Program-made: the position numbers and the translations under genes
Shown: positions 1 through 64,000 of the stretch, one piece after another
Numbering within the stretch: the stretch's first letter is position 1
How the letters are laid out: every line of letters begins with the position of its first letter
From: an uncultured Eubacteriales bacterium
GTDB lineage: Bacteria; Acidobacteriota; Aminicenantia; Aminicenantales; Aminicenantaceae
Direction of reading: 5' to 3'
Length of the DNA stretch: 64,000 nt
NCBI GenBank assembly: GCA_964410125.1
Contig: CAYPGQ010000005.1
Location: 21,395 to 85,394, forward strand
Notes under the pieces: model-generated
What the model was told of the DNA's origin: nothing
What the model saw: only the letters and a program-made list of their open reading frames with translations
Databases searched by the model: none

Positions 1-1511
1 ATGAAACCACACCCTGCTTGAGCGGATCGTTTGATACGCCCGGTGAGGCGCGGGATGTGGCGGTTTCGGGAAATTTCGCCTTCGTGGCCGATGCTTCCGA
101 AGGGCTCCAGGTCTTAGATATAAGCCGACCTGAGGCGCTGGTATTAAGCGCTGCCCTGGACACTCCCGGTAATGCAGAAGACATTGTCTTGGCCGGAAGC
201 TATGCCTATGTGGCGGATGGAGACTTCGGACTGCAAATCATAGATATCCAGGACCCTGCAGCTCCGTGGCTGACCGGGACATACGATACGCCGGATAAGG
301 CTGAGCAGGTGGCGGTCTCAGGAGAATATGCTTATGTGGCGGATGGTTCGTCGGGCCTTCAGATCCTGAACATCAAACAACCGGAAGCGCCGGAACTGGT
401 GACTACCTTCACTACCGCCGGCTATGCCCACAGTATCAAGGTACAGGGGAATTACGCCTATATCGGTAATCTTTACGATGGTGGCTTCCAGATCGTGGAT
501 ATCTCCGACCCTGAAGCGCCGTTTCAGGCAGGGTGGCGCAAGTACACCATGTACAATGAAAGCTGGGAAGTGGCGGTGGATGACGGATTCGCCTATGTGG
601 TGGATTATTTTGCCGGAGTGTATGTGATCTCGGTCCAAGACCCGGCCAAGCCGCGCCCGCTCGGATATTATTATACACCCGGTTCGATTCTAGCAGCGGA
701 AGTTCTGGGAGACCGGATCTGTGCCTTGGGCGACCTCTCCGGGTTCAAGGTTATTGACGGGGCTGTTCCCGAAGCTCTGAATGTGATTGGCTCGACCTCA
801 CCCTTTCGGGGAGTGCACGGTATGACAGCAGCAGGACAGCTCGGGTTGACAACCGACCGCTGGGGGCTGCGTATTTTTGATTTCAGCGATCTGGAATCCA
901 TCAAGCCAGTGGGTCGCTTGGCCATTCCAGGCGTCGCCCATGCGGTGGTGGTGCGTGGAAATTTTGCGTACTTGACCGCAGATCTCACAGGATTTCATGT
1001 GGTCTTCCTGAAAGATCCAACATCACCTGAACTTTTGGGGAGTTTTGAGATGGCAGGCTTTGCCTACGGTTTGGATGTGAGGGATGATCGTGCCTATGTT
1101 GCTAACAGCGACACCGGATTCCATATCCTGGATATCAATGATCCTGCGACTATCTCCCAGATTGGCTTTCTGGAGACGCCCGGATTGGCCTATGGCGTCT
1201 CGGTGCAGGGTGCTTACGCCTATGTGGCCGACGGAGACGCGGGTCTGCAGGTGGTGGATGTGAGCGATCCGGTGGCCCCTAAAATCGTGGGTAGCTGTGC
1301 TGTCGATGGTTTTGCCAACAGCGTAAAAGTGAACGGAACGTATGCTTATATCTCGGACGAGTCCTTCGGTCTGCTGAAAATCGATGTTAAAAATCCCCGA
1401 GCCCCGAAAGTGGTTGCCTCGTTTGAAACTCCCGGTGAATCCGCCTCTGTAAATGTTTGGGGCGAGTACGTGCTCATCGCGGATTCATTTTCTCTGATCG
1501 TGGTAAAATAG
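1..1511 (+). CDS. LVIVD-repeat beta-propeller protein (5'-partial; reading frame is open to the window edge)
   Basis: Repeated motifs YAYVADGDFGLQIIDI / YAYVADGSSGLQILNI / YAYVADGDAGLQVVDV are typical of LVIVD repeats. The frame containing 18..1511 has no stop back to position 1, so the gene continues upstream. Confidence 0.6.
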   Translation, partial: ETTPCLSGSFDTPGEARDVAVSGNFAFVADASEGLQVLDISRPEALVLSAALDTPGNAEDIVLAGSYAYVADGDFGLQIIDIQDPAAPWLTGTYDTPDKAEQVAVSGEYAYVADGSSGLQILNIKQPEAPELVTTFTTAGYAHSIKVQGNYAYIGNLYDGGFQIVDISDPEAPFQAGWRKYTMYNESWEVAVDDGFAYVVDYFAGVYVISVQDPAKPRPLGYYYTPGSILAAEVLGDRICALGDLSGFKVIDGAVPEALNVIGSTSPFRGVHGMTAAGQLGLTTDRWGLRIFDFSDLESIKPVGRLAIPGVAHAVVVRGNFAYLTADLTGFHVVFLKDPTSPELLGSFEMAGFAYGLDVRDDRAYVANSDTGFHILDINDPATISQIGFLETPGLAYGVSVQGAYAYVADGDAGLQVVDVSDPVAPKIVGSCAVDGFANSVKVNGTYAYISDESFGLLKIDVKNPRAPKVVASFETPGESASVNVWGEYVLIADSFSLIVVK

Positions 1512-1544
1512 AGCCTGTCCTTTCCAAGACTCTCCATCTTCTCC

Positions 1545-3212
1545 TTAAATTTTAAAAACTTGCAGCATTAGGATGCCGACAATGGCAGCCACGATTAAAT
1601 AATATGTCATCGGAATAAGAGTTTTCCGGATGAGGTGTCCTTCTTTTCCGATCAATCCGACGACTGCTGATGCGGCGACAACGTTATGCACACAGATCAT
1701 ATTTCCCGCAGCCCCTCCCACAGCCTGGAGTGCGACTATGACTCCAGGGACAGCTCCTATTTTGATGGCCGTGGCAAATTGAAAAAGACTGAACATCATG
1801 TTGGAGAACGTGTTGCTGCCAGCGATGAAAGCACCCAAAGCGCCGATCACAGCAGCCAGTCCTACCCAGGCTTTACCCACCAGCGCAGAGGCTCCCGCTG
1901 CCAATACAACGGGCATCTTGTCCAATCCTCCAGGAATTCCGCTGTTGATAAAAACCTTGACCATAGGCACAGCGAATGCAAGGGCTATAGTTGGGCCTAG
2001 GAGCATGCGAAAAGATCGTCTGATCGCTTTTTTTGCCTGTTTTTTAGAAATTTTTTGCACAAATAGAGTGAGGATAGACACGATTAAAAACAGGAATCCG
2101 GGTAAAAATAAAGGCTGAAAACTGGTATCGATCGGAGTGCCTAGGATTTGCCGCCAGCTCAAAGTTAGAGAAGCCAGAGTTTCCTTGAGCCACGGCCAGA
2201 GGCGGCTGGCCAGAAGAAAAATGGCCACGAGACCGTAGGGAAGCCAGGCTTTGAAGATGCTTTTTTCAGTCTGGATTTCCGTTTTTGTCTCGAATTTTTG
2301 GCCCTCCCATTCGGAAGGCCAGGTTTTTCGCATTGGAAAGTCCCAAACATCCTTCGGGATGAGAAAACCTGATTTGGCTGCGGGGATGACAAAAATCAGT
2401 CCGAGGAGGGATCCTACGAGTGTAGGAAATTCCGGTCCCAAAAACACACCGGTCAAGGTGTAGGGGATGGTGAAACAAAGACCGGAAAAGAGAGCAAAAG
2501 GCAGGATAGAAAATCCATCTGTCCATTTTCGATTTTTACCAAAAAACCGGCACATCATCAGTACCAGAATAAAGGGAATGAGAGTTCCTGTTATCCCATG
2601 GATGATGGCCACTTTGCCTCCGATGGCATTGAGATAGACGGGGTAATCAACGGAATGGAGGCTTAAATAGTTTGTGACTTCGGCTTGGCCGCTCAAACCA
2701 GCATTAACGCCGATCAGGATGGGTGTCCCTACGGCTCCGAAGGAAACGGGTGTGCTCTGGATGATAAGTGTGACCATGACCGCTGCCATGGCCGGGAAAC
2801 CGACGGCGACCAAAAGAGGGGCGGCGACAGCCGCTGGTGTACCGAATCCGGCCGAGCCCTCGATAAAAGCGCCAAAAAAGAAAGCCACAATGATGGCTTG
2901 AACCCGGCGGTCAGGAGAGATTAGAAACATGCTCTTGCGGATGGCGTGGATAGACCCGCTTTCCTGAAGCAGATTGAGCAGAAGAACAGCTCCCAGGATG
3001 ATATAAAGAATGGAGGCCGCAGTCACGAGGCCGTCGATAGATGCGGCGCCGACTTGGAGCAAAGGGACTTTCCAAACGAGCAGGGCCAAAAGAATGGTGA
3101 GTAGGTACGCCACGGGCATGGCGCGGGTGGCAGGCCACCGGAAAAGAACGATCAAGACGAACACAGAGAGAATGGGGAAAAGTGCGAGGACAGAAAGAAT
3201 TCCCAAACTCAT
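1545..3212 (-). CDS. L-lactate permease (LctP family)
   Basis: 555-aa polytopic membrane protein. The N-terminus [26 protein letters not shown] and overall hydrophobic profile match the LctP/LldP family. Confidence 0.75.
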
Positions 3213-3419
3213 GGATAAATCAGTTTCTGGGATTTATAAAACATCGATCGCCCAATGTCAAATCTGCTGTCGATTTAACCTGATCTTCTATTCCTCGCTG
3301 AGAAAAATCTTCCAAGCTGACGTTTCATCTGTGGCTTAAGTCATTTTTTTTGAAGGACTTGACTAAGGCCGATCCCAATAAATACAATAGAGAAGAATTT
3401 ATCAACGGAGGCCGAGTCT

Positions 3420-4304
3420 ATGGAATATGAATTTTATATCGTGGATGTGTTTGCCGAGGAGAAATATGCCGGGAACCAGCTGGGGGTATTCCGGAATGCG
3501 TCTGATCTTTCAGACTTGGACATGCAGATGATTGCCAAGGAGATGAACTACTCGGAGACGACGTTTATTCTCACCGACGATGAAAAGGATGGAGGATTTG
3601 ATGTCCGCATTTTCACGCCCGAAGAAGAGCTCCCGTTTGCCGGACATCCCACCTTGGGCACAGCTTTTGTGATCCAGCAGGAAATACTGAAAAGGCTGGT
3701 TGATAAAGTCGTTTTGAACCTTAAGGTCGGGCAGATCCCTGTCACTTTCGGCTATAAGGAGAATCAACCAGATATCTTATGGATGAAGCAGAAACCTCCT
3801 GTTTTTGGACAGGAAATCGACAAAGGACAAATGGCCCGGTCTTTGAACCTTGAAGAAAGTGCCCTTGATGAAAGATTCCCGATCCAGGAGGTTTCCACAG
3901 GCATCCCTTTCCTGATCGTTCCGCTCAAGAGTTTGGTCCATCTTAAAAAAGCAAAGGTCGATTTTCCAAAATTCATGAAACTGGTGGAAAATATTCAGGC
4001 CAAAGCTCCTCTCATATTCTGTCCCGAATCAAGGGAAAACCTGAATGATCTCAGCGTGCGGGTTTTTGTGGATTATTATGGTATACCTGAGGATCCCGCA
4101 ACCGGGAGTGCCAACGGATGCCTGGCTGGCTACCTTACAAAGCACTTCTACTTCGGCCAAAATCGAGTCGATGTTCGTGTGGAACAAGGCCACGAAATCG
4201 GCCGACCATCTCTTTTATACTTGAAGGCCGAAGAAAAAGCGGATGATATCGATGTTTTTGTGGGAGGTAAAGCTATAATGGTTGCCAAAGGAAAATTTGT
4301 GTAA
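3420..4304 (+). CDS. PhzF-family isomerase (phenazine biosynthesis-like protein)
   Basis: N-terminal [21 protein letters not shown] and overall length match PhzF/YddE-like epimerase-fold proteins. Confidence 0.7.
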
Positions 4305-4333
4305 TATGGTTAAACTGGCATTTTAAGGATATC

Positions 4334-5551
4334 GTGATGAAATCGCTTCCCAAAATAGCTATTTGTTCTGTCCTGTCGGTCCTTGTTTTTATCAATGGCT
4401 GTCAGACCAGACCTAAAATAGAACCTTATGAGATACCTGAATCGGTAGGGATGTCCTCATCCTGTCTTGCCCGTATAGACAAGATCATAAAAGAAGCCAT
4501 AGTCCGGAGAGATTTTCCCGGCGCGGTTATTCTGGTCGTTCGGAAGGGAAAGACCGTGTGGCGCAAAGCCTTTGGCCACAGCCAATGGGTTCCTGAGTTG
4601 GCTCCGATGGACGTTTCGAAAATATTCGACATGGCTTCGATCACCAAACCCGTCGCCACAGCCACATCGGTTATGATGCTGGTCGAGCAGGGCCGATTCC
4701 GGTTGTGGGATAAAGTTACGGATTTTGTGCCGGAATTTGTTGCCTACACCGATGAAGAAGGAAAATCCGGAGAGGATTCCCGCCTGTGGCATCTGCTCAC
4801 CCACACTTCAGGCCTTCCTCCTTACACGGATGCAGAGGATTTGAAGGACAAATATGGATATCCTATAACGCTGGAATCCATGATCGATCACATCGCCCAC
4901 CTGCAAAAACTCAATCCCCCGGGCCAAGAATTCCAATACAGCTGCCTGGGTTTCATAACTTTATCCTACATCGTGAAAAAAGTGACGGGAAAAACCATTG
5001 ACAAGTTTGCCTGGGAAAACATTTTTGAGCCGTTGGGGATGAATCACACTTTTTACACCCCTGTTGAAGAATTTCTGCCTTTGTGTGTGCCTACCCAGGT
5101 ATATGACGGAATCCCCCTTGTCGGAGTGGTCCATGATCCTCTGGCAAGATTGTTGGGAGGCATCTCTGGAAATGCAGGGCTGTTTTCGACTGCTGATGAC
5201 CTGGCGGTTTTTGCCAAGATGATGCTCAATCAAGGAAGTTTTAACGGCAAACGGATTCTCAGCCCTTTGGCTGTGGATAGGATGACAGAAATCTACCGCG
5301 TCACGGATTTTGCCGGGCGGGGATTGGGATGGGATCTTGAGTCTGGCTACTCAACCAACCAAGGCGACTTGTTCGGGCCGAATGCCTTTGGCCACACGGG
5401 ATATACAGGCACCTCTCTGATCATCGATCCCGATACAGAAACGATCGTCATATTTTTAACCAATAGTGTCCATCCCGAAGATAAGGGAGACATTGTTTCA
5501 ATGCGCAGCCGGGTAGCGAACGTCGTAGCCGGCTCGATTTTGATAAAATAA
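4334..5551 (+). CDS. Serine hydrolase of the beta-lactamase / PBP family (lipoprotein signal)
   Basis: Signal peptide with a lipobox-like INGC. The SxxK active-site motif appears as ASITKPV, and class C beta-lactamase-like downstream motifs are present. Confidence 0.75.
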   Translation: MMKSLPKIAICSVLSVLVFINGCQTRPKIEPYEIPESVGMSSSCLARIDKIIKEAIVRRDFPGAVILVVRKGKTVWRKAFGHSQWVPELAPMDVSKIFDMASITKPVATATSVMMLVEQGRFRLWDKVTDFVPEFVAYTDEEGKSGEDSRLWHLLTHTSGLPPYTDAEDLKDKYGYPITLESMIDHIAHLQKLNPPGQEFQYSCLGFITLSYIVKKVTGKTIDKFAWENIFEPLGMNHTFYTPVEEFLPLCVPTQVYDGIPLVGVVHDPLARLLGGISGNAGLFSTADDLAVFAKMMLNQGSFNGKRILSPLAVDRMTEIYRVTDFAGRGLGWDLESGYSTNQGDLFGPNAFGHTGYTGTSLIIDPDTETIVIFLTNSVHPEDKGDIVSMRSRVANVVAGSILIK

Positions 5552-5560
5552 CGGGACATT

Positions 5561-6421
5561 TTGATGACCAAACCCAAAAAATCAGATGGTTATGATCCTG
5601 GCGCCCTCGCTGATTATTATGACCATTTTGATGAAGAAGGTAGACTAACCATCGGATCAGGCCCGTTGGAGTTGGCCCGCACTCAGGAGATTTTGACGCG
5701 TTATCTTCCTTCACTACCCGCTGTGATCGGTGATGTGGGAGGAGGAGCAGGCATCCATGCCCTGTGGCTTGCGCAAAAGGGGTACCAGGTTCATCTTGTG
5801 GACCCTGTGCCCAAACACATCGAACAGGCAAACCGTGCTTCCCTGATTCAATCCGATTATCCCCTTGCCAGTGCCATGGTAGGAGATGCGCGTTCACTGG
5901 ATTGGGAAGATAATCATGTGGATGCGTTGCTCGCTCTCGGGCCCCTTTACCATCTGACTGAACGGGAGCCCCGGATTAAAGCCCTGAAAGAGGCGTCTCG
6001 GGTGACACGCAAAGGTGGCCTGATTTTTGCGGCTTTCATCTCTCGTTTTGCTTCCCTTATGGATGGCCTTTTCCTCAATTTTTTGGATGATCCTGTGTTT
6101 GTAAAGATCGTCGAACAGGATCTCCTTGACGGTCAACACAAAAACCCGACCGCCAATCAAGCCTACTTCACCTCAGCGTTCTTCCATCATCCCGATGACA
6201 TCGTTTCCGAAATCGAAGAATCCGGATTGACGCTCGAGAAAATCCTCGCGGTGGAAAGCATCGGGGGGCTTTTGACCAATTTCGATGCAATGTGGAAAGA
6301 CACAGAACGCCGAAAAAGATTGCTCAAGTTCATAAAAAAGATAGAGGATGAATCCTCCCTTCTGGGTGCCAGCGCCCACCTCATTGCCATCGCTAAAAAC
6401 ACGCCCGGCAATAGGAGGTAA
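5561..6421 (+). CDS. Class I SAM-dependent methyltransferase
   Basis: Glycine-rich SAM-binding motif VGGGAGIHALWLAQKGYQVHLVDP. Confidence 0.7.
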   Translation: MMTKPKKSDGYDPGALADYYDHFDEEGRLTIGSGPLELARTQEILTRYLPSLPAVIGDVGGGAGIHALWLAQKGYQVHLVDPVPKHIEQANRASLIQSDYPLASAMVGDARSLDWEDNHVDALLALGPLYHLTEREPRIKALKEASRVTRKGGLIFAAFISRFASLMDGLFLNFLDDPVFVKIVEQDLLDGQHKNPTANQAYFTSAFFHHPDDIVSEIEESGLTLEKILAVESIGGLLTNFDAMWKDTERRKRLLKFIKKIEDESSLLGASAHLIAIAKNTPGNRR

Positions 6422-6423
6422 GG

Positions 6424-6868
<445 letters not shown>

Positions 6869-7020
6869 TCCGGAGTAGTCGCCTCTCGGCGGGCTACAGA
6901 ACTGCGATGGAAGAGAATCGTTAAAACTAATCCAAAGGAAAACAATAAATTGCCCAATGTCAAGGTTTGATCCCATTAAGGTTGAGTTTGGATTTGGGTT
7001 TGGTGTATAAAAAAATAGAA

Positions 7021-8361
7021 ATGAAGGATAGGCTTCGGATAAGCGTTTCAGGAATCCGAGGGGAAGTGCCGGGGGCTCTCAACGTGGAAGTAGTTTCGAA
7101 ATTTTCCTCTGCGTTCTCTTCCACTCTTGAAAAGGGACAGATCGCCGTATGCAGGGATTCCCGTAACACGAGCCATATGCTCGAAATGGCCGTTCGTTCA
7201 TCAGTCATTGCCAGCGGACTGGACTGCGCGGATTTTGGACTTCTGCCCACGCCCTTTCTGCAATTTTTGATGGGAAAGGAAAAATATTCAGGAGGGATCG
7301 CCATTACCGGCGGGCATAATCCGGTTTCTTGGAATGCTGTGCTTCTCCTGGATTCTGAGGGAGATTACCTGGATATTTCGGAGGGATCGGAGGTTTTCAA
7401 CACCTACGAGGCGGGTGGTTTCACCAAAGCTTCCTGGAAAGAATTGGGCCATATTCAGACGAAAACTTTCCCGATGGATCTTTATTTCAAAGAGTTATCC
7501 CGCTTTGTCGATACCGACAGAATACGGAATAGTGAGTTCAAGGTGGTCGCAGATCCCTGCAACGGAGCTTCTTCGTCATTTTTGGGAGACTTTGGCGCTT
7601 TCTTTAACCTCGATCTCATCTTAATCAACGACAATCCAGAAAAGTCCTTTCCACATCCGCCTGAACCTTCAATCGAGAATGCCTCTCAGGTGGAAGCTGT
7701 TGTTGAATCCACTAGCGCGGATATCGGATTCCTGCTGAATTCAGACGGCAGCCGCATTTCTTTTGTCAATGAAAAAGGAGAAGCGTTCAGCGAGGAGATG
7801 ACTTTTCCCCTTGCACTCCTTTCTTTGCAGAGCAGCATCGATAAAGCCGTGACTACGACCGTTACCACATCTTGGGCAGATTGGGCTGCTCGTACCATTG
7901 GGATTCCCCTTACGCGCACAAAAGTAGGGCAGTCCTCGGTGGTTCATGTAATGGAATCTGAAGGAGCAGGAGTAGGCGGCGAGGGAAGCGGGAGCCTTTG
8001 CTTTTTATCTTTTTCTCTCGGGTATGATTCCCTGCTGACATTTGCTCTGATCCTGGATTTTATGGCCAGGGAGGAAAAATCCCTCTCAGAATTAACGGCT
8101 CTGTTTCCGGAGCGGCACATGAAAAAGATCAAAATCGAGGTTCCGCCGGAGAGGACCTACAGAGTGATGGATCGGCTTGAAGAAGTTTACTCTCGGGAAA
8201 ATCCCGATTACACAGATGGTGTCCGCGTGGAGAGAAAAGGTGTTTGGTTCAACATAAGACCTTCCTCGACAGAATTTGTGTTGAGGATAACGATCGAAGG
8301 GGAAAAACAGAAGGATGTGGAATCGATCGAAGATGAATTAAAAGATAGGATGAGGATTTGA
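7021..8361 (+). CDS. Alpha-D-phosphohexomutase family protein, paralog 1 (phosphoserine site replaced: GGHNP)
   Basis: ISVSGIRGEV N-terminus and four-domain phosphohexomutase organisation. The expected TASHNP phosphoserine loop reads ITGGHNP. Start placed at the internal ATG at 7021 (MKDRLRISVSGIRG). The stop overlaps the next gene by 4 nt. Confidence 0.65.
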   Translation: MKDRLRISVSGIRGEVPGALNVEVVSKFSSAFSSTLEKGQIAVCRDSRNTSHMLEMAVRSSVIASGLDCADFGLLPTPFLQFLMGKEKYSGGIAITGGHNPVSWNAVLLLDSEGDYLDISEGSEVFNTYEAGGFTKASWKELGHIQTKTFPMDLYFKELSRFVDTDRIRNSEFKVVADPCNGASSSFLGDFGAFFNLDLILINDNPEKSFPHPPEPSIENASQVEAVVESTSADIGFLLNSDGSRISFVNEKGEAFSEEMTFPLALLSLQSSIDKAVTTTVTTSWADWAARTIGIPLTRTKVGQSSVVHVMESEGAGVGGEGSGSLCFLSFSLGYDSLLTFALILDFMAREEKSLSELTALFPERHMKKIKIEVPPERTYRVMDRLEEVYSRENPDYTDGVRVERKGVWFNIRPSSTEFVLRITIEGEKQKDVESIEDELKDRMRI

Positions 8362-9695
8362 GAATTTCAGACCTTAAAATCAGTATCTCTGGTATCCGGG
8401 GAATCATCGGAGAGAGCTTGACGCCCCAGTTGATCATAAAATTTTCCGAGGCCTTTTCCACATACATCGGAGGGGGAAAGATTGCTGTAGGATCAGACAC
8501 ACGTCCCTCCGCGGCAATGGTGAAAAATGCTGTGTTTGCCGGGCTTCTCTCCTGTGGCGCGTCCCCGTTGGACCTGGGGATTCTGCCCATACCGTCGCTC
8601 CAGATCTATACCAAGGAAAAAAAACTGGATGGTGCGATATCCATCACCGCTTCCCACAACCCGGTCGAATGGAATGCTCTCAAATTGATCAGGAAAGGCG
8701 GGCATTATCTTTATCCCTATGAAGCGGAAGAACTGTTGGATGTTTATTACCAGGGAAGATTCCAGAGGGTGATAAGTCCGGATAAGATCGAGAGAGAGGA
8801 GGATCCATTTTCCATCCATCAGGATAAAATTGCCAGACTTGTCAATACGGATATTATCGGACAAAAGAAAATCCGGGTGGTTGTGGATCCCTGTGGGGGT
8901 GCGGCTTCTCCGTTCGTGAAGGATTTTCTCGAGATGCTCGGAGCCGAGGTGATTTGCGTGAACTGTGAGTTGACCGAAGGATTCCCCCGCAATCCAGAGC
9001 CCATCCCTGAGAATCTAAGCCTATTATGTGAAGCCGTGAAGGAACACAGGGCAGATGTGGGATTTGCCCAAGATGCGGATGCGGACAGGCTGGCAGCAGT
9101 GGATGAGAATGGCGTCCCGATCGGGGAAGAATACACACTTGCTCTTGCGGTGGATTATTATTTGCAGCAAAAAGAAAAGAGCCCGGTTGTGGTCAATCTG
9201 TCCACATCCAAAGTCGTAGAAGATGTCGCCCAAAAAGCGGGAGTGGAATTGCTTCGGTCGCGGGTGGGTGAGATCAATGTTGCGCGGATGATGGAAGAAA
9301 ATGGAGCAAAAATCGGGGGTGAAGGCAACGGCGGAATCATCGTAGCCGACGTCCATACTTGCCGTGACAGTTTTTCCGGCATGGCCTATCTCCTGGAATA
9401 TCTGGCATGGTCCGGAAAAAAGCTCTCCGAGCTGAGAAGGGAACTCCCGGATTATTTTATGATAAAACACAAGGTCAAAGCCTCATTTCGGGAAGCCCGG
9501 GTGATTCTGAATAAAATAGGCCAGAAGTTCAGGCAAGGAGAAATCCAGACTATAGATGGCCTTCGAGTAGATTATCCGGATTTCTGGCTGCATGTTCGTC
9601 CTTCGAATACAGAACCAGTAGTGCGGATTCAGGTAGAAGGAAAAAGTGAGGAATCGGCACACAAGGTTTTTAAACAAATCATTGAGGAGATCTGA
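8358..9695 (+). CDS. Alpha-D-phosphohexomutase (phosphoglucosamine/phosphomannomutase-like), paralog 2
   Basis: ISISGIRGIIGE N-terminus and the canonical active-site loop ITASHNPVEWNALK. A metal-binding DADADR-like segment is also present. Confidence 0.75.
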   Translation: MRISDLKISISGIRGIIGESLTPQLIIKFSEAFSTYIGGGKIAVGSDTRPSAAMVKNAVFAGLLSCGASPLDLGILPIPSLQIYTKEKKLDGAISITASHNPVEWNALKLIRKGGHYLYPYEAEELLDVYYQGRFQRVISPDKIEREEDPFSIHQDKIARLVNTDIIGQKKIRVVVDPCGGAASPFVKDFLEMLGAEVICVNCELTEGFPRNPEPIPENLSLLCEAVKEHRADVGFAQDADADRLAAVDENGVPIGEEYTLALAVDYYLQQKEKSPVVVNLSTSKVVEDVAQKAGVELLRSRVGEINVARMMEENGAKIGGEGNGGIIVADVHTCRDSFSGMAYLLEYLAWSGKKLSELRRELPDYFMIKHKVKASFREARVILNKIGQKFRQGEIQTIDGLRVDYPDFWLHVRPSNTEPVVRIQVEGKSEESAHKVFKQIIEEI

Positions 9696-10463
9696 GTGGA
9701 GATCATCATCTTAGCTGCCGAAGAGGATGTTTACGCAGAGGCCTCTGCCCGGGTTGTTGATTGGATTCACAAAAAGCCTAATGCTGTAATCGGGATGGCG
9801 ACGGGAAAAACAATGCTCGGGATATACAAAAATCTCATCGCCGATCACAAGCAGGGCCGCGTGGATTTTTCCGCTGTTAAAACTATCAACTTGGATGAAT
9901 ATTTGGGATTGGATCCGGATGATCCTTTGAGTTTTCATTCCTACATGTTTCAGAATTTTTTCCAGCATGTAAATGTGAAGATAGAGAACATCCTGATTCC
10001 CGACTCTTTGCCCGAGAACGTCGAAACGGAATGTGAGACTTACGAGCAAGCCATCAGAGAGAGGGGAGGGATAGATGTCCAGCTTCTGGGCATCGGAAGG
10101 GATGGCCACATCGGATTCAACGAGCCTTCCTCTTCACTCAAGGCTAGAACACGAGTGAAGACCTTGACCAAGGAAACACTCAAAAACAATTTTGGCAGTA
10201 CTGAAGGGCCGAGATTTGCGATTACTATGGGGATCGGGACAATCATGGATGCCAAAGAAATTATTCTGGTTGCGATCGGCGAGGAGAAGGCCAAGGCCAT
10301 CTCTCACATGGTCGAAGGTCCAGTCACTGCTTCTTGCCCGGCGTCTGTCCTCCAGCTCCATCCTAAAGTGAAAATCATTATCGATTTCGAGGCAGCACAT
10401 CTGCTCGAAAGGAAAGAGTATTACATGTGGGTTTGGGAGCACAAGAAGGAGGTGAATTCTTGA
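9696..10463 (+). CDS. nagB: Glucosamine-6-phosphate deaminase
   Basis: GMATGKTMLGIYKNL and LGIGRDGHIGFNEP motifs are characteristic of NagB. Confidence 0.85.
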   Translation: MEIIILAAEEDVYAEASARVVDWIHKKPNAVIGMATGKTMLGIYKNLIADHKQGRVDFSAVKTINLDEYLGLDPDDPLSFHSYMFQNFFQHVNVKIENILIPDSLPENVETECETYEQAIRERGGIDVQLLGIGRDGHIGFNEPSSSLKARTRVKTLTKETLKNNFGSTEGPRFAITMGIGTIMDAKEIILVAIGEEKAKAISHMVEGPVTASCPASVLQLHPKVKIIIDFEAAHLLERKEYYMWVWEHKKEVNS

Positions 10464-10481
10464 CTGCCAGATGGAAAATGA

Positions 10482-11663
10482 ATGATGTATAAAACTGCTC
10501 TCAAGGGAAATCTTGTTCTTAAAGATACCATCATTAACCAGGGATGCGTGGTTGTTGAAGGGCAAAAGATTTCTGGGATATTTGCTCCAACGGATCGATT
10601 CCAAGAGGAAGGAGTCAAATTTATCGATTATTGCAACGCATATATCGCACCGGGGTTTGTGGACCTGCACCTTCATGGGGCATTGGGGAAGGATGTGATG
10701 GATGTTCAGGAAGAAAGTGTACAAATGATCGCAGGACATCAAACTAACAATGGAGTTACAGGATTTCTGGGGTCCACGATGTCGGCTTCCCTGGACTTGG
10801 TTCTTGAGGCTATACGGGTGAGTAAAAATGCGGCAAAGGGTTCGTTGCCGTCTGAAATTTTGGGTGTCCATGTCGAAGGGCCTTTTGTGAGCATACAAAA
10901 AAAGGGTGCCCATTCGGCCTCCTTTATAAGAGGAATGACCGAAAAAGACTGTGAAAGACTGACAGATGCTGTAAACGGATTACATGTCATTCTTTCTCTA
11001 GCTCCCGAAGTGGAAGAAAACATGCGATTAATCGCAAAATTAAAAGCGCAAGGTTTTGTGGTGGCTATCGGACATACAAATGCTACCTATGATCAGGCTT
11101 TGGAGAGCTTTGCAAAAGGCGTGAGCCATGCTACCCATCTGTACAATGCCATGAGCGGATTCAACCACAGAGAGCCGGGGGTTGTCGGGGCAGTTCTGGA
11201 TTCCGATGATATCACCGCAGAGCTCATCGCCGATGGCGTCCATGTTCATCCCGCAGCCTTGCGTTTGGCTGTTGCCAGGAAAGGCCCAGAGAGAATCTGT
11301 TTGGTTACCGACTCGATGATGGCCACAGGTGTGGGAGATGGTGTTTATACTTGGGGTGAGGAAGAAATAGAAGTTCAAGGGAGCAGAGCGACGATTCGAG
11401 GAAGCGGAATTTTGGCAGGAAGTGTTTTGACCTTGAATGCAGCCATCAAAAACATGATCGGTTGGACCGGTGTAACCATAAATCAAGCCATAAATATGGC
11501 ATCCTTCAATCCTGCCTGTGTTCTCGGCATGGAAGATGAAATCGGGAGTATCCAAATCGGCAAACTTGCCAACCTTGTTGTGTTGGATAAAAATTTCCAG
11601 ATCGTGGATACGATACTGAGAGGAAAATCTACTTTGAGGAAAGGAAGCAGAAATGATGTATAA
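10482..11663 (+). CDS. nagA: N-acetylglucosamine-6-phosphate deacetylase
   Basis: Amidohydrolase metal motif GFVDLHLHG, a downstream HxH segment and Asp motifs. Length 393 aa. Confidence 0.85.
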   Translation: MMYKTALKGNLVLKDTIINQGCVVVEGQKISGIFAPTDRFQEEGVKFIDYCNAYIAPGFVDLHLHGALGKDVMDVQEESVQMIAGHQTNNGVTGFLGSTMSASLDLVLEAIRVSKNAAKGSLPSEILGVHVEGPFVSIQKKGAHSASFIRGMTEKDCERLTDAVNGLHVILSLAPEVEENMRLIAKLKAQGFVVAIGHTNATYDQALESFAKGVSHATHLYNAMSGFNHREPGVVGAVLDSDDITAELIADGVHVHPAALRLAVARKGPERICLVTDSMMATGVGDGVYTWGEEEIEVQGSRATIRGSGILAGSVLTLNAAIKNMIGWTGVTINQAINMASFNPACVLGMEDEIGSIQIGKLANLVVLDKNFQIVDTILRGKSTLRKGSRNDV

Positions 11664-14310
11664 ACCTATGAATTATGGGGCCTTTTTTCTTGTGTGTTTC
11701 AGCCTGTGTTTTATGACACTTTGCATGGGGAAAAAGATTCCTTCCCAAGACCGGTCCAAATTGCATTTGATGCCATGGCCCGCACACATGATCGTTGAAT
11801 CCGGAAAACTTCGTTTGAACTCCGGTTTTAGGGTCATTTGGCAAGGTTACGAGGAGCCGCGGTTGTCAAGAGCTGTGGACCGATTCGGTCACCAGTTTAA
11901 GGAGGTGACCGGTATTCCCCAATCTTCGATGATCGAGCCGGATGAAGCTGCCTTTTCTCTTGCCATTCACTGCGAGGGACCTGGTGAAGATGTCCAATCC
12001 ATAAGAGAAGAGGAGTCCTACACCCTTCGTGTAAGCTTCTCTGAGGTCGTTTTAAAAGCACCCACGCCGGTCGGTGTTTTGAGAGGGCTGGTGACACTTT
12101 TTCAACTCATCGAAAAGGGTAATGAGGGCTATTATATTCCGGCTGTCTGGATACAGGATGAGCCTCGTTTTCCATGGAGAGGATTACTGATCGATGTCTG
12201 CCGGCACTGGATACCGATGGAGGTTATCAAACGGAACCTGGACGGTATGGCGGCTGTGAAGCTCAATGTTTTGCACTGGCACCTCTCCGAGGATCAGGGA
12301 TTCCGTGTGGAATGCAAGAGCTTTCCCAAACTCCATGAAATGGGATCGGACGGATTATATTACACACAGAAACAGGTGCGCGAAATATTGGATTATGCCC
12401 GGGACCGCGGGATCCGGATAGTGCCAGAATTTGACATGCCCGGACACACGACAGCCTGGTTTATCGGGTATCCAGAGTTAGCCTGCACCCCCGGTCCTTT
12501 CGAGATCGGCCGTACCTGGGGAGTGCAAAATCCGTGTATGGATCCCACACGAGAAGAAACCTACATGTTCCTCGATACTTTCATCGGAGAAATGGCAGCG
12601 CTTTTTCCCGATGCCTATTTCCACATTGGCGGTGATGAGGTAAACGGAATAACTTGGGACAGCAATCCCGATATTATAGCTTTTAAAAAACAGAAGGGTA
12701 TGCAGGACAATCATGATTTGCAGGCCTATTTCAACAAAAGAATCCTGGCTATCGTTCAAAAACACGACAAAAAGATGATTGGATGGGATGAGATCTTCCA
12801 TCCTGATCTTCCCAGGGATGTGGTAGTGCACAGCTGGCGGGGTCCAAAATCGTTAGCTCAAACGGCCCGCGTGGGCTACATGGGAATCCTCTCTAATGGA
12901 TATTATATGGATTATATCCTGTCGGCCGCACATCATTATCGAGTTGATCCTCTCGGTGGCGATGCGGCTGAGCTGACAGAGGAAGAAAAGACCCGCATTT
13001 TGGGAGGAGAGGCATGCATGTGGGGAGAGTTTGTCGTGCCCGAGACAATAGATTCACGGATTTGGCCAAGAACAGCAGCAATTGCCGAGAGATTCTGGTC
13101 CCCTCAAGGTGTCAACGACGTGGAGGATATGTATCGCAGGTTAGAAAAGTTGAATTCAATACTGGATATGTTTGGGCTAAAACACCGGAATTACTATCCA
13201 GTGATGTTGAAGCGCGTGGCAGGGGAGCATCCTATTGATGCACTCAAAGTTCTGGCGGAGATCGTGGAACCGGTGAAGTATTACACACGGCCGAGAACGC
13301 GTGCTTATACCCAAATGACACCTCTCAATCGGTTGGTGGATGCGGCTCGTCCTGAAAGCCATAAGGGACGAAAGTTTGCAAACATGGTGGAGAAATTTCT
13401 GGCTGATACTCCAAGCTACAAAGTCAAAAACAAAACGATCCAAGAGTGGTTGGTCGAATGGCGAAACAACCATGAGGTCTTAAAACCAGTATTGGAAGAT
13501 TCCCCTTTGCTGGAAGAGATCATCCCACTCTCAGAGGATGTGGCTGCTCTAGCAGATGCCGGACTCCAGGCTATGGATTATCTGGAGGAAGGTCAGCAAG
13601 CGCCTCTCTCCTGGCTGGATGACGTGGTATCCTTATTGAGCCGTCCGAAAAAACCAGAGTACGAGCTTGTTGTTAAAATTGTGCCGGCCATCCAAGATCT
13701 GGTCCATGCTGTCCGGCCTCCATTGGTCAATGAAGACTTCGAGGATGGGGAGGCTCAGGGTTGGGAGCCGAATATTCCGGGAAACTGGAAAGTCGGCGGG
13801 GAATCGGGGACCCATTGCTACCAGCTTCAAGATCCAGGAACTCAGGGAAAGGTGAGAGCCCCCACATCGTGGTCTGTACTGAAAGATTTTGATATTTCCT
13901 GTTTTATTTTTACCGGGCGTCTCAGATGTAAAGCGGGTAGAGATAATCCGCATAGAGATATGGTCGTCATCTTTCATTACCAAGATCCCACGCATTTTTA
14001 TTATGTCCACTTCTCGGCCGTCAGTGATGAGGCCCACAATATAATCGGCCTTGTGAATGGCAAAGACCGGGTGAAGATCAATCATGAACCGCCAGGAGAA
14101 TCTGTCGCCAGACTGACAGACATGCAATTTCACGAGTTCAAAGTTACCTGTAATGCAGAGACCGGCGAAATCAAAGCATATTTGGACGACATGAGAATAC
14201 CGATCTTAACGGCGGTGGACACGACGTTAGGACATGGGTTGGTTGGATTGGGATCGTTCGATGACATCGGGAGTTTTGACGACATCAAGCTTTGGGGAAA
14301 AAAGGAGTAA
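11653..14310 (+). CDS. Secreted GH20 beta-N-acetylhexosaminidase with a C-terminal accessory domain
   Basis: Signal peptide. GH20 catalytic motifs LHWHLSEDQGFRVE and HIGGDEV. An extra C-terminal domain of about 250 aa follows. Confidence 0.8.
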   Translation: MMYKPMNYGAFFLVCFSLCFMTLCMGKKIPSQDRSKLHLMPWPAHMIVESGKLRLNSGFRVIWQGYEEPRLSRAVDRFGHQFKEVTGIPQSSMIEPDEAAFSLAIHCEGPGEDVQSIREEESYTLRVSFSEVVLKAPTPVGVLRGLVTLFQLIEKGNEGYYIPAVWIQDEPRFPWRGLLIDVCRHWIPMEVIKRNLDGMAAVKLNVLHWHLSEDQGFRVECKSFPKLHEMGSDGLYYTQKQVREILDYARDRGIRIVPEFDMPGHTTAWFIGYPELACTPGPFEIGRTWGVQNPCMDPTREETYMFLDTFIGEMAALFPDAYFHIGGDEVNGITWDSNPDIIAFKKQKGMQDNHDLQAYFNKRILAIVQKHDKKMIGWDEIFHPDLPRDVVVHSWRGPKSLAQTARVGYMGILSNGYYMDYILSAAHHYRVDPLGGDAAELTEEEKTRILGGEACMWGEFVVPETIDSRIWPRTAAIAERFWSPQGVNDVEDMYRRLEKLNSILDMFGLKHRNYYPVMLKRVAGEHPIDALKVLAEIVEPVKYYTRPRTRAYTQMTPLNRLVDAARPESHKGRKFANMVEKFLADTPSYKVKNKTIQEWLVEWRNNHEVLKPVLEDSPLLEEIIPLSEDVAALADAGLQAMDYLEEGQQAPLSWLDDVVSLLSRPKKPEYELVVKIVPAIQDLVHAVRPPLVNEDFEDGEAQGWEPNIPGNWKVGGESGTHCYQLQDPGTQGKVRAPTSWSVLKDFDISCFIFTGRLRCKAGRDNPHRDMVVIFHYQDPTHFYYVHFSAVSDEAHNIIGLVNGKDRVKINHEPPGESVARLTDMQFHEFKVTCNAETGEIKAYLDDMRIPILTAVDTTLGHGLVGLGSFDDIGSFDDIKLWGKKE

Positions 14311-14314
14311 TCTC

Positions 14315-15307
14315 ATGAATAGCAAACCGATCCTTAGACGCGAGTTTTTGAAAAAATGCGCAGTGGGTACCGCCGCGATAGGAATGATATCTGCAGGAAA
14401 ATTATTCTCTGGACGACCGGAATTACTCTACGATGCAAAAGGACTGCCCACGGTTATTCACGGAAAGACAGGAGCCAGGGTTCCGCGTTTAGCTGTGGGC
14501 TGCGGAAGCCGGTTTTGTGCTGTCGAGGACCCAGAGAAAAGCCAGGCGCTTCTTAACTATGCCTTGGACAGCGGATTCTATTATTGGGATACTTCCCATA
14601 ACTATGTTTACAATGGTGTTGTGAGTGAAGAGCGGCTCGGCCTTGTGCTGAAACACAGGAGGAAGGAAGTCTTTTTAGCCACCAAGGTTGGCAACCGAAC
14701 TTACGATGGAGCTATGCGTAATATCGAAGAGAGCCTAAAGCGTCTCAATACCGATCACCTGGAAATTCTCCAGATCCACAGCATCCTGTCCCTCGATGAT
14801 GTGGATAAAATAGGGGCGAAAGAAGGTGTCTTCCGTGCTGTCCAAAAAATGAAAGATGAGAAAGTCACGAAGTTCATCGGCTTTTCAGGTCATAGCAATG
14901 CCGATGCAATGGCTGCCACGGCCAAACGTTTTGATTTCGATACCATGCTGATCGCATTGAACCATTATGCGGAGAGAAAAGGGGATATGGAAAATTTTGC
15001 TATCCCTCGGGCGGCAGAGAAAAAAATGGGAATAATCGTGATGAAGGTGATCCGTCCTCGGGAAAATATCAAAGGTCTAAAAGCCGAGGATCTGATTCGA
15101 TATGCTTTGAGCCTCAAGAAACCTCACGTGGCTGTTATCGGGACGGATAGCCTGGAAGTCGTGAAAAAAAACCGGGAACTGCTGAGGAATTTTAGCTCGA
15201 TGAGTCCGGAAGAAATGGAGAAGATAAAAGGGGCCCTCGAGCCCTTTTTTGCCGGAAACGAAATGCCTTGGATGCAGCCAGGCTACACCGATGGGATAAG
15301 CATTTGA
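14315..15307 (+). CDS. Aldo/keto reductase with a Tat-type signal peptide
   Basis: ATG at 14315 preceded by aaaggag. Twin-arginine-like N-terminus RREFLKKCAVGTAAIGM. AKR fold motifs are present. The listed upstream start at 14234 overlaps the GH20 gene and is unlikely. Confidence 0.7.
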   Translation: MNSKPILRREFLKKCAVGTAAIGMISAGKLFSGRPELLYDAKGLPTVIHGKTGARVPRLAVGCGSRFCAVEDPEKSQALLNYALDSGFYYWDTSHNYVYNGVVSEERLGLVLKHRRKEVFLATKVGNRTYDGAMRNIEESLKRLNTDHLEILQIHSILSLDDVDKIGAKEGVFRAVQKMKDEKVTKFIGFSGHSNADAMAATAKRFDFDTMLIALNHYAERKGDMENFAIPRAAEKKMGIIVMKVIRPRENIKGLKAEDLIRYALSLKKPHVAVIGTDSLEVVKKNRELLRNFSSMSPEEMEKIKGALEPFFAGNEMPWMQPGYTDGISI

Positions 15308-16416
15308 GGGAGAATTTCATAAGCCGTCTGTCCTCCCTGGATGCATTCCGTGGCATTACCATTGCAGGTATGATACTGGTAAACAATCCAGGGAGCTGGC
15401 AGCATGTGTACTCGCCCCTTCGTCATGCCGAGTGGCACGGCTGGACACTCACTGATCTTATTTTCCCTTTTTTCCTGTTCATTGTCGGCGTTTCCGTTTC
15501 TCTTGCTCTTTCGAAAAGAATGGAGAGAGCGGACAGCCCTTTTTCTCTATACACAAAGATATTCCGAAGAAGCCTCATCATTTTTGCTCTCGGGATTGCG
15601 CTTCATTTGCTATTTCGGTTTGATTTTGTGCACCTCCGGATTCCGGGCGTCCTGCAACGCATTGCCATCTGCTATCTTGTCTCGGCACTGATTTTTTCGA
15701 AGGTGGGGATCAAAGGTAGAGTCGCGATCATTTTTTTTCTTCTGATCGGCTATTATTGGGTGATGAAACTTATTCCTGTACCAGGATATGGAGCAGGAGT
15801 GTGGGATTATCAGGGAAACCTCTGCGGGCATATCGATACAAAACTTCTGGGAGGACACCTGTACAAACTCCAATTCGACCCGGAAGGGATCCTCAGCACT
15901 TTTCCTGCCATTGCAACCACTTTGTTTGGAACCCTTGCAGGGGACTGGCTCCGAACCTCTAAAAATGTGCTCCAGAAATCGGGAGCGCTTATAGCTGTTG
16001 GGATCATGCTGACAGTTTCCGGGCTGCTTCTTCATCCGCTTTTTCCAATAAATAAACAGCTATGGACAAGCTCTTATGTCCTTTTTGCAGCCGGAGCGGC
16101 TTTGATTCTTTTAGGGTTATGTTTGGGGCTGATGGACGGTTTTGGGGCGAAAAAATGGGCTTATCCCCTTCTTGTTCTGGGCACAAATGCGATATTTGTT
16201 TATGTTGCTTCAACGGTTATGGTGAAGTTGCTGCTTGTGATAAAGGTTTCGACGAACAAAGGGGCAATCGCTCTCTATGCATACATCTACAATCATCTGT
16301 TGGTGCCGTTGGCTGGCCATCTTAACGGGTCCCTTCTTTTTCCTTTCTTGCTCCTTTCCCTCTGGGTTCTTATCATGATTCCTTTATACCGAAAAAAAAT
16401 ATTTATCAAAATTTAG
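15268..16416 (+). CDS. Heparan-alpha-glucosaminide N-acetyltransferase-like (DUF1624) membrane acyltransferase
   Basis: Conserved N-terminal SLDAFRG...MILVNNPG signature followed by multiple TM helices. The start is ambiguous: ATG at 15268 overlaps the AKR gene, and there is an alternative TTG at 15304. Confidence 0.6.
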   Translation: MDAARLHRWDKHLRENFISRLSSLDAFRGITIAGMILVNNPGSWQHVYSPLRHAEWHGWTLTDLIFPFFLFIVGVSVSLALSKRMERADSPFSLYTKIFRRSLIIFALGIALHLLFRFDFVHLRIPGVLQRIAICYLVSALIFSKVGIKGRVAIIFFLLIGYYWVMKLIPVPGYGAGVWDYQGNLCGHIDTKLLGGHLYKLQFDPEGILSTFPAIATTLFGTLAGDWLRTSKNVLQKSGALIAVGIMLTVSGLLLHPLFPINKQLWTSSYVLFAAGAALILLGLCLGLMDGFGAKKWAYPLLVLGTNAIFVYVASTVMVKLLLVIKVSTNKGAIALYAYIYNHLLVPLAGHLNGSLLFPFLLLSLWVLIMIPLYRKKIFIKI

Positions 16417-16431
16417 CCTGAATTATTTACG
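16417..16431. repeat. Short copy of the repeat-family terminal motif (CCTGAATTATTTACG)
   Basis: Lies directly after the stop of the HGSNAT-like gene. Related solo copies occur at 25122..25136, 25324..25334 (inverted), 30949..30963 and 63538..63552. Confidence 0.4.
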
Positions 16432-16638
16432 AGTTTAGACCCTCTACGTTCGACCATCACAGTACTCTCGCGGGTGGGCCGGATTGGTTCGCCAATTCCG
16501 AATTTTAAAGAGGTGATCCAGGAGCCCGGTGAAGATGGAACCGGACCCGACAAAGTCGGCTTCCCTCGAAGGACGATTCGTGAATGCTAGATCCTCAATG
16601 GTGCTCCGGACATGCCTGATGGGAGAGAACCGTTCAGG

Positions 16639-16782
16639 CTAATCTTGGTCGGGCGGTTTCGTGAGGTCGCGGAGCATGTCCACGATATTGCTTGCGCCTC
16701 CGATTATGACGATAATCACCAGCAGAGAGTAGCCTGAAAGAGTAAAAATTAGAACAGCTTTCCATAACAGTTCCCAATTCAT
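16639..16782 (-). CDS. Small (47 aa) hydrophobic protein translationally coupled to the symporter
   Basis: Its ATG overlaps the symporter stop as ATGA. It encodes MNWELLWKAVLIFTLSGYSLLVIIVIIGGASNIVDMLRDLTKPPDQD with one TM helix. It is below the 60-aa cutoff of the ORF track. Confidence 0.35.
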   Translation of the reverse strand: MNWELLWKAVLIFTLSGYSLLVIIVIIGGASNIVDMLRDLTKPPDQD

Positions 16783-18296
16783 CTCTTTACCTCCACTAGT
16801 TTGGTTTTATCGGGGAATATCAGGGATCCGAGGATCATCCCAAGGAATGCGATCAAGAATGTCATAACACCGATAAACTTATCGCTCAGGTAGAAGGGCA
16901 CGTTTTCCCCCGTTGTCCAAGGCCCGATTCCCAGGATGGCCAACAGGCCGGCATACAGCGCGATTTTTGCTCCGGTTTTGCTGGCTTTTTTCCAGTACAA
17001 ACCTGCAGTCACGACGGTAAAAGCACCCGCCAGGTAAATGGTGCCGGTGACTGCCATGTAATTCCAGAGAGATACGGGTGCTTCGAACCACAACCCCCAA
17101 ATAAGCAAAAAGATGCCAATAGCAACGATACAAATGCGTGTGATCAGGAGGCGGCTTTTGTCCGATAGGTTGTCTTTTTTCAAGGGAGCGACGATGTCCT
17201 GAGTGATCACAGAGCTCCAGCTGAGCAGGTAACTGTCATGGGTGGACATAAAAGCCGCAAACATGCCGGCCGCAATCAGTCCCAAAAAGCCGCTGGGAAG
17301 TACTTTTGCTATAAAGATAGGCATGCCGAATTGGCTGTTCAGGGCATCTGGTCCTTGAAAGGCCGCCAATAGCTTGGGTGATTGGGAGATGAAGATGAAA
17401 GCGCAAATGCCCCAGAGCATCGGGATGACCCGGCGGGCCAGATAAGAAACAGAGCTCCAAGCGTAGAGTTGTTTAGCCACTTTAGGTGTTTTGGCTGACA
17501 GGGCTCGGAGGGTCCCGGACTGCCAGAGAGCTCCGGCCGAAAAGGTAAGGATAACCATAAAAATCACATACAGGCTTCCAAATCCTGATCCTTCACTGAT
17601 GGGATTGAACCAAGATGCGCTGTCGACCGAAGGCGGCGCTTTGAAGAGATTTGCCCAGCCAACCTTGGAAATGGCGAACCAAGATCCGATGAGCATCCCT
17701 ATGGACAAGACGACGAATTGCATGAAATCGTTCAGAACCACAGAGACCATTCCGCCCAAAACCGTATAGACAAGCACCATAATCAACATGGCAGACATAA
17801 AAAGCTTCAATCCCGCCGGGTTGCTGTATCCGGTAACACCCATCATGAACCTGGCGCCTGCCTGAAGAAATAGACCCATGTTCAAGATCCCTCCCAACGC
17901 CAGGATGATACCCCCAACGATCCTCACATTTCTCCCAAAACGCATCTCATAAAACTCCGGGATGGTCATAACCCGCAGCTGCCGTAGCTTATAAACGATA
18001 AAACCCGTCAGTCCTATGGCCAGGATACAGAAGGTTTCGATGATCCCCACATGGAAGGCCGAAAGGCCGTGTTTAAATCCCAGCTCGGCGTTGTACATGA
18101 CAGTTACAAGCCCCAGCTCTGTTCCCGTAAGGGTTGCGATGGCTATGAAAAGCTTGAGCGAGCGGCCTGCCAGGATAAAATCACTCAATTGCCGGATGTA
18201 TTTTTTGACGATTATCCCGATCACGACAGGGATACAGATATAAACGCAGACGATCACCCAGTCGAGTGTTTTGAAATTTGTGGCAAAAACATCCAT
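16779..18296 (-). CDS. Sodium:solute symporter family (SSS) transporter
   Basis: 505-aa polytopic membrane protein with SSF-like topology and motifs. Confidence 0.75.
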   Translation of the reverse strand: MDVFATNFKTLDWVIVCVYICIPVVIGIIVKKYIRQLSDFILAGRSLKLFIAIATLTGTELGLVTVMYNAELGFKHGLSAFHVGIIETFCILAIGLTGFIVYKLRQLRVMTIPEFYEMRFGRNVRIVGGIILALGGILNMGLFLQAGARFMMGVTGYSNPAGLKLFMSAMLIMVLVYTVLGGMVSVVLNDFMQFVVLSIGMLIGSWFAISKVGWANLFKAPPSVDSASWFNPISEGSGFGSLYVIFMVILTFSAGALWQSGTLRALSAKTPKVAKQLYAWSSVSYLARRVIPMLWGICAFIFISQSPKLLAAFQGPDALNSQFGMPIFIAKVLPSGFLGLIAAGMFAAFMSTHDSYLLSWSSVITQDIVAPLKKDNLSDKSRLLITRICIVAIGIFLLIWGLWFEAPVSLWNYMAVTGTIYLAGAFTVVTAGLYWKKASKTGAKIALYAGLLAILGIGPWTTGENVPFYLSDKFIGVMTFLIAFLGMILGSLIFPDKTKLVEVKR

Positions 18297-18722
18297 CTAT
18301 ACAGGCCTCCTCTTATTAGTCTTCCCAAATCTTTCTGATCCAGGGAATAGTGGCTTTGAATGGTTAAGAAAAGTATCAAAATAAAAAATAAAAACCATAT
18401 CTTGGATAATATCATTGTTTTCATAATCGCAGGCAACAGCAGAATTTTACAACAACGGACTCTTTTTTCAAATGAATTTTTGAGGACAGATGACCTGTAA
18501 TCGATACACACTCCAAGTTCTTGCTTCCTGAAAAAGGGAGAGGGTAGTTTGGCATGTTTTTTGCTTGTTCATCTAAAGTTAAATTGTCGACATTGAATGA
18601 CCGGATGGAATAGATTAACATATTTGTATTGTCTAATAAGTATTGCAACTTTTTTGCGACAATAAAAGTTATTAAACATGTAGGATTTATAGGGAATAGG
18701 ACAACGTAAACTTTGGAGGAAA

Positions 18723-21700
18723 ATGATGTTTGCTTGTTACATTAAAAGGTATTTATTGATATTCACAATTATCTATATAGGAACCGTGTCTGCGGCCTCT
18801 CTTGTTCATGCCCAATATTTTGGACGAAACAAGGTGCAGTATGACAAATTCGATTTCAAAATTCTGAAGACACAACACTTCGATGTTTATTTTTATCCTG
18901 AGATGGAAGAATCGGCTCAACTGTCCGCTCGGATGGCTGAGCGTTGGTATGCTCGTCTCTCACGGATTTTTAACCATAAGCTCAAAGGCCGCCAACCCCT
19001 GATCTTATACGCTAGCTCTTCCCACTTCCAGCAAACGACCACTATCTCTGGGGCCATCGGGGAAGGAACAGGAGGAGTGACCGAGTCTTTTAAAAGACGT
19101 ATCATTCTTCCGGTTGGAGGCTCCCTAGCAGCAACCGATCGCGTGATCGGTCATGAGCTTGTCCATGCTTTCCAGTATGATCTCACTTCCCAAAATCGTT
19201 CGAGTTATGCTGGAGCTAGTTCAGGGCTAGCGCGTATTCCGTTGTGGTTTATTGAAGGTCTGGCCGAATACCTGTCCATCGGTTCGATCGATCCCAACAC
19301 AGCCATGTGGATGCGGGATGTGACGCAGAGGAAGGAACTTCCCACCATTAAAAAAATGGACGATCCTTACAAGTATTTTCCCTACAGGTATGGTCAGTCA
19401 CTCTGGGCCTACATCACTGGGAAGTATGGGGATGAAGCAGTGGCATCCTTGATGAAACAAGTGAGCCGCGTCGGAGAGCTGGAGTCTGCAATGCAAAAGG
19501 TTTTGAATGTGAACTTCGAGCAGTTGACAAAGGAATGGCACCAGGCCATGAATGAAACATATAATCCGATCGCAGAGAAAACCCGGCTTGTCGAAAAAAA
19601 TAGCCGTCCTCTTTTTAAGGCAACAAAGGAAAATAGACTGAATGTTTCGCCTACTCTCAGCCCGGATGGAAGCCAGATCGTTTTCCTTTCAAGCCGAGAT
19701 CTGTTTTCGATCGATATGTATTTGGCCGATGCAAAGACGGGAAAAATCATTCGCCGATTGGTAAAAACAGCTACAGACCCGCATTTTGATAGTTTGCAGT
19801 TCCTGAATTCCTCTGGCTCTTGGGATTCCAAGGGAGAGCGGTTCGTTTTTGGCGGTATAACCAAAAGTGAGCCTGTTCTTGTCGTAGTCAACACAAAAAC
19901 CGGCAAAAGAGAGAAAGAGGTCGTTTTCAAGGAATTGGGGGAGATATTGAACCCGACCTGGTCTCCGGATGGGCGTTTCGTCGCCTTTTCTGCTCTTGAT
20001 GGCGGCTTGTCGGATATTTTTTTGTTAGACCTTGAAACCGAAGAGTTGAAAAAGCTGACAGACGATCCCTTTTCCGACCTGTATCCTTCTTGGTCTCCAG
20101 ATGGCCGCACCATTGCCTTTGTCACAGACCGCTTTTCCAGTGACCTCTCGATCCTTAACATCGGGGACTTTCAGATGGCCTTGTTGGATCCCGACACGGG
20201 CGATATCGAGAAGATCCGAGGATTTCTCGGGGCGAAAAATATCAATCCTCAGTGGGCTCCTGATTCGAAAAGCCTTTTCTTTATGTCCGATCGTAATGGC
20301 ATTTCCAATGTGTACAGAGTCGATCTTGTCAGCGAGGAAATATCCCAGGTAACAAATCTCTTCACAGGTGTAAGCGGCATCATGGCCCAAAGTCCCGCCA
20401 TTTCGATTGCGCAAGAGACCGGCCAGATGGCTTTCAGCGTCTATTCGGAGAATAATTACAGCATCTACGCCATCGATTCTTATGAACTCCTTTCCGGGGA
20501 AGAGCCTAATGGTGATTTTGGAGAGATCTTGCCGTCCCTGCTCCCGCCAAGAAAAAAAGGTGAAGGAGAGGTGATCGCTCTCCTCAACAACCCGCTGTAT
20601 GGACTACCTGAAGAAGCCGATTTTGAAATTTCCGATTACAAGCCGAAACTGGCTCTGGATTATGTCAGTCCTGGCCAGATGGCTGTGGGTACAGACCGAT
20701 TCGGGATGTATGCTGGTGGGGGGATCATGCTGAATTTCAGCGACATGCTCGGCTATCACAACTTGTTCACCATGGCGCAGGTCAACAGCCGAGTCGAAGA
20801 TTCGACTCTGTTGGCTGGGTACCAGAACACGAGGAGCAGATTGAACTGGGGAGCTGTTGTGCAGCGGATTCCTTATGTGTATGGCGGGGTTTCTATGGGA
20901 TATGGGGACTTTTTGGGACAGACGGCTCTTCTCGAACAGGAATACATCTTTCGCCAGGTCAATTATCAAGCATCGATTTTTGCCTTCTATCCTTTCAATA
21001 AATCCCGCCGATTCGAACTGTCTGCGGGCTACCGGTTGATCGATTATCAACAAGAAGTCCGCACGCGGGCTTACACGATCGATGGGTTCTTTTTGGACCG
21101 AATCAAGCAGGAATTGGATGCTCCGGATAGTCTGTATTACGGATTTTTCACGGCAGCTTTTGTGTATGACAGCTCCTTCTTTGGTGCTACGGCACCAATC
21201 CTTGGGCAGAGCTACCGTATCGAATTTACGCCCTATTTTGGAGGCAATCTTAATTTCTCTTCTCTGCTCGCCGATTACCGGCGCTACCTTATGCCCGTAA
21301 GGCCGTTCACGCTGGCTTTCCGTATTATGCATTATGGTCGTTATGGGAATAACGCCACAGACGAGCGTTTTTATCCCTTGTTTTTAGGTTATGAAACTCT
21401 GCTCCGGGGATACAATTCATCCTCGTTCGGTTTCGACGAAAATGACGTTTATGCGCAGCTGTTCGGAAACAAGCTGATGATAGCCAATGTAGAACTTCGT
21501 TTCCCGCTTTTTGGGGTTCTTGGTTTAGGAAGAGGATATTACGGTATCCTTCCGGTGGATTTTGTGGCCTTTTACGATGCCGGGATAGCTTGGGGGTATG
21601 AAGTCGAAGGTGACGCCGAGAGTAAACCCTTCTTTTTGGGCGGCAATCGCAGACCACTTTCGAGTGTCGGCATAGGACTCAGGATGAACTTGATGGGATT

Positions 21701-21788
21701 CCTGATCATGGGATTCAATGCCGTGAAACCTTTCAACAGACCGAACAAAAACTGGGTGTTCCAGTTCACGATCATGCCAGGATTCTAA
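18723..21788 (+). CDS. Fusion protein: signal peptide, gluzincin metallopeptidase domain, PD40/TolB-like beta-propeller, and Omp85 (BamA/surface antigen) beta-barrel
   Basis: HELVHAFQYD (HExxH) followed by FIEGLAEY (a Glu that could be the third ligand). Repeated SPDG / SWSPDGR / QWAPDS PD40 motifs. A C-terminal barrel with the Omp85 loop-6 LLRGY motif and a terminal aromatic residue (...IMPGF). Confidence 0.55.
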   Translation: MMFACYIKRYLLIFTIIYIGTVSAASLVHAQYFGRNKVQYDKFDFKILKTQHFDVYFYPEMEESAQLSARMAERWYARLSRIFNHKLKGRQPLILYASSSHFQQTTTISGAIGEGTGGVTESFKRRIILPVGGSLAATDRVIGHELVHAFQYDLTSQNRSSYAGASSGLARIPLWFIEGLAEYLSIGSIDPNTAMWMRDVTQRKELPTIKKMDDPYKYFPYRYGQSLWAYITGKYGDEAVASLMKQVSRVGELESAMQKVLNVNFEQLTKEWHQAMNETYNPIAEKTRLVEKNSRPLFKATKENRLNVSPTLSPDGSQIVFLSSRDLFSIDMYLADAKTGKIIRRLVKTATDPHFDSLQFLNSSGSWDSKGERFVFGGITKSEPVLVVVNTKTGKREKEVVFKELGEILNPTWSPDGRFVAFSALDGGLSDIFLLDLETEELKKLTDDPFSDLYPSWSPDGRTIAFVTDRFSSDLSILNIGDFQMALLDPDTGDIEKIRGFLGAKNINPQWAPDSKSLFFMSDRNGISNVYRVDLVSEEISQVTNLFTGVSGIMAQSPAISIAQETGQMAFSVYSENNYSIYAIDSYELLSGEEPNGDFGEILPSLLPPRKKGEGEVIALLNNPLYGLPEEADFEISDYKPKLALDYVSPGQMAVGTDRFGMYAGGGIMLNFSDMLGYHNLFTMAQVNSRVEDSTLLAGYQNTRSRLNWGAVVQRIPYVYGGVSMGYGDFLGQTALLEQEYIFRQVNYQASIFAFYPFNKSRRFELSAGYRLIDYQQEVRTRAYTIDGFFLDRIKQELDAPDSLYYGFFTAAFVYDSSFFGATAPILGQSYRIEFTPYFGGNLNFSSLLADYRRYLMPVRPFTLAFRIMHYGRYGNNATDERFYPLFLGYETLLRGYNSSSFGFDENDVYAQLFGNKLMIANVELRFPLFGVLGLGRGYYGILPVDFVAFYDAGIAWGYEVEGDAESKPFFLGGNRRPLSSVGIGLRMNLMGFLIMGFNAVKPFNRPNKNWVFQFTIMPGF

Positions 21789-21858
21789 TCGTTCTTTCAA
21801 GCCGCCTGTAGTAAAAGCAGATTCATTTCGTATGCATGTGTCATTGTGCCTGTCCTTA

Positions 21859-22605
21859 CTAAAAAAGCCTGAAGAGCTTAAGGGCCATTATGCTGATGGC
21901 CACGGCAAGAATGATACGGATAACTCTTTCACCCCCTTTAACCGCCACGTGGGCGCCCCACCAACCTCCAAAGGCGTTACCTGCAGCAAGGGCGAGTCCA
22001 TATTCCCAATTTACATTGTCCGTCCACATGAATATCAGCAGTGCGGGTAAAGTGTAGATCAAAATAATAAATACCTTGTGCATGTTGACCGCTATGAGAT
22101 CGACGCGGAGAAGGTGGTAGAGGGCAGCCATGAACAAAAAACCCACGCCAATTTGGAGAAATCCACCGTAAAATCCGATTCCCAATAGGGCGGGATAAAT
22201 CCACCAGCTTCTCTGTTCTTTTTGATCTGGATTCCTATCCTTGTATGAACGTGAAAAGAACAAGGATATCACGATAAATATCAAGACCCCCCCCAAGATG
22301 CGTTCGAACAATACACTGCTGATCCGTGCGGCCAGGATGGCCCCTAGGATGGCGCCAGGGAGGGTGAACAGAGAAAGCTCTGTGCTTGTCCGGAACTGGT
22401 GCATTTTGTTCTTTCGGAAGGAAGCGACGGCAAAGATATTCTGGATAAATATAGCGATGCGGTTCGTGCCGTTAGCCAGGGCGCCGTCAAGGCCCATGAA
22501 AATCAGCGTGGGCAAAGTGAGGCTTGATCCACCGCCGGCATTCACGTTGATGAATCCCGCTATCGAGCCTACCCCGAATAAAATCAACCAGTTCCAATAG
22601 TCCAT
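21859..22605 (-). CDS. TauE/SafE family sulfite/anion exporter
   Basis: 248-aa membrane protein with two glycine-rich internal repeats typical of TauE/SafE. Confidence 0.65.
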   Translation of the reverse strand: MDYWNWLILFGVGSIAGFINVNAGGGSSLTLPTLIFMGLDGALANGTNRIAIFIQNIFAVASFRKNKMHQFRTSTELSLFTLPGAILGAILAARISSVLFERILGGVLIFIVISLFFSRSYKDRNPDQKEQRSWWIYPALLGIGFYGGFLQIGVGFLFMAALYHLLRVDLIAVNMHKVFIILIYTLPALLIFMWTDNVNWEYGLALAAGNAFGGWWGAHVAVKGGERVIRIILAVAISIMALKLFRLF

Positions 22606-22755
22606 TCACTCTTCCTGAAGCTAGAAAATTTATAGAAATCATACCTGTTGTCTTGAAAAAACGCAATGCATTGAACAAGAAAGAGTATTCGGTTTTAATC
22701 ATTGTGTAAGCAGCGGAAAATATTGATCAGTTTCCGAGGATGGAGTACTATTTGA

Positions 22756-23898
22756 TTGGGAATAGATATGAAAGATATCCATCCTCTCCTAGATGAAGAA
22801 AGCCAGAAAAAGGCCCGCTTTTATGAGAAAGAGAAACGTCTCCTTGGCTTTGCTAGCCTGATTCTATCTCTTGCCTTTCTCCTTATCTTTTATTTCAGTG
22901 GGATTAGTTCTTTACTGGCTGACCTCAATATTGCCCATTCCATCATAGGGACATTCCTCGTTTATGTGGTTACCTTTTATTCGACCATGACGATCTTCGG
23001 TTTTCCTTTGGAATTCTTTAGTGGCTATATTCATGAGCACAAATGGGACTTTTCCAACCACACGGTGAAGAGCTGGTTGTGGGAAAAGATCAAGTCCTTT
23101 TTTATAGGGTTGATCATTTTTATTCTCATATTGGGATTGTTACTTTGGATCATGGCCATAACTCCAAAATGGTGGTGGTTAGTGGCAGCATTGGTGATGG
23201 CCTTTGTGAGTGTAGTTTTTGCAATCCTTTTCCCGATTGTCATTGCTCCAATTTTTAATAAATACACGCCAATCCAAAATGAGAAATTAACCAAAGTCCT
23301 AGATAAAATGTTCGTGCGTGGAGGACTTAAGAGCAGTGGGATTTTCAAGGAGGACATGAGTCGTCAAACCAAAAAGGAGAATGCATTTCTGGCCGGATTG
23401 GGCAAAACGAGACGGATTGTATTGGGGGATAATTTGCTAGAAAATATGACGATTCACGAGATAGAATCGATCATTGCCCACGAAGTCGGTCACTATAAGT
23501 ATCAACATATCTGGAAGAATATCGGGATTGGAACACTGCAACAATTGCTGATTTTCTTTGTCATCAATTTGATATTAAAATGGGCGTTCCCTCACTTCCT
23601 ATCCTCAACACAAGGGAATCTTTCCCTTTTTCCTATATTTGCCATTTTATTGGGAGGATTTTCAGGATTCCTGTTTGCTCCGCTGAAAAATTGCCTTTCT
23701 CGAAATTTCGAAAAAGAGGCAGACAGATATGCACTGGCCAATATAAAGAATAACAGGGCATTCATGACAGCTCTCGCAGGATTGGCGAACCGAAACCTAT
23801 CCAATGCTTATCCAGAATGGTGGATGAAATCCCTGTATTATTCTCATCCGCCAATCGGCGAGCGGTTAAAAATGGCAGAGAAAAGAGATATAAAATAG
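22756..23898 (+). CDS. M48-family (Ste24/HtpX-like) zinc metalloprotease
   Basis: N-terminal TM helices followed by HEVGHYKYQH (HExxH) and a downstream Glu motif. The architecture is Ste24-like. Confidence 0.8.
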   Translation: MGIDMKDIHPLLDEESQKKARFYEKEKRLLGFASLILSLAFLLIFYFSGISSLLADLNIAHSIIGTFLVYVVTFYSTMTIFGFPLEFFSGYIHEHKWDFSNHTVKSWLWEKIKSFFIGLIIFILILGLLLWIMAITPKWWWLVAALVMAFVSVVFAILFPIVIAPIFNKYTPIQNEKLTKVLDKMFVRGGLKSSGIFKEDMSRQTKKENAFLAGLGKTRRIVLGDNLLENMTIHEIESIIAHEVGHYKYQHIWKNIGIGTLQQLLIFFVINLILKWAFPHFLSSTQGNLSLFPIFAILLGGFSGFLFAPLKNCLSRNFEKEADRYALANIKNNRAFMTALAGLANRNLSNAYPEWWMKSLYYSHPPIGERLKMAEKRDIK

Positions 23899-24210
23899 AA
23901 GGAATCATAAAACTTTTTTTGTTCAAAAGGAAAAATTCACAGGAGTACAGCTTCGTAATTTTTACGTTCGATAAACGATGTCACAACACAAGGTTTTGAT
24001 GGAATGAATTATGGGCTAAAAATCCGGGCCGAAACGAAGAAAAATGAACTCTCCTAGGGGGGTGAATATGTGATTTAAATTTCACCCCTAAAGAGGATTG
24101 CCAAATTAAGGCGATGTTGCCGATAATATTATCTTAGAATAGGAGTAGGGCAAAATATCGGAGCTCTAATCCAGGCACGAGATAAAAAGGAAACAGGAAG
24201 GGGAAAGCGT

Positions 24211-25092
24211 TTGAAAAGCCAAATGAAAAAAATTATTGGGCTTTCCATACTATTTTTATTTGTGTTGGGTCTGCATTCAGGCAGGCTTTATTCTTCCTCA
24301 AAAAAATTGAAAATTATCGTCGACAAAGCTTCTATCCATCTAGATCCGGATAAAAGAAGCACTGTGGTTGCCATGTTGAATAAAGGCTCTCTTGTGTCTC
24401 TTGGCAGTGAGCGTAAATTCCGTACAAATTGGAACTATGTTTATTTCACTTCAGAAAAATCTGGCCGGACCAAGTCTGGATACATCCTTGATATATTGGT
24501 TGAAAAACTCTTCGAAGTCACAAAAAAATCCACCATCCAACGAGAAGGGGATGAAACAGGGAACCAAGCAGGATCAAAAAAGAATTTCAGGAATACTCGA
24601 TGGGGAATGAACAAAGCGCAGGTTGTGCGGATCGAGGGAAGTCCAAATCACCGTGAAAATTCAGGCGGGTTGGATATTATTCAATATCCCCAGAAGATTT
24701 TGAACATGGATTGTATGATAGGGTACGTGTTTGCTTATAATAAATTAGCCAAGGCCAAATACAGTTTCCTTGCCAATTACGAGGACAAAAATCAGTATAT
24801 CCACAATTATAAAAAAATAAAGGATATCTTAATACAAAAATATGGAAAATCCGAAGCAGAAAAGGTTCTATGGCAGGATAAACAATATCAAAATAATCGT
24901 TCAAACTGGGGATTGGCTCTCAGCCTAGGTCATCTCGAGTTCAGTTCTCTTTGGAAGGATTCGGAAACAGAAATTCAACTCCGCGTGTATGGAGGAAGAA
25001 ATAGGGTTTTTCTTGTGGTGTTATACTCTGGTCTCGAATTCTTGGATCTGGCAAAAAAAGTGAGAGCACAAAGTCAACTTTCTATCTGGTAA
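24211..25092 (+). CDS. Secreted hypothetical protein
   Basis: ORF with an N-terminal signal peptide (IIGLSILFLFVLGL). No recognisable catalytic motifs. Confidence 0.4.
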   Translation: MKSQMKKIIGLSILFLFVLGLHSGRLYSSSKKLKIIVDKASIHLDPDKRSTVVAMLNKGSLVSLGSERKFRTNWNYVYFTSEKSGRTKSGYILDILVEKLFEVTKKSTIQREGDETGNQAGSKKNFRNTRWGMNKAQVVRIEGSPNHRENSGGLDIIQYPQKILNMDCMIGYVFAYNKLAKAKYSFLANYEDKNQYIHNYKKIKDILIQKYGKSEAEKVLWQDKQYQNNRSNWGLALSLGHLEFSSLWKDSETEIQLRVYGGRNRVFLVVLYSGLEFLDLAKKVRAQSQLSIW

Positions 25093-25121
25093 ATCGGATT
25101 CCTAGCCCCTCAACATCCTAT

Positions 25122-25334
25122 CCTGAATTATTCACGTGCCAAGATTGCTGCAGCGGCAAGGCAGTGGCTCATGAGCTGTATCTGTATACTGCGATTGGGC
25201 TACAACGAAGCCGATGTGGTGAGATTGGCTCGCCCGAAGGGTAAAAAATTCCGATGTATGATAATAATAGATATGAAATTTCAGTTTTTGCGGGAAAGAG
25301 ATAAAGCATCGGAATTTTTTATAAATAATTCAGG
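25122..25334. repeat. Pair of inverted terminal-motif copies (CCTGAATTATTCACG ... AATAATTCAGG) bracketing about 210 bp of unrelated sequence
   Basis: Located in the convergent intergenic region between the secreted hypothetical gene and the purF-like gene. The bracket length is similar to copies A and B, but the internal sequence differs. Confidence 0.35.
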
Positions 25335-25337
25335 TAT

Positions 25338-26738
25338 TTATTCAGCACCGTCCCAGCAGTAAGTGCACACCTTTTCTTTAGGAAGACCGATGGCCTCCAC
25401 AAGATCTTCCAGTCTTTGATACTGCAGAGAAGTCAAGTTTAGTCTTTTTCTGATACTTTCGACCATGGCCATATATTTATCCGAGCCTGCTTGGGCATAT
25501 TCGTTCAATTCTCCCACATTTTCTCCAACCAACTCATTGATAGCAGTCCTTGCGGCCAAGTCCATTTCTGATCTTGATCTGGAAAAGTTTAAGAACTTGC
25601 AGGCATAGATAAGGGGAGGGCAGGCTGGTCTCATGTGCACCTCCAAGGCTCCTGCATCGTACAACCTTTGGATGGTGTCCTGGAGTTGTGTTCCTCTAAC
25701 GATCGAATCCTCGCAAAACAACAATCGCTTGCCTTTGATGAATTCCTGGACCGGGAGGAGTTTCATTTTTGCGACCAAGTTCCGAATGGCCTGGTCCTGC
25801 GGCATAAAGCTTCTCGGCCAAGTCGGTGTGTATTTAACGAAGGGTCTTTTGAATGGGATTCCGGATTCGCCGGCATATCCTAAGCCATGGGCTGTTCCTG
25901 AGTCAGGGATGCCAGCCACAAAATCAATCTTGATCGAATCCCGCTGGGCAAGCTTTGCCCCGCATCGGTTACGGACATCCTCGACATTGATGCCTTCATA
26001 GCTCGATGCCGGGTACCCATAGTAGACCCACAAAAACCCACATATCTGCATTTTATCCTCTGGTGCCTTTTTTTGTTCGATCCCTTCACGCTTTAAAAGC
26101 ACGATTTCTCCGGGTCCTAGATACTGCTTGACGTTGAGTTCGAGGTTCGGGAATGCACAGGTTTCGAGGGAGGCAGCAAAACTTCCTTCTTTTTCTCCGA
26201 TGACGATCGGGGTTCGCCCCAATTTATCCCTAGCCGCATAGATACCATCATCTGTCAACAACAAGAGGGAACATGATCCCTCGATGGCTTCTTGGGCGCT
26301 TTTTATCCCTTCCACAAATGTCGATTCTTGGTTGATCAACGTGGAAACGAGTTCGGTCGGATTGATCTCCCCTCCACTCATATCCCGAAAATGGAGTTTT
26401 TTTTCCTGAAACGCTTTTTTAATGAGGTTTTCACTATTTTGAATGACCCCAACAGTGACGATGGCATAGTTCCCGAGGTGTGATCGAATCAAAAGCGGTT
26501 GGTCGTCAAAGTCGCTTATGACCCCGATGCCTTTGTTTCCGGACATCATCGTGATGTCGGTTTCGAATTTGGAGCGAAATTGAGCGTTCTCTATGTTGTG
26601 GATGAATCGGATAAATCCGGTTTCATTCTGTACAGCTAGTCCGCCCCTTTTTGTTCCGAGGTGTGAGTGGTAATCTGTACCGAAAAAAAGGTCGTTGACA
26701 CAGTCCTTGTCAGAAATGATTCCGAAGAAGCCTCCCAT
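25338..26738 (-). CDS. Amidophosphoribosyltransferase-like protein (PurF family) lacking the N-terminal Cys nucleophile
   Basis: Ntn-type glutaminase domain plus the PRTase motif LLFCEDSIVRGTQL. The N-terminus is MGGFFGI instead of the canonical MCGI. Confidence 0.65.
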   Translation of the reverse strand: MGGFFGIISDKDCVNDLFFGTDYHSHLGTKRGGLAVQNETGFIRFIHNIENAQFRSKFETDITMMSGNKGIGVISDFDDQPLLIRSHLGNYAIVTVGVIQNSENLIKKAFQEKKLHFRDMSGGEINPTELVSTLINQESTFVEGIKSAQEAIEGSCSLLLLTDDGIYAARDKLGRTPIVIGEKEGSFAASLETCAFPNLELNVKQYLGPGEIVLLKREGIEQKKAPEDKMQICGFLWVYYGYPASSYEGINVEDVRNRCGAKLAQRDSIKIDFVAGIPDSGTAHGLGYAGESGIPFKRPFVKYTPTWPRSFMPQDQAIRNLVAKMKLLPVQEFIKGKRLLFCEDSIVRGTQLQDTIQRLYDAGALEVHMRPACPPLIYACKFLNFSRSRSEMDLAARTAINELVGENVGELNEYAQAGSDKYMAMVESIRKRLNLTSLQYQRLEDLVEAIGLPKEKVCTYCWDGAE

Positions 26739-26910
26739 ACCTTACTCCTCAATTATCTAGATTTTTTGCTACTGTCAGACATTGGAATTTCGCGAGAGCT
26801 AACTATGACAAAATTCGATTCTTGTTTCAAGAAAAAACATGAGAAAATGTTATTATTGGAACTTTGGCCTCAGAAAATTGTATAATAAAAATACTAGAGA
26901 AGGAGGAACG

Positions 26911-27711
26911 ATGAAAAATAAGAGCTTTTTTCTGCTTATTCTTTCCATGCTTTTCCTAAGTTCTTGCTTTTATATACAAGTCGAATATCCACCAGAGAGG
27001 GGAAGGACTCCCTTGGAAGAATTTCATAAAAGTGTCCCTTTTTCCCCAGGTGGCACCCTTTCTTTGGCAAATGTGAATGGGAATGTTGAAATTAACGGAT
27101 GGGAGAGAGAAGAACTGGAAGTGTATGCAGAAAAAATGATTCAGCTTCCCGAACGAACCAAATTTTATATTTATCCCAGGAAAGACTTTGCCCCTGGAAT
27201 TGTTTTTGATAAGTTTGAGAATTTCATCAAAATCAGAACAAAAAACGTCTCAGAGAACAAAGAAGTAGGATTTGTGGATTACTTCATCGATGTTCCCAGT
27301 TCTATAAATTTGAAAGATATCGTGGTGAGAAAAGGGAATATAAATATCTCCGGAGTTTACGGCGATGCTTATTTGGATTTGACAGAAGGGGATATAACGG
27401 TGGAAAATTTTTCCGGATCTTTAACAGCATCGGCCAATCGAGGCTCTGTAGATGTTAGTCTGATTGACCTTCGGGAACAGGATGAGATTGTCATCACGTC
27501 CAGGGAGGGAAACATCACCTTGTCGCTCCAGGAAAATGCGAGTGCCCATCTGGTGGCTGCATTTCCCGATGGAGAGATCAGCAGTGAATTTGAAATCGAT
27601 GTGCCGCCAGGTGATAAAAAGATCGACACCCAATGGGGAGAAAATGGGCCCAGCATTTCTTTAACGGCTTTAAGGGGCAATATAAGGATCACAAAAATTA
27701 TGAAGTATTGA
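26911..27711 (+). CDS. Lipoprotein with DUF4097-like (putative adhesin beta-helix) repeats
   Basis: RBS aggagg 26901-26906. Signal peptide with lipobox LSSC. Repetitive G-N-I/V segments (GNVEINGW, GNINISGV, GDITVENFSGS, GNITLSL). Confidence 0.5.
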   Translation: MKNKSFFLLILSMLFLSSCFYIQVEYPPERGRTPLEEFHKSVPFSPGGTLSLANVNGNVEINGWEREELEVYAEKMIQLPERTKFYIYPRKDFAPGIVFDKFENFIKIRTKNVSENKEVGFVDYFIDVPSSINLKDIVVRKGNINISGVYGDAYLDLTEGDITVENFSGSLTASANRGSVDVSLIDLREQDEIVITSREGNITLSLQENASAHLVAAFPDGEISSEFEIDVPPGDKKIDTQWGENGPSISLTALRGNIRITKIMKY

Positions 27712-27737
27712 ATGTCTTTTTTTTAAAGGAGAAAAAC

Positions 27738-28514
27738 ATGGAAGAACAGAAAAAGGTCATCGTAGCCGGAATCATTTTTGTTGTATTGATAGTGGCCACA
27801 GCCTTCATTTATTACTTTTTTATTTATTCAAAACCTCAAAAGTCTGAAGAAGCGACCCAGATCGTTCAAGAGCAGCCCGTGGTTGAGGAGAAGGTCCAAC
27901 CAGAAGAGGAAAAGGTCGAACCGCTGGATGTGAGTTTGGATAAAAGTGATGATCTGGTCCGGAAACTTGCGGAAGAATTATCATCCCATCCTAAGCTGGC
28001 CATGTGGTTGATGAGCGAGGAATTGATTCGGAAGTTCGTGGCTGCCGTTGATAACATCGCCAATGGTCAAAGCCCAGCGCCGCAGATCGATTTTTTCAAA
28101 CCCGATGGAAAGTTCAAAATTGTCGAGGAGGTAGGAGAATGCTTCCTTGATCCAGAAAGTTATAAACGGTATGACCTTGCAGCTGAAGTTTTTGTATCAT
28201 TGGATTCCAAAGGATGTGTGACTCTGTATAGGCAGCTGAAACCAGCCATCCAAGAGGCATACAAAGATTTGGGATATCCAGACACAGAATTTGACAACAC
28301 ATTGAAAAAAGCTTTAATGGAACTTCTTAAGGTTCCCGTCATCAAACAGAACATCCAACTGGAAAAGAAGGTCTTGACCTATACAATAGTTGATACCGAT
28401 TTGGAATCCTTGAGTTCTGCCCAAAAACATCTTCTGCGAACGGGGCCAGACAACGTCCGAGTTATCCAGGGGAAACTTCGTGAGATGGCCGAATTTTTGG
28501 GTTTTATGAAGTAA
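27738..28514 (+). CDS. Membrane-anchored hypothetical protein
   Basis: Start MEEQKK followed by a single N-terminal TM helix, a Glu/Pro-rich linker and a globular C-terminal domain. The upstream start in the ORF track is unlikely. Confidence 0.4.
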   Translation: MEEQKKVIVAGIIFVVLIVATAFIYYFFIYSKPQKSEEATQIVQEQPVVEEKVQPEEEKVEPLDVSLDKSDDLVRKLAEELSSHPKLAMWLMSEELIRKFVAAVDNIANGQSPAPQIDFFKPDGKFKIVEEVGECFLDPESYKRYDLAAEVFVSLDSKGCVTLYRQLKPAIQEAYKDLGYPDTEFDNTLKKALMELLKVPVIKQNIQLEKKVLTYTIVDTDLESLSSAQKHLLRTGPDNVRVIQGKLREMAEFLGFMK

Positions 28515-28566
28515 AAAAAGCATCGACGTTTTTTATGAATAGTTCAGGTATAATGGCTCCATAATA

Positions 28567-30948
28567 ATGCTCAAAATCAGAAAAGGAACTCTTCTTTTTG
28601 CTCTGGAAGTCATAGCCATCTCTTCGTATTTCGCGTATGAAATAGCTCAAAATCAGCTGGATTCAAAACTCTCTCCGACCTTTACTTTTTTTCTATTTTT
28701 CCTGCTTTTATCTGCTGGCTTAGGAGGAATTTTATATTCTCTATTGAAATTTTACTCCCAAAAAATGGCATTATGGCTAGATGTGAGTGCTCAAGAGGTC
28801 AGGCGTTTTACCATCCTTTCTTTTGCTCCTTTTTTTTTTCTTGTGCTGGTGTTCATTCAGAAATTTGTCTTTCTCAATGAAATCAGCCATATTGTTTTGG
28901 TCGTCTCGACCCTTGGCTTCATTTATCTCCATTTGTTTTTTCTCTACCGCTTAAATAGGCAGCAACTAGAGATCTTTCCGAAGCTAAGCCGTGCAAAAAT
29001 CGCTCTTCTCTGTTTTGCCTTTGCAGGTATTGTTTATATCTTGGCAGCTTCTGGTATCTTGTTTACTCCATATCCCATTACTGGGGATGAACCCCATTAC
29101 CTCTTAATTACAAAAAGCCTTATATCCGATGGGGATGTCAATCTTTGGAACAACTACCAGAATAAAGATTATCTGGAATTTTATCCGGGGCGGCTTGACT
29201 CTCATACAACAACAGGTAAAAGAGGTTCCCAGTTCCAATACTCAAGGCATATGCCTGGATTATCTGTTCTGCTTTTGCCTGCTTATGTGGTAGGAACCAG
29301 AATTGGCAAAGTATCGGCATCCGTTTTAAGTAAACCGATGTCTGAAAAGGGCGTTCTGATTCTGGCCATCAGGTTTTTTTTATGTGTCTTAGCCGCGGCT
29401 TTAAGCGGAATGTTCTATTTAGTCGTGGATACCCTGCTGAAAAATCGCAAAGTATCTCTCATCACATGGGGCCTTTTTGGTTTCACGACTCCTCTTTTGT
29501 TCTATTCTTTCCAGATCTATCCCGAAGTAGTCGTCGCGCTCATTTCCATCTCTCTCATGTATCTTATTATTATCAAGTCCGATTGGAGGTTGTCCCGTTT
29601 ATTGCTTGCAGGAATCGGGATCGGGATTTTGCCTTGGTTCGGAATAAAGTATATGGTCATTTCAGCCGGATGTGGTCTTCTGTTTATATTCTCTTTTCTC
29701 AGGCAAAAGCAAAAAATAAAAAATTATTTCTATCTAGCGCTTCCAATTTTCCTTTCGGCTGTTTTTTTTCTATTTTTTCTATGGTCCCTGTATGGGAAAC
29801 TATCTCCCGTGGTTGTTTACAAAGGAACGACTGGAGATGGCAGTGTCTCATTTAATGCTTTATATCATTATAACCCGATCGAGTTCTTGAGGTGTTGGAT
29901 TGGATATTTGTTCGATCAACGAGTCGGCCTTTTCATTTATTCCCCTATTTTTGTTCTGTTTTTTCCAGGTTTGATCCTTTGGTTTAGGAAAAATAAAAAA
30001 GAAGCTTTGTCTTTGTTTTTTCCACTGATCCTGTACTGGGCTTTTTGTTCCCTGAGTTATTATTGGGGAGGCTACTGCCCCCCGGGAAGGACCTTGCTAC
30101 CGGTTTTGTGGATTATGTGTTTGTTCATGGGAGGGGCCATGTATTGGTCTGGGAAGAAAAAGCCTGTTGTCATCATGCATTTATTGGTTGGTCTTTCCTT
30201 TCTGAACACATATCTTCTAGCGCAAAACACACGCCTCCTCTACCACGAAAACCTTTCCTTTCATTGGGCAGAGTCTGGAAAAGTCAGCAATGTGTTGCAT
30301 TCGCTGAGCAATGCCTTCATCGATTTTACGAAGTTCGTTCCTTCGCTGTCCAGCCAGGAAGGAATCACTTGGATCCCGCTATTTTTTTGGATTCTTTTGT
30401 CTCTTTTGATAGGATTTTTCTTCATTAGAAGGGTGCGGAAATCCAATGGACGGATTTTGTGTCAAAAGATAATGGTTCCAATGGGAGCGGTTTTTCTCGT
30501 ATGTGCAGCTGTTGTACTTTATTCTTTTCTAGACATTCGCCTCGATGAACAAAAGTCTTTCCAAACAAAGGATGTTCATGTTTATTTCCAGGATGAAAAT
30601 ACATATGGCCATGAAATGAATGGTTTTTGGACAAAGGGAGCCAGCAAAGCAGAGATTATTGTAAAAAGCCCGAGAAAAGCATCAAGTATCGACTTGAGAC
30701 TGACATGTTCTTCCAGGGGAAAAACGATGGTGCGAGTAGGGAATGCGATTAGAATTTTGGGCAAAAAAAATAACGGAGAATCTGAGATAATGGTTTCCTT
30801 TCCCAAACCTGTGGGATTTGCATGGGGAGGGAATCATTTATATGCGATAAAAATCAGAGGGGAGAGCAGTTTTGTGCCCCGCAAGCGGGATAAGAAGTCA
30901 ACGGATAGCAGGTTTTTGGGGGTATTTGTTAGAGTTGAAGTTAATTAA
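28567..30948 (+). CDS. Large polytopic membrane protein, GT-C-fold glycosyltransferase-like
   Basis: More than 12 predicted TM helices. An acidic TGDEPHY motif in an early extracytoplasmic loop, as in GT-C enzymes (ArnT/PMT-like). A soluble C-terminal domain. It is adjacent to GT-A and GT4 genes. Confidence 0.4.
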   Translation: MLKIRKGTLLFALEVIAISSYFAYEIAQNQLDSKLSPTFTFFLFFLLLSAGLGGILYSLLKFYSQKMALWLDVSAQEVRRFTILSFAPFFFLVLVFIQKFVFLNEISHIVLVVSTLGFIYLHLFFLYRLNRQQLEIFPKLSRAKIALLCFAFAGIVYILAASGILFTPYPITGDEPHYLLITKSLISDGDVNLWNNYQNKDYLEFYPGRLDSHTTTGKRGSQFQYSRHMPGLSVLLLPAYVVGTRIGKVSASVLSKPMSEKGVLILAIRFFLCVLAAALSGMFYLVVDTLLKNRKVSLITWGLFGFTTPLLFYSFQIYPEVVVALISISLMYLIIIKSDWRLSRLLLAGIGIGILPWFGIKYMVISAGCGLLFIFSFLRQKQKIKNYFYLALPIFLSAVFFLFFLWSLYGKLSPVVVYKGTTGDGSVSFNALYHYNPIEFLRCWIGYLFDQRVGLFIYSPIFVLFFPGLILWFRKNKKEALSLFFPLILYWAFCSLSYYWGGYCPPGRTLLPVLWIMCLFMGGAMYWSGKKKPVVIMHLLVGLSFLNTYLLAQNTRLLYHENLSFHWAESGKVSNVLHSLSNAFIDFTKFVPSLSSQEGITWIPLFFWILLSLLIGFFFIRRVRKSNGRILCQKIMVPMGAVFLVCAAVVLYSFLDIRLDEQKSFQTKDVHVYFQDENTYGHEMNGFWTKGASKAEIIVKSPRKASSIDLRLTCSSRGKTMVRVGNAIRILGKKNNGESEIMVSFPKPVGFAWGGNHLYAIKIRGESSFVPRKRDKKSTDSRFLGVFVRVEVN

Positions 30949-30963
30949 CCTGGATAATTCAGG
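30949..30963. repeat. Palindromic solo motif CCTGGATAATTCAGG
   Basis: Lies between the convergent stops of the GT-C-like and GT-A genes. It matches the inner palindrome arm of repeat copies A and B. Confidence 0.35.
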
Positions 30964-30976
30964 TTAAAGGCCTTGA

Positions 30977-32197
30977 TTATACCAGTCCTGAAAGGGCGAT
31001 CGCTTCAGTTGTCACTTTTTTCGAGGAAAAAAAGTCCATCAGTTTTTCCCAATCTGTCTGAATACGAAGAAAGTTGTAATATGGATTTTCTTCAGAGTCA
31101 GCTTGAATTTTTGCTAGATAGATGTTTCTCATGCATTCCATGGCGCCTTGGGGATCTCCGGCACACATATAATCCAAGGCAAGCATTTGGTTGGATCGGT
31201 ATATTTTTTCTTCAAGGTCATCTTTAAGAAATTCTCCTGGGTAGGGATCTAGTTCTGAAGCATGAAGAGGATGCAAACCTGGATATCCCTCCTGACCATT
31301 CAGCTTCTTTTTTTCGAAAACAAACCGGAATATATCTTCCCTTACCTGTTCCCATTTGGGCGAAGTTTTTGGCGGAGCCATGTGTTTGATGGAGAGCTGA
31401 TTATCCAGGTAGGTCTTAAACCCGAACATCCGGGCATTGATCAGAAAATCAATGTCTTCTCCTCTAGGGATTGAAGGATCGAAGGGTATACGGGTGAAGA
31501 GGTCCTTGTGCAAAACCAGATTTCCTCCGAAGGCAAATGGTGTAACTTCAAGCCTCGGTTCCTCAGCAATTATCTGTTTGAATGCCCTGTTCATGCAGTC
31601 GATTTTGTTCCAGTAGGTCATCCAAGGAAGGATTTCCCTATTGAGGAGGAAGTCATCGTCAGGATTGATATAATAACCAGCCACTGCCAGGATTCTTTCT
31701 CCGTGCTTTTCTTGATCGATGAACTCAAGGGCCTTATCCATGAAATCCGGATCCTCGAATATTTCGTCATCATCGATCAGGACAGCTATCTCAGAGCCTA
31801 ACAGGTGCGGAACAAAGGTGCAGAGGTTGCGGACATTGGAATAGCCGTCAAGTTGGAGCAAGGATGTCATCTCTTCCTTTTTTTTCAGGGATAAAAATTG
31901 GTGAATTTTCGATAGATGGGAGTAAGAAAAAAGAAAAGTTTCCACATTCTTTGCGTGGTCCTCGATGATGGAAGCAATTTTGTTCTCCGCATCTTCCCGG
32001 ATATCCGATGCCGTAGCCACCCCTAGTATCACGAGTTGGAAATCTTTGCTTTTGATGATGGAAAGGCTATCGAGGAGGCGGCCGAGGGTTCCTTCTTCAT
32101 CCAAAGGTGTGGGATGGTCATAGATGGTATCCGTTTCTTTACGTCCTTCCTCTTTTTTCCGTCCCCAGTAGCTGGGGATAACCATGGTGACTTTCAT
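30977..32197 (-). CDS. GT-A fold glycosyltransferase
   Basis: N-terminal VTMVIPSYW, a DxD-type motif LIDDDE and a downstream RGEDID acidic motif. Confidence 0.5.
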   Translation of the reverse strand: MKVTMVIPSYWGRKKEEGRKETDTIYDHPTPLDEEGTLGRLLDSLSIIKSKDFQLVILGVATASDIREDAENKIASIIEDHAKNVETFLFSYSHLSKIHQFLSLKKKEEMTSLLQLDGYSNVRNLCTFVPHLLGSEIAVLIDDDEIFEDPDFMDKALEFIDQEKHGERILAVAGYYINPDDDFLLNREILPWMTYWNKIDCMNRAFKQIIAEEPRLEVTPFAFGGNLVLHKDLFTRIPFDPSIPRGEDIDFLINARMFGFKTYLDNQLSIKHMAPPKTSPKWEQVREDIFRFVFEKKKLNGQEGYPGLHPLHASELDPYPGEFLKDDLEEKIYRSNQMLALDYMCAGDPQGAMECMRNIYLAKIQADSEENPYYNFLRIQTDWEKLMDFFSSKKVTTEAIALSGLV

Positions 32198-33429
32198 TTT
32201 TTTCTCCCTTTTGTTTGGCTTAGAGGAGGTTTGGACATCATGTCCTCCAATACAGCCTCCAATCGGGCTACGCCTTTATCCCAGGCATAGCGATCCTCCA
32301 TGAGCTTTCGTGCATTGTTCTGTATCCTTTGGTAGAGATCGATGTTCCCGATCAAATCCGCGATTCCTTTGACAAAATCGTCGGGCCTATCGGCAAGGAT
32401 TATGTTTTCGCCATCGGAAGCAGGGATGCCTTCTGATCCCAACCGGGTGGATACCACAGGACGGCCCAACGCCATGGCTTCCAGTATTTTCCCCCGGAAT
32501 CCGCCTCCGAGCCTCACAGGACAGATGAACACTTTGCCTTTCCGCAAGTAGGGAGTGACATCGTCCACGGTTCCCGTCACAACAATAGATTTATCTGCAG
32601 AAAGACGGGTGATTTCTGGGGGTGGAGACTGGCCCACCACATAGAATTTCAGATCCGGCAGGGCCTTTTTCAGGCGTGGCCATATTTCTGCATGGAAATA
32701 CAGGACGGCATCCACATTCGGATAATGGAGGTAGTTGCCAAGAAATACCAGGCTGTTATCTTCTTCAGCTTGAGGGGAAAAGGCGAAGGTTTCCACATCC
32801 ACGCCATGGGGGACGATGGCGATGTCAAGATCCGGGCAGATCGCTAAAAGTTTGTCTTTTCCTTGTGGGGTCAAGGCAAGGACTTTGTCGGCGTTCCTGT
32901 ACATGTCGAATTCATATTTTTTCAAGCCTTTGAGATTGATCGCCTCTTTCAGTTTATCGAGACCGAGATTCTGATGCTGGAAACTTTTGAGACGGGCCAG
33001 ATAATAACATTCGTGGACGGACATGATCCTTCTTGTGGGAGGTAGATCTGGATTTTTATGAAGAAATTGGCCCATGACCGAATATTCGGCGATGACAAAA
33101 TCGTAGTTGTCTTTTTTCACCATTTCTGCGATGGTGTGCGCCATCTCTTCGGAATCATGAATCCGGAGAAAGTAGTAGGGGACAGGGGATAAAAAAAAGT
33201 GCGCCGCTGCTTTTATTAGAGAGCGTTTGGCTGGCAACGGAACGAGTTTTAAGTCATGGCAGAACGGCTGTACAGAGGGAATGTGTATTTCGTCTCCCGG
33301 TTTGCTGAAGGCCGTGAGAGAGACCAAGTGCTTTTTCGCAAGATATTTCAGCCGGTTGTAGATAATGATCGGCCCGCCAATGACTTTCGAATGCGGGAAT
33401 TCCTTGCAGGCGATCAAGATTTTCATCAT
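32194..33429 (-). CDS. GT4-family (GT-B) glycosyltransferase
   Basis: C-terminal EX7E-type region RGKILEAMALGRPVVSTRLGSEGI. Overlaps the upstream GT gene by 4 nt, consistent with an operon. Confidence 0.75.
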   Translation of the reverse strand: MMKILIACKEFPHSKVIGGPIIIYNRLKYLAKKHLVSLTAFSKPGDEIHIPSVQPFCHDLKLVPLPAKRSLIKAAAHFFLSPVPYYFLRIHDSEEMAHTIAEMVKKDNYDFVIAEYSVMGQFLHKNPDLPPTRRIMSVHECYYLARLKSFQHQNLGLDKLKEAINLKGLKKYEFDMYRNADKVLALTPQGKDKLLAICPDLDIAIVPHGVDVETFAFSPQAEEDNSLVFLGNYLHYPNVDAVLYFHAEIWPRLKKALPDLKFYVVGQSPPPEITRLSADKSIVVTGTVDDVTPYLRKGKVFICPVRLGGGFRGKILEAMALGRPVVSTRLGSEGIPASDGENIILADRPDDFVKGIADLIGNIDLYQRIQNNARKLMEDRYAWDKGVARLEAVLEDMMSKPPLSQTKGRKK

Positions 33430-33539
33430 CGCACTTTCATATCAAAATCAGGCAGCTTTTGTCCAGCAAAATAAAATAAGGAGGTTTTTTTCCATTATAA
33501 CTTACCCACACAAAATGGAAGAGAACCAAGAGGGAAAGC

Positions 33540-33938
33540 CTATTTTATTTTCAGGGCAATAAGCTTTTTCACCTGTTTTATAATGGCGGAAACCGTATTT
33601 TCGACGATTATCCGGCCTTTTTCCCTGGTTGCCAGGGTAGGATCCCCCCATATTCCTGTGGGGCTGAAGTGCTCTTTTCCATCAGGATCGCGCGTCAAAC
33701 CTCTTCGGTCAGGCCGAGAATCATAGTCTTTCACGGCCTTGGACATGTCGACCGTTTCCGGAGCGAGATACAGCATCATGGATGTTTCCCCCTCGTCCGC
33801 ATGTGTGCCGCCTTCTTGGAGTGCTTTTTCCGCTTCCATCCAAGTGAGGTTTTCGAGGACCACAGATGCTTTGTCTGCATAGGATACAAAGGGATTCAGA
33901 ATAAAAAGGATTAAAACTAACAGTTTAAGTTTCTTCAT
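33540..33938 (-). pseudogene. Creatininase-family remnant (internal deletion) with an acquired signal-peptide-like N-terminus
   Basis: A signal-peptide-like N-terminus is followed directly by creatininase N- and C-terminal segments (LENLTWMEAEKAL, HADEGETSMMLYLAPETVD, ATREKGRIIVENTVSAI). The central metal-binding core is missing. Its ATG abuts the radical SAM stop (TAGAATG). Confidence 0.35.
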
Positions 33939-33939
33939 T

Positions 33940-34935
33940 CTAACTCCAGTCGAAAGGATTTTTGCGATTAAAATCCGGTGTCCGGTGTTCCTCTGATGTG
34001 AAAGGCTCGGGTTGGATAAACAAGGTTTCGAATCCGCAATCGAGCGCTTTCTCCACCACTTTGTTATATTCCTCGACATCCAGGGGCCTTTGCAGGCTGG
34101 CGGGAGCTTTGTGGCAGGGTTTGTATTGGCTCATCAAGCTAAGAGCGGTTCCAACCCTGCAATTTTGGGCCAGCCACCGGAGGACCTTTATTGAGTCTTC
34201 GTTTTGTCCGGGCAGAACCAAGTGCCGAATGATAAGTCCTTTTTGTGCAATGTCTTGGTCATCACAAATAAATGCCGGCATTTGGCGATACATTTCTTGG
34301 ATCGAAGCACTGGCAAAAAGGAAGTAGTCGGATGCTTGAGAAAGAGTCTGGCTCAGCTGGGAGGAGAAGTACTTGCAGTCCGGGAGATAGATGTCCACGA
34401 TTCCATCTAAATATTGAATAACTTCGGCTTTTTCATACCCGTTTGAGTTGTACACCAAGGGAATTCGGAGTCCATGGTTGTAGGCCTTTTGTAAGGCTTT
34501 CAAAATGGGAAGAAGAATGTGGGTAGGGGAGACCAGGTTGATGTTCAGCGCCCCAATATTCTGGAGGCCGATCATTTGTGCAGCAATATCATCCGCAGTC
34601 TGTTCTTTTCCTTGGTTGAACCAGCTGAGTTGGTAGTTTTGGCAGAAGCAGCATTTCAGGTTGCATCCGGAGAAAAAAAGAGTTCCCGATCCTGGCCGGG
34701 GAACTGTTGATTTATCCGTTTTTTCGGCACAGTCATGAAGACCGCTTAAAACGGGTTCCTCCCCGAAATGGAGGATAGCATGGGAAAGAATGGCTAGATC
34801 CGCCGTCTGGCAAAATCCTTTTTCGCCGGATTTTCTGTCGACTCCACATTCTCTCGGGCAGAGCTTGCACTCTGTTTCGTGTCTAGCTAGATGATACAGA
34901 GCTTCTTCGATTTTATCTAGTTTTTGCTTTTGCAT
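33940..34935 (-). CDS. Radical SAM protein (PflX / COG1313-like activating-enzyme family)
   Basis: CX3CX2C cluster FFSGCNLKCCFCQNY, an additional N-terminal Cys cluster CKLCPREC, and a TIM-barrel length (331 aa). Confidence 0.7.
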   Translation of the reverse strand: MQKQKLDKIEEALYHLARHETECKLCPRECGVDRKSGEKGFCQTADLAILSHAILHFGEEPVLSGLHDCAEKTDKSTVPRPGSGTLFFSGCNLKCCFCQNYQLSWFNQGKEQTADDIAAQMIGLQNIGALNINLVSPTHILLPILKALQKAYNHGLRIPLVYNSNGYEKAEVIQYLDGIVDIYLPDCKYFSSQLSQTLSQASDYFLFASASIQEMYRQMPAFICDDQDIAQKGLIIRHLVLPGQNEDSIKVLRWLAQNCRVGTALSLMSQYKPCHKAPASLQRPLDVEEYNKVVEKALDCGFETLFIQPEPFTSEEHRTPDFNRKNPFDWS

Positions 34936-35002
34936 TTAGACATGTATTTTCTGTCTTTAGGCTCTCCTTTACTATAATTATTTTTCCTCCGTTCGTAAAT
35001 AG

Positions 35003-35209
35003 CCTGAATTATTCATAAACATGATTTTTTTTACGGAATTTAATGTTATATGCATTGAAATCAGGGACATATTGCCAGAAATTGGGGACATGTACCGATT
35101 TGTTTTGAAATCGGTAACGTGTCCCCTGAATTTCTGGTACATGTCCCTTGATTTTAAGCTCGTACATGAATAATTCAGGGTAACCTGGATAATTTATGAA
35201 TTATCCAGG
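35003..35209. repeat. Structured palindromic repeat element, copy A (MITE-like; TIRs CCTGAATTATTCAT / ATGAATAATTCAGG)
   Basis: About 90% identical to 63347..63508 except for two roughly 20-bp insertions. It contains the central hairpin GGGACATGTACCGATTT...AAATCGGTAACGTGTCCC and a second perfect palindrome CCTGGATAATT-TATG-AATTATCCAGG. It lies immediately upstream of the gene at 35264. Confidence 0.65.
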
Positions 35210-35263
35210 ATAGCTAAAAAAGCCTGATTGACATTCTTTTTTAATTGAATATTATAGGAACAA

Positions 35264-35743
35264 ATGCTGAATGATTTTGTGGAATTCCTGAATAATTTTC
35301 AATTGAACAGGGAGTTCATTGTCCTGATCGTGAGCATGCTCCCGATATTCGAGCTCCGGGGAGCCATTCCGTTGGCAGTGCTCCATTTTAACATGCCGGT
35401 GCTCACCGCATTCCTGCTATCCTGGATAGGCAATTTGATCCCCATCCTGCCCATAATTTATTTTCTGGAGCCGATTAGAAAAGCCCTCTCCCACATAAGG
35501 ATTGTGGATAAGTTTTTTAAATGGTTTTACTCTCGGACCTACAGGCGAGGAAAAAAAGCCATGAAATGGGGTGCCATCGGCCTTTCTCTTTTTGTCGCTA
35601 TTCCCTTGCCCGTGACAGGTGCGTGGACCGGCTCTGTGGTGGCGATTCTATTTGATATCAAACCCCGGTATGCTTTTCCGGCGATAATCTTGGGGGTAAC
35701 TATTGCCGGAATCCTTGTGTCCGCTTTTGTCTCAATATTTTAA
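35264..35743 (+). CDS. Small polytopic membrane protein (COG2426 / Sm_multidrug_ex-like)
   Basis: 159 aa with four predicted TM helices. The conserved ELRGAIPLAV segment resembles the putative small multidrug export protein family. Confidence 0.45.
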   Translation: MLNDFVEFLNNFQLNREFIVLIVSMLPIFELRGAIPLAVLHFNMPVLTAFLLSWIGNLIPILPIIYFLEPIRKALSHIRIVDKFFKWFYSRTYRRGKKAMKWGAIGLSLFVAIPLPVTGAWTGSVVAILFDIKPRYAFPAIILGVTIAGILVSAFVSIF

Positions 35744-35772
35744 CTAATCCGGATTATTCACGATCTTAAGAT

Positions 35773-36576
35773 TTATAGGATTTCCGTTTCGAGCGATTCC
35801 AGCATTTTATGGAGTTTGACAGACTGGACATAGGTTAGGTCTGTGGAGTCGTTTTGGAGAGGCGTTACGGTTATGTATCCTTGTTTAATGATCATAACAT
35901 CGCTGTCTTTATCCCCGATAGCCTTGGGATTCCCGGTCCCGATCCAATAATAAAGCCGTCCTCTGGGATCCTCTTTTTCGATGACGCGCGGATTGTACCT
36001 TTTTTGGCCGAGGTGCGCTATTTTGATACCTCTCAAGGGAGGAGCGGGAATATTGATGTTCAGGAATATTCCTTGAGGAAGGGGATTTTCCAGGATTTCC
36101 CTGGCGAGGGTGTGCACGATCTTAGCAGCCGCAGCGAAGAAAAAACAGCCCTCCTTGTCGGGAATAAGAGAAACGGCCATCGAAGGGATGTCGAGAAAAG
36201 CTCCCTGTCTGGCGCCCGCTACGGTCCCGGAGTAAAAGGTATCCTGTTGTCCGAGATTCGGCCCATGATTGATCCCGGAGATGAGCAGATCGGGAATTCG
36301 AGGCAGGAACTTCTGGACAGCCAGGTACACACAATCTGCCGGTGTTCCGGTCACTGCATATCTATTTTTTTTGACGGGCTTAACACGCAAAGGATGATGG
36401 AGTGTTAGGGCCAGGGAAGAAGCGCTTTTTTCTTGATCCGGGGCGACGATATAAATCTGACCCAAATTGGTGAGTTCATCGGATAAAACAGAAATTCCCT
36501 CTGCATACAAACCGTCATCATTGGTCAACAAGATCAGCGGTTTTGTCATTATCATCGGTTTAATTACCTCTTTCAA
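35773..36576 (-). CDS. surE: 5'/3'-nucleotidase SurE
   Basis: LILLTNDDGLYAEGI and YIVAPDQEKSASS motifs. The true start may be an internal Met (MIMTKP). Confidence 0.85.
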   Translation of the reverse strand: MKEVIKPMIMTKPLILLTNDDGLYAEGISVLSDELTNLGQIYIVAPDQEKSASSLALTLHHPLRVKPVKKNRYAVTGTPADCVYLAVQKFLPRIPDLLISGINHGPNLGQQDTFYSGTVAGARQGAFLDIPSMAVSLIPDKEGCFFFAAAAKIVHTLAREILENPLPQGIFLNINIPAPPLRGIKIAHLGQKRYNPRVIEKEDPRGRLYYWIGTGNPKAIGDKDSDVMIIKQGYITVTPLQNDSTDLTYVQSVKLHKMLESLETEIL

Positions 36577-36736
36577 GCCAATGCTGTCAATTTAAAACTG
36601 TCCTTAAATAACCTTCTATTTCATCAAACGTTCCCAGCATACACGACGTTGCGACTGAAGGGAGCAATGTCCCGAAGGGCGAGGGCAATATAACCCGTAG
36701 CGTATATGCTGTGCTATATGAAGTGGCGGGATCATT

Positions 36737-39283
36737 TTATCCCTTCAATGCTGAAATTAATTCTTTAACACTTTTAAATATGTATTTTTCAAAGTCTTCC
36801 TGACCTACTCTCATGAATGACCACTTACTCCCCGATAGACCCATAGCATCCTTGCACCATTTTTTCATCCTTTTGTCCTTATGCTCAACATCAACATCTT
36901 CTCTTCCTTTTGTTTCAATAATTAATCGTTCGCTCTCGTCAATTGTCACTAAAAAGTCGGGGTAATATAATCTAAGGTTATCCTTTGAATCTTTATACTC
37001 TACAAAGAACCCTATTTTGGGAACGATTTTACTGAAAGCCTCTACATCCTCAGCTCTGTCTAAAAATTTGGCAAAATCTAGCTCAAAATCATTATCACAT
37101 GGCACATAGTTAAAAATGCATCTATTGGCTAAATAAACCAATTTTGACCATACAAAAGGTCTAGTATCCGAGAGTCTTATGACATCCCTCTTTTCGGGCT
37201 CTCTTTCGGTGAAAGTCATATCTCTGAATGCATTTATGAATAAACTTATCAATTGTTCTTGAACTTCAGGAGAACTCAACTTATAAAGAACTCTGGGGTC
37301 TTCAAGGTCCACTTTCTCTGTAAACAATTTTTCCTCAACATATCTTTTCACCACGGGATAAAAACTTGCAAAGGCACCACCTATTTTTAGTTGTTTAAGT
37401 ATCTGGTCTGTATAATAAGCGATTACACTTTTGGAATCCTGAGGCACAGGCAAATCCCATTTTCTCTTTATAACTTCCATCCCTTTGAGCATATCCACAG
37501 CAATATATTCCATTTCTAAGCTTTTATTTTCTAAAGGAATCTTCAAGAAAGTTAGATTATCAATCTCTATTTCATCCAAATAAAATTCTCTTATGAGAAT
37601 TCTTGGACTCAGGATCGGTATTTCAATGTCCTTATCCAATTTATTTTCATCTATAAATATGGTGGTTAAATTAATCGACTTCCTGATGTCAAATTCGGCA
37701 AACTTTATATCTTCCTGATTTTCTAATTCTTCAAGAATATCTATCAGCCCGGGAGGTCCAATGACTTCGAGAACATTTACGGATTTGACTATATTTGCAT
37801 CTTCTTCTGGAAACATCTTCCTTAAGCCTCTTCCAATAACTTGTTCTGGAAGTACTTTTCTTTTTGAAGTATAAGACCGTAGTCCCACAATCACATTTAC
37901 ATTTCTCACATCCCACCCCTCATTTAACATTAATGTGCTGACTATTGCCTCGTAGGGATTTTTTTCAGGGTCAGGGTTATCAATAGTCTTTGCAAACTCT
38001 CTCGCCTTGGGCAAGTCTGCTTTTTTTACTTCTCCAGTACTATCCGTGTGTATCAATAATACTTTATCTTTAAGGTCTGGAACAGCAGAGTTCACATACC
38101 CAAATATTTCGTCTGCCTCCTTGTTCTCAGGGCATTGAAAGAAAAGCACAGGCTTCTTTGATAAGGGTCTCAATGCCTTTTTGTATTCTCGCCATCTTCT
38201 TATTCCCGCATCAATCCATGCTCTATATCTCTCAACAGCTTTAGTTGAAGCAATCTCGGAAGCATCTTTGACTATACCCTTTAGTGGTAATTTTACGATG
38301 TTCATTTCAATTGCTTCCTTGAGTGAGAAGTCCACGACAATCCATGGGAATAGGGCACCGGTCTCAGTTTTAGGCGTAGCCGAGAAGTCCAACTCCATAT
38401 TAATGCCTTTACCGGATTGAGAAACTAGATCTTTGTTAAGACCTAAAAGTATTTTCTTCCATGCCTTTTCAAAACTGTATATATGGTGGGCTTCGTCCTT
38501 CAAAATCATGATATTAGAGCAGGAAGTCAAAACCTCTTTTATTCTATTTTCTTGATAAATATCAGAAACATTATAAACTTCTGGCAATTCCATAACTTTA
38601 TCTACATACTCTTCTACTTCTTTCTTTTTGCTCTGCCGTTGTTCTAACTGCTGAATATTGGTTAAAAATAGCACACCCTCAGGAATAACATGAATTGGGT
38701 CTTCCTTAAGGATTACTTTTAAGTCGAACTCCTCTTGCCATTCTGGTGGAACAATCGGCAATTCTCTAAATATTTTTCCATCCTTAAAATCTCTGCAAAG
38801 CCTATCATAAATGACATTTTTCTCACCAGCGATAACCAGAAACTTGGATGTGTAATCATCTTTGTTTTCTCTCTTATGATTAAAGTAAGACCAGACTGTT
38901 GTTAATATCATCACAAAAGTTTTACCGGAGCCAGTTGCCATCTTGAATGCATAAAGAGGATATTGGTCATAAGAAGGGTCATACCCTTGTATGGGTCCCG
39001 CTCCAAAGTCCCTTGCCATATCTATAAAGTTTCTCTTTTTCATTACTTCATAAACATAAATCAGTGTTTCAATCGCTTCTCTCTGGCAGAACCAGAACTT
39101 GAAAGGCTCACCATCTACAATATGATCTTCACTAAACCAGAATCGCAACAAACGACGGCTGGTATCTGTTATGTTGGGATAGTCGTCTTCTCGCCAAGTG
39201 ATTACTGCTTTTCTTAGTTCATTAACCAAATATGCCTTACTTGGTCGTCTTTGTTCTGGGTGTAAGAGTTCAGTTGATTTCAT
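36737..39283 (-). CDS. Type III restriction enzyme Res subunit (SF2 helicase + PD-(D/E)xK endonuclease)
   Basis: Walker A MATGSGKTFVM, DEAH box ILKDEAHH, helicase motif VI-like VIGRGLR, and a C-terminal IIETKG endonuclease motif. Confidence 0.7.
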   Translation of the reverse strand: MKSTELLHPEQRRPSKAYLVNELRKAVITWREDDYPNITDTSRRLLRFWFSEDHIVDGEPFKFWFCQREAIETLIYVYEVMKKRNFIDMARDFGAGPIQGYDPSYDQYPLYAFKMATGSGKTFVMILTTVWSYFNHKRENKDDYTSKFLVIAGEKNVIYDRLCRDFKDGKIFRELPIVPPEWQEEFDLKVILKEDPIHVIPEGVLFLTNIQQLEQRQSKKKEVEEYVDKVMELPEVYNVSDIYQENRIKEVLTSCSNIMILKDEAHHIYSFEKAWKKILLGLNKDLVSQSGKGINMELDFSATPKTETGALFPWIVVDFSLKEAIEMNIVKLPLKGIVKDASEIASTKAVERYRAWIDAGIRRWREYKKALRPLSKKPVLFFQCPENKEADEIFGYVNSAVPDLKDKVLLIHTDSTGEVKKADLPKAREFAKTIDNPDPEKNPYEAIVSTLMLNEGWDVRNVNVIVGLRSYTSKRKVLPEQVIGRGLRKMFPEEDANIVKSVNVLEVIGPPGLIDILEELENQEDIKFAEFDIRKSINLTTIFIDENKLDKDIEIPILSPRILIREFYLDEIEIDNLTFLKIPLENKSLEMEYIAVDMLKGMEVIKRKWDLPVPQDSKSVIAYYTDQILKQLKIGGAFASFYPVVKRYVEEKLFTEKVDLEDPRVLYKLSSPEVQEQLISLFINAFRDMTFTEREPEKRDVIRLSDTRPFVWSKLVYLANRCIFNYVPCDNDFELDFAKFLDRAEDVEAFSKIVPKIGFFVEYKDSKDNLRLYYPDFLVTIDESERLIIETKGREDVDVEHKDKRMKKWCKDAMGLSGSKWSFMRVGQEDFEKYIFKSVKELISALKG

Positions 39284-40439
39284 CGCTTGTCACCTTGCAT
39301 CGGGGTATGGATAATATAAATTCCGTTTCCGTTGCATTTAACTTAATCTCTTTGTTTAATCTTTCTCTTATCGTTTTAATCATTCTGGGAACACCACTAC
39401 CGATATCTGTTACCATCCCAATTTTCAAAAGTAGATTATAAATAGTTGGATTTCGAAGGACATGACAGGATATCTTCATGCTATCTATAGTAACTGTATT
39501 AGGTAACCTTCCTGGCGTTCTGATTTCTATTCTGTCCTCAAATATGAATAATCTTATCGGAGCATTAATTGTATAATCTCGATGAGCTATCGCATTTACA
39601 ATCCCTTCTCTTAAAACTTTTTCAGGAATTTCAGGGTATAATTCTGATTCAAAACCTTTTATTTTGTGTTCTTCCTTTATATACAACTTCAGAAATTTTA
39701 ATGAGTTCTCAAGTATATCCGGAATTTTTGCTTCTAAATCTTTTTTATCAGATGGAGGAATAGAAACATCTATACCAGGTATGTAAGCGGCTATAATCTT
39801 TGCGTATGGAATAAATTGCTGAGGGTTTTTTCCAAAAAATAATATCCCAGCAATTGTAAGTTTTTTCTTATTTGTAATAACTTTAAGATTTTTGAGATAA
39901 TTCTCAATTAAACTTTCTTCTGGAGAAATATCTAAATATTTCTCCAGAAAATATATAAAGTAATCCATGTTAAGGCTGCCAAGTGGGGTTTTAGAGATAG
40001 GGGTCTCGTCATAATAAATGCTTCCGCTTGTTTGATAAAGCCTCCTAACTTCTAGCCATGAGGCTTGCCTACATCTATTCCCTGACTTAATATAATAAAG
40101 ACCACTTTTTGTTCGATAAGGTCTTTGCTCCCCTTTAGGAATATTGATAATTAAAACAATTTCACCATCCATATCCACTGTTTCTGGGAGAATACTAATA
40201 GGAGATTCACATCTATTGAATGCAACATCATCAATCTTTCTTACTGCTTCATCCAAATCTTCAACTCCTACAATATCACCTGAGTTGCCAATACCAATTA
40301 TTAATTGCCCACCATCTGTATTTGCAAAACAGACAATTGATTTTGCGAGAGTTTCATTATCAGGTAATCTTTCCTTGAACTCGGTATGTAAATTTTCACC
40401 TTTTAATATTTTTTCCTGTAGTTCCAATGTATCCATCAA
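39270..40439 (-). CDS. AlbA_2 / Schlafen-like divergent-AAA protein with a C-terminal HATPase-like domain
   Basis: N-terminal NLHTEFKERLPDNE...IVCFANTDGGQLIIGI is typical of the AlbA_2 domain. The C-terminal domain resembles HATPase_c_4. Its start overlaps the upstream gene by 4 nt and its end overlaps res. Confidence 0.55.
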   Translation of the reverse strand: MMDTLELQEKILKGENLHTEFKERLPDNETLAKSIVCFANTDGGQLIIGIGNSGDIVGVEDLDEAVRKIDDVAFNRCESPISILPETVDMDGEIVLIINIPKGEQRPYRTKSGLYYIKSGNRCRQASWLEVRRLYQTSGSIYYDETPISKTPLGSLNMDYFIYFLEKYLDISPEESLIENYLKNLKVITNKKKLTIAGILFFGKNPQQFIPYAKIIAAYIPGIDVSIPPSDKKDLEAKIPDILENSLKFLKLYIKEEHKIKGFESELYPEIPEKVLREGIVNAIAHRDYTINAPIRLFIFEDRIEIRTPGRLPNTVTIDSMKISCHVLRNPTIYNLLLKIGMVTDIGSGVPRMIKTIRERLNKEIKLNATETEFILSIPRCKVTSDEIN

Positions 40440-43159
40440 ACTCCCCCATATTTTTCTGCTCTTATTCTGAATGCTTCTTCTCCACCTTCCATAATATTTT
40501 TTACATCTGCCCTAATATCTTCTTTATCAATAGAGCCTTTGTTATTAATAACGCACCTTTCATTTTTAGTCTCTAAAACAAGAACCAATTCAGAGTCTCC
40601 TAAGACAGGGATGTTCGCATTATGTGTAGCAATAAATAATTGTCTTTTCCCCTTTATTTCTCTAAGGATTTTCACTACGTCCTCGTATATAAAACGGTTA
40701 TCAAGGTCCTCTTCAGGCTGGTCAAGAACAACAATCCTATCCTCTTGAGCAAATAGAAGCAATAATAAGGCAGTAGCTTTTTGACCAATAGAAAGTTTAT
40801 TAATTAATTTATATTCTTCATTCACTTTCAAAAATATTTCAATTTTGTCCTCGGGAAAAAAAGTTTCAAGCTCATAAAGTCTTTCGGAATCTTTAAACCA
40901 TTCTAATATTCTACTGGACATTGCCTGAGTGAGATTGAATTCTTCACGCAATTTCTGCTCATTACCCTTGATATATTGGGAAAGCAGAAGACCATCGGTA
41001 ACTTTATTGGGTGATTTAACCAACGCTTCAATAGCATCGCTTGAAACTTTTGAGCCTTTTAATAAGTTTTTTAAATCTTCCATAAAGTTGTCTCTTTCTT
41101 CTTCATATTTCACCTCAATTTTGAGTCTTCCTTTTAAGGCATCGTTTATTTTTTCAAGTTGTTCTTTTCTTATATTAAAAATATCATGCCTCTTCTTACC
41201 TATTTTATTCTTCGATTTCTCCCTATCATTTTCCAATTTTTCAATTTCCATTTCTAGCCTTATTAATTCTTCAATTAACGGTATTAACTTTGCCCTTTCC
41301 TTAGTCAATCTTTCGAGTTCGTCTGGTTTAAGTCCTTTCTCGGCCAATTCTTTTTTTATTTTTTGAATTTTTGTTTCTACTTTTTTCTTTTTTTCTAACC
41401 ATTCAGCATACAAGCCTTCAATACTTTTTCTGGTCTGGTCTGTTGTCTTGGAAAGCTGTTTTTTACTTTGCTCAAATGCTCTTTTAATTTGACTTATCTC
41501 TCCAGCTACCTTTTCCAGTATAAATTTATTTTCACTCTTGCCTCTCTTTAAATTATTTTCTAAATAGTTTAGTTCGGATGCAGATTCATCAAAAAAGAAA
41601 AGCATTTTTTCGTTTATTCCATCAAGTTTTTCAATTGCATCTTGTAATTTTTCTTCATCATCTACTATGTTAGTCCACCTTCTGAGTCTTTCTTCTACTT
41701 TCATACCTTTATAAACTTTTATTCCTGCTTCTATTCCCTTTAATCTTTGCTCATACTCTTCCCTTTTTCTCGTCTTTTCTTTAAGAGCTAAAAGCTTTCT
41801 TCCATTTTCTCTTAATTGTTCAATTAACCTCTTGAATTCCTCATGTAAATGCCTTATCCTCTCTCCTATTAATTCATCAATTAATTGGAGTTGAAAAGTA
41901 GGGGTAATAGAAAGAAAATAGAGTTCCTTTTGACCTATTATAATCGGATATTTTGCTTCTTCGAACAAACTCTGTATAGAAAAACCTGTCTTCACACCAC
42001 TTTCATCAATAATTTCTGTATCTTTCCCTATTGTCCTTTTTATCTCGAATTCCTTTTTCTCTTTTCCATAATATCTTTCAATAAAGACAGAAAGCTCCCC
42101 TCCACTTCCAACAACACTCTCTACAAAATCCATTCGGAAAGATTTATCTGCATAAATTGGTAAATCCATAACATATCGCATAGTTTCTATGATAGCCGAT
42201 TTACCCACACCCCTTCCTCCAATAAATGTATTTAGTTCAGGATTGAATAAAATTTCTATATCCCTCAGAAAAGTTGAGCCATTGATTAGTATCTTTGATA
42301 TTCTATTATGATAAAAAGAAGGACATTCATAAGTCTTCACCCTTACTTCTGGGTCGTGTAGAGCTATTTTTAAAGCACCAATGTTAAAAGAACTTAATTT
42401 ATAATATGTGGTTCTTAATTTACCATCCCTCTTTTTAGTGCCTATATCGTCAAGACTTTTAGGGTCAGTATTTTCAAGGATTGCTATTTTTTTAAAATAA
42501 TCAGATGGAAGTTCATTTGTAGATATAAGTTTATTTTTTCCTTCCTCAGAGATATATTCAATAGCATCAGGCTTTACATTCATCAAATACTTTGCAGATT
42601 GGGAAGGATTATAAGTATGAAGAAGTCCTTTATCATTTTCTAGGTGTGGAAATACAACCAAACATTTATATTTTTCTCGAATTTTACTTATCAACTTTTC
42701 CAGTTCTAATTCACTTTCAATATCTCTATGTTTTCTTCCGTCAACTAAGGATTTTTGTGGATTCTTGTCTAAACTGTGTAGAAATGTATTTAAACCTTTA
42801 ATATCCACATTTTGCTCAAAAATTAACAACAAATGAAGACCATATTTCCCACTTAATTTTAATGAAAGCTCAACTCCTGGAAATATTACAATTCCTTTAT
42901 CTTTAGCCTTATTCTTTATTAACTCAAACCAATCCTTTCTCAATCCGTTATAATCTGTAATAGCTCCTATCTTAATCTGCGCTTCTTGTATTTTCTTTAT
43001 ATATTCTTCTACTAATTTTTCACACTCGTTATTGGAATCTAAATTAATCCCTGGTGGTAATGTAAGACTTTCTACACCTGGAGAATGCAGATGTAAATCT
43101 GTCTTCACCCAATTTGCCCCATTATAACTTTTGTCATTCATAGTAATTAACTCTTTCAT
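40436..43159 (-). CDS. PHP-domain phosphoesterase fused to a Rad50/SMC-like ABC ATPase with a long coiled coil
   Basis: N-terminal DLHLHSPG and FPGVELSL PHP motifs. Walker A IGGRGVGKSAII at about residue 316. A coiled coil of about 350 aa. C-terminal signature SIGQKATALLLLLFA, Walker B VVLDQPEEDLD and H-loop IATHN. Confidence 0.5.
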   Translation of the reverse strand: MKELITMNDKSYNGANWVKTDLHLHSPGVESLTLPPGINLDSNNECEKLVEEYIKKIQEAQIKIGAITDYNGLRKDWFELIKNKAKDKGIVIFPGVELSLKLSGKYGLHLLLIFEQNVDIKGLNTFLHSLDKNPQKSLVDGRKHRDIESELELEKLISKIREKYKCLVVFPHLENDKGLLHTYNPSQSAKYLMNVKPDAIEYISEEGKNKLISTNELPSDYFKKIAILENTDPKSLDDIGTKKRDGKLRTTYYKLSSFNIGALKIALHDPEVRVKTYECPSFYHNRISKILINGSTFLRDIEILFNPELNTFIGGRGVGKSAIIETMRYVMDLPIYADKSFRMDFVESVVGSGGELSVFIERYYGKEKKEFEIKRTIGKDTEIIDESGVKTGFSIQSLFEEAKYPIIIGQKELYFLSITPTFQLQLIDELIGERIRHLHEEFKRLIEQLRENGRKLLALKEKTRKREEYEQRLKGIEAGIKVYKGMKVEERLRRWTNIVDDEEKLQDAIEKLDGINEKMLFFFDESASELNYLENNLKRGKSENKFILEKVAGEISQIKRAFEQSKKQLSKTTDQTRKSIEGLYAEWLEKKKKVETKIQKIKKELAEKGLKPDELERLTKERAKLIPLIEELIRLEMEIEKLENDREKSKNKIGKKRHDIFNIRKEQLEKINDALKGRLKIEVKYEEERDNFMEDLKNLLKGSKVSSDAIEALVKSPNKVTDGLLLSQYIKGNEQKLREEFNLTQAMSSRILEWFKDSERLYELETFFPEDKIEIFLKVNEEYKLINKLSIGQKATALLLLLFAQEDRIVVLDQPEEDLDNRFIYEDVVKILREIKGKRQLFIATHNANIPVLGDSELVLVLETKNERCVINNKGSIDKEDIRADVKNIMEGGEEAFRIRAEKYGGV

Positions 43160-45198
43160 TTTATCTTCACCTTCAAAACTTTATTTGTGTCATTCCCAAA
43201 CACATCCACAACTTTTGTCATTATCTGATATTCCCCTGCCTCTTCGTATTTGTGTCTAGCTTCATACTCTACTTTTGGATTCTTCTTCATCCTGAAACTC
43301 TGCCATTGATTATGAAAAGTATCGCCTTTGTAACCCCAGTCAATCGCCCAGTAGTCTATGAGCTCTCTTGAATCCTTTACCTTACAAGCGATTTCTGCAA
43401 GCTCCGCAGTTGGTGCAAGCTGAAAGTCTGTGATTTTCAGTTCTACTTCTTCCTTTTTCATTTTTGTTTCAATCTCCAAATAGGCAACTTCTGGGAATCT
43501 CACATATTTAGACAGTTCTTTTTCAATAACATCATCCCTTATTTTCAATAGTTGCAGGTCGAAACCCACTAAAGAAGATTTGATTTCATTCACTGATGGT
43601 ATTTGAACCAATTTCAAATCAACTCCGTTTTTCTTTGCTAATTCTTTTGCCAGCTCATTTACCTCATAACTCCACTCCCAGCCCAAAACATCTGCCTTAT
43701 TGAAATTATTGCTTTTACATTCAATTACAACCTTCTCAACTTCTTCCATCGTAACAGGAGCGTTCAAAGGACCAACATGTACTGCCCTCTCTCCTTTCCT
43801 TCCATGCAAATATCTAAACCCTGTTAGAGGTTGAGATTGATAGAGTTTGAGCATAAAAGCGAGGTATTCATCCTCTCTTTCCTGCCAGTAAACTGTTTCA
43901 TAATTTCCGATATTCCAGAGTTCAAAAGGTTTTGCTGGCTTTTCATAATTCTTTTTGTTTTCATCTTGTAAATCCTTTGAATTGTGAATATCTAAAAGCC
44001 TCTTTCTTGTAATTTGAATCGCAAACTTGGATAAATCAGAGCCTATCCATCTTCTACCGAGTTTCTCTGCAACCGCTAAAGTTGTGCCGGAACCGCAGAA
44101 GAAGTCAGCTACAATATCGCTTGGGTTAGAAGATGCAAGAATGACGCGTTTCAGGAGAGCTTCGGGTTTTTGAGTATCGAAGTCTAAACGCTCTGCACTG
44201 TTTGCTGAAATCGGAGCAACTTCATCATCTTTCCAAAGGTCCCCCAAGTAATTGCCTGCTTTTTCATCCAAGTATCTCTTTATCCTTGGGAGGCCGGATG
44301 ACGTAAAAATAATTTGCCCTTCGTCCATGGCTTTGTTAATCTTTTCTTGGTCCCAAATCCAATGTTTACCCGGTGGCGGATACAATAGCTTATCTCCGAA
44401 ATAACGTGGCGGGCCGCTTCCTTTCTGTGTAAAATCGAAAGAACCGTATCTCCGTCCGCTTTCCTCCTCTACATATGGGTAAACCTCCTCATCTTTTTCT
44501 CCTCTAATAAATTGTGGGTTGAAAATAGCACTGTTAGACTTTGAGTATATTAAGAGCATGTCCTTAACGTTACTGAAGAATTTGCTCTGGACTTTTGCAG
44601 CAGTCAGTTTGCGCCAAGTGATTTCATTTCTAAAATTCTCATACCCAAAAATTTCATCCATCATTACCTTAACATAATGTCCCACATGCCAGTCTAAATG
44701 CACATAAATAGAACCATTCTCAGCCAATAACCCCCTAATCAAAACCAATCGTTCGTACATATACTTGAGATAAGAAGCAATGCCACCGCTCCATGTATCT
44801 TTGTATGCTCGCTCTTCAATTATAGACGGCTCTTTTTCTATTCTCTCGTCTCCGAGTTTTGTTCTAATGGTAAAATCTGCTCCAGTAAAAAAGGGTGGGT
44901 CAATATATATCAGATTTATCTTACCAGCCCAGCCCTGCTTTATTAGAGAACTCATCACAAGCTTGTTATCCCCCCAGATGAGTTTGTTTTTCCAGTCCTT
45001 TGAATAGTTCTCAGGATACTCATTCTCCGGGAATAGTGAAACTGTATATCCTCCCTTAATTCTAGGTTTATTTACTGTTTCCACTACTTGAAAGGGAAGA
45101 TTTGGTTTCTCAACAGGTATCTTTTCCCCTTTCTCATATTTATCATATTTTTCTTCCCAAAGCAGCTCCACATATTTTTTGTTATGTGCCATATTCAT
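43156..45198 (-). CDS. Type III R-M Mod subunit (beta-class N6-adenine DNA methyltransferase)
   Basis: Motif IV IYIDPPF precedes motif I FFCGSGTT, which is the beta-class order typical of Mod proteins. Length 680 aa. The stop overlaps the next gene by 4 nt. Confidence 0.75.
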   Translation of the reverse strand: MNMAHNKKYVELLWEEKYDKYEKGEKIPVEKPNLPFQVVETVNKPRIKGGYTVSLFPENEYPENYSKDWKNKLIWGDNKLVMSSLIKQGWAGKINLIYIDPPFFTGADFTIRTKLGDERIEKEPSIIEERAYKDTWSGGIASYLKYMYERLVLIRGLLAENGSIYVHLDWHVGHYVKVMMDEIFGYENFRNEITWRKLTAAKVQSKFFSNVKDMLLIYSKSNSAIFNPQFIRGEKDEEVYPYVEEESGRRYGSFDFTQKGSGPPRYFGDKLLYPPPGKHWIWDQEKINKAMDEGQIIFTSSGLPRIKRYLDEKAGNYLGDLWKDDEVAPISANSAERLDFDTQKPEALLKRVILASSNPSDIVADFFCGSGTTLAVAEKLGRRWIGSDLSKFAIQITRKRLLDIHNSKDLQDENKKNYEKPAKPFELWNIGNYETVYWQEREDEYLAFMLKLYQSQPLTGFRYLHGRKGERAVHVGPLNAPVTMEEVEKVVIECKSNNFNKADVLGWEWSYEVNELAKELAKKNGVDLKLVQIPSVNEIKSSLVGFDLQLLKIRDDVIEKELSKYVRFPEVAYLEIETKMKKEEVELKITDFQLAPTAELAEIACKVKDSRELIDYWAIDWGYKGDTFHNQWQSFRMKKNPKVEYEARHKYEEAGEYQIMTKVVDVFGNDTNKVLKVKIK

Positions 45199-45297
45199 TT
45201 CCTCTTTTACACCTCAATACCGCCATTTCATATAACATTTTTCGCTGTTTATGAAGTGCGAGCGATAGCGATCATCTGGGTGAGCGGAGCGAACCAC

Positions 45298-45310
45298 AAA
45301 CACCGTGTTA
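45298..45310. promoter_or_regulatory. Dyad-symmetric 13-mer AAACAC-C-GTGTTA about 100 bp upstream of the mod operon start
   Basis: Shares the 12-mer AACACCGTGTTA with 55998..56010, where it forms a perfect 6-1-6 palindrome (TAACAC-C-GTGTTA) about 60 bp upstream of the ATPase operon. Confidence 0.25.
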
Positions 45311-45358
45311 GATGAAGTTGCTGCCGATCTATTTTTTATCTTCTCTCTATAAATCACG

Positions 45359-46087
45359 CTATATTCCTCCTAAAAATGACTTTCTTACCTTATCATTTTC
45401 AAGGAGGTTTTTTGCTTTGTCTTCAAAGGCAATTTTGCCTATTTCAAACACATAGCCTCTATCTGCATATTCTAAAGCCATTCTCGCATTCTGCTCAACA
45501 AGGAGAATGGTTGTTCCATCTTTATTAATCTCTTTTATCTTCTCAAATACAGTATTCACATAATTCGGAGAAAGTCCCAGTGACGGTTCATCCAATAAAA
45601 GCAGTTTTGGTTTTAACATCAGGGCCCTACCAATAGCAAGCATCTGTTGTTCACCACTGCTTAATGTTCCTGCTCTTTGTCTCTGTCTCTCCTTAAGAAG
45701 TGGGAATATGCTGAATACCTTATCAATATATTCTTGAAGGGTTTTTTTATTACTTCTCGTGTATGAGCCCATTTCCAGATTCTCTAAAACGTTCATTGAA
45801 GTAAAGACCCTTCTTCCTTCTGGCACCAGACAAAGTCTTTTCTCAACTAACTGATACGGCTGCTTACTATTTATGTTTTCTCCTCGATATAAAATCTCTC
45901 CCGACTTAGGTTTCACCAGACCACAAATTGCCTTTAAGGCGGTAGATTTACCAGCACCGTTTGGACCTATCATTGCCACGATTTCTCCCTCACTTATATT
46001 GAGAGAAATGTCATCCAGAGCAAGGACAGTATCGTAATATACTGTTAAGTTTCTTACCTCAAGAAGCACTTTCACGCCTCCTGCCAA
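45359..46087 (-). CDS. Branched-chain amino acid ABC transporter ATP-binding protein (LivF-like)
   Basis: Walker [10 protein letters not shown], signature LSSGEQQ, Walker B LLLLDEPS. Confidence 0.8.
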
Positions 46088-46841
46088 GATAGGCTTCTAT
46101 AACCTTATCATTTCTGGTAATCTCTTCTGGAGGTCCTTCAGCAATCTTTTGACCATAGTTTAATACAATGACATTATCAGAAATTCCTGTTACTACTTTC
46201 ATATCATGCTCAATGAATAGAATCGTCTTGCCCTTTGTTTTTAATTTCTTTAGCACATCCAGTATCTTAACTCTCATATTAGGGAAAACCCCGGCTGTTG
46301 GTTCATCCAATAAAAAGAGTTCGGCTTCCATTGCCAATGCTCGGGCTAATTCAAGCAATCGTCTCTGTCCATGAGATAAATTCTGTGCAAGTTCTTCTTT
46401 TTTGTCTATAAGACCTACCAATTCAAGATATTCCAGAGCCTTCTCTCTATTTCTCTGCTCCTCGTCCTTCATAACCTTCGATTGAAGAAGCGCAGATATA
46501 AGTCTCTCACCTTTATCATATTTAGTTGCAAGCAACATATTCTCCATGACCGTAATCTGTGGGAAAAGCCTGATATTTTGAAATGTCCGTGAGATGCCTA
46601 ATTTAGCTATCTTGTAAGGTGGCAGATTAATAATCCTTTTATTTCTAAAATATACATCTCCAGATTGAGCATTGTAGAATCCAGAGATTATATTAAACAC
46701 TGTCGTCTTACCTGCACCATTAGGACCAACCAGGGCGTTTATAGTGGCTGGTTCAATAGAGAAGTCCAGGTTGTCTACTGCAACAATTCCATCAAATTCT
46801 TTAGAAAGATCTTTAACTTCTAATAACATCTCATCACTCAC
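46059..46841 (-). CDS. Branched-chain amino acid ABC transporter ATP-binding protein (LivG-like)
   Basis: Walker [10 protein letters not shown], signature LSHGQRR, Walker B LFLLDEPT. Confidence 0.8.
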
Positions 46842-47707
46842 TTGAATTGATACCTTCCCATTATGCCTTGTGGTCTCTTGATCATAAGCACAACCAAAAG
46901 CAATCCATATAGCATCTGTCTCATCGGAGCTGCAATTGATGACGGCATACCTAGAAATCTAAGAAGTTCAGGGAAGACCACAAGAATTACTGCTCCCGCT
47001 ATAGAGCCTGATATACTTCCCATTCCGCCAAAAATAACCATAAGGAGGATGGTAATAGATTCCATTACAGTAAAGCTCGATGGATCAATGAAGGTTATGT
47101 AATGGGCATAAAGGCTCCCAGCAATCCCAGCAAAGAATGCTCCAATAATGAAAACCAATATCTTGTGCTTGGTTGTATTTTTTCCTAATGCCTGTGAGGC
47201 AATTTCATCTTCCCTGATAGATCTCAATATTCTGCCAAAAGGGGAATTCACTACTCTTCTTACAACAAAGATAGTAATTATCACAAAAACTAAAACCAGT
47301 AATAGGTAGGACCATATTTCTGACAAGTGAAAACCGAAAACGGAAAACCCAGGTATTCCAGGAAGTCCCATTGGACCTCTTGTAAGAGATACCCAGTTCT
47401 TAGCAATGGAGTAAATAATTATCCCTAATCCGAATGTTGCCAGAGCAAGATAATCTCCCTTCAGTCGCACTGCCGGATAGCCTATTACAATGCCTGAGAG
47501 TGCCGCTACACACGCTCCTATCGACAATCCTATCCAGGGAGATAAATCCATATTTAATGCAAGGAGACTTGATGTATATGCCCCTATACAAAAAAAGGCT
47601 GCATGACCCAGTGCTGGTAGGCCTGTATATCCCACAATGAGATTAAGGCTCAGGGTAAGAATTATGTAAATCCCAGCAATAATAAGTATATGTAAGAGAT
47701 ACTCCAT
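46838..47707 (-). CDS. Branched-chain amino acid ABC transporter permease (LivM-like)
   Basis: Polytopic permease. Overlaps the adjacent genes by 4 nt. Confidence 0.7.
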
Positions 47708-47711
47708 AGCC

Positions 47712-48590
47712 TTAAATTGTGTCCTTTTCTGTTTTGGTACCTAAAAAACCCCATGGTCTTATCAAAAGAAAAATTATAAGGATAACAAACGCTATACAAT
47801 CCTTCCATCCGGCTGATATTTTCCAGATACCAAGATTCTCAGCTAATCCCAGAAAGAATCCACCCAGCACTGCACCTGGAATACTACCGATGCCACCGAT
47901 AATAGAGGCAATAATTCCCTTCAAGAGAGCGCTGAATCCCATTGTTGGTTCAATATTTGTTTCAAAGGAAATAAGTATCCCAGCAGCACCGGCTAATGCA
48001 GAGCCTATGGCAAATGAAGTCAAGACTATCTTCTCGGGATTTATACCAACAATATTTGCCGCTATGGGATCATCAGACACCGCCCTCATTGCCTTGCCGA
48101 GCTTTGTCTTCTGGATAAAAAGCAAGAGTAGTATCATAAGAATGATTGAGACCGCTAAAATTAAAATCTGGATATCAGTAATCACGGCGCCAAGAAAATG
48201 GTGTCCTTCTTTAATAGGGCCGGTTCTTATTGTAAGAATCTGTGCTCCATAGAGCAGTTGAATCAGGTTTTGAAGGAAGATAAAGACACCGAATGATGCA
48301 AGGAGAAAAATCAGGTTAGATGCATTCTGTTTGCGAAGGGGATGATAGACGAATCTATCAATGGCTATACCTAAAAGTCCTGCTAAAATTATCGCTGAAA
48401 AAAAAGAAAGGACGAAATTGAGGTGCAAGGAAATAATTAGTGTATAAGCAAAATACGCACCGGTCATATAAACCACCCCATGAGCAAAGTGAAAAAACTT
48501 TACCGTACGATAGATTACAGTAAAGCCTATAGCAATGAGGGCATAAATGCTGCCTGCGATTATGCCGTTAAGTATTAATTGTTGTATCAT
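47712..48590 (-). CDS. Branched-chain amino acid ABC transporter permease (LivH-like)
   Basis: Polytopic permease immediately upstream of the LivM-like gene. Confidence 0.7.
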   Translation of the reverse strand: MIQQLILNGIIAGSIYALIAIGFTVIYRTVKFFHFAHGVVYMTGAYFAYTLIISLHLNFVLSFFSAIILAGLLGIAIDRFVYHPLRKQNASNLIFLLASFGVFIFLQNLIQLLYGAQILTIRTGPIKEGHHFLGAVITDIQILILAVSIILMILLLLFIQKTKLGKAMRAVSDDPIAANIVGINPEKIVLTSFAIGSALAGAAGILISFETNIEPTMGFSALLKGIIASIIGGIGSIPGAVLGGFFLGLAENLGIWKISAGWKDCIAFVILIIFLLIRPWGFLGTKTEKDTI

Positions 48591-48868
48591 TTGTTTTTAT
48601 TATATATATTTTTATTCTAAAAGCCTTTCGTCTTTGTGTATCTGCTAGACAAATTTAATTTGTGTCTAATTGTGACACCCCGAATAATGAGAATGTAAAT
48701 ACTATCAACTATTACCCCATTAAGTAGAAGTTGTGAAATCATAGTTTATACTACCTTACTTTTCCAATAAAAACTTTAAATTCCATTGGTTAACCTTTTG
48801 TCAAATACAAAGACTGGAGCCCATCCTTCCCATACTCTCATTACACCATCCTGTCACTTCTGAATAAG

Positions 48869-50785
48869 TCATTGGTGAAGGTTTCTTAAGGGAAAAATCC
48901 TCTCGAAAAACTTATTGAAGACAGTTATTTGGTAAAGGGAGTACAATTCTGCTTTTTCAAGCTCTCCTGTCCAGTCTGATTGGAAAGATTCGTTGTGTAG
49001 CACACTTTTTTCAGGCAGTGCCAAAACAAAGGATTCATCTGCAACTAAAATTGAGTACACCTCTTCCCAGCCCGCGCGAGAAAAAAGCAAAGAAATGAAG
49101 AGACGCATCCACTCTTTTTCTTTGTGCCCAAAGTATAAAAGGAAAATAGCATGGGAATCTTTCAAATGTGCGTATAGAGGATTTCTTGTGGACTTATTGC
49201 CAATATCCATACTTAAAAAATCCATCGATAGATAGTGAGGAGGATCGGCTATAATAAGATTGTAATCTCCGTAATAAATATCGTTGGGTTCTTCTAACGG
49301 TGGTTGCTTTTTATAGTGATTTGTCAACGAAAATATATCAGCAGGCACGATATGAGCTGCACTTGAGACTTTCTCATTATACGGAAAAGGATTTTTATCT
49401 ATACTAGCAATGTTCAGCTGTTCGTCTGATGATCCCCGTAGGAAACACTCATTTAGACCTGTTCCGGAAAAAAGACTAAGTATCTTTAGATTATTTTTAT
49501 TTTTAATTGCTTGTACTACAGATAAGGAGATATATCCTAAAAGCGGAGAGGGGCCGACTTGCTCTGAATATCTATAAACCAAATCTAGCTCGTTTTCCCT
49601 CAATTGTACACCAAGTTTCTCAAATTTCTTTCTGTAGATCCCCAAAACAGAATCATCAGAGACTTCATTCTTTGTCCATTCATATAAGTTAACATCCATA
49701 GCTTCAGTCACCTCAATCGTTGGCGAGATAAAAACATCTACCCTTATCTTTAGTTTATCCACCGGAATTACATTTGTCTTTTCGGTAACTTTCAATTCTT
49801 TACATTGAAGAGCCTCCAAATAACCTTTCATCCAACCATTTAAGTATTCCTCTATTTTATTTAATATCATCGCTGAGTCACTATATAGAAAATTGTATCC
49901 ATCTTTGTTAGAGATATATAGTCTTATTATTAGAACATACGCTGGATGCTTCGGTGAATTTTTGTTACCTATTCGCTCTACCACAAATAAATTGTGTCCA
50001 ATATTATCAACGCTGACTATATCCCTCTTATTCCGAACTTTTATCATATTCTCAACATATCGGTTGGCTTCTCCTTTAAGATGATTAACAAAGTCTTTAT
50101 TGGATATGCAGAAGCGTTTATAGCTCTTTTTATATTCCAAACAAAAATTATATGTAGAGTGAATAACTTCCATAATCCTTTTACATAGAATCTTAAGCTC
50201 CTCATCATACTTATACATATCCGTATATTCTTCCTCTAAAACAAGGGCAATTCCCCCAAGAGTCCCATGTGAATAAATCGCAAATTTAAAGTTTTCATAT
50301 TTTTCCTTTTGAACAGTTAAAAAAGAATACGCTGTAGAAACCACACTATGCTTATAAGTCAAATCTTGAATATCACCAACCAGTTCAAAGTTTTTCCATG
50401 TAGATGGAGATTCCAATTTAAATCCTGCCGGAATGGGTTTTTTTATGCCAAAATGTCTAAGTTTTTCTTCGCTCCTCAGTGCAATATGTTTGTCCCAATA
50501 AATTTTTAAGAAGTCCGCGTACTTTTTTTGGGTTTCTTCCTTTATATTGCCAGTGTAAACGAGTTTTCTATCAGACCTTTTGTAATGGATCCCTCCTATA
50601 GTAATTCCTATAATTTTAAACTTCTTTTGTATAGATTCCCATCGTTTTTCCGCGATGCATTTAACTGGATTGTCGGTTTTATTATTATGCGACAACAAAT
50701 CTCTCCTTATTGTATCCACTATCGCACTTTCGAAAGAAAGGAGAGCTTCTTTTCTTAATTGTAGTTTTTGGTCATTGACACCCAT
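48869..50785 (-). CDS. Hypothetical 638-aa protein with a C-terminal amino-methyltransferase-like domain (FSGTG ... DPPH)
   Basis: The C-terminal third carries LSLFSGTGLNE (motif I-like) followed about 80 aa later by NLIIADPPHY (a (D/N)PPY-type motif IV, gamma-class order). The N-terminal 400 aa resemble nothing I recognise. Confidence 0.4.
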   Translation of the reverse strand: MGVNDQKLQLRKEALLSFESAIVDTIRRDLLSHNNKTDNPVKCIAEKRWESIQKKFKIIGITIGGIHYKRSDRKLVYTGNIKEETQKKYADFLKIYWDKHIALRSEEKLRHFGIKKPIPAGFKLESPSTWKNFELVGDIQDLTYKHSVVSTAYSFLTVQKEKYENFKFAIYSHGTLGGIALVLEEEYTDMYKYDEELKILCKRIMEVIHSTYNFCLEYKKSYKRFCISNKDFVNHLKGEANRYVENMIKVRNKRDIVSVDNIGHNLFVVERIGNKNSPKHPAYVLIIRLYISNKDGYNFLYSDSAMILNKIEEYLNGWMKGYLEALQCKELKVTEKTNVIPVDKLKIRVDVFISPTIEVTEAMDVNLYEWTKNEVSDDSVLGIYRKKFEKLGVQLRENELDLVYRYSEQVGPSPLLGYISLSVVQAIKNKNNLKILSLFSGTGLNECFLRGSSDEQLNIASIDKNPFPYNEKVSSAAHIVPADIFSLTNHYKKQPPLEEPNDIYYGDYNLIIADPPHYLSMDFLSMDIGNKSTRNPLYAHLKDSHAIFLLYFGHKEKEWMRLFISLLFSRAGWEEVYSILVADESFVLALPEKSVLHNESFQSDWTGELEKAELYSLYQITVFNKFFERIFPLRNLHQ

Positions 50786-50801
50786 TTATTCCGCTCCTTC
50801 G

Positions 50802-51824
50802 TTACTTCAAATGTGGGTAGGAATCAGTATATTTCCATGCAGGATCGTAAAAGAACATTAGAAATATTTTGTTCTTAACCTTCTTAGCCATTTTAAGACA
50901 TGCCATTAGGGTCAAGCAGGAGCTTCTACCAACGAGTTGTTCTTCTATTCCATGCAGAAGTTTTTCACCTTCTTTATAAGTGTCTTGTGGGAGTAGAATA
51001 AAATCATCTATTATATCTAAATTAATATCTAATTTCTCTGGAGGCAAACCGAATGGCGCGATTCCGTATATCTCATGAATAAGTTTTTCGCGGTCTAACA
51101 CTTCCCCTTTTGCTTTTAGTGTTTGAATCATAGGAAGCTCAGAAGGTTCCACAACAATAACTTTTTCTGAATTCAGAGTTGCCTTCAGATATTCTCCACT
51201 CCCACTTATAGTGGTACCTGACCCTACAACTCCTACATGAAAGTCAGGCATTACACCATAATTCTTTTTAATAATAAACAAAGTATCCTGCATAAGTTTA
51301 TGAAAAGCCTTTTTAGCACTTGGGCTTATTTTAGTAACACAGTATAGCCGATGAGGATTCTCTCCGATTTTTCCGCCCTTTTTTACTTTGTCCTCATTTA
51401 AAATTTCCTCTAACTTTTTGACATAGCCTTTTGCATATTCACCAGCAGGAGAAAAGACTACTTCGCAACCATATTCTTTTATCTGCTCTACTCTTGCCTG
51501 AGGGGTGTCTTTGTGGGTAATGACTGTGCACTTTTTGTATCCCAGTAAGGTCGCACATTTTGCAAATGCGGCTCCTGCATTCCCCGTGCTGGCTTCTATC
51601 ACTGGTGTAATACCTGCTACAATATATCCTTTCTCCTCAGCCTCCTGAAACAAAATTGGATAAATCCTGTCAAATGTGCTCCCCGTAGGATTCTTCCATT
51701 CTTCAATTGCGAATATCCTGTTTCTATTAGGTATTTCTATCTTCTTGATTTCATATACCGAGGCGCGAATTACACTTATCTCTTTATACAGTTTTTCTCT
51801 ACTTTCAGGTAACATTGTCTTCAC
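50802..51824 (-). CDS. Cysteine synthase-fold (PLP fold type II) protein lacking the Schiff-base lysine
   Basis: Aligns to the CysK/threonine synthase signature across NPTGSTFDRI (canonical NPSFSVKCRIG / NPTGSFKDRG), ASTGNAG (TSGNTG) and GVVGSGTTISG (GVGTGGT). The PLP lysine position is Phe. It overlaps the SBP gene by 4 nt. Confidence 0.6.
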   Translation of the reverse strand: MKTMLPESREKLYKEISVIRASVYEIKKIEIPNRNRIFAIEEWKNPTGSTFDRIYPILFQEAEEKGYIVAGITPVIEASTGNAGAAFAKCATLLGYKKCTVITHKDTPQARVEQIKEYGCEVVFSPAGEYAKGYVKKLEEILNEDKVKKGGKIGENPHRLYCVTKISPSAKKAFHKLMQDTLFIIKKNYGVMPDFHVGVVGSGTTISGSGEYLKATLNSEKVIVVEPSELPMIQTLKAKGEVLDREKLIHEIYGIAPFGLPPEKLDINLDIIDDFILLPQDTYKEGEKLLHGIEEQLVGRSSCLTLMACLKMAKKVKNKIFLMFFYDPAWKYTDSYPHLK

Positions 51825-52942
51825 TCTCCCACTTCTACAAATTGTCCATTTTTTATCGTTTTGAGCATTACTTGTGCTATGATATCTCCGTTCTTATCAA
51901 AACTTATAGGCCCGATCGCACCCGGAAATTTTTTAAGTGAGTACAAACCTTTTTTTATATCCTCAGAACTCCCGCTAGAAGTGGCAATTACTTCATACAA
52001 TACTCTAATTGCATCATATCCAAGAGCAGAAAAGAGATCGGGAACTTCACCATATTTCTTTTGGTACTTTTCAGAGAAGCTTTTTGCTACCTTTAATGTT
52101 TTCGGAGTGAATTTCTGCATCGTGTATATAACGCCTTCAGCTGCATTACCAGCTATTTTTATCACTTCCGGGGATTCAATCCCTATAGTGCTAAAAATTC
52201 TATCTTGAAATCCCAATTCCTTTGCCTGTCTGAGAAAATGAGCCATTTCTAATGAATGACCGATAAGATAAACTCCGTCATAGTGAGATTGTCGTAACTT
52301 TGCAATAACTGTCCGAAAATCAGATGTTCCCTGCTCATACCCCTCAGAATAACCGATGCTACCTCCCACTGACTCATATTTTTTCTTAAAAACCTCAAAG
52401 TTACCTGCACCATAGTCTGTATTCACAAAAATCACAGCCAATTTGCTTATCTTATATGTCTTAATAGCTTCTTCCGCCATTGCCTCAACTTCTAACTTTC
52501 CACTTAATCTTAATCTAAAAATATTCTCTCCGGCTTCTGTAATAAGTGGACTGGTGGCACCTGAAGATAAAAAGACAACCTTTTCTTGCTCCGCTATTGG
52601 TGCACAGGCCATAACAATAGAACTTCCCACCCCCCCGGTTACCGCCGCCACTTTCTCCGCTCGAATCAGCTTGTTAAAAGCACTTACCCCTGCCTGAGGG
52701 TTTGTTTGAGAATCTTGAACAATAAGTTCTACCTCTATAGGCTTATTCTGATTAATCTCTTCTACTGCAATTTGCATTCCCTTGTAGTTTCGTTCGCCTT
52801 GTGGAGCTAGTGGGCCTGTTAAGGGTAATATCACCCCAATCTTTATCTCCCCTTGCTCTTTCTTTGTCTGGGTGACAAAGAACACGATGGCTAAAGCCAC
52901 AACCACCACGACACCGATTCCGATCCATATGTTCCGTTTCAT
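51821..52942 (-). CDS. ABC transporter substrate-binding protein (LivK / Peripla_BP_6-like)
   Basis: N-terminal TM/signal, then IKIGVILPLTGPLAPQG typical of branched-chain amino acid/amide binding proteins. Confidence 0.75.
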   Translation of the reverse strand: MKRNIWIGIGVVVVVALAIVFFVTQTKKEQGEIKIGVILPLTGPLAPQGERNYKGMQIAVEEINQNKPIEVELIVQDSQTNPQAGVSAFNKLIRAEKVAAVTGGVGSSIVMACAPIAEQEKVVFLSSGATSPLITEAGENIFRLRLSGKLEVEAMAEEAIKTYKISKLAVIFVNTDYGAGNFEVFKKKYESVGGSIGYSEGYEQGTSDFRTVIAKLRQSHYDGVYLIGHSLEMAHFLRQAKELGFQDRIFSTIGIESPEVIKIAGNAAEGVIYTMQKFTPKTLKVAKSFSEKYQKKYGEVPDLFSALGYDAIRVLYEVIATSSGSSEDIKKGLYSLKKFPGAIGPISFDKNGDIIAQVMLKTIKNGQFVEVGE

Positions 52943-53019
52943 AATTCACTGCCTCCTTATTTCAAAAATTTCATCTTCCGCATTTTAGAATCTTTCAAAT
53001 TTCCAATTATATTATTAAG

Positions 53020-53562
53020 TCAATGATCCTGGGCCATAATTCCGACTTTTCTCAACTGTTCCTTAAGATATTGCTCACTCCTGTTCAATATACCCTTGAA
53101 GTGTTTCCGAACCACAATATCAAATTTAGGACAAAGTTGACTTTCCAAATCCTTCATCCGGTTAGGCCTTAAACTTTCAATCAACATCTCTCTTGTTGGG
53201 ATTTCATCCATCGGGATTTTCGCAAGAATCCAGTTTTCAAGAGGGGCAAGACGTAAGACTGCTATAACAGGTTGGTAGCCATCGTGAGTACGGTCACGAA
53301 GAGCCTGCACATTATCAGTGGTGAGAGGAATTGATAATTTCTCTGTGGTTTTTACCTCAACTGCAAACTTTTGATTAGATTCCGATGTTATATCAATATC
53401 AACTCCTTGCACGCCTCGTTCTACAATATTAGTAAAGCCCATTTCATGGAAGCTGAGAGCCAGTAGTTTTTGTACAATTTTGCCAAAAGGTCCAGATGGT
53501 GTACCTTTGATTCCAAACTTTTTCTGCAACTTCTGTAAAAGTTCAAGAGTTTCTACTTTCAT
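53020..53562 (-). CDS. Small PD-(D/E)xK-fold nuclease-like protein
   Basis: GVDIDITSESNQKFAVEVKT matches the D-x(n)-E-x-K restriction-endonuclease-like core. Its start is 3 nt after the upstream ATPase stop. Confidence 0.4.
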   Translation of the reverse strand: MKVETLELLQKLQKKFGIKGTPSGPFGKIVQKLLALSFHEMGFTNIVERGVQGVDIDITSESNQKFAVEVKTTEKLSIPLTTDNVQALRDRTHDGYQPVIAVLRLAPLENWILAKIPMDEIPTREMLIESLRPNRMKDLESQLCPKFDIVVRKHFKGILNRSEQYLKEQLRKVGIMAQDH

Positions 53563-53564
53563 AA

Positions 53565-55742
53565 TTATATTTCCTTCGAAATTTTCGGGCCGGAATCCGG
53601 TGCCCAGTCCGAAAGCTTATATATAGTTTTGACTTTGGTAATATTATCCTTTAAAAGCTGTTGCATTTCAGCATCCATAGTAGAGACTGTAATGTTTTTT
53701 ATATCGCTGAGTTCATTAAAGATTTCTACAAGACGAGCTTTTTGCTGTGAATCTAAACTTTGCGATGAGTCGTCCATCAAGATAAATCCGAGAGGATGAG
53801 AATCTCCAGATGCTTTAGTCAAACCTAAGAAAATAGACAAAGCAAGGCTATTCAGGTCTCCTTGACTTAGAACAGGAATGGGTCTCTTGCCGTCTTGGTC
53901 TTCGAAAATATAAAAGTTTCCGCCAGTTTTTTTATCCTCATCTACTTTAATATTGAGTGTTTGAAAAGCCGGGTTGTTGGTTATTCTACGAAAGTAGCGG
54001 CCAATTGCACTCCTGGCTGAATCAATTTTTTCTTCTGCTTCCTTTAGCATACAAGATTTGATAATTTTACTAAGTTCTTCCACGTCTCTTACTAGATTTG
54101 AGACATCGGTTCTGATTTTCTCTTGTTTCTGGTATTCATTGGTTTTTTGAATTTGGTTTATTTCTTCGAGTTTATTCTTAAATAGCAAAATATCATAAAG
54201 TAAGTTCATTATATCTGTTTTTTCTAAAATGGCGTCAATTGTAACTTGCTTATTCTTAATAGCATCTGCAATCTCTTTTAAACGTGAATCAATGTTTTTT
54301 ATTTCTATGGATAATATTGCAGCAGGATCATCCTTATCAGTCAACTCTTTATGTAGAAATTCTGAGATATTATTGATTGCCTTCTTTAATTCCTCTTTTT
54401 CTCTTCTAGCGTCTTTCTCTAAGTGGACAAGTTCCTTCTTCAATCTTTCAAAATCGGTTTTCTTTTTGTCTAATTCTGCCTGTTGTTTTTCTAACTCCTG
54501 CACTTGGGCTGTAATTTTTTCCTCCCATTCCTTTCGTAAATGCTCAAGCAAATTGGACACCTTTTCTCCGCATAAGGGACAAATGTCAGCATCAGAGGGA
54601 GCAGCTAATTTCAGAATGGAAATACCTTCTTCAATCAATTTCGCTTTCGGGCTTATTCGCTTAATTTCTTTATTAATAGCATCAATCTCTTCAAATGCTT
54701 TTCTTATTTTATTGTCGATTTCATCTTTGTTGCCATTTTCTTGTTCAAAATCCTGAAGTTCCTTCTTCTTTGATTTAAGATTCAGGTATTGAGTCTCATA
54801 TTTACTTTTGAATGAAACCATTTCGCTTCTCTTCCTTTGTTTTTCTGATTGTTCTTTCACGTCGGGAGATTCTGCCCAAAGACGGCTGCACTCATTCTTA
54901 ATATCGGTAATAAATGACTCGGTATTTTTCCAATCAGAAGGAGGAGAAATTGCCGTTGTTGTAAGTCCCAATAGTCGGGCAAAGTTACCAATGTCTTTTA
55001 TGGTTGATTCTACCAGTTCAAGCAGTTTATTTTCGTTTAATTCTTCTTCACTCAGTCCCTTCTCTTTGGCTTTATCTCTTTTATTATCCAGGTCTTTTTG
55101 CCTTATCTTTATCCCTTCTTGTACACGGGTCTGAAATTTATTAAATTCTTCTGTAAGCTCTTTCTGAAGCTTTAAGACGTCAGACTTCTTAATACCATCA
55201 AGAATATTCCGATAATCTGATAAACCTAAGAGGCGGTCCATTACAGCACTCTGTTCGCTTGGTTTTTGTATCACAAAGTCGTGGATAGTCTCCTGGTGTT
55301 GATATACGGTAGTAGCAAAGTCTTTGAATGAAACCCGAAGTAACTTTGCTATTTCTTGGTCACCCTCGTCTCCTTCTTTCTCTGTTCCATTTGGCAAAGA
55401 TATTTTTATACTTTTGCCTTTTTTGCCTTTTCCCTTGGCTTCGGCTCGAGTAATAGTAAAGATTCCCTGTTCTCCCTCGATTTTCAAATTTACCTTGGCC
55501 TTCTCAGAATTATCATTCACAACTCTCCAGGCCATCTCACCTGTGCCTACACGTTCACGAATTCCAGATTTTTCACCAATGCACTCATCTCCATACAAAC
55601 ACCATTCAATTGCATTTAATACACTACTCTTACCTTGATGATTTCCCCCATGTAGTAAAGTAACGGGATTTTCGAATTCGATAGAGGTTTTTTGAGTAAA
55701 TCCTCTGAATCCTTCTATTTCTACTTTTTTAATCTTTAACAT
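53565..55742 (-). CDS. Compact Rad50/SbcC-like ABC ATPase with coiled coil and a CxxC zinc hook
   Basis: N-terminal EIEGFRGF...HGGNHQGKSSVLNAIEWCLYG (Walker A). A central coiled coil with ICPLCGEK at its midpoint. C-terminal signature LSQGDLNSLALSIF and Walker B FILMDDSSQSLD. Confidence 0.6.
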   Translation of the reverse strand: MLKIKKVEIEGFRGFTQKTSIEFENPVTLLHGGNHQGKSSVLNAIEWCLYGDECIGEKSGIRERVGTGEMAWRVVNDNSEKAKVNLKIEGEQGIFTITRAEAKGKGKKGKSIKISLPNGTEKEGDEGDQEIAKLLRVSFKDFATTVYQHQETIHDFVIQKPSEQSAVMDRLLGLSDYRNILDGIKKSDVLKLQKELTEEFNKFQTRVQEGIKIRQKDLDNKRDKAKEKGLSEEELNENKLLELVESTIKDIGNFARLLGLTTTAISPPSDWKNTESFITDIKNECSRLWAESPDVKEQSEKQRKRSEMVSFKSKYETQYLNLKSKKKELQDFEQENGNKDEIDNKIRKAFEEIDAINKEIKRISPKAKLIEEGISILKLAAPSDADICPLCGEKVSNLLEHLRKEWEEKITAQVQELEKQQAELDKKKTDFERLKKELVHLEKDARREKEELKKAINNISEFLHKELTDKDDPAAILSIEIKNIDSRLKEIADAIKNKQVTIDAILEKTDIMNLLYDILLFKNKLEEINQIQKTNEYQKQEKIRTDVSNLVRDVEELSKIIKSCMLKEAEEKIDSARSAIGRYFRRITNNPAFQTLNIKVDEDKKTGGNFYIFEDQDGKRPIPVLSQGDLNSLALSIFLGLTKASGDSHPLGFILMDDSSQSLDSQQKARLVEIFNELSDIKNITVSTMDAEMQQLLKDNITKVKTIYKLSDWAPDSGPKISKEI

Positions 55743-55754
55743 CGTCTACCTTCA

Positions 55755-55940
55755 TCATAGCGTTTTTTCAAGATTCTCAAGTAGTTGTTCATAATCCTTT
55801 TTGATTTTATCTATTCGAGAGTTGAGCGTTGATTTTATCTGCTCAACTCCACCTTGTTCATAGGATTCGCATATTTCTTGCCAGAGATTTCTCAATTTCT
55901 CTTCTTTTATTTCTTTTTGAACTTTTTCTTTATAGGTCAT
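55755..55940 (-). CDS. Small (61 aa) charged coiled-coil protein
   Basis: Short ORF 12 nt upstream of the ATPase gene. Helical, K/E-rich. Confidence 0.3.
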   Translation of the reverse strand: MTYKEKVQKEIKEEKLRNLWQEICESYEQGGVEQIKSTLNSRIDKIKKDYEQLLENLEKTL

Positions 55941-55997
55941 AGATTTCTCCTTTATCTCTTAATTTGTAGCTCCAATTGATAATTATCAGCGATTTCA

Positions 55998-56010
55998 TAA
56001 CACCGTGTTA
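55998..56010. promoter_or_regulatory. Perfect 6-1-6 palindrome TAACAC-C-GTGTTA upstream of the small-protein / Rad50-like ATPase operon
   Basis: Read directly from the sequence. Partner site at 45298..45310. Confidence 0.25.
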
Positions 56011-56034
56011 TGTGATAGGCAATCAATTTCAATT

Positions 56035-56625
56035 TTAATCCCTCTTTCGACAAATATGATTCATCTTTTTTTGGAAATTATCTCTAAGGTTTGTATTTCT
56101 TTCATCTTTTAATTGTTCAAGGTAATGATAAAAATCGTCTTTAAGTTTTTTATGAAATTCAGTTCTGTTGATAACCATTTTATTATTGATATTTTGAACG
56201 AGTGGACCAATAGAACAAACTAAAGAATCACTTTGTATTTCAGCTTGGTGTAGAATTCCACATCTATAATTCTTGTAGAATCGCATTGCCATATCCTGTG
56301 AAAAATACTTTTTGAAAGATGGACTTGTTGTTAAGAATTTTTTAAACGCTTTTTCAGATTTATTCTTTGTAGTTTTCCACCCTTCAATAAATGATTGTAG
56401 TGTTTCAATTAACAGACAATCGATAGATAATATTGTAAATCCATATTTCTTTTCTTTGGACAGTTTATTTTTTTCTTTTTCTATTAATAAATCTACTGGT
56501 TCAAAATATCTGTTCTCTATTCTCATATTTAATATTTCTATGGCTCGGTTCCAGTCAGGACTGGATAAATCATTTAAATTCAATCTGAGCCATTCGTTAT
56601 GCTGTATTCCTGGAGCAATTTCCAA
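56035..56625 (-). CDS. Hypothetical protein (196 aa)
   Basis: ORF in the AT-rich island. No recognisable motifs. Confidence 0.35.
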   Translation of the reverse strand: MEIAPGIQHNEWLRLNLNDLSSPDWNRAIEILNMRIENRYFEPVDLLIEKEKNKLSKEKKYGFTILSIDCLLIETLQSFIEGWKTTKNKSEKAFKKFLTTSPSFKKYFSQDMAMRFYKNYRCGILHQAEIQSDSLVCSIGPLVQNINNKMVINRTEFHKKLKDDFYHYLEQLKDERNTNLRDNFQKKMNHICRKRD

Positions 56626-56757
56626 ATATATTCCTCCCTATTGAGTGCCTTTCATATAACGTTCCTAGCATAAAACAAGTTTTTGTAAATTAAATATATG
56701 GGTGAGTACCACCAGGCATGAACCTTTTGTGCTATGTTAGGCGATGTCCACACCCTC

Positions 56758-58236
56758 TTATGCTCCAAGAACCCATTGGACTGTGAGTTCCTTTTCATCA
56801 AAGAGACTCTTCGCAGTCGTAGCATCGTCTTTTGCAAGACGTGCAGCAATTTCACCTGACGGATCAGGGTCGTCCCATATCTTGTGGTCGAATATCTTCT
56901 TGACAAATCGTCTGAAGTAATTGAATTCCTCATCTGGAATGACACGGTAGAAAAAGAGCGCTCTCTCTTCGTCTGTATAATTTTTCAGGTGTATATTAAT
57001 TGCATCTCTCAATAGAATAGCCCAAGCCCTCACGGCTCCCGCGCTAAAGATTCTTTCAGCTTTTTTGTGCACAGCATCAGCACGTTCAGGCGCCCACTTA
57101 TCTTCTAATCCTTCTTCAGCGATAATAGTCATAAGTTTGACTAGATTGCGCTTTTCGTCCTTTCGAAAGTCGGTATCGGATTCGAATTCTTCATCAACGG
57201 GCGGCGACACCAGCATGTGTTGAAAAAAAGTCTTTTTTATTCGAGCAAATGTCAAGGGTTGCTTTCGACCTCTGTGCTTCTCTGATAGATACCTTGACAA
57301 CTTGTTTGACTCATCGTTTACTATTTCATTGTACAAAGCTAGTGCGATTTCATTTCTAGCTTGTGCCCATGTCTTTTGCTTTGAGTGGAAGAGGAAATTG
57401 TAGAAACCTAATTCCGACTTTTCTCCTTCCGTATCCATATATTCTATCCAGTCCTCTCCAAAGATATCGGCATATTTCTGCATCAATTCATGAGAATAAA
57501 ATGACATTTGTCTGTATGGCCCGTGTGCATCAAGATTGGTTTCCTTTAGCAATCTCTTGTCTGGGGTGATGTATATTTTACATTCTATCATTGGACGCCC
57601 AGCCCAAATTTGAGCTGCTGCTTTATGTTGTCCGTCGAAGAGATAAAGAGTGCCACTTTCATCGATTCTACAAATTGAGGGGGATATCTGTGTGTTAATT
57701 TGAAAGTGCCGATATAACTTCCATAAATTTGGCTCTCGTAGGGGGCGGGGTTGTAACTCAATGTCATTTCCGATGTATTCAACTGGTAATGTTCCGTAGA
57801 AATATTTCCAATTGGTTGTTGCGCATATGTAAAGTGGAAAGTCATGCCTGGAATCCTTATAAAATAGGCTGATATGCTCTTCTTTGATTTCGTAGCTGAG
57901 TCGTTCTCCACAATGCCCCTTTTTATGACGGATTAAATCGTCAAGAAATTTAGGCTCCCCACCTTCGAAAAATGCCGCGAGTTCTATCTTGTCACGATAC
58001 TCTTGAAGGCTCATTGTACCAATCGTGCGATGGTGACGTTTGCAAACGGGAGCAATATTATCCAAGCTAGTTGGACCACCTGAGGAAAATGGTTTAATGT
58101 GATGAAATTCGATAGACGCATCCTCAGGAATAGGTTCCCCGTCAACAAAGCACCTTCGCTCATGCTGATCGAGAACCTTTTGCTTTTCAGTTTCTGAGAG
58201 CTGTCTTTTTTTGGCCATTTCTTCCCTCCTTTTCAT
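56758..58236 (-). CDS. HNH endonuclease domain fused to a DGQHR / ParB-like (DUF262-like) domain
   Basis: N-terminal CFVDG...HHIKPFSSGG...LDNIAPVCKRHH (HNH). Mid-protein LYLFDGQHKAAAQIWAGR, a DGQHR-type ParB/DndB-like motif. Confidence 0.5.
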   Translation of the reverse strand: MKRREEMAKKRQLSETEKQKVLDQHERRCFVDGEPIPEDASIEFHHIKPFSSGGPTSLDNIAPVCKRHHRTIGTMSLQEYRDKIELAAFFEGGEPKFLDDLIRHKKGHCGERLSYEIKEEHISLFYKDSRHDFPLYICATTNWKYFYGTLPVEYIGNDIELQPRPLREPNLWKLYRHFQINTQISPSICRIDESGTLYLFDGQHKAAAQIWAGRPMIECKIYITPDKRLLKETNLDAHGPYRQMSFYSHELMQKYADIFGEDWIEYMDTEGEKSELGFYNFLFHSKQKTWAQARNEIALALYNEIVNDESNKLSRYLSEKHRGRKQPLTFARIKKTFFQHMLVSPPVDEEFESDTDFRKDEKRNLVKLMTIIAEEGLEDKWAPERADAVHKKAERIFSAGAVRAWAILLRDAINIHLKNYTDEERALFFYRVIPDEEFNYFRRFVKKIFDHKIWDDPDPSGEIAARLAKDDATTAKSLFDEKELTVQWVLGA

Positions 58237-58340
58237 TTTTCATATGTTATGGAGTGAATGTTGCCTAACCATTATGCGAAAAAGAAACTACTATTTTCCC
58301 CTGTTGTATATCTTTGCCGATTTTTAGATTTGCCATAAAT

Positions 58341-58556
58341 TTATATTATTAGTTCCTTCCAACTTACATTTAATGCTTTGGCGATTTTTGCAACTGTCTG
58401 AACAGAAGATTTTTTAACAACATTGGACTCTAATTTTGTTAAAGTGGTATAAGGAATGTCGGCTTTTCTTGCAAGTCTATCTTGTTTAAGTTCTTTTTTC
58501 TCCCGAAATTTTTTTACATTATCTACAATCATATTTGTAATTGATATTGTTTCCAA
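58341..58556 (-). CDS. XRE-family helix-turn-helix transcriptional regulator (71 aa)
   Basis: LKQDRLARKADIPYTTLTKLESN is a typical HTH_3 segment. The size resembles RM controller or cI-like proteins. Confidence 0.7.
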   Translation of the reverse strand: METISITNMIVDNVKKFREKKELKQDRLARKADIPYTTLTKLESNVVKKSSVQTVAKIAKALNVSWKELII

Positions 58557-58796
58557 TTTTTGATTGTAAATTTAGGGTAACCCCCTCTGACATTCAATAT
58601 TATACCAAATCCAAAAATAATTTGCAGCAAATTTTTGATCCCAGTTTAAAATTGATGGGCAAATATTGCCCCCACCCAAAATTTACCAAAAAAAGAAATC
58701 TGCGGGGAAAAGAATTTTGTTTTTTCTTCCTGCTTTATCCCAAAAAGGGGAGGCAGGCTCGGAGTGCAGGAAATAGCAGACAGCCAAAGTCTAATA

Positions 58797-58873
58797 TGGT
58801 CGGGACGGGCGGATTTGAACCGCCGACCCCACGCACCCCAAGCGTGTGCGCTACCAGACTGCGCCACGTCCCG
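58797..58873 (-). tRNA. tRNA-Pro (anticodon GGG), CCA encoded
   Basis: The minus-strand sequence CGGGACG-TG-GCGC-AGTCTGGTA-GCGC-A-CACGC-TTGGGGT-GCGTG-GGGTC-GGCGG-TTCAAAT-CCGCC-CGTCCCG-A-CCA folds into a canonical cloverleaf with anticodon GGG and G37. Confidence 0.8.
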
Positions 58874-58933
58874 ACCAAAAGGACCATTTATTATAACAAA
58901 GATTGGAAATCAAGCAAGTGTGGGATGAAGCTT

Positions 58934-59287
58934 TTATTTTTTCTCAAGAGATGTAGCAAGGTCTTTCAACTGCTGCCTGACATCATAAAGGGCTTTTCTC
59001 AGCCGATCGGAGTGGACAGATGTTGAACTTTTCAAACCGAATTCTTCCTCGATGCGCCTTTTTGCTCCAGCAAGAGTTAAGCCTTGTGTATCGACGAGCT
59101 CCTTCAGACGGAGGATGATAGCCAAGTCTTTTTTCCTGAAAATCTTGTGCCCTGTGGCTGTCTGGCCGGCATGGATGAAATAAAATTCTTTCTCCCAGTT
59201 GTCGATGACCTTTGGGTCCAGTTTAGTTATGCGACTGATCTCATCCAGCTTGTATACAAGCTTTTCAGGAATGTTTTCACTTTTCAT
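58934..59287 (-). CDS. MerR-family transcriptional regulator
   Basis: N-terminal YKLDEISRITKLDPKVIDNWEKEF HTH and a C-terminal coiled coil. Confidence 0.6.
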   Translation of the reverse strand: MKSENIPEKLVYKLDEISRITKLDPKVIDNWEKEFYFIHAGQTATGHKIFRKKDLAIILRLKELVDTQGLTLAGAKRRIEEEFGLKSSTSVHSDRLRKALYDVRQQLKDLATSLEKK

Positions 59288-59419
59288 CTGAGTCTAACCC
59301 TGGGCCGATGGGTGTACCAGCTTGTAAAATAACATGGATTCTCCTGTTCGTCAAGGTAAAGGAAATTCCCCATTTATATTGATATCTGGTATAATTCCTG
59401 CGGAAGGATAATCGGGAGC

Positions 59420-60730
59420 ATGACGGATAAAACCGGCCAGGAGCGCGTTCCTCTGGCGGAGAGAATGCGCCCTAAGTCATTAGAGCGATTCTGCGGTCAG
59501 GAGCACCTAGTAGGCCAAGGGAAAATCTTGTCTCAACTTATCGAGACAGATCATCTCGTTTCGATCGTATTCTGGGGGCCGCCCGGCTCTGGAAAAACGA
59601 CTCTGGGATACATCCTGGCACAACAGTACAATCTCCCATGCTTGTTTTTCAGCGCCGTTCTCTCTGGGATAAAGGAAGTCAAAAACGTTATGGCCAAGGC
59701 AGAAAGCCATAAAAAGTTGTACGGCCAGCCGACAATAATATTCATCGATGAACTGCACCGATTCAACAAAGCCCAGCAGGGCGCATTCCTGCCTTATGTG
59801 GAAAAAGGGGACATCATTCTGTTTGGTTCCACAACGGAAAATCCCTCGTTTGAAGTGATCGCACCCCTGCTTTCAAGGATGAAAGTTCTGGTGTTGAAAC
59901 CCCTGGCAGATGAGACATTGTTCCATATCCTCAAAGAGGCCATCAAGGATAAAAATGATGGTTTGGGAAGGTTGAGCCTGACGATAGGGGACCAGGCGCT
60001 CAAAATGATCATAGATTACGCAAACGGTGATGCCCGCCGGGCATTGAATACCCTTGAGATTTCAGCCAACCTCGCGAAAAAGGGCAAAATTTCGGTGGAG
60101 CAGGTTAAAGAGGCTCTCCAAAAAAGGATCCTCCTGTATGATAAAAAGGGAGAAGAACATTTTAACCTGATCTCGGCACTCCACAAAAGCCTGCGCAACA
60201 GTGATGTGGATGCATCCCTGTATTGGCTGGCTCGTATGATCGCGGCCGGAGAAGATCCCTTGTATATTGTCCGGAGGCTTGTCCGTTTTGCTTCGGAAGA
60301 TATCGGGCTGGCGGATCCCCAAGCTCTAACCATTGCCCTCAATGCCAAGGATGCTTATGATTTTATCGGTTCTCCGGAAGGGGAATTGGCTTTGGCAGAG
60401 GCCGTCATCTATTTTGCCTCAGCTCCCAAAAGCAACAGAGCTTATGTTGCGTTCGCAAAAGCCATGAAAGATGTGGAATCCAGTCCTTTCGAGCCCGTGC
60501 CTCTTCAACTACGTAATCCTGTCTCCTCATTGATGAAGGATATCGGATACGGAAAAGATTATAAATATGCACACAGCTTTGAGCCTGTGACCACGGATAT
60601 GGAAACTTTCCCTAAAAAATTCAAAGGCCGTAAGTATTATGATCCTGGCCATTTAGGATTGGAAAAAGAGATAAAGAAGAGAATCGATTGGTGGAATGAC
60701 TTGAAAAAGAAGACTAAAGCGAAAACCTGA
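59420..60730 (+). CDS. rarA: Replication-associated recombination protein A (AAA+ ATPase RarA/MgsA)
   Basis: Walker A GPPGSGKTTL, Walker B IIFIDELHRFNK, arginine finger region, and a MgsA-type C-terminal domain. Confidence 0.85.
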   Translation: MTDKTGQERVPLAERMRPKSLERFCGQEHLVGQGKILSQLIETDHLVSIVFWGPPGSGKTTLGYILAQQYNLPCLFFSAVLSGIKEVKNVMAKAESHKKLYGQPTIIFIDELHRFNKAQQGAFLPYVEKGDIILFGSTTENPSFEVIAPLLSRMKVLVLKPLADETLFHILKEAIKDKNDGLGRLSLTIGDQALKMIIDYANGDARRALNTLEISANLAKKGKISVEQVKEALQKRILLYDKKGEEHFNLISALHKSLRNSDVDASLYWLARMIAAGEDPLYIVRRLVRFASEDIGLADPQALTIALNAKDAYDFIGSPEGELALAEAVIYFASAPKSNRAYVAFAKAMKDVESSPFEPVPLQLRNPVSSLMKDIGYGKDYKYAHSFEPVTTDMETFPKKFKGRKYYDPGHLGLEKEIKKRIDWWNDLKKKTKAKT

Positions 60731-61033
60731 TCTATTTTTCTCCTTTGTTTTCTTTGAGAAGGTAATAAATTTCCCAACTTATTTCGTCAGCCAGACATCC
60801 GATGCAGGACTTTTCCGTGGTGGCGATTTCTTCATCCGTGATTTTTTCTTTGATGATTCTCTTAACTCGTTTTCTGATCTTGTAGAGCAGGATGTAATTT
60901 ATCATGGCCTGTAATCATTCGAATGATATCAGCTTATATTTCTTATGTAAACCCTGGTTTAAGCCTTGTTTCTCGGATAAGGAAAGACTTACCTCAACGA
61001 GCAAAAAATGCTATCATACGGTCTTTTGAAGGC

Positions 61034-62734
61034 ATGAAAAAATCCGCAATCCTTCTTTGTATAATCCTATTCAGCCATTTTTGCTCGATATTCAAAGCTA
61101 AGGTTGTTCCCTATCCAACGGGAGTGATTTTTCCTGTTGAGAATGCTCACGAACTCTCGTATGAAGGTGAGATCGTTTCCCTGATTCAAAAAGAAGGTAA
61201 TCTCCTTTTTTTCTCCACGAGAAAAGGGAAGATTTACTGTATCGATGGTCAAAAAAGAGAGATGTTGTGGAAAGTAGATATTTCCGCTTCTTTATCATCC
61301 CCCCCGTATCTCACAGAGAGCCGCATTTATGTCAACGACAGCGAGAACATTCTTTATTCTATAGATCGCAACGGAAAGCTTCTGTGGGAAACAACGCTCG
61401 TGAGCAAAATCACGAGCGGGATCGCAGAGAGCGGGGGGCAAGTCTTTGTCGGTACAGAAAATGGGCTCCTCTTCAGCCTGAATGTAGAAACGGGGGAAGA
61501 ACTCTGGGAATTCCAGGCCGATGATGCCGCTCGATCCAATATCGTTATTTGGCAAGATAAGGTGCTATTTGGATGTGATGATCGTTCCATCTATATTGTC
61601 GACAAAAGAGGAAGGCTTTCGGGAAAATATCATGTTGGGGGAAGAATAGGAAAAACTTTGACTGTGGCTGAAAACCTCCTATTTTTCGGGACGGACGATC
61701 GGTATCTTCACTGTTGGAATTTGAAACGACAAAAAAGAAAATGGAAGATTCGTTCCGGTGGCGCCACTTTTGTTCCTCCTGTTGTGGTTGGGAAACGGAT
61801 ATTTTTTCTGTGCTGGAATTGTGTTTTATACTGTTTGAACAAAAATAGCGGAACGATACTTTGGTGGAATTCTATTCCCTCCAGGAGCGATTATCGGATG
61901 GAGGTCATCGATAAGAAGGTTGTGGTATCCTCCTTTTCTCCGGAGCTAGTTTGTTTCGACATAAAAACAGGAGAAAACAAAGGCAGCTATGATGCTTCCC
62001 AAGAAATCAAATCTAATCCGGCCTGGTTAGCTCCTTTCCTATTGGTCAATCTCCATGACCCGGAAAACGACACAGAGAAATTGGTGTTTCTCAAAAAGAC
62101 AGTGAAAGTAACCCTTTCCTCCTCGAAAATATCTCCCAACGAACCAAATGAGGAGATAAAATTCACGGCAAATGACACCGGATTCCATCTGCCAAAGCAT
62201 GAATTTTCTTTGAATCGTTATATCAAAGCAAAGTTTTATCCGGATATTTTTTTCCTGTTTCAACAGGGAGACAGCAAAATCGTTCAAGAGAGTTCTGAGA
62301 TAGGAACCTGGGATTGGTTCCCTGAGGAAGAAGGGTATTACAGCGTGAACGTTGTTGTTGTCGATGAAAAAGAAAAGGCTCAAGCAAAGTTTCCTTTTTT
62401 AATTCAGAAAAGGGATGTCGAGCTGTCTTTGTCATCCTCGTTGGAATCCCCGCAGAAAGTCGACCAAGAAATTGTTTTTGAGGCTAACTTTTCCGGATTT
62501 GTAACCCCTCGATTTGAATTCCGCCTCAGCCGATTGGAATGGGTGAGTGTGGTTGCCAAATTTCCCATTTTATTTGTGGAGGATGAGGAGGTTGTCCAGG
62601 AAACATCGGTAGAGAATTCCTGGACTTGGACTCCAGGAAACGAAGGGTTATATTTTATCAGAATTATTGGGCAGGATGAGCAAGAATCGGCAACGGCCTA
62701 TATGGCCTTTGCCATTAAGCAAGGAATAGAATAG
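61034..62734 (+). CDS. PQQ-like beta-propeller protein with two C-terminal tandem Ig-like repeats (secreted)
   Basis: Signal peptide MKKSAILLCIILF. Repeated PQQ-like blades (YCIDGQKREMLWK, LYSIDRNGKLLWE, LFSLNVETGEELWEF...). Two repeats of about 100 aa at the C-terminus. Confidence 0.55.
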   Translation: MKKSAILLCIILFSHFCSIFKAKVVPYPTGVIFPVENAHELSYEGEIVSLIQKEGNLLFFSTRKGKIYCIDGQKREMLWKVDISASLSSPPYLTESRIYVNDSENILYSIDRNGKLLWETTLVSKITSGIAESGGQVFVGTENGLLFSLNVETGEELWEFQADDAARSNIVIWQDKVLFGCDDRSIYIVDKRGRLSGKYHVGGRIGKTLTVAENLLFFGTDDRYLHCWNLKRQKRKWKIRSGGATFVPPVVVGKRIFFLCWNCVLYCLNKNSGTILWWNSIPSRSDYRMEVIDKKVVVSSFSPELVCFDIKTGENKGSYDASQEIKSNPAWLAPFLLVNLHDPENDTEKLVFLKKTVKVTLSSSKISPNEPNEEIKFTANDTGFHLPKHEFSLNRYIKAKFYPDIFFLFQQGDSKIVQESSEIGTWDWFPEEEGYYSVNVVVVDEKEKAQAKFPFLIQKRDVELSLSSSLESPQKVDQEIVFEANFSGFVTPRFEFRLSRLEWVSVVAKFPILFVEDEEVVQETSVENSWTWTPGNEGLYFIRIIGQDEQESATAYMAFAIKQGIE

Positions 62735-62765
62735 ATCAAATAATATTTAGAGAGGAGGGAAAGAA

Positions 62766-63311
62766 ATGAATCGCGATGAAGCTTTGAATTTAGTGAAAGC
62801 TCATTTGAAGAACAAAAATCTCGTCAAACATTGTTTAGCTGTGGAAGCCTGCATGAGAGCGATGGCCCGCAGACTCGATCAGGATGAGGAGAAATGGGGG
62901 CTGGCAGGAATCCTGCATGATCTGGATTATGAGATTACCGAAAAAAGTCCGGAGCTACATACTACAGAAACTGTCAAGATTTTGAAGGAGAAAGGAATGG
63001 ATGCAGAGATTATTCGGACTATCCAAGCCCATGCCGGTCATGTTGAGTGCCAGAATGAGATGGAATGGTCCATTTTTTCTATCGATCCTCTCACAGGTTT
63101 AATTATCGCGGCCACCCTGATGCATCCCAGCAAGAAGCTCAAAGAAGTGGACTTGTCCTTTGTGAAACGCAGGTACAAAGAAAAGAGTTTTGCGCGGGGA
63201 GCCAGGCGAGAGGATATCGAACAGATCAAAAATATCGGTATGGACCTGGATGATTTTGTCGAAATTTGCTTGGAAGCCATGCAGGGAATCGATAAAGATT
63301 TGGGCCTCTAA
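62766..63311 (+). CDS. HD-domain (HDIG-type) phosphohydrolase
   Basis: H...HD metal motif (KHCLAVEA...GILHDLDY) in a 181-aa protein. Confidence 0.7.
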   Translation: MNRDEALNLVKAHLKNKNLVKHCLAVEACMRAMARRLDQDEEKWGLAGILHDLDYEITEKSPELHTTETVKILKEKGMDAEIIRTIQAHAGHVECQNEMEWSIFSIDPLTGLIIAATLMHPSKKLKEVDLSFVKRRYKEKSFARGARREDIEQIKNIGMDLDDFVEICLEAMQGIDKDLGL

Positions 63312-63346
63312 CATCTTGCTTCAAAATAGTGAAGTATTGTTTTTAT

Positions 63347-63508
63347 CCTGAATTATTCATAAATATGATTTTTTTAACGGGATTGAATGCTATATGCATT
63401 GAAATCAGGGACATGTACCGATTTTCCGAAATCGGTAACGTGTCCCTTGATTTTAAGCTTTTACATGAATAATTCAGGGTAACCTGGATAATTTATGAAT
63501 TATCCAGG
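63347..63508. repeat. Structured palindromic repeat element, copy B (MITE-like), followed by a solo terminal palindrome at 63538..63552
   Basis: Near-identical to copy A (35003..35209) but lacks A's two insertions. It has the same TIRs, central hairpin and CCTGGATAATT-TATG-AATTATCCAGG palindrome. It sits immediately upstream of the RocA-like gene. Confidence 0.65.
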
Positions 63509-63573
63509 TTATTAATGTATAATGTTAAATTCTTGAACCTGAATAATTCAGGTAAAAAAAAGGAGGAAAAGAT

Positions 63574-64000
63574 ATGAACGCTGTTGTGAAGATTCCACAT
63601 CCTTCGAATGAGCCTATATTCAGCTATGCACCTGGGACTCCTGAGAAGGCGGCTTTGAAGGTGCAGATTGAAAAAATGCTTGGTGAGAGAATGGAAATTC
63701 CCTTAATAATCGGGGGAAAAGAAGTAAAAACCGGAAATTTGGCAGACTGCCGTTGTCCACACGACCATAATCATCTTCTGGCTCAATATCACAAAGCTGG
63801 TCCAAAAGAAATCGAGATGGCTGTTGGAGAGGCCAAAAAGGCCTGGAAAGATTGGTCTGAAATGGATTGGATTTCGCGTGCCTCGGTGTTTTTAAGAGCT
63901 GCAGAACTTTTGGCAACCAAATACCGGGACATTCTGAATGCATCAACCATGCTCGGGCAGTCCAAGACCCCCCATCAAGCCGAAGTCGATGCTGCTTGTG
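63574..64000 (+). CDS. 1-pyrroline-5-carboxylate (L-glutamate gamma-semialdehyde) dehydrogenase, RocA-type (3'-partial)
   Basis: RBS AGGAGG at 63561..63566, 7 nt before the ATG. The N-terminus resembles Bacillus-type RocA aldehyde dehydrogenases. The frame is open to the window end. Confidence 0.7.
   Translation, partial: MNAVVKIPHPSNEPIFSYAPGTPEKAALKVQIEKMLGERMEIPLIIGGKEVKTGNLADCRCPHDHNHLLAQYHKAGPKEIEMAVGEAKKAWKDWSEMDWISRASVFLRAAELLATKYRDILNASTMLGQSKTPHQAEVDAAC

Follow-up and report, generated by a model that had tools for sequence, protein, structure and literature searches.

Background

Insertion or translocation of proteins is the best-known task of the Omp85 scaffold, as in BamA, TamA, TpsB, Toc75 and Sam50. 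To our knowledge, the subfamilies in which this scaffold is fused to an enzyme are widespread and, apart from PlpD, unstudied. A protease acting beside an Omp85 barrel is exemplified by BepA, a periplasmic M48 zinc protease that has a domain for protein interaction and works on stalled outer-membrane proteins at the BAM complex; BepA is soluble, carries a TPR domain and binds BamA non-covalently.

POTRA domains are typical of Omp85 proteins but are not universal, being absent from the noNterm, Metallo and WD40-like subfamilies (PMC4104836). The last of these, the "WD40-like Omp85" subfamily, was defined by Heinz and Lithgow in 2014 (Front Microbiol 5:370, PMC4104836), whose Table S2 gives PF01103 together with PF07676 (PD40) repeats for its members. 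In Table S3 of the same study, the best barrel matches of members were BamA/TamA (4k3b, 4c00), the best WD40 matches were TolB (2w8b, 2ivz) and the "best aminopeptidase hit" column comprised 1z5h, 4kxd, 4fgm, 3qnf and 4ar1; by Phyre2, the best matches of members were M1 aminopeptidases, among them tricorn-interacting factor F3 (1z5h), which gave the best zincin template for several members. Among the member entries consulted there, none lists a POTRA match. The subfamily has since been credited with "divergent WD40 and peptidase domains" (PMC11358297), and papers from 2024 still term it uncharacterised. No functional study of it came up in a literature search. In PlpD, the patatin-like Omp85 protein of Pseudomonas aeruginosa, the patatin domain was long thought to be exported and has now been found to be exclusively periplasmic (PMC11116518).

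In architecture, the protein analysed here fits the WD40-like Omp85 subfamily that has been on record since 2014, and it is a further member rather than a new type. It has the same tripartite make-up with no architectural difference: a zincin lies N-terminal to a propeller of PD40 repeats matching TolB, and an Omp85 barrel follows. The likeness is one of architecture, and the query differs in having a barrel that falls under Pfam detection. It shares with BamA and TamA a 16-stranded barrel fold, the loop-6 and strand-13 lid-lock and an aromatic C-terminus, whereas the N-terminal region is filled by the zincin and propeller instead of POTRA domains. Like PlpD, it has an N-terminal hydrolytic enzyme fused to an Omp85 barrel, but PlpD combines a lipase (patatin) with one POTRA domain while the query combines a metalloprotease with a propeller and has no POTRA. 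The six-bladed PD40 propeller is shared with TolB of the Tol-Pal system; the N-terminal alpha/beta domain of TolB is absent, and the propeller shares its chain with a membrane barrel and a protease. Tricorn and its M1 factors F2/F3 likewise combine PD40-type propellers (Tricorn_N, Tricorn_2nd) with a gluzincin, but that system is cytosolic and archaeal whereas the query is an outer-membrane protein without the tricorn serine-protease or PDZ domain. The resemblance to BepA is a functional analogy only, as the zincin of the query belongs to an unrelated family and is covalently fused to its own Omp85 barrel.

Gene and export signals

Positions 18723..21788 on the + strand form one ORF of 1,021 codons for amino acids with an ATG start codon. 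The following features mark its two ends.

18715..18719, + strand: Shine-Dalgarno sequence GGAGG, 3 nt before the ATG, by sequence inspection
18723..18812, + strand: signal peptide, residues 1-30, by sequence inspection, with predicted cleavage ahead of Q31
21783..21785, + strand: C-terminal phenylalanine F1021, the protein end reading ...FQFTIMPGF

The N-terminus was read as a signal peptide, with MMFACYIKRYLLIFTIIYIGTVSAASLVHA before the cleavage point and QYF... after it. An n-region containing K8/R9, a hydrophobic core (LLIFTIIYIGTV) and the c-region SLVHA were discerned, in agreement with the signal peptide proposed in the initial annotation, and no lipobox was found on inspection of the N-terminal signal sequence. 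The mature N-terminus, AQYFGRNKVQY starting at A30/Q31, was conserved in all aligned homologs. The last residue was F, W or Y in 118/118 close and 115/121 distant relatives, and F1021 itself looks like the aromatic end typical of the beta-signal of outer-membrane proteins. Together, the signal peptide and the C-terminal aromatic residue support a prediction of Sec export and outer-membrane insertion.

A zincin domain with an invariant catalytic site

Downstream of the signal peptide lies a domain with the features of a gluzincin-type protease.

18813..19592, + strand: zincin domain (Peptidase_MA_2, gluzincin-type; PF13485), approximately residues 31-290
19059..19085, + strand: conserved loop GEGTGGVTE, residues 113-121, upstream of HExxH
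19152..19166, + strand: HELVH (H144, E145, H148), residues 144-148, invariant among 25 close and 37 diverse homologs
19254..19271, + strand: EGLAEY (E178-Y183), with E178 invariant and E182 conserved in at least 90% of sequences

The Pfam family PF13485 matched residues 93-276 with 35.4 bits against a cut-off of 32.4 and was matched by all 25 members of alignment A1; weaker matches of this region were to the Pfam families BSP, M9 collagenase and DUF6055 and to the NCBIfam flagellinolysin HExxH family. The initial annotation had recognised a gluzincin-like HELVH...EGLAEY pair, and both elements were recovered at residues 144-148 and 178-183 within a domain above the Pfam cut-off. It had also staked the reading on conservation of HExxH in homologs: the HExxH...xEG arrangement was kept in 235/239 full-length relatives, down to approximately 31% identity, and H144, E145, H148 and E178 were invariant across alignments reaching 31% identity. 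H144 and H148 are predicted to be two of the zinc ligands and E145 the catalytic base. E178 probably provides the third ligand by analogy with gluzincins, where we take its counterpart to be the glutamate of the WLNEGFA element of M1 peptidases. The zinc protease would thus be expected to be catalytically competent, and an inactive pseudo-protease was ruled out by the invariant catalytic residues.

The loop upstream of HExxH was also highly conserved. Residues G113, E114, G115, G117, G118, V119, T120 and E121 were invariant in A1, while in alignment A3 G118 was invariant and at least 90% of sequences kept T120 and E121. All 118 close relatives and 93 of 121 distant ones have a motif of the GG[VF]TE type. 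This loop had a low pLDDT within the full-length model. Searches of PDB sequences gave no match at E ≤ 10 with a zincin profile (A5) and only a spurious match (E = 1.3) with the single zincin sequence. Assignment to the M1 aminopeptidases was rejected, there being no match to PF01433, a 29-residue spacing from H148 to E178 as against HExxH-x18-E, and no GxMEN motif.

A TolB-like propeller and a conserved linker

The zincin is followed by a propeller and a short linker.

19605..20477, + strand: PD40/TolB-like beta-propeller, residues 295-585, six repeats, from Pfam, NCBIfam, PDB and Foldseek matches
20478..20702, + strand: linker, residues 586-660, with the motifs LPPR (607-610) and NPLYGLP (623-629)

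The Pfam PD40 family scored 81.6 bits over four stretches. Five PD40-like repeat starts were located by regular expression (residues 309, 410, 454, 508 and 557) and a sixth repeat, near residue 363, was read by eye, so that the approximately 300 amino acids of PD40 repeats previously proposed now correspond to six repeats at about residues 295-585. The best match among PDB sequences was to TolB chains (E = 2.1e-17), and TolB also provided the top Foldseek matches of the full-length model. A DPPIV_N match was obtained with Pfam, and the precomputed record of the propeller contained Tricorn_N and Tricorn_2nd matches.

Several more specific identities were considered and rejected. The NCBIfam TolB family TIGR02800 gave a partial match restricted to propeller positions, and its score of 119.4 bits is far under the cut-off of 343; this score, and the presence of a zincin where TolB has its N-terminal alpha/beta domain, argue against a TolB ortholog. 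The database names "Tol biopolymer transport system component" and "peptidase S9" reflect the propeller only. Resemblance to the Tricorn protease was confined to propeller-level matches, with no PDZ or serine-peptidase domain detected in Pfam.

Within the linker, L607, P608, P609, R610, N623, G627, L628 and P629 were invariant columns in A1. Two short strands, at residues 14-18 and 22-28 of the barrel model, lie just ahead of the barrel. POTRA (PF07244) was not detected on the whole protein at E ≤ 1 or on residues 601-1021 at E ≤ 10.

An Omp85-type barrel retaining the lid-lock

The C-terminal third of the protein contains the barrel and the sites associated with its sixth loop.

20703..21785, + strand: Omp85-type beta-barrel, approximately residues 661-1021, 16 long strands, from an AF2 model, Foldseek and homologs
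21405..21413, + strand: loop-6 motif R895-G896-Y897, LRGY in the query (L894 onward) and VRGY in the family consensus
21492..21494, + strand: E924 in strand 12 (model strand 287-298), invariant in A1 and A3
21570..21584, + strand: (F/G)xDxG lid-lock motif F950-Y-D952-A-G954 in strand 13 (model strand 315-327)

When the query's C-terminal 421 and 371 amino acids alone were searched against Pfam at E ≤ 10, no family was matched, Omp85 included, and an Omp85 match was likewise absent from the precomputed Pfam matches. PF01103 was above cut-off in 13 of 25 full-length homologs; the best of these, P0039, which is 72% identical over its full length, scored 39.9 bits against a cut-off of 24 and covered positions 57-319 of the 325 in the model. 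Judged from its sequence, the query barrel has drifted under the Pfam detection threshold for Omp85. The HMM scan suggested in the initial annotation was therefore successful for Peptidase_MA_2 and PD40, both above cut-off, but not for the Omp85 barrel of the query itself, and the assignment to Omp85 rests on homologs, motifs, a structure model and a fold search. A barrel profile (A2) gave no match to PDB sequences at E ≤ 10.

The full-length model was of moderate quality (pLDDT 68, pTM 0.55), and only propeller proteins were present among the 50 matches listed in a fold search with it. This search was uninformative on the zincin and the barrel, and residues 631-1021 were accordingly modelled on their own with AF2 (pLDDT 94.0, pTM 0.85). 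Counting from an 18-element DSSP string, this model has 16 long strands, the number that the initial annotation had proposed to check, and two short N-terminal strands of 5 and 7 residues. All of the 50 PDB matches listed by Foldseek were Omp85-superfamily chains, 49 of BamA and one of a TOC complex (best E = 7.6e-10, probability 1.00, TM 0.5-0.6). In these fold alignments, only 12-17% of residues were identical to those of BamA barrels. With these fold matches and the lack of a detectable POTRA, the proposal of a BamA-like barrel in which POTRA domains are replaced by a protease and a propeller held up. The protein is not a BamA or TamA equivalog: NCBIfam gave neither at E ≤ 1, and there is no POTRA array.

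The lid-lock of Omp85 proteins consists of a (V/I)RG(Y/F) motif at the tip of extracellular loop 6 and a (F/G)xDxG motif in strand 13, which pairs with the loop-6 arginine (PMC7644211). Both motifs were present in the query, and the loop-6 RGY, noted previously together with the aromatic C-terminus, was confirmed at residues 895-897 alongside the terminal Phe. In the model, strands 11 and 12 of the barrel are joined by a 40-residue loop that carries the RGY site, and both motifs are in the canonical register. R895 and G896 were invariant in A1, and R895, G896 and Y897 were each conserved in at least 90% of A3. For the strand-13 motif, F950 and D952 were invariant and G954 was conserved in at least 90% of A3; the (F/G)xDxG motif was found in 118/118 close and 107/121 distant relatives. 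E924 is likely to be a partner of the loop-6 arginine, by analogy with the strand-12 Glu described for CdiB (PMC7644211). Retention of the lid-lock motifs could merely reflect barrel folding and stability rather than substrate handling.

Distribution and proposed function

At least 8,000 matches were obtained in a homolog search, and 2,201 representatives (50% identity) scored at E ≤ 1e-30, numbers indicating that the feature is not a chance one. Relatives were present in Aminicenantes, Gemmatimonadota, Acidobacteriota, Ignavibacteria, Bacteroidota, Zixibacteria, KSB1 and Fibrobacter, with full-length relatives in taxa such as Rhodothermales, Salinivenus and Nafulsella. Named relatives from the metagenome lineage of the query were Candidatus Aminicenantes. 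The size of the family, its spread over many phyla and the joint retention of an intact protease site and Omp85 lid-lock make it almost certain that it has a specific task at the outer membrane.

The working model that we place, with somewhat better than even confidence, on the observed domain architecture, conservation of catalytic and lid-lock residues and wide distribution is that of a periplasm-facing gluzincin-type zinc protease with a TolB/tricorn-like PD40 propeller, anchored in the outer membrane by a 16-stranded BamA-type barrel. The N-terminal domains, for which the initial annotation allowed either the surface or the periplasm, would face the periplasm, as in every Omp85 protein studied, now including PlpD. 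The barrel would fix the enzyme to the periplasmic side of the outer membrane, and it may also bind unfolded beta-strand substrates at the seam between strands 1 and 16, like BamA. The propeller, with its DPPIV_N, Tricorn_N and Tricorn_2nd matches, would bind or filter substrates, like the propellers of S9 peptidases and the tricorn protease, and the zincin would then cut unfolded polypeptides or oligopeptides at that site. Both the proteolytic activity and this class of substrate are what we infer for the protein, whose resulting role may lie either in envelope quality control of outer-membrane proteins or in peptide processing. An extension of the working model, which we regard as speculative and rather unlikely, is a self-contained disposal machine for outer-membrane proteins, in which the barrel seam would catch the beta-signal of stalled or misfolded barrels and the propeller and zincin would degrade them. 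If this were so, one polypeptide would do the work of BAM plus BepA/DegP, which are separate proteins in Proteobacteria, and a first function would be provided for any non-POTRA Omp85 subfamily, with a degradative use of the Omp85 seam.

Other explanations place the protease differently or dispense with it. The protein may be a periplasmic oligopeptidase for nutrient peptides, with the barrel as an anchor or passive pore and no link to outer-membrane-protein biogenesis; the propeller would then admit only short peptides, in the manner of S9 peptidases or of tricorn and its M1 factors. The Tricorn_N, Tricorn_2nd and DPPIV_N matches on the propeller are consistent with this, as is the finding that Phyre2 best matches of subfamily members are M1 aminopeptidases including F3 (1z5h) (PMC4104836). 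We consider it unlikely, though worth serious attention, as the conserved lid-lock residues would be needless for a plain anchor, no peptide transporter was a conserved neighbour among 80 loci, and the zincin of the query is not of the M1 type (29-residue H148-E178 spacing, no PF01433 match).

Improbable, in our estimation, is a surface-displayed protease, with the barrel translocating its own zincin and propeller in a type Vd-like manner, as once proposed for PlpD, for degradation of extracellular proteins for nutrition. Such an option was raised by Heinz and Lithgow for Omp85 proteins with enzyme domains (PMC4104836), and other degradative and uptake genes, including those for the GH20 hexosaminidase and the SSF symporter, are found nearby. 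The PlpD precedent has, however, been overturned, the patatin domain being exclusively periplasmic (PMC11116518); moreover, a folded propeller of about 290 amino acids plus a zincin of about 260 amino acids would be sizeable cargo for a barrel of BamA type in which the loop-6 lid-lock is kept, no TpsB transporter was among the 50 fold matches listed and no N-terminal plug helix was predicted. We assign a very low probability to a non-proteolytic assembly factor for outer-membrane proteins, a BamA-BamB-like fusion in which the propeller would offer a docking site and the zincin fold would serve solely for binding or as a chaperone. Heinz and Lithgow proposed such a fusion in their main text, the propeller of both TolB and BamB serves as an interaction module (PMC4104836), and the barrel retains the signature motifs of assembly-competent Omp85 proteins. 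The near invariance of four catalytic zincin residues down to 31% identity is nevertheless hard to explain without catalysis, and the propeller is of the PD40/TolB type rather than the PQQ-type 8-bladed BamB. This locus itself adds one more subfamily member and no new principle; the function of the family, once worked out, would widen the view of envelope proteostasis in non-proteobacterial diderms.

Gene neighbourhood

Gene neighbourhoods were compared for 80 loci from many phyla, and no neighbour was conserved family-wide. Generic two-component regulators were present at 20 of the 80 loci in variable positions, and Mla-like genes recurred in some, mostly Gemmatimonadota or Longimicrobiales by title. 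No paralogs were present within the window, i.e., the whole 64-kb stretch of DNA that was analysed. The gene is autonomous, and the absence of a conserved neighbour fits a self-contained machine. The divergent neighbour, previously annotated as a sodium:solute symporter, was verified as such by its match to PF00474. A GH20 hexosaminidase, in addition to this SSF symporter, is encoded near the gene within the window.

Domain architecture of the Omp85-fusion protein

The Omp85-fusion gene appeared in the ORF listing of the window as a 1021-aa ORF with an ATG start (18723 to 21788, + strand), and direct reading of the sequence placed a GGAGG Shine-Dalgarno element 3 nt 5′ of this codon. Inspection of the N terminus, MMFACYIKRYLLIFTIIYIGTVSAASLVHA followed by QYFGRNK, showed the organisation of a Sec signal peptide (n-, h- and c-regions) without a lipobox, in agreement with the signal peptide proposed in the initial annotation. 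That annotation had described a single polypeptide uniting a zincin, a TolB-like propeller and an Omp85 barrel; its ORF coordinates were exact, the domains were recovered by Pfam, fold and motif analyses, and the structural interpretation was supported. The short features referred to below are as follows.

Residues 144-148, + strand: HELVH, read from the sequence
Residues 178-183, + strand: EGLAEY, read from the sequence
75 residues between the propeller and the barrel, + strand: linker with the conserved motifs LPPR and NPLYGLP

An identical protein with the same neighbours was recorded on 10 metagenome contigs. A homolog search detected at least 8000 homologs, and nearly all of the best 120 (P0001-P0120) were ∼1020 aa in length and colinear with the query. 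These 120 carry conflicting database names, each covering one domain of the three: "Tol biopolymer transport system component," "peptidase S9," "PD40 domain-containing protein," "peptidase MA family metallohydrolase" and "BamA/TamA family outer membrane protein."

The zincin domain was matched by Peptidase_MA_2 in Pfam (residues 93-276; 35.4 bits versus a cut-off of 32.4), with weaker matches to further families that carry an HExxH motif (in Pfam, BSP, M9 collagenase and DUF6055; in NCBIfam, flagellinolysin). Residues H144, E145, H148 and E178 were invariant in an alignment of 25 homologs with 59 to 88% identity and also in 37 representatives with 31 to 56% identity. A regular expression for HExxH…xEG matched 235 of 239 full-length relatives; of the remaining four, at least two resemble truncation or offset cases rather than true losses. 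This residue pattern is, as judged from the sequence, that of a probable active gluzincin, and a pseudo-enzyme reading was rejected on the same grounds. An M1 peptidase was also rejected, as the His-to-Glu spacing is 29 residues versus 18 and there was neither a PF01433 match nor the GxMEN loop that is a feature of M1 peptidases. A GEGTGGVTE loop located 5′ of the HExxH motif (window 19059-19085, residues 113-121) recalls the GxMEN loop in its position and was invariant or nearly so family-wide. The loop had a pLDDT of about 27, a very low model confidence, and may be a flexible substrate-binding loop or lid. No solved structure was matched when the zincin family profile was searched against PDB sequences.

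The propeller was matched by PD40 in four stretches (81.6 bits), and six repeats were located, five by regular expression (starts at residues 309, 410, 454, 508 and 557) and one by eye near residue 363. TolB was the top PDB match both by sequence (E = 2.1e-17) and by fold, as anticipated in the initial annotation, and the precomputed record contained Tricorn_N and Tricorn_2nd matches. The TolB equivalog model scored only 119 bits versus a cut-off of 343; hence, the domain was classed as a TolB-like propeller and not as TolB itself.

Assignment of the barrel to Omp85

The Omp85 barrel was the boldest inference of the initial annotation, and the simple Pfam test fails: no Omp85 match was obtained for the query, either with the whole protein or with only its last 421 or 371 aa at E ≤ 10, and a barrel-domain profile had no match among PDB sequences. 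Omp85 membership was instead established from four lines of evidence, namely, PF01103 matches of homologs, a confident model, a Foldseek search and the lid-lock motifs. PF01103 was matched by 13 of 25 full-length homologs, including P0039, which is 72% identical to the query (39.9 bits versus a cut-off of 24; model positions 57-319 of 325). For residues 631-1021, AlphaFold2 gave a model with a pLDDT of 94.0 and a pTM of 0.85 from a 53-sequence alignment. In a Foldseek search of the PDB with this model, all 50 of the matches listed belonged to the Omp85 superfamily (49 BamA and 1 chloroplast TOC complex), with a best E value among them of 7.6e-10, a probability of 1.00 and TM-scores of 0.5 to 0.6.

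The Omp85 lid-lock has two signatures, one at the loop 6 tip, (V/I)RG(Y/F), and one on strand 13, (F/G)xDxG (PMC7644211); both were present in the correct register in the query. If the model strand at positions 31-43 is numbered 1, the loop bearing L-R895-G-Y, 40 residues long, comes after strand 11; strand 12 bears the invariant E924, strand 13 bears F950-Y-D952-A-G954, and strands 14 to 16 end in TIMPGF. Both the loop 6 RGY motif and the aromatic C terminus had been read correctly from the sequence. The DSSP string of the model contained 18 elements, the first two of which are short (5 and 7 residues) and lie ahead of strand 1; our reading is, therefore, of a predicted barrel of 16 membrane strands, a count taken from the DSSP string rather than from coordinates, preceded by a short N-terminal hairpin-like element. 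No POTRA domain was detected by Pfam in the whole protein or the C-terminal region, consistent with the proposed replacement of POTRA by the N-terminal zincin and propeller. A second RGY, within GLGRGYYG (window 21522-21545, residues 934-941), is conserved in the alignment of 25 close homologs and falls where the model predicts a turn from strand 12 to strand 13; this RGY is distinct from the loop 6 motif, with which it could be confused.

Distribution and relationship to known proteins

When 1.84 billion cluster representatives were searched exhaustively with HMMER, 2201 proteins reached E ≤ 1e-30; among the 150 best, most were ∼1000 aa and full-length colinear with the query, down to 32% identity. 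Relatives were encoded at at least 394 loci in GTDB species representatives, spanning many phyla. Record titles of the best 80 of these loci included Candidatus Aminicenantes, Gemmatimonadota, Ignavibacteria, Zixibacteria, KSB1, Fibrobacter, Acidobacteriota (Vicinamibacterales and Thermoanaerobaculia) and Bacteroidota/Rhodothermota (Nafulsella, Salinivenus, Rhodothermales and Balneolaceae).

The Omp85/TpsB superfamily has been split into ten bacterial subfamilies, one of which, WD40-Omp85, combines PF01103 with PF07676 repeats (Heinz and Lithgow 2014, PMC4104836; Table S2). In Table S3 of that work, Phyre2 analyses of members gave BamA/TamA as the top barrel match, TolB as the top WD40 match and, as "best aminopeptidase hit," mostly M1 gluzincins (1z5h, 4kxd, 4fgm and 3qnf) or collagenase (4ar1); the main text on this subfamily treats the propeller alone, in terms of a BamA-BamB-like fusion (PMC4104836). 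Later descriptions refer to "divergent WD40 and peptidase domains" (PMC11358297) and to a subfamily that is "not well characterized" (PMC11116518), and no functional study was found in our literature searches. By its domain architecture, the query locus belongs to this known, uncharacterised subfamily and, as the latter has been catalogued since 2014, is of little novelty. The interest lies in the whole family, which is large and strongly conserved yet without known function.

Gene neighbourhood

The Omp85-fusion gene is isolated in the window, with an SSF symporter upstream and divergent, as annotated initially, and a TauE exporter downstream and convergent. Clustering of the flanking ORFs of 80 loci detected no cross-phylum conserved neighbour. 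An M48 (Ste24/HtpX-like) membrane zinc peptidase with a five-helix N-terminal domain is encoded two genes 3′ of the fusion gene (22756-23898, + strand), an arrangement repeated on at least three of the metagenome contigs with an identical protein; this adjacency was absent from the recurring neighbour clusters of the diverse loci inspected. At several of the loci L013, L039, L044, L051, L056, L067, L075 and L079 in other genomes, mostly with Gemmatimonadota or Longimicrobiales in their titles, the homolog is followed immediately, on the opposite strand, by a gene for an MCE/MlaD-like protein, adjoined at L013, L044, L075 and L079 by an ABC ATPase (MlaF-like). These labels came from reading of sequences and not from HMMs. 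The putatively Mla-like arrangement is lineage-specific and is missing from the window. Just upstream of the fusion gene, 11653-18296 encodes a GH20 beta-hexosaminidase, an aldo/keto reductase, an HGSNAT/DUF5009-type acyltransferase and the SSF symporter, plausibly an amino-sugar utilisation cluster.

Possible function

The query combines a Sec signal, a zincin with a conserved active site, a PD40 propeller and an Omp85 barrel in which the lid-lock is conserved, and its C-terminal residue is aromatic. To our knowledge, every Omp85 protein studied keeps its N-terminal domains in the periplasm. For PlpD, the one member long thought to export its enzyme domain, this domain was recently shown to be periplasmic (PMC11116518). 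By analogy with these proteins, the N-terminal domains of the query would face the periplasm and, hence, the outer membrane would carry the zinc protease on its inner face; a surface-displayed protease, the arrangement formerly envisaged for PlpD, is less likely. In TolB the propeller binds proteins and peptides, and propellers select or filter substrates in S9 peptidases and tricorn; substrate selection or filtering is also the most plausible role for the propeller of the query.

The lid-lock triad (R895, D952 and E924) was conserved as deeply in the alignments as the catalytic residues, which suggests that the barrel is more than an anchor. We rank first the degradation of unfolded envelope proteins, possibly barrel proteins that the seam of the query barrel would capture. 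Close behind ranks a function as a periplasmic oligopeptidase. A non-catalytic role in assembly is less likely, the zincin residues being those of a putatively active enzyme.

Other features of the window

The region 36737-45198 (− strand) has a G+C content of 0.33 to 0.40 versus about 0.48 in the first 22 kb and encodes a ResIII helicase-type restriction subunit, a Schlafen AlbA_2/HATPase_c_4 protein, a 907-aa ORF lacking Pfam matches and an N6/N4 DNA methylase. This region resembles an island for restriction-modification or defence and may have been acquired horizontally. Low-GC DNA at 53565-58236 (− strand) encodes an AAA_23/SMC_N-type ATPase (725 aa) and an HNH-endonuclease protein (492 aa), which may form a second defence module. 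Two further ORFs, 28567-30948 (+ strand, 793 aa) and 24211-25092 (+ strand, 293 aa), had no Pfam match at E ≤ 0.001. Besides the Omp85-fusion gene, the window contains a gene at 60923-62734 (+ strand) for a protein of 603 aa whose beta-propeller repeats match PQQ_2 (BamB-type).

Follow-up and report, generated by a model that had tools for sequence, protein, structure and literature searches.

A palindromic element standing twice ahead of unrelated genes is very probably a composite MITE with IS1380-family ends

The stretch of DNA analysed here (the window, 64,000 nucleotides) holds a palindromic element of about 160-210 bp twice, each time shortly before a plus-strand gene. What is this element? 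A first-pass annotation made from the sequence had proposed three options, a MITE, a structured RNA (leader or sRNA) or a composite operator. The first of these stood up to analysis and the two others did not. With a probability of about 0.93, the two elements, hereafter copies A and B, are copies of a non-coding composite MITE carrying IS1380-family terminal inverted repeats.

Structure and boundaries of the two copies

Both elements were found in the window as annotated, at 35003-35209 (copy A) and 63347-63508 (copy B), and every feature named for them, including the AT-rich arm, was recovered from the sequence (Table 1). They share the terminal inverted repeats CCTGAATTATTCAT, at 35003-35016 and 63347-63360, and ATGAATAATTCAGG, at 35166-35179 and 63465-63478. 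Both also carry the stem of a central hairpin, GGGACATGTACCGATTT / AAATCGGTAACGTGTCCC, and a second perfect palindrome, CCTGGATAATTTATGAATTATCCAGG, at 35184-35209 and 63483-63508. When the window was searched for the central hairpin with up to three mismatches, only copies A and B matched, and 0 matches to the terminal-repeat pair pattern are expected in shuffled sequence. Alignment of the two copies gave 153 identities over 162 aligned positions (94.4%). Most of the 45 extra bases of copy A form two blocks, one of 21 nt and one of 22 nt, at symmetric positions on the arms of the hairpin; these are the two insertions of about 20 bp that had been described. The distance to the downstream start codons, annotated as 50-65 bp, is 54 bp from the end of copy A to the ATG at 35264 of a small membrane protein gene and 65 bp from the end of copy B to the ATG at 63574 of an aldehyde dehydrogenase (RocA-like) gene. 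The perfect AGGAGG ribosome-binding site reported for the latter lies at 63561-63566.

Each mobile unit has a core of 132 bp (copy B) or 177 bp (copy A), which a GTAA spacer separates from a 26-bp palindrome composed of two ends that directly adjoin each other. The core is bounded by CCTGAATTATTCAT and ATGAATAATTCAGG, and the composite as a whole by CCTGAATTATTCA and TGAATTATCCAGG. Copies A and B are almost wholly palindromic DNA and, at 207 and 162 bp, lie within the MITE size range (below ~500 bp). No ORF of at least 80 aa was found inside either copy in an ORF search of the window, and a 52-aa ORF called by JGI inside copy A is without Pfam match.

Table 1. Positions of copies A and B, of their parts and of neighbouring features in the window
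Feature	Position	Strand	Remarks
Third probable IS1380-type MITE, degenerate, of a different subfamily, 213 bp	25122..25334	+	Ends CCTGAATTATTCAC, ATAAATAATTCAGG
15-bp palindrome CCTGGATAATTCAGG, probably a second collapsed element	30949..30963	.	Flanks TTAA/TTAA; 19-nt gap in L331
Copy A, left target-site duplication ATAG	34999..35002	.	Identical to 35210-35213
Copy A, very probable composite IS1380-type MITE, long form, 207 bp	35003..35209	+	Sequence, family comparison; relatives without the element
Copy A, left terminal inverted repeat CCTGAATTATTCAT	35003..35016	+	Identical to IS1380 element ends
Copy A, nested central hairpin module, long form: outer CCAGAAATT/AATTTCTGG, GGGACATGTACCGATTT hairpin at the tip	35057..35154	+	
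Copy A, right terminal repeat ATGAATAATTCAGG of the core MITE	35166..35179	+	
Copy A, GTAA spacer between core MITE and 26-bp palindrome	35180..35183	.	Likewise in 22/32 related composites
Copy A, 26-bp 'two-end' palindrome (CCTGGATAATTTA + TGAATTATCCAGG)	35184..35209	+	Outer half the putative functional right end of the composite
Copy A, right target-site duplication ATAG	35210..35213	.	
Sigma-70-like promoter TTGACA-16-TATTAT, small membrane protein gene	35228..35255	+	11/12 consensus; outside the MITE, downstream
Copy B, left target-site duplication TTAT	63343..63346	.	Identical to 63509-63512
Copy B, very probable composite IS1380-type MITE, short form, 162 bp	63347..63508	+	Sequence, family comparison; absent in L329, L330
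Copy B, central hairpin module, short form, 53 nt	63401..63453	+	
Copy B, 26-bp 'two-end' palindrome, putative outer right end	63483..63508	+	
Copy B, right target-site duplication TTAT	63509..63512	.	
Candidate extended -10 TGTATAAT, aldehyde dehydrogenase (RocA-like) gene	63516..63523	+	Downstream of copy B
15-bp perfect palindrome CCTGAATAATTCAGG, probably a collapsed IS1380-type element	63538..63552	.	Flanks TGAA / TAAA

Perfect 4-bp direct repeats, which the annotation had not mentioned, lie directly outside both copies, ATAG/ATAG at copy A and TTAT/TTAT at copy B. Because these repeats abut 35003..35209 and 63347..63508, the boundaries drawn in the annotation are the exact boundaries of the mobile units. 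In order to compare the loci, relatives were found through homologues of the small membrane protein (Sm_multidrug_ex), which led to syntenic contigs with an ortholog 87-92% identical; where this identity is 87-88%, both copies are missing. Four of the contigs (L323, L324, L325, L327) lack copy A at the orthologous intergenic position, and the spacer between the radical-SAM and membrane protein genes measures 105-116 bp in the relatives as compared to 328 bp in the window. The empty site of L325 and L327, with a single ATGG, reads CGTAAATGGC-AAAC (in a longer reading, CGTAAATGGC-AAACAACCTGATTGAC), as compared to CGTAAATAG, the 207-bp element and ATAGCTAAAA in the window (longer right flank, ATAGCTAAAAAAGCCTGATTGAC). 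Similarly, L329 and L330 lack copy B, and their spacer between the HD-domain and aldehyde dehydrogenase genes is 91 bp long as compared to 262 bp in the window. Here the relatives show GTATTGCCTCTATTGGTGTATAAT, with a single CTAT, in place of GTATTGTTTTTAT, the 162-bp element and TTATTAATGTATAAT. The orthologous sites are uninterrupted and the flanks in the window are duplicated; therefore, both copies are precise insertions that duplicated a 4-bp target.

Overall, all the hallmarks of a MITE were observed: short non-coding sequence, terminal inverted repeats, flanking duplications, dispersed copies, and presence or absence with a precise empty site. The test that had been proposed for this option, further copies and target-site duplications, thus came out positive on both counts.

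Related copies and the origin of the ends

The ends of copies A and B were identified by scanning viral contigs for CCTGAATTATTCAT. One contig (L158) showed two inverted matches 1649 bp apart, bounding an element of the form TTTAG-CCTGAATTATTCAT...ATGAATAATTCAGG-TTTAG (longer ends CCTGAATTATTCATAGA...TTTATGAATAATTCAGG), the 14-nt ends of which are identical to those of the window copies. Its single ORF, of 440 aa, scores 388 bits on the IS1380 family transposase model NF033539, for which the cut-off is 180 bits, and E = 8.7e-143 on PF13701. An identical protein in Clostridium sp. 2-1 bears the name IS1380 family transposase. The sequence TTAA-CCTGAATTATTCAT also adjoins three further IS1380 transposase genes (L200, L124, L130). 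Two annotated IS1380-family elements have ends that differ by one base, one on an Alicyclobacillus plasmid (CCTGAAATATTCAT, duplication ATAT) and one on an E. faecium plasmid (CCTGAATAATTCAT, duplication TATAA); the latter end is common to an ISSsu5-like element on a plasmid. As described in ISfinder, the IS1380 family makes target duplications of 4-5 bp and has CC-initial ends. Copies A and B show both features, as well as the matching ends.

Neither the window nor ~2.5 Mb of loci from MITE-bearing genomes yielded an IS1380 transposase gene. Homologues of the L158 transposase came mostly from Clostridia, with no Aminicenantes partner among them, and a search for a full-length IS in 108 genome loci (end pairs 0.9-4 kb apart; multi-copy ORFs) returned only noise. 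The sole neighbour that recurred in these 108 loci was a set of sigma-54 activators, unrelated to the element. We infer that copies A and B are mobilised in trans.

In such a mechanism, a DDE transposase of the IS1380 family, supplied in trans, would bind the CCTGAATTATTCA ends and excise or copy the element into an AT-rich 4-bp target, mostly TTAA or another site resembling YTAR; the target would be duplicated when the staggered cut is repaired. The outermost end of the 26-bp palindrome would serve as the right end, so that the 162- or 207-bp block would move whole. Two transposases of the family, those of ISEcp1 and ISPme1, are reported to use surrogate right ends (PMC9330008). This fits a composite mobilised from the outer end of a neighbouring palindrome.

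How widely such elements are spread was examined with the pattern CTGAATTATTCA-N(96-156)-TGAATAATTCAG, scanned over one genome per species with exact ends required. In total, 109 short elements were recovered from 108 genome loci. The hosts are MAGs labelled Aminicenantes, KSB1, Zetaproteobacteria/Mariprofundaceae, Bacteroidales/Prevotella, Gemmatimonadota, Calditrichaeota, Latescibacterota, Cloacimonadota, Desulfobacteraceae and others. The interiors are unrelated across lineages, and multi-copy and near-identical within one genome: the Aminicenantes MAG PFL34, for example, has no fewer than 13 copies, each 174-177 bp long, and a Zetaproteobacteria MAG no fewer than eight, each 159 bp long. 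The four bases outside CCTG...CAGG differ among family copies and are the same on both sides of each copy, including non-palindromic cases (CTAA/CTAA, TTAG/TTAG, TTAT/TTAT, CTAT/CTAT). Of the elements, 105 could be scored, and 36 of these lie between exact 4-bp direct repeats, whereas with shuffled partners the mean was 9.7 and the maximum 17; about one third thus keep an exact duplication, in a cross-phylum sample that is biased because the search demanded exact ends. These repeats are a target-site duplication, with a YTAR-like preference and often TTAA. Since the whole flanking 4-mer varies between copies and yet matches on the two sides of each copy, the duplication is 4 bp long and a TA duplication of the IS630 or Correia type is ruled out.

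The family to which copies A and B belong was then delineated with a pattern that is specific to it and spans the central hairpin. Metagenomes gave 81 loci, to which genome hits and the window were added. Among the 82 distinct sites of the hairpin module, 51 have both ends, 12 have one end and 19 have no ends nearby. The 51 complete copies comprise 32 composites and 19 simple elements. At the outer boundary of the composites the duplication is exact in 20 of 32 cases (shuffled control, 5.8) and matches in at least three of four bases in all 32; at the core boundary, it is exact in none of the 32. In the simple copies, duplications at the core ends are exact in 8 of 19 (shuffled control, 4.2). 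The composite is the main moving form of the family. TTAA was the target in 24 of the 51 copies, the others including ATAG, TTAT, TGAA, GAAA, TTCT and CTAC. All but one of the related copies are intergenic, in tandem, divergent and convergent spacers next to unrelated genes, and many lie at contig ends, as expected of repeats. The genomes that carry the family, like the closest named homologues, are Candidatus Aminicenantes MAGs; identical proteins are present in JGI, ENA and Logan metagenome assemblies, and contigs of the same species in JGI 3300005823, 3300028837 and 3300008516 and in ENA ERZ25073496.

Compared with known systems, the element is of a known type and unsurprising in kind. It resembles IS1380 insertion sequences (ISSsu5-like, ISEcp1, ISPme1) by its CC-initial terminal inverted repeats, identical to or one base off CCTGAATWATTCAT, by its AT-rich duplications of 4-5 bp, and by a putative surrogate outer right end, of the kind reported for ISEcp1 and ISPme1 (PMC9330008). 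It differs from them in having no transposase gene, in a length of 162-207 bp as compared to ~1650-1710 bp, and in its interior, a palindromic hairpin module unrelated to that of the IS.

The Correia elements of Neisseria duplicate TA and have 26-bp ends; their documented effects concern promoters, IHF binding and RNase III, and no such effect is indicated for the window elements. Like these and other bacterial MITEs, the window elements are short, non-coding, bounded by terminal inverted repeats, intergenic and multi-copy. As in Correia elements, long and short variants arise from internal segments and the whole element can fold as a long hairpin if transcribed; the 4-bp duplication, in place of TA, and the unrelated ends distinguish the window elements. 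REP/BIME elements are mobilised by RAYT transposases and are devoid of terminal inverted repeats and 4-bp duplications, both of which the whole window element possesses. A GTAG-type head motif is not visible in copy A or B, nor was a RAYT gene identified. The resemblance to REP/BIME lies in the intergenic palindromes, and the conserved arm asymmetry of the central module and its occurrence outside the MITE are REP-like in form. Finally, the eukaryotic piggyBac transposons, distantly related to IS1380, target TTAA and have ends starting with CC. The preference for TTAA, the 4-bp duplication and the CC-initial ends are common to both, whereas the bacterial host, the other end sequence and the many non-TTAA targets (ATAG, TTAT, TGAA, GAAA, CTAC) are not.

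Searches of one library of papers found none linking MITEs to the IS1380 family and, for the end sequences, only chance matches in eukaryotic primer lists. The elements appear to belong to a widespread MITE superfamily, apparently undescribed, in which IS1380-type ends bound large non-coding families in many poorly studied phyla, Aminicenantes, KSB1, Zetaproteobacteria and Bacteroidales among them.

Regulatory and other readings of the palindromes

Could the elements instead be functional structured RNAs, 5′ leaders of a riboswitch-like kind or small RNA genes, kept for their fold? Predicted single-strand folding is indeed very stable and much stronger than that of shuffled sequences (z = -12.4 for copy A and -8.4 for copy B). 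Both copies lie upstream of plus-strand genes, and the size difference between them keeps the pairing, the changes on the two arms being symmetric. Moreover, transcription might read through copy B from the upstream HD-domain gene, after which no terminator was found. However, the pairing is explained at the DNA level by the terminal repeats and the palindromic module, and the copies are too alike to reveal covariation. The element is missing in close relatives that carry the same genes, and related copies occur in every intergenic context, next to unrelated genes. Among Rfam 15 families, only tRNA-Pro matches reached the gathering score in the window; at a permissive threshold, copy A gave three matches, all under their gathering scores and to implausible families.

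The position of the promoters also argues against a leader. The best promoter of the membrane protein gene (11/12) and the TGTATAAT of the dehydrogenase gene are both located downstream of the elements. The sequence corresponding to the former is kept in relatives without the MITE, and the GTATAAT of the latter is conserved in L329 and L330, both of which are also without it. A consensus scan of the plus strand found no full -35/-10 promoter at copy B, and neither a plus-strand promoter nor a terminator was detected inside either copy at consensus thresholds. Judging from these sequence matches, the promoters of both downstream genes likely lie 3′ of the elements. Copy B may nevertheless affect promoter strength, because its insertion replaced the DNA directly upstream of TGTATAAT. 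Taken together, these data make a functional structured RNA highly improbable.

An operator function is a slightly weaker reading still. Here the palindromes (CCTGAATWATTCAGG, 7-1-7), which resemble Fur-family/ARG-box half sites, would be bound by a host factor controlling the membrane protein and RocA-like genes. The TGAAT...ATTCA core is reminiscent of ARG boxes. Allowing up to three mismatches, CCTGAATWATTCAGG occurs 15 times in the window as compared to 2.8 expected, an over-representation in intergenic DNA, and at the RocA-like gene one perfect copy sits between the candidate -10 and the ribosome-binding site. AATAATTCAGG is the commonest 11-mer of the window, A-runs aside. Beyond copies A and B, the end motif is found at 16417, 25122, 25320, 28534, 30949 and 63538, all intergenic and unmentioned in the annotation. 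The same motif, however, forms the ends of transposase-encoding IS1380 elements of Firmicutes and of MITEs in many phyla. The occurrences tested in the window, 15-bp palindromes included, are insertions with a 4-bp duplication (TGAA/TAAA in the flanks at 63538) and are missing in relatives. In addition, the copies also show 94% conservation over the ~100 bp that separate the sites and do not belong to the motif, which points to copying and not to convergence of operators. A Fur-type or ARG-box-like operator was rejected on these grounds.

The solitary palindromes are themselves accounted for by the MITE reading. In L329 and L330, a gap of 19 nt coincides exactly with the palindrome at 63538-63552 plus 4 bp. 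This palindrome and that at 30949 are insertions, and probably collapsed IS1380-type copies. Each terminal repeat contains the palindromic core TGAAT-W-ATTCA, and the left and right MITE ends therefore share a direct repeat. A deletion between the end repeats would leave CCTGAATWATTCAGG and the duplication, and so give rise to a solitary palindrome. Such collapsed 15-bp palindromes could pass for regulatory sites anywhere in genomes of this kind. The probable third MITE of the window belongs to the same set of motif occurrences. The orthologous spacer is 31 bp long in L329, as compared to 245 bp in the window, and the element is flanked by CTAT and TATT, with no clean duplication; its limits (25122-25334) are approximate because the L329 spacer is too diverged.

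The least credible reading takes the two direct repeats as recombination or attachment sites bounding a mobile 28-kb segment with a defence island: the copies have the same orientation, 28.3 kb apart, and bracket a region holding a variable island, but a same-species contig without the island (L006) keeps both copies only ~6 kb apart, the junctions of the island, at ~36.6 kb and ~58.8 kb, adjoin tRNA-Pro and do not coincide with the repeats, and relatives without both repeats retain the intervening housekeeping genes. Integron attC, dif or Xer sites, with their conserved ends and variable centres, were also considered; the duplications and the DDE transposase argue otherwise.

Overall, the data indicate that copies A and B are ordinary selfish DNA ahead of two unrelated genes and do not indicate a regulatory role. 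Their position just upstream of genes arises from insertion into AT-rich intergenic targets. For annotation, the palindromes before the proline/arginine-catabolism gene and the membrane protein gene are thus to be read as transposon ends, not as an operator or a riboswitch. The locus also offers a worked example of a composite that would have moved through an alternative outer end, of a central palindrome grown by nesting and of a probable collapse to 15 bp.

The central hairpin module

The module at the centre of the MITE occurs in short and long forms. Short forms consist of a single unit, either of the ACCGATTT type, as in copy B, or of the ACCGGAAATT type (L082, L108). In long forms (copy A, L014, L087, L092), one unit is placed at the tip of the other, the inner unit being in either orientation. 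The nested unit of copy A accounts for its two symmetric 21/22-nt 'insertions' as well as for the extra inverted repeat. The PFL34 MITE family, otherwise unrelated, has a homologous module in which the arms are asymmetric in the same way and the distal stem is different but compensated. Covariation within the hairpin is uninformative, because what sets the 36 distinct 53-nt variants apart is mostly a single change on one side.

At 19 sites the module stands without IS1380 ends. At one orthologous convergent-gene locus it is conserved at 53 of 53 positions, with flanks that are 79-82% and 57% identical. The occurrence of the module outside MITEs and its conservation at this locus go beyond the MITE model alone. 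It is conceivable, though on balance rather unlikely, that the 53-nt hairpin (GAAATCAGGGACATGTACCGATTT-TCYG-AAATCGGTAACGTGTCCCTTGATTT) has a function or spreads independently, as a palindromic module of Aminicenantes-like genomes that is REP-like in form. If a host or mobile protein recognises it, the MITEs would be chimeras of two repeat systems. Some of the module copies without ends share ~30 nt more upstream, and may therefore belong to another repeat unit.

IS1380-type ends and the hairpin module

Terminal inverted repeats of the IS1380 type were common to lineage-specific MITE families across many phyla (fetched genome loci L011-L118). These included 174-177-bp MITEs, present in at least 13 copies, in Aminicenantes PFL34, 159-bp MITEs in two zetaproteobacterial MAGs and 121-bp MITEs in KSB1. 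A search of one paper library did not find a paper connecting MITEs with IS1380. The 53-nt hairpin module, which forms the central palindromic unit of copies A and B, was also observed without IS1380 ends in metagenome loci L249, L266, L294 and L246. Where this end-less module separates convergent genes at an orthologous locus, it was 100% conserved, whereas its flanks had diverged by 20-40%. In a non-orthologous end-less copy, about 30 nt 5′ of the hairpin were also shared.

Further end-bearing sequences in the window

As compared to related genomes, each of the two solitary palindromes corresponds to a 19-nt insertion, made of the 15 bp and a 4-bp duplication. Both are probably collapsed MITEs, and one of them likely lies in the 5′ UTR of the RocA-like aldehyde dehydrogenase gene. 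In the probable third MITE, the inner motif AAAGCATCGGAATTTTTTAT adjoins the right end and is similar to families found in L025, L032 and L041.

Features of the window
Feature	Position	Strand	Description
Isolated end-like motif	16417 (16417-16431)		directly past a gene end
Third MITE (probable)	25122-25334		degenerate, different subfamily
Isolated end-like motif	28534 (within 28512-28548)		directly past a gene end
Solitary palindrome	30949-30963		15 bp, perfect, built from IS1380-type end halves
Creatininase-family gene	33540-33938	minus	about 132 aa
52-aa ORF (metagenome annotation)	about 35008-35166 (L002 9746-9904)	minus	wholly inside copy A
Variable island	about 36610-58790		about 22 kb, between surE and tRNA-Pro(ggg)
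tRNA-Pro(ggg)	58797-58873	minus	flanks variable island
Solitary palindrome	63538-63552		15 bp, perfect, built from IS1380-type end halves

Variable island and other genes

The variable island encodes, among others, a ResIII/restriction-endonuclease protein, an SLFN_AlbA_2/HATPase protein, a 907-aa AAA/SMC-like protein, an N6_N4 methyltransferase and ABC/AAA proteins. The island is missing from the same-species contig L006 and from contigs L329 and L331 of related genomes, where surE directly precedes the tRNA and merR.

The 52-aa ORF annotated within copy A is located in palindromic DNA and gave no Pfam hit; it is most likely a spurious call. The creatininase-family gene is probably a truncated remnant, because the protein has 266-267 aa in related genomes; the short form, found in the window and in same-species contigs, matches the Pfam domain over its C-terminal half only. 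Finally, within a 497-aa ORF (18-1511), a 35-nt motif recurs with a spacing of 126 nt (201-1375), which suggests a repeat-domain protein.

Follow-up and report, generated by a model that had tools for sequence, protein, structure and literature searches.

How did about 22 kb of AT-rich DNA, with all its genes on one strand, come to lie between surE and a tRNA-Pro gene of an Aminicenantes genome? The window, which is the whole stretch of 64 kb analysed here, contains an island at 36599-58795 (22,197 bp, minus strand) that replaces a 35-bp spacer of the empty alleles L003, L004 and L005. Its boundaries, 36598/36599 and 58795/58796, were set by aligning contigs with the empty site to the window (blastn); the initial annotation had placed the far boundary at 36600, within 2 nt. 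The GC content of the island is 0.366, whereas the flanks have 0.464 (left) and 0.439 (right). The GC3 of 15 island genes is 0.326 +/- 0.047 against 0.511 +/- 0.053 in 30 flanking genes (Mann-Whitney p = 7e-8), and within the island the tetranucleotide distance to the flanks ranges from 0.33 to 0.47, outside it from 0.12 to 0.20. The composition is thus not uniform, and the AT-rich island first recognised by eye stands. It carries 17 genes rather than the 20 or so estimated earlier, from Res (36737) to an HTH gene (58532), all on the minus strand as described, and the restriction-modification (R-M) genes, SMC-like ATPases, nucleases, regulator and transporter cassette reported before were all found. 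We consider it likely, at a probability of roughly 0.78, that the island is a recently acquired, strain-variable, integrase-less array of integron-type cassettes (CALIN-like), exchanged as a block.

The contigs without the island, whose alignment the initial annotation had proposed, join surE to tRNA-Pro by the 35-bp spacer (L003-L005). Their RarA is identical, and their identity to the window over 58796-64000 (5.2 kb) is 99.96-100%. The island junctions are present in L001/L002 and L087-L089. The island is therefore recent, being polymorphic among contigs with a near-identical right flank; its large open reading frames are all open, and the earlier description of an old, decayed island has to be abandoned. 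A contig of another species, L007, has a conserved copy of the spacer; the empty state is therefore ancestral, and we infer that the event was a gain. About 20 Aminicenantes species have the order surE-tRNA-Pro-merR-rarA, and none has an island gene in the vicinity; the gene set, rather than being syntenic in all relatives, is absent at the locus from these species and from three conspecific contigs.

The left flank retains a trace of the exchange. L004 differs from the window at 12 positions of this flank, and 11 of them fall in the final 106 bp before the island, an island-linked tract comprising the surE 5' end and leader (36493-36598, minus strand); L003, L004 and L005 have these 11 in common. 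The breakpoint of the recombination maps between 36447 and 36493. The clustering of the mismatches indicates that the whole array, which fills the gap from surE to the tRNA-Pro 3' end, is gained or lost by homologous, not site-specific, recombination in the conserved flanks. All comparison DNA comes from metagenome assemblies, which leaves room for an error of assembly or binning in which low-GC foreign DNA was joined to an Aminicenantes backbone as a chimeric contig. The GC content of the island matches that of contigs of other organisms, and a single sample, ERZ25073474, gives both an empty-site and an island contig. Among the matches listed, however, the surE|Res junction is found in at least three contigs from three samples and the HTH|tRNA junction in at least two. 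The junction contigs, from ENA and JGI and from different assemblers, are 99.9-100% identical, and both junctions are present on a single contig, NODE_117 (82 kb; L001 and L088). Such a chimera is hardly credible.

A second question is the position next to a tRNA gene. The tRNA-Pro(GGG) gene (58797-58873, minus strand; ARAGORN; Rfam RF00005, 63.6 bits) is a core gene that adjoins merR in 19 relatives, and the island begins 1 nt past its 3' CCA, so that the interval does abut the tRNA 3' end as first noted. Transfer RNA genes are classic targets of genomic islands. A classical integrative island, which entered the tRNA-Pro 3' end by a tyrosine integrase and later lost both the integrase and the far-end repeat, would fit this position and the foreign composition; a related R-M/Trl module in L098 also lies directly 3' of a tRNA gene. 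However, no repeat of the tRNA 3' end was found anywhere in the window with up to three mismatches, no terminal direct or inverted repeats were found at the island ends, and neither Pfam nor tblastn for an integrase remnant detected an integrase or transposase in the island or the 64-kb window, which bears out both absences suspected by eye. The 35-bp spacer is not at the far end, where tRNA integration would require it. Flanks nearly identical to those in strains without the island speak against an element that is old and decayed, and the attC-bounded cassettes in the interior would be left unexplained. Entry by this route is distinctly improbable: the block is horizontally acquired, strain-variable and placed at a tRNA 3' end, as the annotation supposed, but is not a classic tRNA-integrating element.

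Between the modules of the island stand imperfect palindromes, each about 100 nt long, whose ends resemble those of integron attC sites (RYYYAAC ... GTTRRRY). In each predicted site a conserved inner stem and variable hairpins lie between the RYYYAAC and GTTRRRY boxes. The family profile (nhmmer) has only three matches in the window, all on the minus strand and within the island. Site E1 (56643-56749; nhmmer 56649-56746, E = 8.5e-18) runs from R'' GCCTAAC to R' GTTATAT and aligns with the site family and its covarying hairpins. E2 (45218-45328; nhmmer 45223-45317, E = 4.9e-4) is a weak match over the full model length, and E3 (36611-36732; nhmmer 36617-36723, E = 1.7e-22) is the third. E4 (55985-56024, minus strand) is an attC remnant of 40 nt without the L-box, with complementarity in its 5' flank. 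Neither outer boundary of the island coincides with an attC crossover point. The 3' arm is matched exactly in 99 metagenome contigs, and the GC content of these loci (0.369 +/- 0.035) equals that of the island. With the window left out, 46 loci contain at least two copies of the site, always on the same strand, and the ORFs of at least 100 aa in site-bearing loci lie on the strand of the sites in 333 cases and on the opposite strand in 74. The inner hairpins covary, with double changes in 9 of 21 pairs.

The relation between consecutive sites was examined by comparing the 20 nt after the upstream GTT with the reverse complement of the 20 nt before the AAC of the next site. In 37 consecutive pairs the mean is 11.8/20, against 8.0 for the site's own flanks and 8.3 for random pairs; over the distal 11 nt it is 5.6, against 2.9 and 3.1 (p = 1e-10 and 1e-8, respectively). 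About 40% of the consecutive pairs lack clear complementarity. In the window, the first junction is complementary to the 5' flank of E1 at 14/20 (cassette 1), the E1 R' side to the 5' flank of E4 at 18/24 (cassette 2), and the start of cassette 5 to its own site at about 15/18, counted by eye. The 5' flank of E2 is complementary to the cassette start of L094/L107 (17/20). The R' halves are chimeric, so that the start of each cassette pairs with the site at its end, as in CALIN and integron arrays; complementarity of a cassette start to the 5' flank of its own terminal site is a circular-cassette signature. The cassettes are also shuffled. In L094 the R-M/Trl cassette (90% identity) is flanked by the SMC trio, which closes with its own attC, and by the SBP gene, instead of following livF, and the homology begins exactly at the G of GTTATAT (window 45236). 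In L133 an HNH homologue (94%) with its attC is followed by a different cassette from cassette 2 of the window.

The array, as predicted from its sites, is composed of five cassettes, two of them fused through attC loss. It is preceded by a 263-bp leader between the tRNA and HTH genes (58533-58795), the end of which (58752-58795, ~45 bp; CAGGC..GCAGACA..TAATA) tentatively resembles a diverged copy of the ancestral spacer, and by the gene of a 63-aa XRE-type HTH_3 regulator (58341-58532; Pfam HTH_3, E = 3.5e-12), which is also called, with its Pfam domain, in L001/L002. The HTH gene sits upstream of the first cassette junction, in the position of the integrase in a complete platform. This junction, G|TTAGGCAACATTCACTCC (58262-58275, sense-strand start 58269), opens cassette 1 (1.6 kb, 56660-58268), which contains a 492-aa HNH-domain protein (56758-58236; Pfam HNH, E = 1.2e-6) and E1. 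Cassette 2 (0.66 kb, 56001-56659) encodes a 196-aa protein of unknown function (56035-56625, gene GC 0.29) and ends in E4. Cassette 3 (3.0 kb, 53004-56000) encodes a conserved 61-aa protein (55755-55940), a 725-aa, LmuB-like SMC/Rad50-type ATPase (53565-55742; PADLOC PDLC03859, E = 1.1e-49; PDB Rad50 matches) and a 180-aa Hjc-like PD-(D/E)xK nuclease (53020-53562). The nuclease assignment is based on the motif, in which E48/D55/E69-x-K71 are invariant, and on an AF2 model (pLDDT 91.9; Foldseek to Hjc 2wcw, E = 8e-6, TMt 0.71).

No site was found in the window between the nuclease gene and the following SBP gene; cassette 3 is fused to cassette 4 because its attC was lost. Cassette 4 (7.8 kb, 45236-53003) is a Liv-type ABC transporter operon, identified by Pfam, with SBP (51821-52942), a CysK-like PLP enzyme (50802-51824), a 638-aa protein of unknown function (48869-50785) and livH, livM, livG and livF (45359-48590), and it ends in E2. 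Cassette 5 (8.6 kb, 36629-45235) ends in E3 and is one operon of overlapping genes: type III-like Mod (43156-45198; PADLOC MTase_III, E = 7e-107), TrlF with PHP and ABC-type ATPase domains (40436-43159; NCBIfam TrlF NF045780, 481 bits against a cut-off of 350), a TrlG-like protein with Schlafen AlbA_2 and HATPase_c_4 domains (39270-40439; Pfam) and type III-like Res (36737-39283; PADLOC REase_III, E = 5e-14). The TrlF-TrlG pair is nested between Mod and Res and translationally coupled; the same arrangement is seen in L093-95, L098 and L099, and a PglZ/GajAB-like cluster encloses the pair in L100. Beyond the E3 crossover point remain 30 nt, TTTGATGAAATAGAAGGTTATTTAAGGACA (36599-36628), absent from the empty alleles, which we read as the start of a further cassette cut by the island boundary. 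All these features are on the minus strand, and an integron cassette architecture explains the coding on one strand. Three modules, namely HNH, the SMC/LmuB-like ATPase with the Hjc-like nuclease, and the R-M genes with TrlF-TrlG, probably serve in defence against phages, judging from their genes.

A candidate enzyme is found beside the same sites in other contigs. Two of them, L124 and L202, carry a tyrosine recombinase gene and, 50-120 nt beyond it, the sequence ...GTTATACGCC / GTTAGGCAAC and an array in which the R'' boxes pair with the preceding R' boxes. An attI-like junction follows the recombinase in related contigs, and the GTTAGGCAACATT of the first window junction also stands after the recombinase gene in L202. 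The protein passes the cut-off of NF040815 ('tyrosine recombinase/integron integrase') and its best PDB match is VchIntIA (E = 5e-44). It lacks the ~35-aa IntI-specific domain and scores under the TIGR02249 cut-off. Homologues or fragments of it occur in eight further site-bearing loci beyond L124.

These observations bear on another reading, that of an ordinary defence island at a surE/tRNA-Pro hotspot, brought in by homologous or illegitimate recombination, whose palindromes would be terminators, REP/REPIN-like elements or RNA structures. The homologous-recombination signature at the left flank would suit it, several of the copies in the window have no significant MFE z-score, and the UUCG-like loops in the sites would fit RNA too. 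Other Aminicenantes species have different inserts in the same gap; these, however, are genes of housekeeping type whose GC resembles that of the host. Outside the island the window has none of the palindromes, and the family profile has no match in 80 genome loci of other organisms. The palindromic repeats native to the host are of another family. Complementarity between starts and flanks and breakpoints exactly at G|TT are not expected of terminators or REPs, nor is linkage to a tyrosine recombinase with an attI-like junction. This reading is unlikely.

According to the preferred reading, an integron-type cassette array, cassettes of this family would be excised as circles and inserted at the site G|TT by a tyrosine recombinase related to Xer/IntI, which would be encoded in other genomes and not in this window. 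On this reading, some cassettes are complete operons of 8-11 kb for probable phage defence and for transport.

With tRNA-associated integrative islands the locus shares the tRNA 3' end, the deviant composition and the strain-variable accessory cargo, but it has no integrase and no tRNA-derived direct repeat, and its interior is made of cassettes. The 725-aa ATPase fits the LmuB model over nearly its full length and has a nuclease partner, as in Lamassu (LmuA-LmuB-LmuC). In contrast to Lamassu, the nuclease is Hjc-like and a separate protein of 180 aa, the gene of a conserved 61-aa protein comes before that of the ATPase, and none of the neighbours of the ATPase matches a PADLOC model of LmuA or LmuC. 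The PrrC anticodon nuclease is encoded inside the EcoprrI type Ic hsd operon, which likewise holds a second, potentially suicidal module inside an R-M operon; here the module is a Schlafen-type AlbA_2 protein with a PHP-ATPase, and the R-M type differs too. By analogy, the Trl pair may act as a guard or reserve system, triggered once restriction is blocked. TrlR-TrlF-TrlG of Photorhabdus laumondii (Hapeshi et al. 2020, PMC7554251) has the same adjacent pair of TrlF (PHP and ATPase) and AlbA_2/HATPase_c_4 proteins. The window locus differs in having no TrlR and in the position of the pair between Mod and Res, and its TrlF is only 27% identical to plasmid TrlF proteins.

Integron cassettes encode anti-phage systems, for example the Lamassu-like two-gene brc128 (Kieffer et al., 10.1101/2024.07.02.601719; PMC12614218), and the likeness is in the anti-phage cargo. 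The hosts of those systems are Proteobacteria with canonical IntI; the present host belongs to Aminicenantes, and its putative defence cargo is a four-gene type III-like R-M/TrlFG operon and an SMC/Hjc-like nuclease trio. There is a close likeness to CALIN and sedentary chromosomal integrons (Cury et al. 2016, PMC4889954; Ghaly et al. 2022, PMC9668308), with co-oriented cassettes ending in RYYYAAC/GTTRRRY, no integrase nearby in CALIN, cassette content that varies among related arrays, and sites that are similar within a lineage, like VCRs. The attC clustering rule is 4 kb and the largest known cassettes, with 'short ORFs', are about 2 kb (PMC4889954). The site spacings here are 8.6 and 10.8 kb, beyond that rule, and the cassettes reach 8.6 kb (10.8 kb when fused) with operons of 4-7 genes. 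The array has one attC lost and one shrunk to 40 nt, and the recombinase linked to its sites, unlike that of integrons, is without the IntI-specific domain and co-oriented with the array. Unlike CALIN, the array sits in the tRNA/surE gap, with block exchange via homologous recombination.

The island between surE and the tRNA-Pro(GGG) gene is best described as a CALIN-like array of integron-type cassettes, that is, a cluster of attC sites lacking an integrase. ARAGORN and Rfam both place the tRNA gene at 58797..58873 on the minus strand, as initially annotated. A sliding profile shows GC of 0.43-0.50 falling to 0.31-0.40 from about 36.6 to 58.8 kb; with the final boundaries it is 0.366 in the island, 0.464 in the left flank and 0.439 in the right. 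GC3 is 0.326 +/- 0.047 in 15 island genes versus 0.511 +/- 0.053 in 30 flanking genes (Mann-Whitney p = 7e-8), and the tetranucleotide distance to the flanks is two to three times higher inside the island (0.33-0.47) than outside (0.12-0.20). The deviation from the host backbone expected of a genomic island, which the initial annotation had judged by eye, is thus borne out by all three calculations. The island itself is a compositional mosaic, with GC ranging from 0.29 to 0.40 by cassette. All 17 genes, from 36737 to 58532, are on the minus strand, as had been claimed; the earlier figure of 20 or so was of the right order and slightly high. A second, milder GC dip (0.42; GC3 0.39-0.47) at 22000-31000 is free of mobility and defence signatures. 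The genes there look housekeeping (M48 peptidase, DUF4097, DUF3014, a GATase_7-domain protein), and two proteins of 293 and 793 aa have no match.

The nearest species-level relatives of the flanking RarA/MgsA (66-89% identity) are Candidatus Aminicenantes MAGs. The gene order surE - tRNA-Pro(GGG) - merR - rarA is kept in about 20 of these species, and the tRNA gene adjoins merR in every one of them; none has an island gene within 10 kb of this locus. In five Aminicenantes species the gap between surE and the tRNA gene holds other inserts (RND efflux genes, a DUF255 gene, a Ser/Thr kinase, methyltransferases). Their GC is host-like and none is a defence island, which argues against a defence hotspot at the gap. 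Contigs of the same population were found by looking up the exact RarA sequence; every comparison sequence is metagenomic. The right part of the island is carried by contigs L001 and L002, the left junction by L087-L089, and contig NODE_117 (82 kb) covers both ends. In three contigs with identical RarA (L003, L004 and L005), surE directly adjoins the tRNA gene. By blastn these empty alleles align with the window up to 36598 and then from 58796, with a right flank 99.96-100% identical over 5,205 bp, and the island therefore occupies 36599-58795 (22,197 bp). At the otherwise syntenic site, some close relatives have it and others lack it; the possibility raised initially, that all relatives share the gene set in synteny, fails in the 20 or so species and in L003-L005. 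The island replaces a 35-bp spacer of the empty alleles that is also conserved in a different species (L007), so that the empty state is ancestral and the island is a gain. The final 45 bp or so of the island, next to the tRNA gene, tentatively resemble a diverged copy of this spacer. One sample, ERZ25073474, yields both the empty L003 (coverage about 41x) and the island-bearing L089 (about 18x); one community therefore harbours both alleles, although L003 is 6-8% diverged in its left flank.

An integrative island of the tRNA type should have a tyrosine integrase next to the tRNA gene. No island ORF has a Phage_integrase match in Pfam, and a tblastn search of the 64-kb window for the array-associated recombinase described below returned nothing, in agreement with the integrase-less appearance noted at the outset. 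The tRNA 3' end, searched over the whole window as a 25-mer and a 15-mer with up to 3 mismatches, matches only the tRNA itself or at chance level, so the lack of a tRNA-derived repeat at the far boundary also stands, and the island has no direct or inverted terminal repeats. Both outer junctions fall away from attC crossover points. Between L004 and the window there are 12 differences in the left flank, 11 of them in the 106 bp abutting the island (36493-36583), and exactly these 11 differences are common to L003 and L005. Farther left, L004 has the haplotype of the window, and L003 and L005 are 6-8% diverged. The clustered mismatches and the haplotype switch put the point of recombination between 36447 and 36493, within the 5' end of surE. 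These alignments are most simply read as a swap of island and empty alleles by homologous recombination, with crossovers in surE on one side and within or past the highly conserved tRNA gene on the other. The event behind L004 could have run in either direction, as a gain or a loss.

The borders of the modules within the island are intergenic imperfect palindromes ending in ...CTTCATATAAC / GCCTAAC and GTTATAT / GTTAGAT...GAAAT. A scan with the 3' arm matched 99 metagenome contigs, the genes of which are mostly unrelated. The elements are 95-110 nt long, with a variable 5' box of the RYYYAAC type and a 3' box of the GTTRRRY type, after which conservation ends. Their inner stem is nearly invariant (CAGCATAAAA / TTTTATGCTG), their two or three inner hairpins covary (double changes in 9 of 21 predicted pairs), and an asymmetric spacer of 4-5 nt is unpaired. 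The family thus displays the attC architecture of R'', L stem, terminal structure, R' and asymmetric spacer. A profile built here from 61 copies, and not the model of IntegronFinder, matches 107 of the sequences collected and none of 80 loci of other genomes. In the window it finds three sites only, all on the minus strand and all within the island: 56649-56746 (E1, E = 8.5e-18), 45223-45317 (E2, E = 4.9e-4) and 36617-36723 (E3, E = 1.7e-22). The boxes of E1 read GCCTAAC...GTTATAT; in E3, AGC replaces AAC. Together with a short remnant (E4) on the same strand, these matches fit the definition of a CALIN as two or more same-strand attC sites without an integron integrase in the vicinity. Successive sites lie about 0.66, 10.8 and 8.6 kb apart, with a first cassette of 1.6 kb, and so not all comply with the spacing below 4 kb between neighbouring attC sites that serves IntegronFinder as an operational clustering rule (PMC4889954). 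Outside the window, two or three copies occur in 46 loci, always on one strand and 0.3-9 kb apart, and ORFs of at least 100 aa number 333 on the strand of the element versus 74 on the opposite one.

Folding of the 138-nt left end as RNA is not special (z = -0.3), and folding of the single window sites E1-E5 as DNA gives weak z-scores, the structure being backed at the family level only. At gathering thresholds the tRNA is the sole Rfam match in the window, Rfam having no attC family. An origin of the sites from host REP or MITE elements is disfavoured by the palindromic repeats of the window itself, which belong to an unrelated family. The host has an intergenic palindromic element of about 170-210 nt, MITE- or REPIN-like, with terminal inverted repeats TATCCTGAATTATTCAT / ATGAATAATTCAGG and two copies 74% identical, at 35000-35212 and 63340-63560. 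The intergenic segments 25119-25256 and 28507-28549 match positions 17527-17772 of L001, a part of the same contig downstream of the window, at 76% and 93%, and may represent another dispersed repeat.

In integron arrays the attC sites are chimeric: downstream of the G|TT crossover point, the bases are those of the following cassette and pair with the R'' side of the site that terminates it. For 37 non-redundant consecutive site pairs, the 20 nt after GTT were compared with the reverse complement of the 20 nt before the next AAC. The mean pairing is 11.8 of 20, against 8.0 for the site's own flanks and 8.3 for random pairs (SD 2.2); in the distal 11 nt, outside the conserved core, it is 5.6 against 2.9 and 3.1 (p = 1e-10 and 1e-8). 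The sites are therefore chimeric in the integron manner. Cassette-specific extensions of the pairing are seen in L118 (TGGCGAATC), L193 (GCGCGCAAA) and L119 (GTTAGGCGA..TATTGCC).

The island accordingly divides into five cassettes on the minus strand. The first (58268-56660) encodes the HNH protein; its start at 58269, GTTAGGCAACATTCACTCC, is complementary to the E1 flank at 14 of 20 positions. The second (56659-56001), for a 196-aa protein, ends in a 40-nt attC remnant and pairs at 18 of 24. The third, with genes for a 61-aa protein, an SMC ATPase and a nuclease, has lost its attC near 53003 and is fused to the fourth, the liv operon, which ends at 45236. The start of the liv cassette, as found in L094 and L107, is TTAGATGAAATTGCTGCCGAT, and its end, there and in the window, is ATCGGCAGCAA(C/T)TTCATCTAAC, pairing at 17 of 20. 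The fifth (45235-36629) carries Mod-TrlF-TrlG-Res, starts with TTATATGAAATGGCGG and ends with CCGCCACTTCATATAGC (about 15 of 18 by eye); beyond it is a 30-nt stub of a further cassette, also on the minus strand. The same R-M/Trl block, 90% identical, lies in L094 between the SMC trio and the gene for the binding protein of the transporter, not after livF, and the homology to the window begins exactly at the G of the GTTATAT motif. In L133 the HNH cassette is followed by a different second cassette. Before the SMC trio, L093/L094 (225-4647) contain genes for a 60-aa protein, an 828-aa SMC-like ATPase and a 540-aa uncharacterised protein, with attC-like sites between them; a small protein plus an SMC unit may be a recurring cassette type. 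A cassette array explains the coding on one strand, the missing mobility gene, the mosaic composition and the shuffling of modules between related arrays.

Phage_integrase and Phage_int_SAM_4 domains were found in 3 of 147 ORFs adjoining sites. Ten opposite-strand ORFs beside sites had also been considered as integrases, and proved to be IS1595 transposases, a weak IS110-like match or unrelated enzymes. The IS1595-family genes and the one weak IS110-like ORF (L111 664-1518; L156 1385-2239; L177 2249-3103; L186 691-1776) are possibly IS insertions into the arrays. The tyrosine recombinases of L124 and L151 score above the cut-off of NF040815, 'site-specific tyrosine recombinase/integron integrase', and below that of the integron-integrase model TIGR02249 (221 bits, in two stretches, versus 265). 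Among solved structures, the integron integrase VchIntIA (2a3v, E = 5e-44) matches best. In the region of the IntI insert, the 29 query residues 293-321 stand opposite 71 residues of VchIntIA (175-245), and the alignment with XerA is collinear; therefore the IntI domain (the patch III domain of about 35 aa), which defines integron integrases (PMC4889954; PMC9668308), is absent. The recombinase of the L201/L124/L202 type carries an extra N-terminus of about 125 aa, and homologues or fragments occur in eight further site-bearing loci.

The recombinase gene is on the same strand as, and directly upstream of, an attI-like junction in L124 (1730-3100), L202 (10001-15400) and L201 (10001-11360). The junction has the form ..ATGAACAA|GTTATA.. 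or ..CAAACGA|GTTAGGC... The contig of L201 ends before any attC; in L124 and L202 attC arrays follow, so that a tyrosine recombinase adjoins both an attI junction and a cassette array. The first cassette of L124 begins 118 nt after the recombinase stop codon, and the junction, GTTATACGCC, is complementary to the flank of the first attC. Downstream of the gene in L202, a bacterial MAG, come ...GTTAGGCAAC and then six small co-oriented ORFs. The intergenic sequence read after four of the six contains a canonical-looking attC whose R'' pairs with the preceding R' (GCCTAAC / GGCTAAC / ACCTAAC with GTTAGCC / GTTAGGT). The family is very large, and NCBI names it 'tyrosine recombinase/integron integrase' in MAGs of Nitrospirota, Acidobacteriota, WOR-3, Stahlbacteria and Thermodesulfobacteriota. 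Adjacency makes it the candidate enzyme for these sites.

From the tRNA gene inwards, the minus strand encodes a 63-aa XRE-type HTH protein, a 492-aa HNH-domain protein, the 196-aa and 61-aa proteins, the 725-aa ATPase and a 180-aa protein, followed by the liv operon (periplasmic binding protein, CysK-like PLP enzyme, 638-aa uncharacterised protein, livH, livM, livG, livF). The 725-aa SMC/Rad50-type ATPase is LmuB-like (PADLOC PDLC03859, E = 1.1e-49, model positions 2-597 of 611), and its nearest solved relatives are Rad50 heads. A complete Lamassu system would also have the effector LmuA (and LmuC), and neither is matched in PADLOC at E <= 0.01 by the HNH, 196-, 61- or 180-aa proteins. The 180-aa protein is, from its sequence and its model, a predicted PD-(D/E)xK nuclease: E48, D55 and E69-x-K71 are invariant in 28 homologues, and the AlphaFold model (pLDDT 91.9) best matches archaeal Hjc Holliday-junction resolvases (E = 8e-6, TMt 0.71). 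A link of the SMC trio with the nearest plasmid Mod-Res pair (Aminobacter pANY103c) was dropped, the similarity being at the P-loop level only. The 638-, 196- and 61-aa proteins match nothing in Pfam, PADLOC or NCBIfam. In the liv cassette, the 278-bp gap between the 638-aa gene and livH (48591-48868) is devoid of attC-like matches and could hold an internal promoter or regulatory element. In the island-bearing L087 (JGI 3300028837), livF (3488-3925) is called as a truncated 145 aa instead of about 240 aa, a sign that the transporter cassette may be decaying in that strain. Family membership suggests an anti-phage role for three of the modules.

The R-M cassette is an operon of four genes, with stop and start codons that overlap, and encodes Mod, TrlF, an AlbA_2 + HATPase_c_4 protein and Res, the R-M proteins being type III-like. 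Mod is an N6/N4 DNA methyltransferase of type III character (PF01555, E = 5e-47; PADLOC MTase_III PDLC03633, E = 7e-107). Res combines an SF2 helicase (PF04851, E = 4e-13) with a C-terminal endonuclease (PF19778 RE_endonuc, 23.5 bits versus a cut-off of 23.4) and matches PADLOC REase_III (E = 5e-14); NF046055 gives only 296 bits versus a cut-off of 800. Within mod, 44133-44621 is the only strongly diverged segment relative to L094 (8599-9030) in the otherwise 90%-identical cassette, and would fit a swapped target-recognition domain, i.e. a different specificity. The two genes do not form the usual mod-res unit, as TrlF and TrlG-like genes lie between them. TrlF, with PHP and AAA-like ATPase domains, matches NF045780 over its full length (481 bits versus a cut-off of 350) and also resembles the anti-phage protein Ppl. 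The adjacent protein has the Schlafen AlbA_2 (PF04326, E = 2e-23) and HATPase_c_4 (PF13749, E = 1e-17) domains, the architecture described for TrlG (PMC7554251). The two are thus the counterparts of trlF and trlG in the 'temperature restriction locus' of Photorhabdus, where growth arrest at 36 C is relieved by mutations in trlG (PMC7554251); no literature report of TrlF/TrlG as a named defence system was found beyond that paper.

Standalone TrlF-TrlG homologues, 76-78% identical, occur in a Methanofastidiosia archaeon contig, and more distant ones on Pseudomonas plasmids. The Mod-TrlF-TrlG-Res nesting recurs in L093-95 (90% identity), L098 (66%) and L099 (52%). In L098 the four-gene module (7001-13531) lies directly 3' of a tRNA gene. 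In L099 (3974-13920) the pair is nested between a Mod and a Res unrelated to those of the window, and in L100 (6108-16685) between PglZ and a GajA/GajB-like pair plus a DUF1156 methylase. The arrangement recalls PrrC, which sits inside the EcoprrI hsd operon, and by this analogy TrlF-TrlG may be a back-up module that fires when restriction fails. Since the nesting recurs in R-M and BREX-like operons, TrlFG is a candidate for a guard or back-up module of defence.

CALINs are common (PMC4889954; PMC9668308), and defence systems in integron cassettes have been documented (bioRxiv 10.1101/2024.07.02.601719; PMC12614218). No literature report of integrons in Aminicenantes was found, and the island extends integron-type cassette arrays to this group. 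It offers a concrete mechanism for a common puzzle, the one-strand defence islands that lack an integrase or transposase. The array suggests that an integron cassette may comprise a whole multi-gene operon, 4-5 times above the sizes used for definition and detection, and current surveys would therefore under-count such arrays. At their attI-like junctions, the related loci point to a recombinase family that lacks the canonical IntI insert. A broader reading, to which we give roughly one chance in three, is that a distinct, widespread integron class exists, of which the island is a parked fragment. The integrase of this class would be Xer-like, without the IntI-specific domain and co-directional with the array, and would act on a sequence-conserved attC family to move cassettes the size of operons (8-9 kb), among them a complete type III-like R-M system with a nested TrlF-TrlG (Schlafen-type) back-up. 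If so, neither the assumed cassette size limit nor the need for an IntI insert would hold for this class, and surveys of the IntegronFinder type (4-kb rule, intI_Cterm profile) would miss it systematically. Compared with textbook integrons, the island differs in four respects. Its cassettes reach 8.6 kb (10.8 kb when fused), whereas the largest known are about 2 kb (PMC4889954), and the spacing of its sites exceeds the 4-kb clustering rule. The partner recombinase lacks the IntI insert and is co-oriented with the array, and the island moves as a block, by homologous recombination at the gap between the tRNA gene and surE.

Follow-up and report, generated by a model that had tools for sequence, protein, structure and literature searches.

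What do two additional genes do between the mod and res genes of a Type III restriction-modification (R-M) operon? The question is raised by a locus in the window, as we call the whole 64,000-nucleotide stretch of DNA that was analysed. A preliminary description had proposed that the inserted genes form an undescribed second-line defence, held latent by the R-M proteins and built on a Type III scaffold.

The operon and its genomic island

ORF calls in the window recovered four co-oriented genes on the minus strand, in the order mod, TrlF-family gene, Schlatpase gene and res, with coordinates that match those of the preliminary description exactly. The locus comprises the following features.

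36599..58795, no strand, strain-specific low-GC genomic island of 22.2 kb with the operon (comparison with relatives, GC)
58797..58873, minus strand, tRNA-Pro(GGG), its 3' end abutting the island
43156..45198, minus strand, mod, Type III beta-class N6-adenine DNA methyltransferase, 680 aa (Pfam, PADLOC, motifs)
40436..43159, minus strand, TrlF-family gene, fusion of a PHP phosphoesterase and a Rad50/SMC-like ABC ATPase, 907 aa
39270..40436, minus strand, minimal Schlatpase gene, Schlafen/AlbA_2 RNase domain plus GHKL (HATPase_c_4) ATPase (Pfam, PADLOC, PDB)
36737..39283, minus strand, res, Type III restriction subunit, 848 aa (Pfam, PADLOC, motifs)

Mod matched Pfam N6_N4_Mtase over the whole profile (5e-47) and PADLOC MTase_III (7e-107), and its motif IV (DPPF, aa 100) precedes motif I (FCGSG, aa 367). 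In Res, an SF2 helicase-like ATPase (GSGKT, aa 118; DEAH, aa 263) is followed by a C-terminal PD-(D/E)xK endonuclease (PD...ExK, aa 776-792). It matched Pfam ResIII (4e-13), RE_endonuc (5e-5) and PADLOC REase_III (5e-14), and scored 296 bits against the NCBIfam BPTD_3080 family, under the cut-off of 800.

Read from the sequence, the junction of mod with the 907-aa gene is an ATGA with a 4-nt overlap, and the 389-aa gene overlaps res by 14 nt. At the junction of the two inserted genes (TGATG), the TGA stop and the ATG share 1 nt, or the genes overlap by 4 nt should translation begin at the TTG; the 4-14 nt overlaps claimed for the operon are essentially correct, with this one perhaps amounting to only 1 nt. 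Because identical copies of the operon occur on at least four metagenome contigs, each assembled independently, the four-gene arrangement is not an assembly artefact. Catalytic motifs are unbroken in Mod, TrlF, Schlatpase and Res. Judged by its sequence, this is a Type III R-M operon that looks functional and has a two-gene cassette translationally coupled between mod and res.

In relatives (L076-L080), window positions 36598 and 58796 are joined within 35 bp. GC content is 33-40% inside the island as compared with 42-49% outside. The island also holds a Lamassu-like locus, as is typical of defence islands.

The two inserted proteins

The domains and motifs of the inserted proteins are arranged as follows.

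42332..43114, minus strand, TrlF PHP nuclease/phosphoesterase domain, aa 16-276
41909..42304, minus strand, TrlF ABC head N-lobe with Walker A GGRGVGKS, aa 314-321 (alignment A1; sequence)
41138..41902, minus strand, TrlF antiparallel coiled-coil insertion, aa 420-674 (DSSP of the AF2 model; sequence; Foldseek)
40445..41125, minus strand, TrlF ABC head C-lobe, aa 679-905 (alignment A1; sequence)
40374..40397, minus strand, Schlafen catalytic motif E14-x4-E19-x-K21, ATG numbering (36 TrlF-linked partners; alignment A2)
39303..39629, minus strand, Schlatpase GHKL ATPase core with N-box E277/N281 (alignments)

The 907-aa protein scored 481 bits against the NCBIfam TrlF family (cut-off 350), and domain searches gave a weak PHP match together with SMC_N, AAA_23 and AAA_21. 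The C-lobe carries the signature LSIGQKA (789-795), Walker B VVLDQPEED (810-818) and H-loop THNAN (845-849). These motifs, Walker A and the PHP metal ligands are all conserved, and the ABC head motif columns are invariant in the 23-sequence alignment A1. The coiled coil, of ~250 residues, sits between the two head lobes, and inspection of the sequence at its apex (NNLKRGKSENK) revealed no CxxC zinc hook. The AF2 model (pLDDT 85) matched SMC, MukB, JetC, Rad50 and Lamassu LmuB heads bearing coiled coils in Foldseek. Weak similarity to AriA was seen in the head C-lobe. The protein is a single-chain analogue of Mre11-Rad50/SbcCD with an EndoQ-like PHP nuclease, and it belongs to an already catalogued family, sister to the validated defence protein Ppl.

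The second protein, of 388 aa from the ATG (40436) or 389 aa from the TTG (40439), matched Pfam SLFN_AlbA_2 (2e-23) and HATPase_c_4 (1e-17), the PADLOC SLFN-pAgo model (4e-22), PDB 3lmm (1e-16) and SLFN12; its AF2 model was poor (pLDDT 52.6). Its Ex4ExK motif, kept in 36 TrlF-linked Schlatpases and in alignment A2, matches the Ex4(E/D)xK motif that is catalytic in Schlafens (10.1101/2025.07.24.666596; PMC13462974; 10.64898/2026.05.29.728809), and a FANTDGG Schlafen box, kept like the motif (FAN-x-GG), lies C-terminal of it at aa 37-43. N-box residues E277/N281 are invariant in the partner alignment and in alignment A2, with an E-x3-N spacing equal to that of E314/N318 of RzAgo, which bind ATP-Mg (10.64898/2026.05.29.728809). 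Domain searches and the alignment revealed no C-terminal HTH in the window protein, which has no room for one because it terminates directly after the GHKL domain. It is a Schlafen-GHKL 'Schlatpase', a member of an already catalogued family for which association with R-M and BREX was reported in 2026 (PMC13462974; PMC12839542; bioRxiv 10.64898/2026.05.29.728809). Relatives appear in databases under names that include 'putative DNA binding domain-containing protein' and 'transcriptional regulator'.

Profile and structure searches confirmed the domain content first proposed, PHP/Rad50-like ATPase and AlbA_2/Schlafen + HATPase. The term 'undescribed' applies to the pair, for which neither PADLOC-DB v2 nor the literature that could be searched yielded a description as a system; the proteins themselves both fall in catalogued families (NCBIfam TrlF; Schlafen-GHKL).

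A coupled, mobile pair that recurs in R-M operons

TrlF and Schlatpase constitute a co-evolving, tightly coupled unit. The spacing between their genes was -20 to +12 nt in 38/38 related pairs, their pairwise identities were correlated across 29 loci (r = 0.96), and TrlF lay immediately upstream in 53 of the 70 informative Schlatpase-seeded loci. TrlF almost never occurs without Schlatpase, the instances seen being a Mod-TrlF-Res locus (L011) and a lone TrlF in one complete genome (L041), whereas Schlatpase does occur without TrlF. As solo copies make up ~24% of related Schlatpases, with one set located amid housekeeping genes (L085), Schlatpase does not strictly need TrlF. The unit is also mobile. 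Nor does it require R-M, since stand-alone pairs exist, one of them 76% identical in a Methanofastidiosia archaeon and others at L033, L036, L050 and L051.

Conserved R-M linkage of homologs elsewhere, on which the original proposal had been staked beforehand, was found: an R-M gene lay within two genes in 50/63 informative loci, and R-M genes flanked the pair on both sides in 19 of the 36 loci with both flanks, these counts including some near-duplicate metagenome loci. R-M genes accounted for 68/106 ORFs adjoining the pair and 4/138 ORFs at least four genes distant, a contrast inflated by the labelling, which used phmmer against ten reference proteins picked from the neighbouring genes. The pair adjoins R-M genes more than expected by chance. 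Its hosts in this context are both bacteria and archaea, and the operons include those of Type III, with two families of Res, and of Type I, as well as Eco57I-like Type IIG and SNF2-helicase/DUF1156-methylase systems, with Pfam-confirmed neighbours that include Type III ResIII, HsdS/HsdR, Eco57I/TaqI_C, SNF2-Helicase_C-NOV_C and DUF1156 N6_N4 methyltransferases. The notion of a Type III scaffold is therefore not supported, as the cassette also occupies these other operons or stands alone.

Three loci (L123, L126, L128) have the gene order of the window and a Res 76-80% identical to the window Res. Their Schlatpases are only 57-58% identical to that of the window, but 77-78% identical to Schlatpases from Type I and SNF2 contexts. 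By these identities, one Type III scaffold slot has been refilled, and the lineages of the pair that occupy it are divergent. Selection has strongly and repeatedly placed the pair within R-M operons, which belong to four or more unrelated classes.

A proposed layered defence and its alternatives

Unit coupling, R-M recurrence, slot refilling and intact motifs support the idea of an R-M-linked second-line defence, a function that we infer. The pair is probably a self-contained two-gene defence cassette, layered with restriction and abortive via tRNA cleavage; its trigger, its target (tRNA or DNA) and a TrlF-Schlatpase contact are put forward as suppositions. R-M would be the first line. Rad50, RloC and Lamassu LmuB suggest by analogy that TrlF would be the DNA-facing sensor, with its PHP domain as nuclease, responding to DNA ends or foreign DNA that arise while restriction proceeds or once it is overwhelmed or blocked. 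Next, TrlF would license ATP-driven oligomerisation of Schlatpase, whose Schlafen domain, a tRNA-type endoribonuclease, would cleave tRNA and halt translation, with abortive infection or growth arrest as the outcome. Prokaryotic Schlafen domains cut tRNA to cause abortive infection (PMC13462974; 10.1101/2025.07.24.666596), and the same Schlafen-GHKL unit in SLFN-pAgo requires ATP-driven tetramerisation (10.64898/2026.05.29.728809). TrlF may take over the sensing role absent from the HTH-less Schlatpase. Transcribed together with R-M, the pair would add a further layer of defence under a single promoter, and a protein-protein 'guard' directly on the R-M enzyme would not be needed.

Several known systems share parts of this design. 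PrrC, the anticodon nuclease within the Type Ic R-M locus EcoprrI, likewise combines an ABC-type NTPase and a tRNA-directed nuclease in an R-M-encoded second-line suicide defence (PMC2610378; PMC12707154). However, its anticodon nuclease is of the HEPN type and resides in a single polypeptide that lacks a PHP domain or coiled coil, whereas the pair comprises two polypeptides and a Schlafen nuclease. PrrC is bound to one R-M type and physically silenced by it; the pair accompanies many types and has stand-alone copies. Since the R-M machines that accompany the pair have no structural relation to one another and stand-alone pairs are known, PrrC-like latency, as originally suggested, is unlikely. 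RloC, the other parallel then drawn, differs from PrrC in being rarely R-M-linked (PMC3458546). In its logic RloC is the closest to the proposed mechanism, as its coiled-coil Rad50-like ABC ATPase controls a tRNase and DNA breaks activate it (PMC3458546; PMC3874168). In RloC, a single polypeptide carries both a CxxC zinc hook and an anticodon nuclease of the PrrC kind, whereas TrlF has a PHP nuclease and no hook, and its effector is a separate Schlafen-GHKL protein.

PARIS (AriA/AriB) also has two genes, an ABC ATPase sensor/scaffold and a tRNase effector freed upon infection, and detects an anti-restriction protein, thus acting as an R-M 'guardian' (PMC11464382; PMC12707154). Its effector is TOPRIM/DUF4435 rather than Schlafen, AriA lacks a PHP domain or long coiled coil, and PARIS is not found inside R-M operons. 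OLD, Septu/PtuAB and Retron-Eco7 belong to the same broader group of tRNA-cleaving ABC-ATPase + nuclease systems. Ppl (Gao et al. 2020), a single-gene system of validated anti-phage activity (PMC11482910), shares the PHP + ATPase layout and full-length homology with TrlF (NCBIfam Ppl 6e-71; PADLOC Ppl 3e-48), but the window TrlF, at 239 bits, falls far below the Ppl family cut-off of 1000, and its clade is nearly always coupled to Schlatpase where Ppl works alone. Lamassu (LmuB + LmuA) and Mre11-Rad50/SbcCD similarly employ an SMC/Rad50 coiled-coil head as a DNA-sensing ATPase governing a nuclease; homologs of LmuA and LmuC are absent from the pair, and the TrlF nuclease is a PHP domain fused in cis, not a phosphoesterase of the Mre11 type acting in trans. 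The SLFN_AlbA_2 + PF13749 GHKL supradomain, with motifs intact, is common to Schlatpase/pSlfn-HisKinase proteins including SLFN-pAgo, but members of the window clade have no sensor domain and are without the C-terminal HTH usual in such proteins. Schlafen 'backup effectors' have been tied to BREX and R-M loci (PMC13462974, clusters 2 and 7; PMC12839542; 10.64898/2026.05.29.728809), in reports that are silent on any PHP-SMC ATPase partner.

The strongest competitor to layered defence, which we regard as possible yet clearly less probable, is that an autonomous pair hitch-hikes in R-M operons, because defence genes cluster in islands or because a promoter is conveniently at hand, and does not interact functionally with restriction. 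Stand-alone pairs, movement among unrelated R-M classes, the single-gene function of the relative Ppl (PMC11482910) and the Lamassu-like locus in the same island are consistent with this. Island clustering, however, predicts adjacency and not recurrent insertion between M and R genes; the pair is operon-internal with R-M on both flanks in about half of the loci where both could be seen, overlaps the coding sequences of both neighbours in the window, and has filled one Type III slot with different lineages. It is unlikely that the two proteins are integral accessory subunits, TrlF as an SbcCD-like nuclease that processes the ends and degrades the DNA once Res has cut, and Schlatpase as a nucleic-acid-binding or regulatory ATPase of that machine, enhancing restriction without abortive infection. 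The Schlafen Ex4ExK motif is conserved and all prokaryotic Schlafens tested to date are tRNases (PMC13462974; 10.1101/2025.07.24.666596; 10.64898/2026.05.29.728809), stand-alone pairs and solo Schlatpases are known, and the accompanying R-M enzymes have very unlike cleavage modes. A role for the 389-aa protein in controlling R-M expression as a DNA-binding transcription factor, like C proteins, is suggested by the database names of its relatives and by the C-terminal HTH of >90% of Schlatpases (10.64898/2026.05.29.728809), but is highly improbable for a protein that stops right past GHKL, conserves its nuclease and ATPase motifs and is obligately coupled to the 907-aa nuclease-ATPase gene, not to a promoter region.

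A layered defence thus remains the favoured reading. As the cassette recurs inside varied classes of R-M operon, the TrlF-Schlatpase pair is a probable, hitherto undescribed, back-up antiviral module.

The operon and the island that carries it

Four co-oriented open reading frames (ORFs) lie on the minus strand of the window, with two genes between mod and res, exactly at the coordinates given in the preliminary description:

43156..45198, minus strand: mod, beta-class N6-adenine methyltransferase
40436..43159, minus strand: 907-aa TrlF-family gene, between mod and res
39270..40436/40439, minus strand: 388/389-aa Schlatpase gene, between mod and res
36737..39283, minus strand: res, ResIII helicase motifs and a C-terminal endonuclease

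Mod matched N6_N4_Mtase in Pfam (5e-47) and MTase_III in PADLOC (7e-107), and its motif IV (DPPF, aa 100) precedes motif I (FCGSG, aa 367), the order of a beta-class enzyme. Res matched ResIII (4e-13), RE_endonuc (5e-5) and PADLOC REase_III (5e-14), and contains the GSGKT, DEAH and C-terminal PD..ExK motifs of an SF2 helicase with a PD-(D/E)xK nuclease. In a Type III system res directly follows mod; here two genes (3.9 kb) intervene, on the same strand and coupled to their neighbours. Mod and Res of the same families adjoin in canonical order at a homologous locus (L049). As read from the sequence, the Mod/907-aa junction is ATGA with a 4-nt overlap, the 907-aa/389-aa junction is TGATG with a 1-nt overlap (4 nt with a TTG start), and the 389-aa gene and res overlap by 14 nt. 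At least four metagenome contigs, each assembled independently, carry the identical operon, and a version at L088 is 91% identical. A scan of the operon for promoters and terminators gave counts no higher than the shuffled expectation.

On five relatives' contigs (L076-L080), whose surE-region DNA is 88–89% identical to that of the window, positions corresponding to 36598 and 58796 are joined within 35 bp, and surE and a merR-like gene lie 35 bp apart. The interval 36599..58795 is thus a strain-specific island of 22.2 kb and low GC, which abuts the 3' end of a tRNA-Pro(GGG) gene (58797..58873, minus strand). No direct or inverted repeats of at least 10 nt were found at the island ends, and no integrase was seen. 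In the 90% cluster that holds the window's SurE, one member is named Candidatus Aminicenantaceae, and the host was assigned on this one cluster name. The island also holds a second defence-like locus (53020..58236, minus strand), in which a 196-aa ORF and a 492-aa HNH protein come first, then a 725-aa protein with a full-length PADLOC match to LmuB (1e-49), and last a 180-aa ORF of LmuC size without matches. Its non-defence cargo (45359..52942, minus strand) comprises a Liv-type branched-chain amino-acid ABC transporter (two ATPases, two permeases and a periplasmic binding protein), a PALP enzyme and a 638-aa protein without Pfam or PADLOC match.

Two further observations concern the rest of the window. 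A sequence of about 210 nt (25122..25333), with copies of 71–87% identity at several intergenic positions on L076-L080, may be a small dispersed repeat or MITE. At 33540..34935 (minus strand), a 179-aa creatininase-family ORF overlaps a 331-aa radical-SAM ORF; the creatininase is intact in the relatives (267–285 aa, e.g. L076:12403-13206), and the difference may reflect a local rearrangement or frameshift.

TrlF and Schlatpase as a coupled pair

The 907-aa protein scored 481 bits against the NCBIfam model NF045780 ("TrlF family AAA-like ATPase"; curated cut-off 350), aligning end to end (aa 13-905 with profile positions 1-944), and homologs from three other pairs (L020, L050 and L051) likewise passed the cut-off. 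Against the Ppl family (NF042955) it scored 239.5 bits, below the cut-off of 1000, and a PADLOC match to Ppl (3e-48) was partial (aa 88-672). Judged from these profile scores, the TrlF protein is a sub-threshold relative of the anti-phage protein Ppl. The Ppl/TrlF superfamily comprises about 1,244 clusters (50% identity, E <= 1e-30). A literature search on the name "TrlF" returned only spectroscopy acronyms and an unrelated tropolone trl cluster.

An AlphaFold2 model of TrlF built from 23 homologs (pLDDT 85) predicted the following regions:

aa 16-276: PHP barrel
aa 286-417: N-lobe of the ABC head
aa 420-674: antiparallel coiled coil
aa 679-905: C-lobe of the ABC head

The motifs of both enzymatic domains are intact. 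Of the PHP metal ligands, D69, E97, H109, H172, D232 and H268 are invariant, and H23 and H25 are kept in 90% or more of the sequences. Conservation extends to the Walker A, signature, Walker B and H-loop motifs. The coiled-coil apex differs from that of RloC in having no CxxC zinc hook, its loop (aa 536-546, NNLKRGKSENK) being devoid of cysteines.

The partner protein combines SLFN_AlbA_2 (83.7 bits) and PF13749 (HATPase_c_4; 64 bits) in one chain, both above the gathering cut-offs, an arrangement of Schlafen and GHKL domains named "Schlatpase" (bioRxiv 10.64898/2026.05.29.728809). Across 36 TrlF-linked partners, and likewise in alignment A2, the catalytic residues E14-x4-E19-x-K21, which fit the pattern Ex4(E/D)xK, the FAN-x-GG box and the GHKL residues E277 and N281 (Mg-ATP) are conserved. 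More than 90% of Schlatpases carry a C-terminal HTH (10.64898/2026.05.29.728809); the window's protein stops directly after the GHKL domain and therefore lacks one. Searches of PDB sequences with the single sequence or a profile matched 3lmm and SLFN12 only, and an AlphaFold2 monomer from a 21-sequence alignment was of poor quality (pLDDT 52.6).

To assess the linkage of the two genes, the TrlF alignment was run by pattern and tblastn against 185,579 species genomes, which gave 69 loci; ORFs were called in these and then labelled by phmmer. Essentially all TrlF homologs of at least 27% identity with downstream sequence are followed by a Schlatpase gene on the same strand, the gap ranging from -20 to +12 nt in 38/38 pairs. 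The two proteins also co-evolve, their pairwise identities being closely correlated (r = 0.96; 29 loci, 406 pairs). Ppl has the same layout, with the PHP domain N-terminal to an ABC-type ATPase, but acts as a single gene, whereas TrlF is coupled to a Schlatpase gene in these 38 pairs and lacks one at three loci (L011, L035 and L041, the last being TrlF alone). A distant, mostly actinobacterial clade (22–24% identity) has no Schlatpase partner, and its Ppl and TrlF scores are about equal. In a Planctomycetales MAG (L011:2627-6601), a variant Mod-TrlF-Res operon without a Schlatpase gene has a TrlF-Res gap of 65 nt, which suggests that TrlF can be retained with restriction-modification (R-M) genes on its own.

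An obligate reciprocal pair was rejected, as solo Schlatpases exist that share 61–87% identity with paired ones. Schlatpases without TrlF made up 17 of 70 informative loci. In their occurrence, TrlF therefore depends on Schlatpase far more than the reverse. One solo Schlatpase (L083:1-9152) ends a BREX-related-looking locus of an SNF2-NOV_C helicase, a DUF1156 methylase with DUF559 and a DUF499 ATPase, interleaved with two MNT/HEPN toxin-antitoxin-like pairs, and another, in an archaeon (L084), lies beside an Eco57I-type gene. On more than 24 Desantisbacteria-like contigs (L085:5524-6666, with L086, L098 and L100), a solo Schlatpase 80% identical to that of the window has fabF on one side and a housekeeping cluster that includes rnc on the other, with no TrlF or R-M gene nearby.

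Placement of the pair within R-M operons

Neighbouring genes were clustered, and Pfam was run on the cluster representatives. In Type III contexts the pair accompanied Mod and a Res from one of two families, and in a Type I context (L020) HsdS lay upstream of it and HsdR downstream. The other partners were Type IIG-like enzymes with Eco57I/TaqI_C domains and a length of about 1,300 aa (L016, L017, L025, L030 and L038), and SNF2-Helicase_C-NOV_C helicase-nucleases with DUF1156 N6_N4 methyltransferases (L014, L015, L018, L021 and L024). A second, independent sample of 80 loci from metagenome contigs, seeded with Schlatpase, agreed with the TrlF-seeded scan.

In the two samples combined, with R-M labels resting on ten reference proteins and with near-duplicates among some metagenome loci, an R-M gene lay no more than two genes away in 50 of the 63 pairs with 1.5 kb or more of sequence on one side. 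Where both flanks were available, R-M genes were found on at least one side in 29 of 36 pairs and on both sides in 19, a conserved linkage of the homologs to R-M genes. Of the ORFs of 150 aa or more immediately next to the pair, 68/106 carried an R-M label, as against 4/138 for ORFs four or more genes from the pair (Fisher p ~1e-27, a value inflated because the reference R-M proteins were chosen from neighbouring genes).

The window's gene order is kept at L123, L126 and L128, where Res is 76–80% identical to that of the window. The Schlatpases of these loci are only 57–58% identical to the window's, and 77–78% identical to those of pairs in Type I/SNF2 contexts (L127, L133 and L014); L119 holds a third pair lineage in the same Type III scaffold. 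Since the order of the four genes holds down to 57% Schlatpase identity, a single recent insertion was rejected as the explanation. R-M contexts are intermixed on a neighbour-joining tree of TrlF. Together, the refilling of the slot and the intermixed contexts indicate that the cassette moves among R-M classes, repeatedly ending between their genes. This repeated placement inside R-M operons points to selection for the position and speaks against adjacency by chance. The proposal of a module built on a Type III scaffold is not supported, as the pair also occupies Type I, IIG-like and SNF2/DUF1156 operons or stands alone. In a Ca. Methanoperedens MAG (L012:2-3874), short fragments that resemble Mod and Res come after the pair, and the locus looks like a decaying archaeal copy of the four-gene operon.

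Stand-alone pairs included one in a Methanofastidiosia archaeon MAG that is 76% identical to the window's, one beside an AAA_21/DUF4276 system (L036) and two among housekeeping genes (L033 and L051). In a Rhodobacteraceae MAG (L050:2096-14000), two divergent pairs stand in tandem on one strand, separated by about 4 kb, and a KAP-family NTPase lies upstream of them. Among 2.9 million viral contigs no TrlF homolog was found, matches being at P-loop level only, and there was no sign of a phage-borne cassette.

Known systems and a possible mode of action

Several characterized systems resemble the pair in part. Ppl protects against phage (PMC11482910). PrrC is, like the pair, embedded in an R-M operon; PrrC and RloC join an ABC ATPase and a PrrC-type anticodon nuclease in one polypeptide, whereas here the Schlafen nuclease is on a separate protein, and no PrrC or RloC model was among the PADLOC, Pfam and NCBIfam matches of the operon. 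The Rad50-like RloC is activated by DNA breaks (PMC3458546, PMC3874168). In PARIS, a tRNase effector is released by an ABC-ATPase sensor (PMC11464382); it consists of the AriA ATPase and a TOPRIM/DUF4435 effector, AriB, whereas the window operon has no TOPRIM protein and AriA matched TrlF weakly (PADLOC 1e-6, partial, aa 625-850; PDB AriA 5e-4). Lamassu combines LmuB with an LmuA effector and LmuC; the operon has neither LmuA nor LmuC, and the LmuB match to TrlF is weak (3e-6), the genuine LmuB lying elsewhere in the island. The PADLOC candidates PDC-M49 and PDC-S50 were rejected as identities, their matches being short, weak and partial.

Prokaryotic Schlafen domains cut tRNA and bring about abortive infection (PMC13462974; 10.1101/2025.07.24.666596), and the Schlafen-GHKL unit of SLFN-pAgo is an active tRNase only after ATP-driven tetramerisation (10.64898/2026.05.29.728809). 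Schlafen-ATPase proteins are associated with R-M and BREX loci (PMC13462974, clusters 2 and 7). No mention of a PHP-SMC ATPase partner for them was found in the searchable literature, PADLOC-DB v2 has no model for the TrlF-Schlatpase pair, and no solved structure of a TrlF/Ppl relative came up when PDB sequences were searched with single sequences or profiles. The pair is probably a new form of a known kind of system, an ABC-ATPase sensor with a tRNase effector linked to R-M. Its logic is that of an "R-M guardian" or a "backup suicidal effector" (PMC12707154, PMC12839542).

The preliminary description envisaged a nuclease kept latent by R-M proteins in the manner of PrrC and RloC. PrrC-style physical guarding by an R-M enzyme is unlikely, because the R-M machines that host the pair are diverse and some pairs stand alone. 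By analogy with the systems described, TrlF would most likely be a DNA-facing sensor with its PHP domain as a putative nuclease. While restriction is ongoing, saturated or blocked, TrlF would allow the Schlatpase, which has no HTH, to assemble and cleave tRNA. Shared transcription with R-M genes would place two defence layers under one promoter. We propose, tentatively and as a possibility with the odds against it, that TrlF-Schlatpase is a general R-M "guardian", in which a Rad50-like sensor of DNA ends or stalled restriction complexes activates a Schlafen tRNase; this reading would cover signals from any ATP-dependent R-M machine.

In humans, SLFN11 links DNA damage to tRNA cleavage, and the guardian, if real, would be a prokaryotic counterpart of that link. 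It would also be the first defence cassette adapted for insertion into Type I, IIG, III and BREX-related operons. To our knowledge, layered immunity, in which restriction is followed by suicide, is represented by only a few cases, PrrC and PARIS. The cassette would be a further, widespread example, encoded within R-M operons of archaea and of many bacterial phyla, and would supply the very common stand-alone Schlafen-GHKL proteins with a defined partner and the uncharacterised Ppl/TrlF superfamily with a working model. The repeated refilling of the Type III slot is direct evolutionary evidence for a selected position inside an R-M operon, and makes the coupling of R-M to abortive infection testable on a compact 8.5-kb construct.
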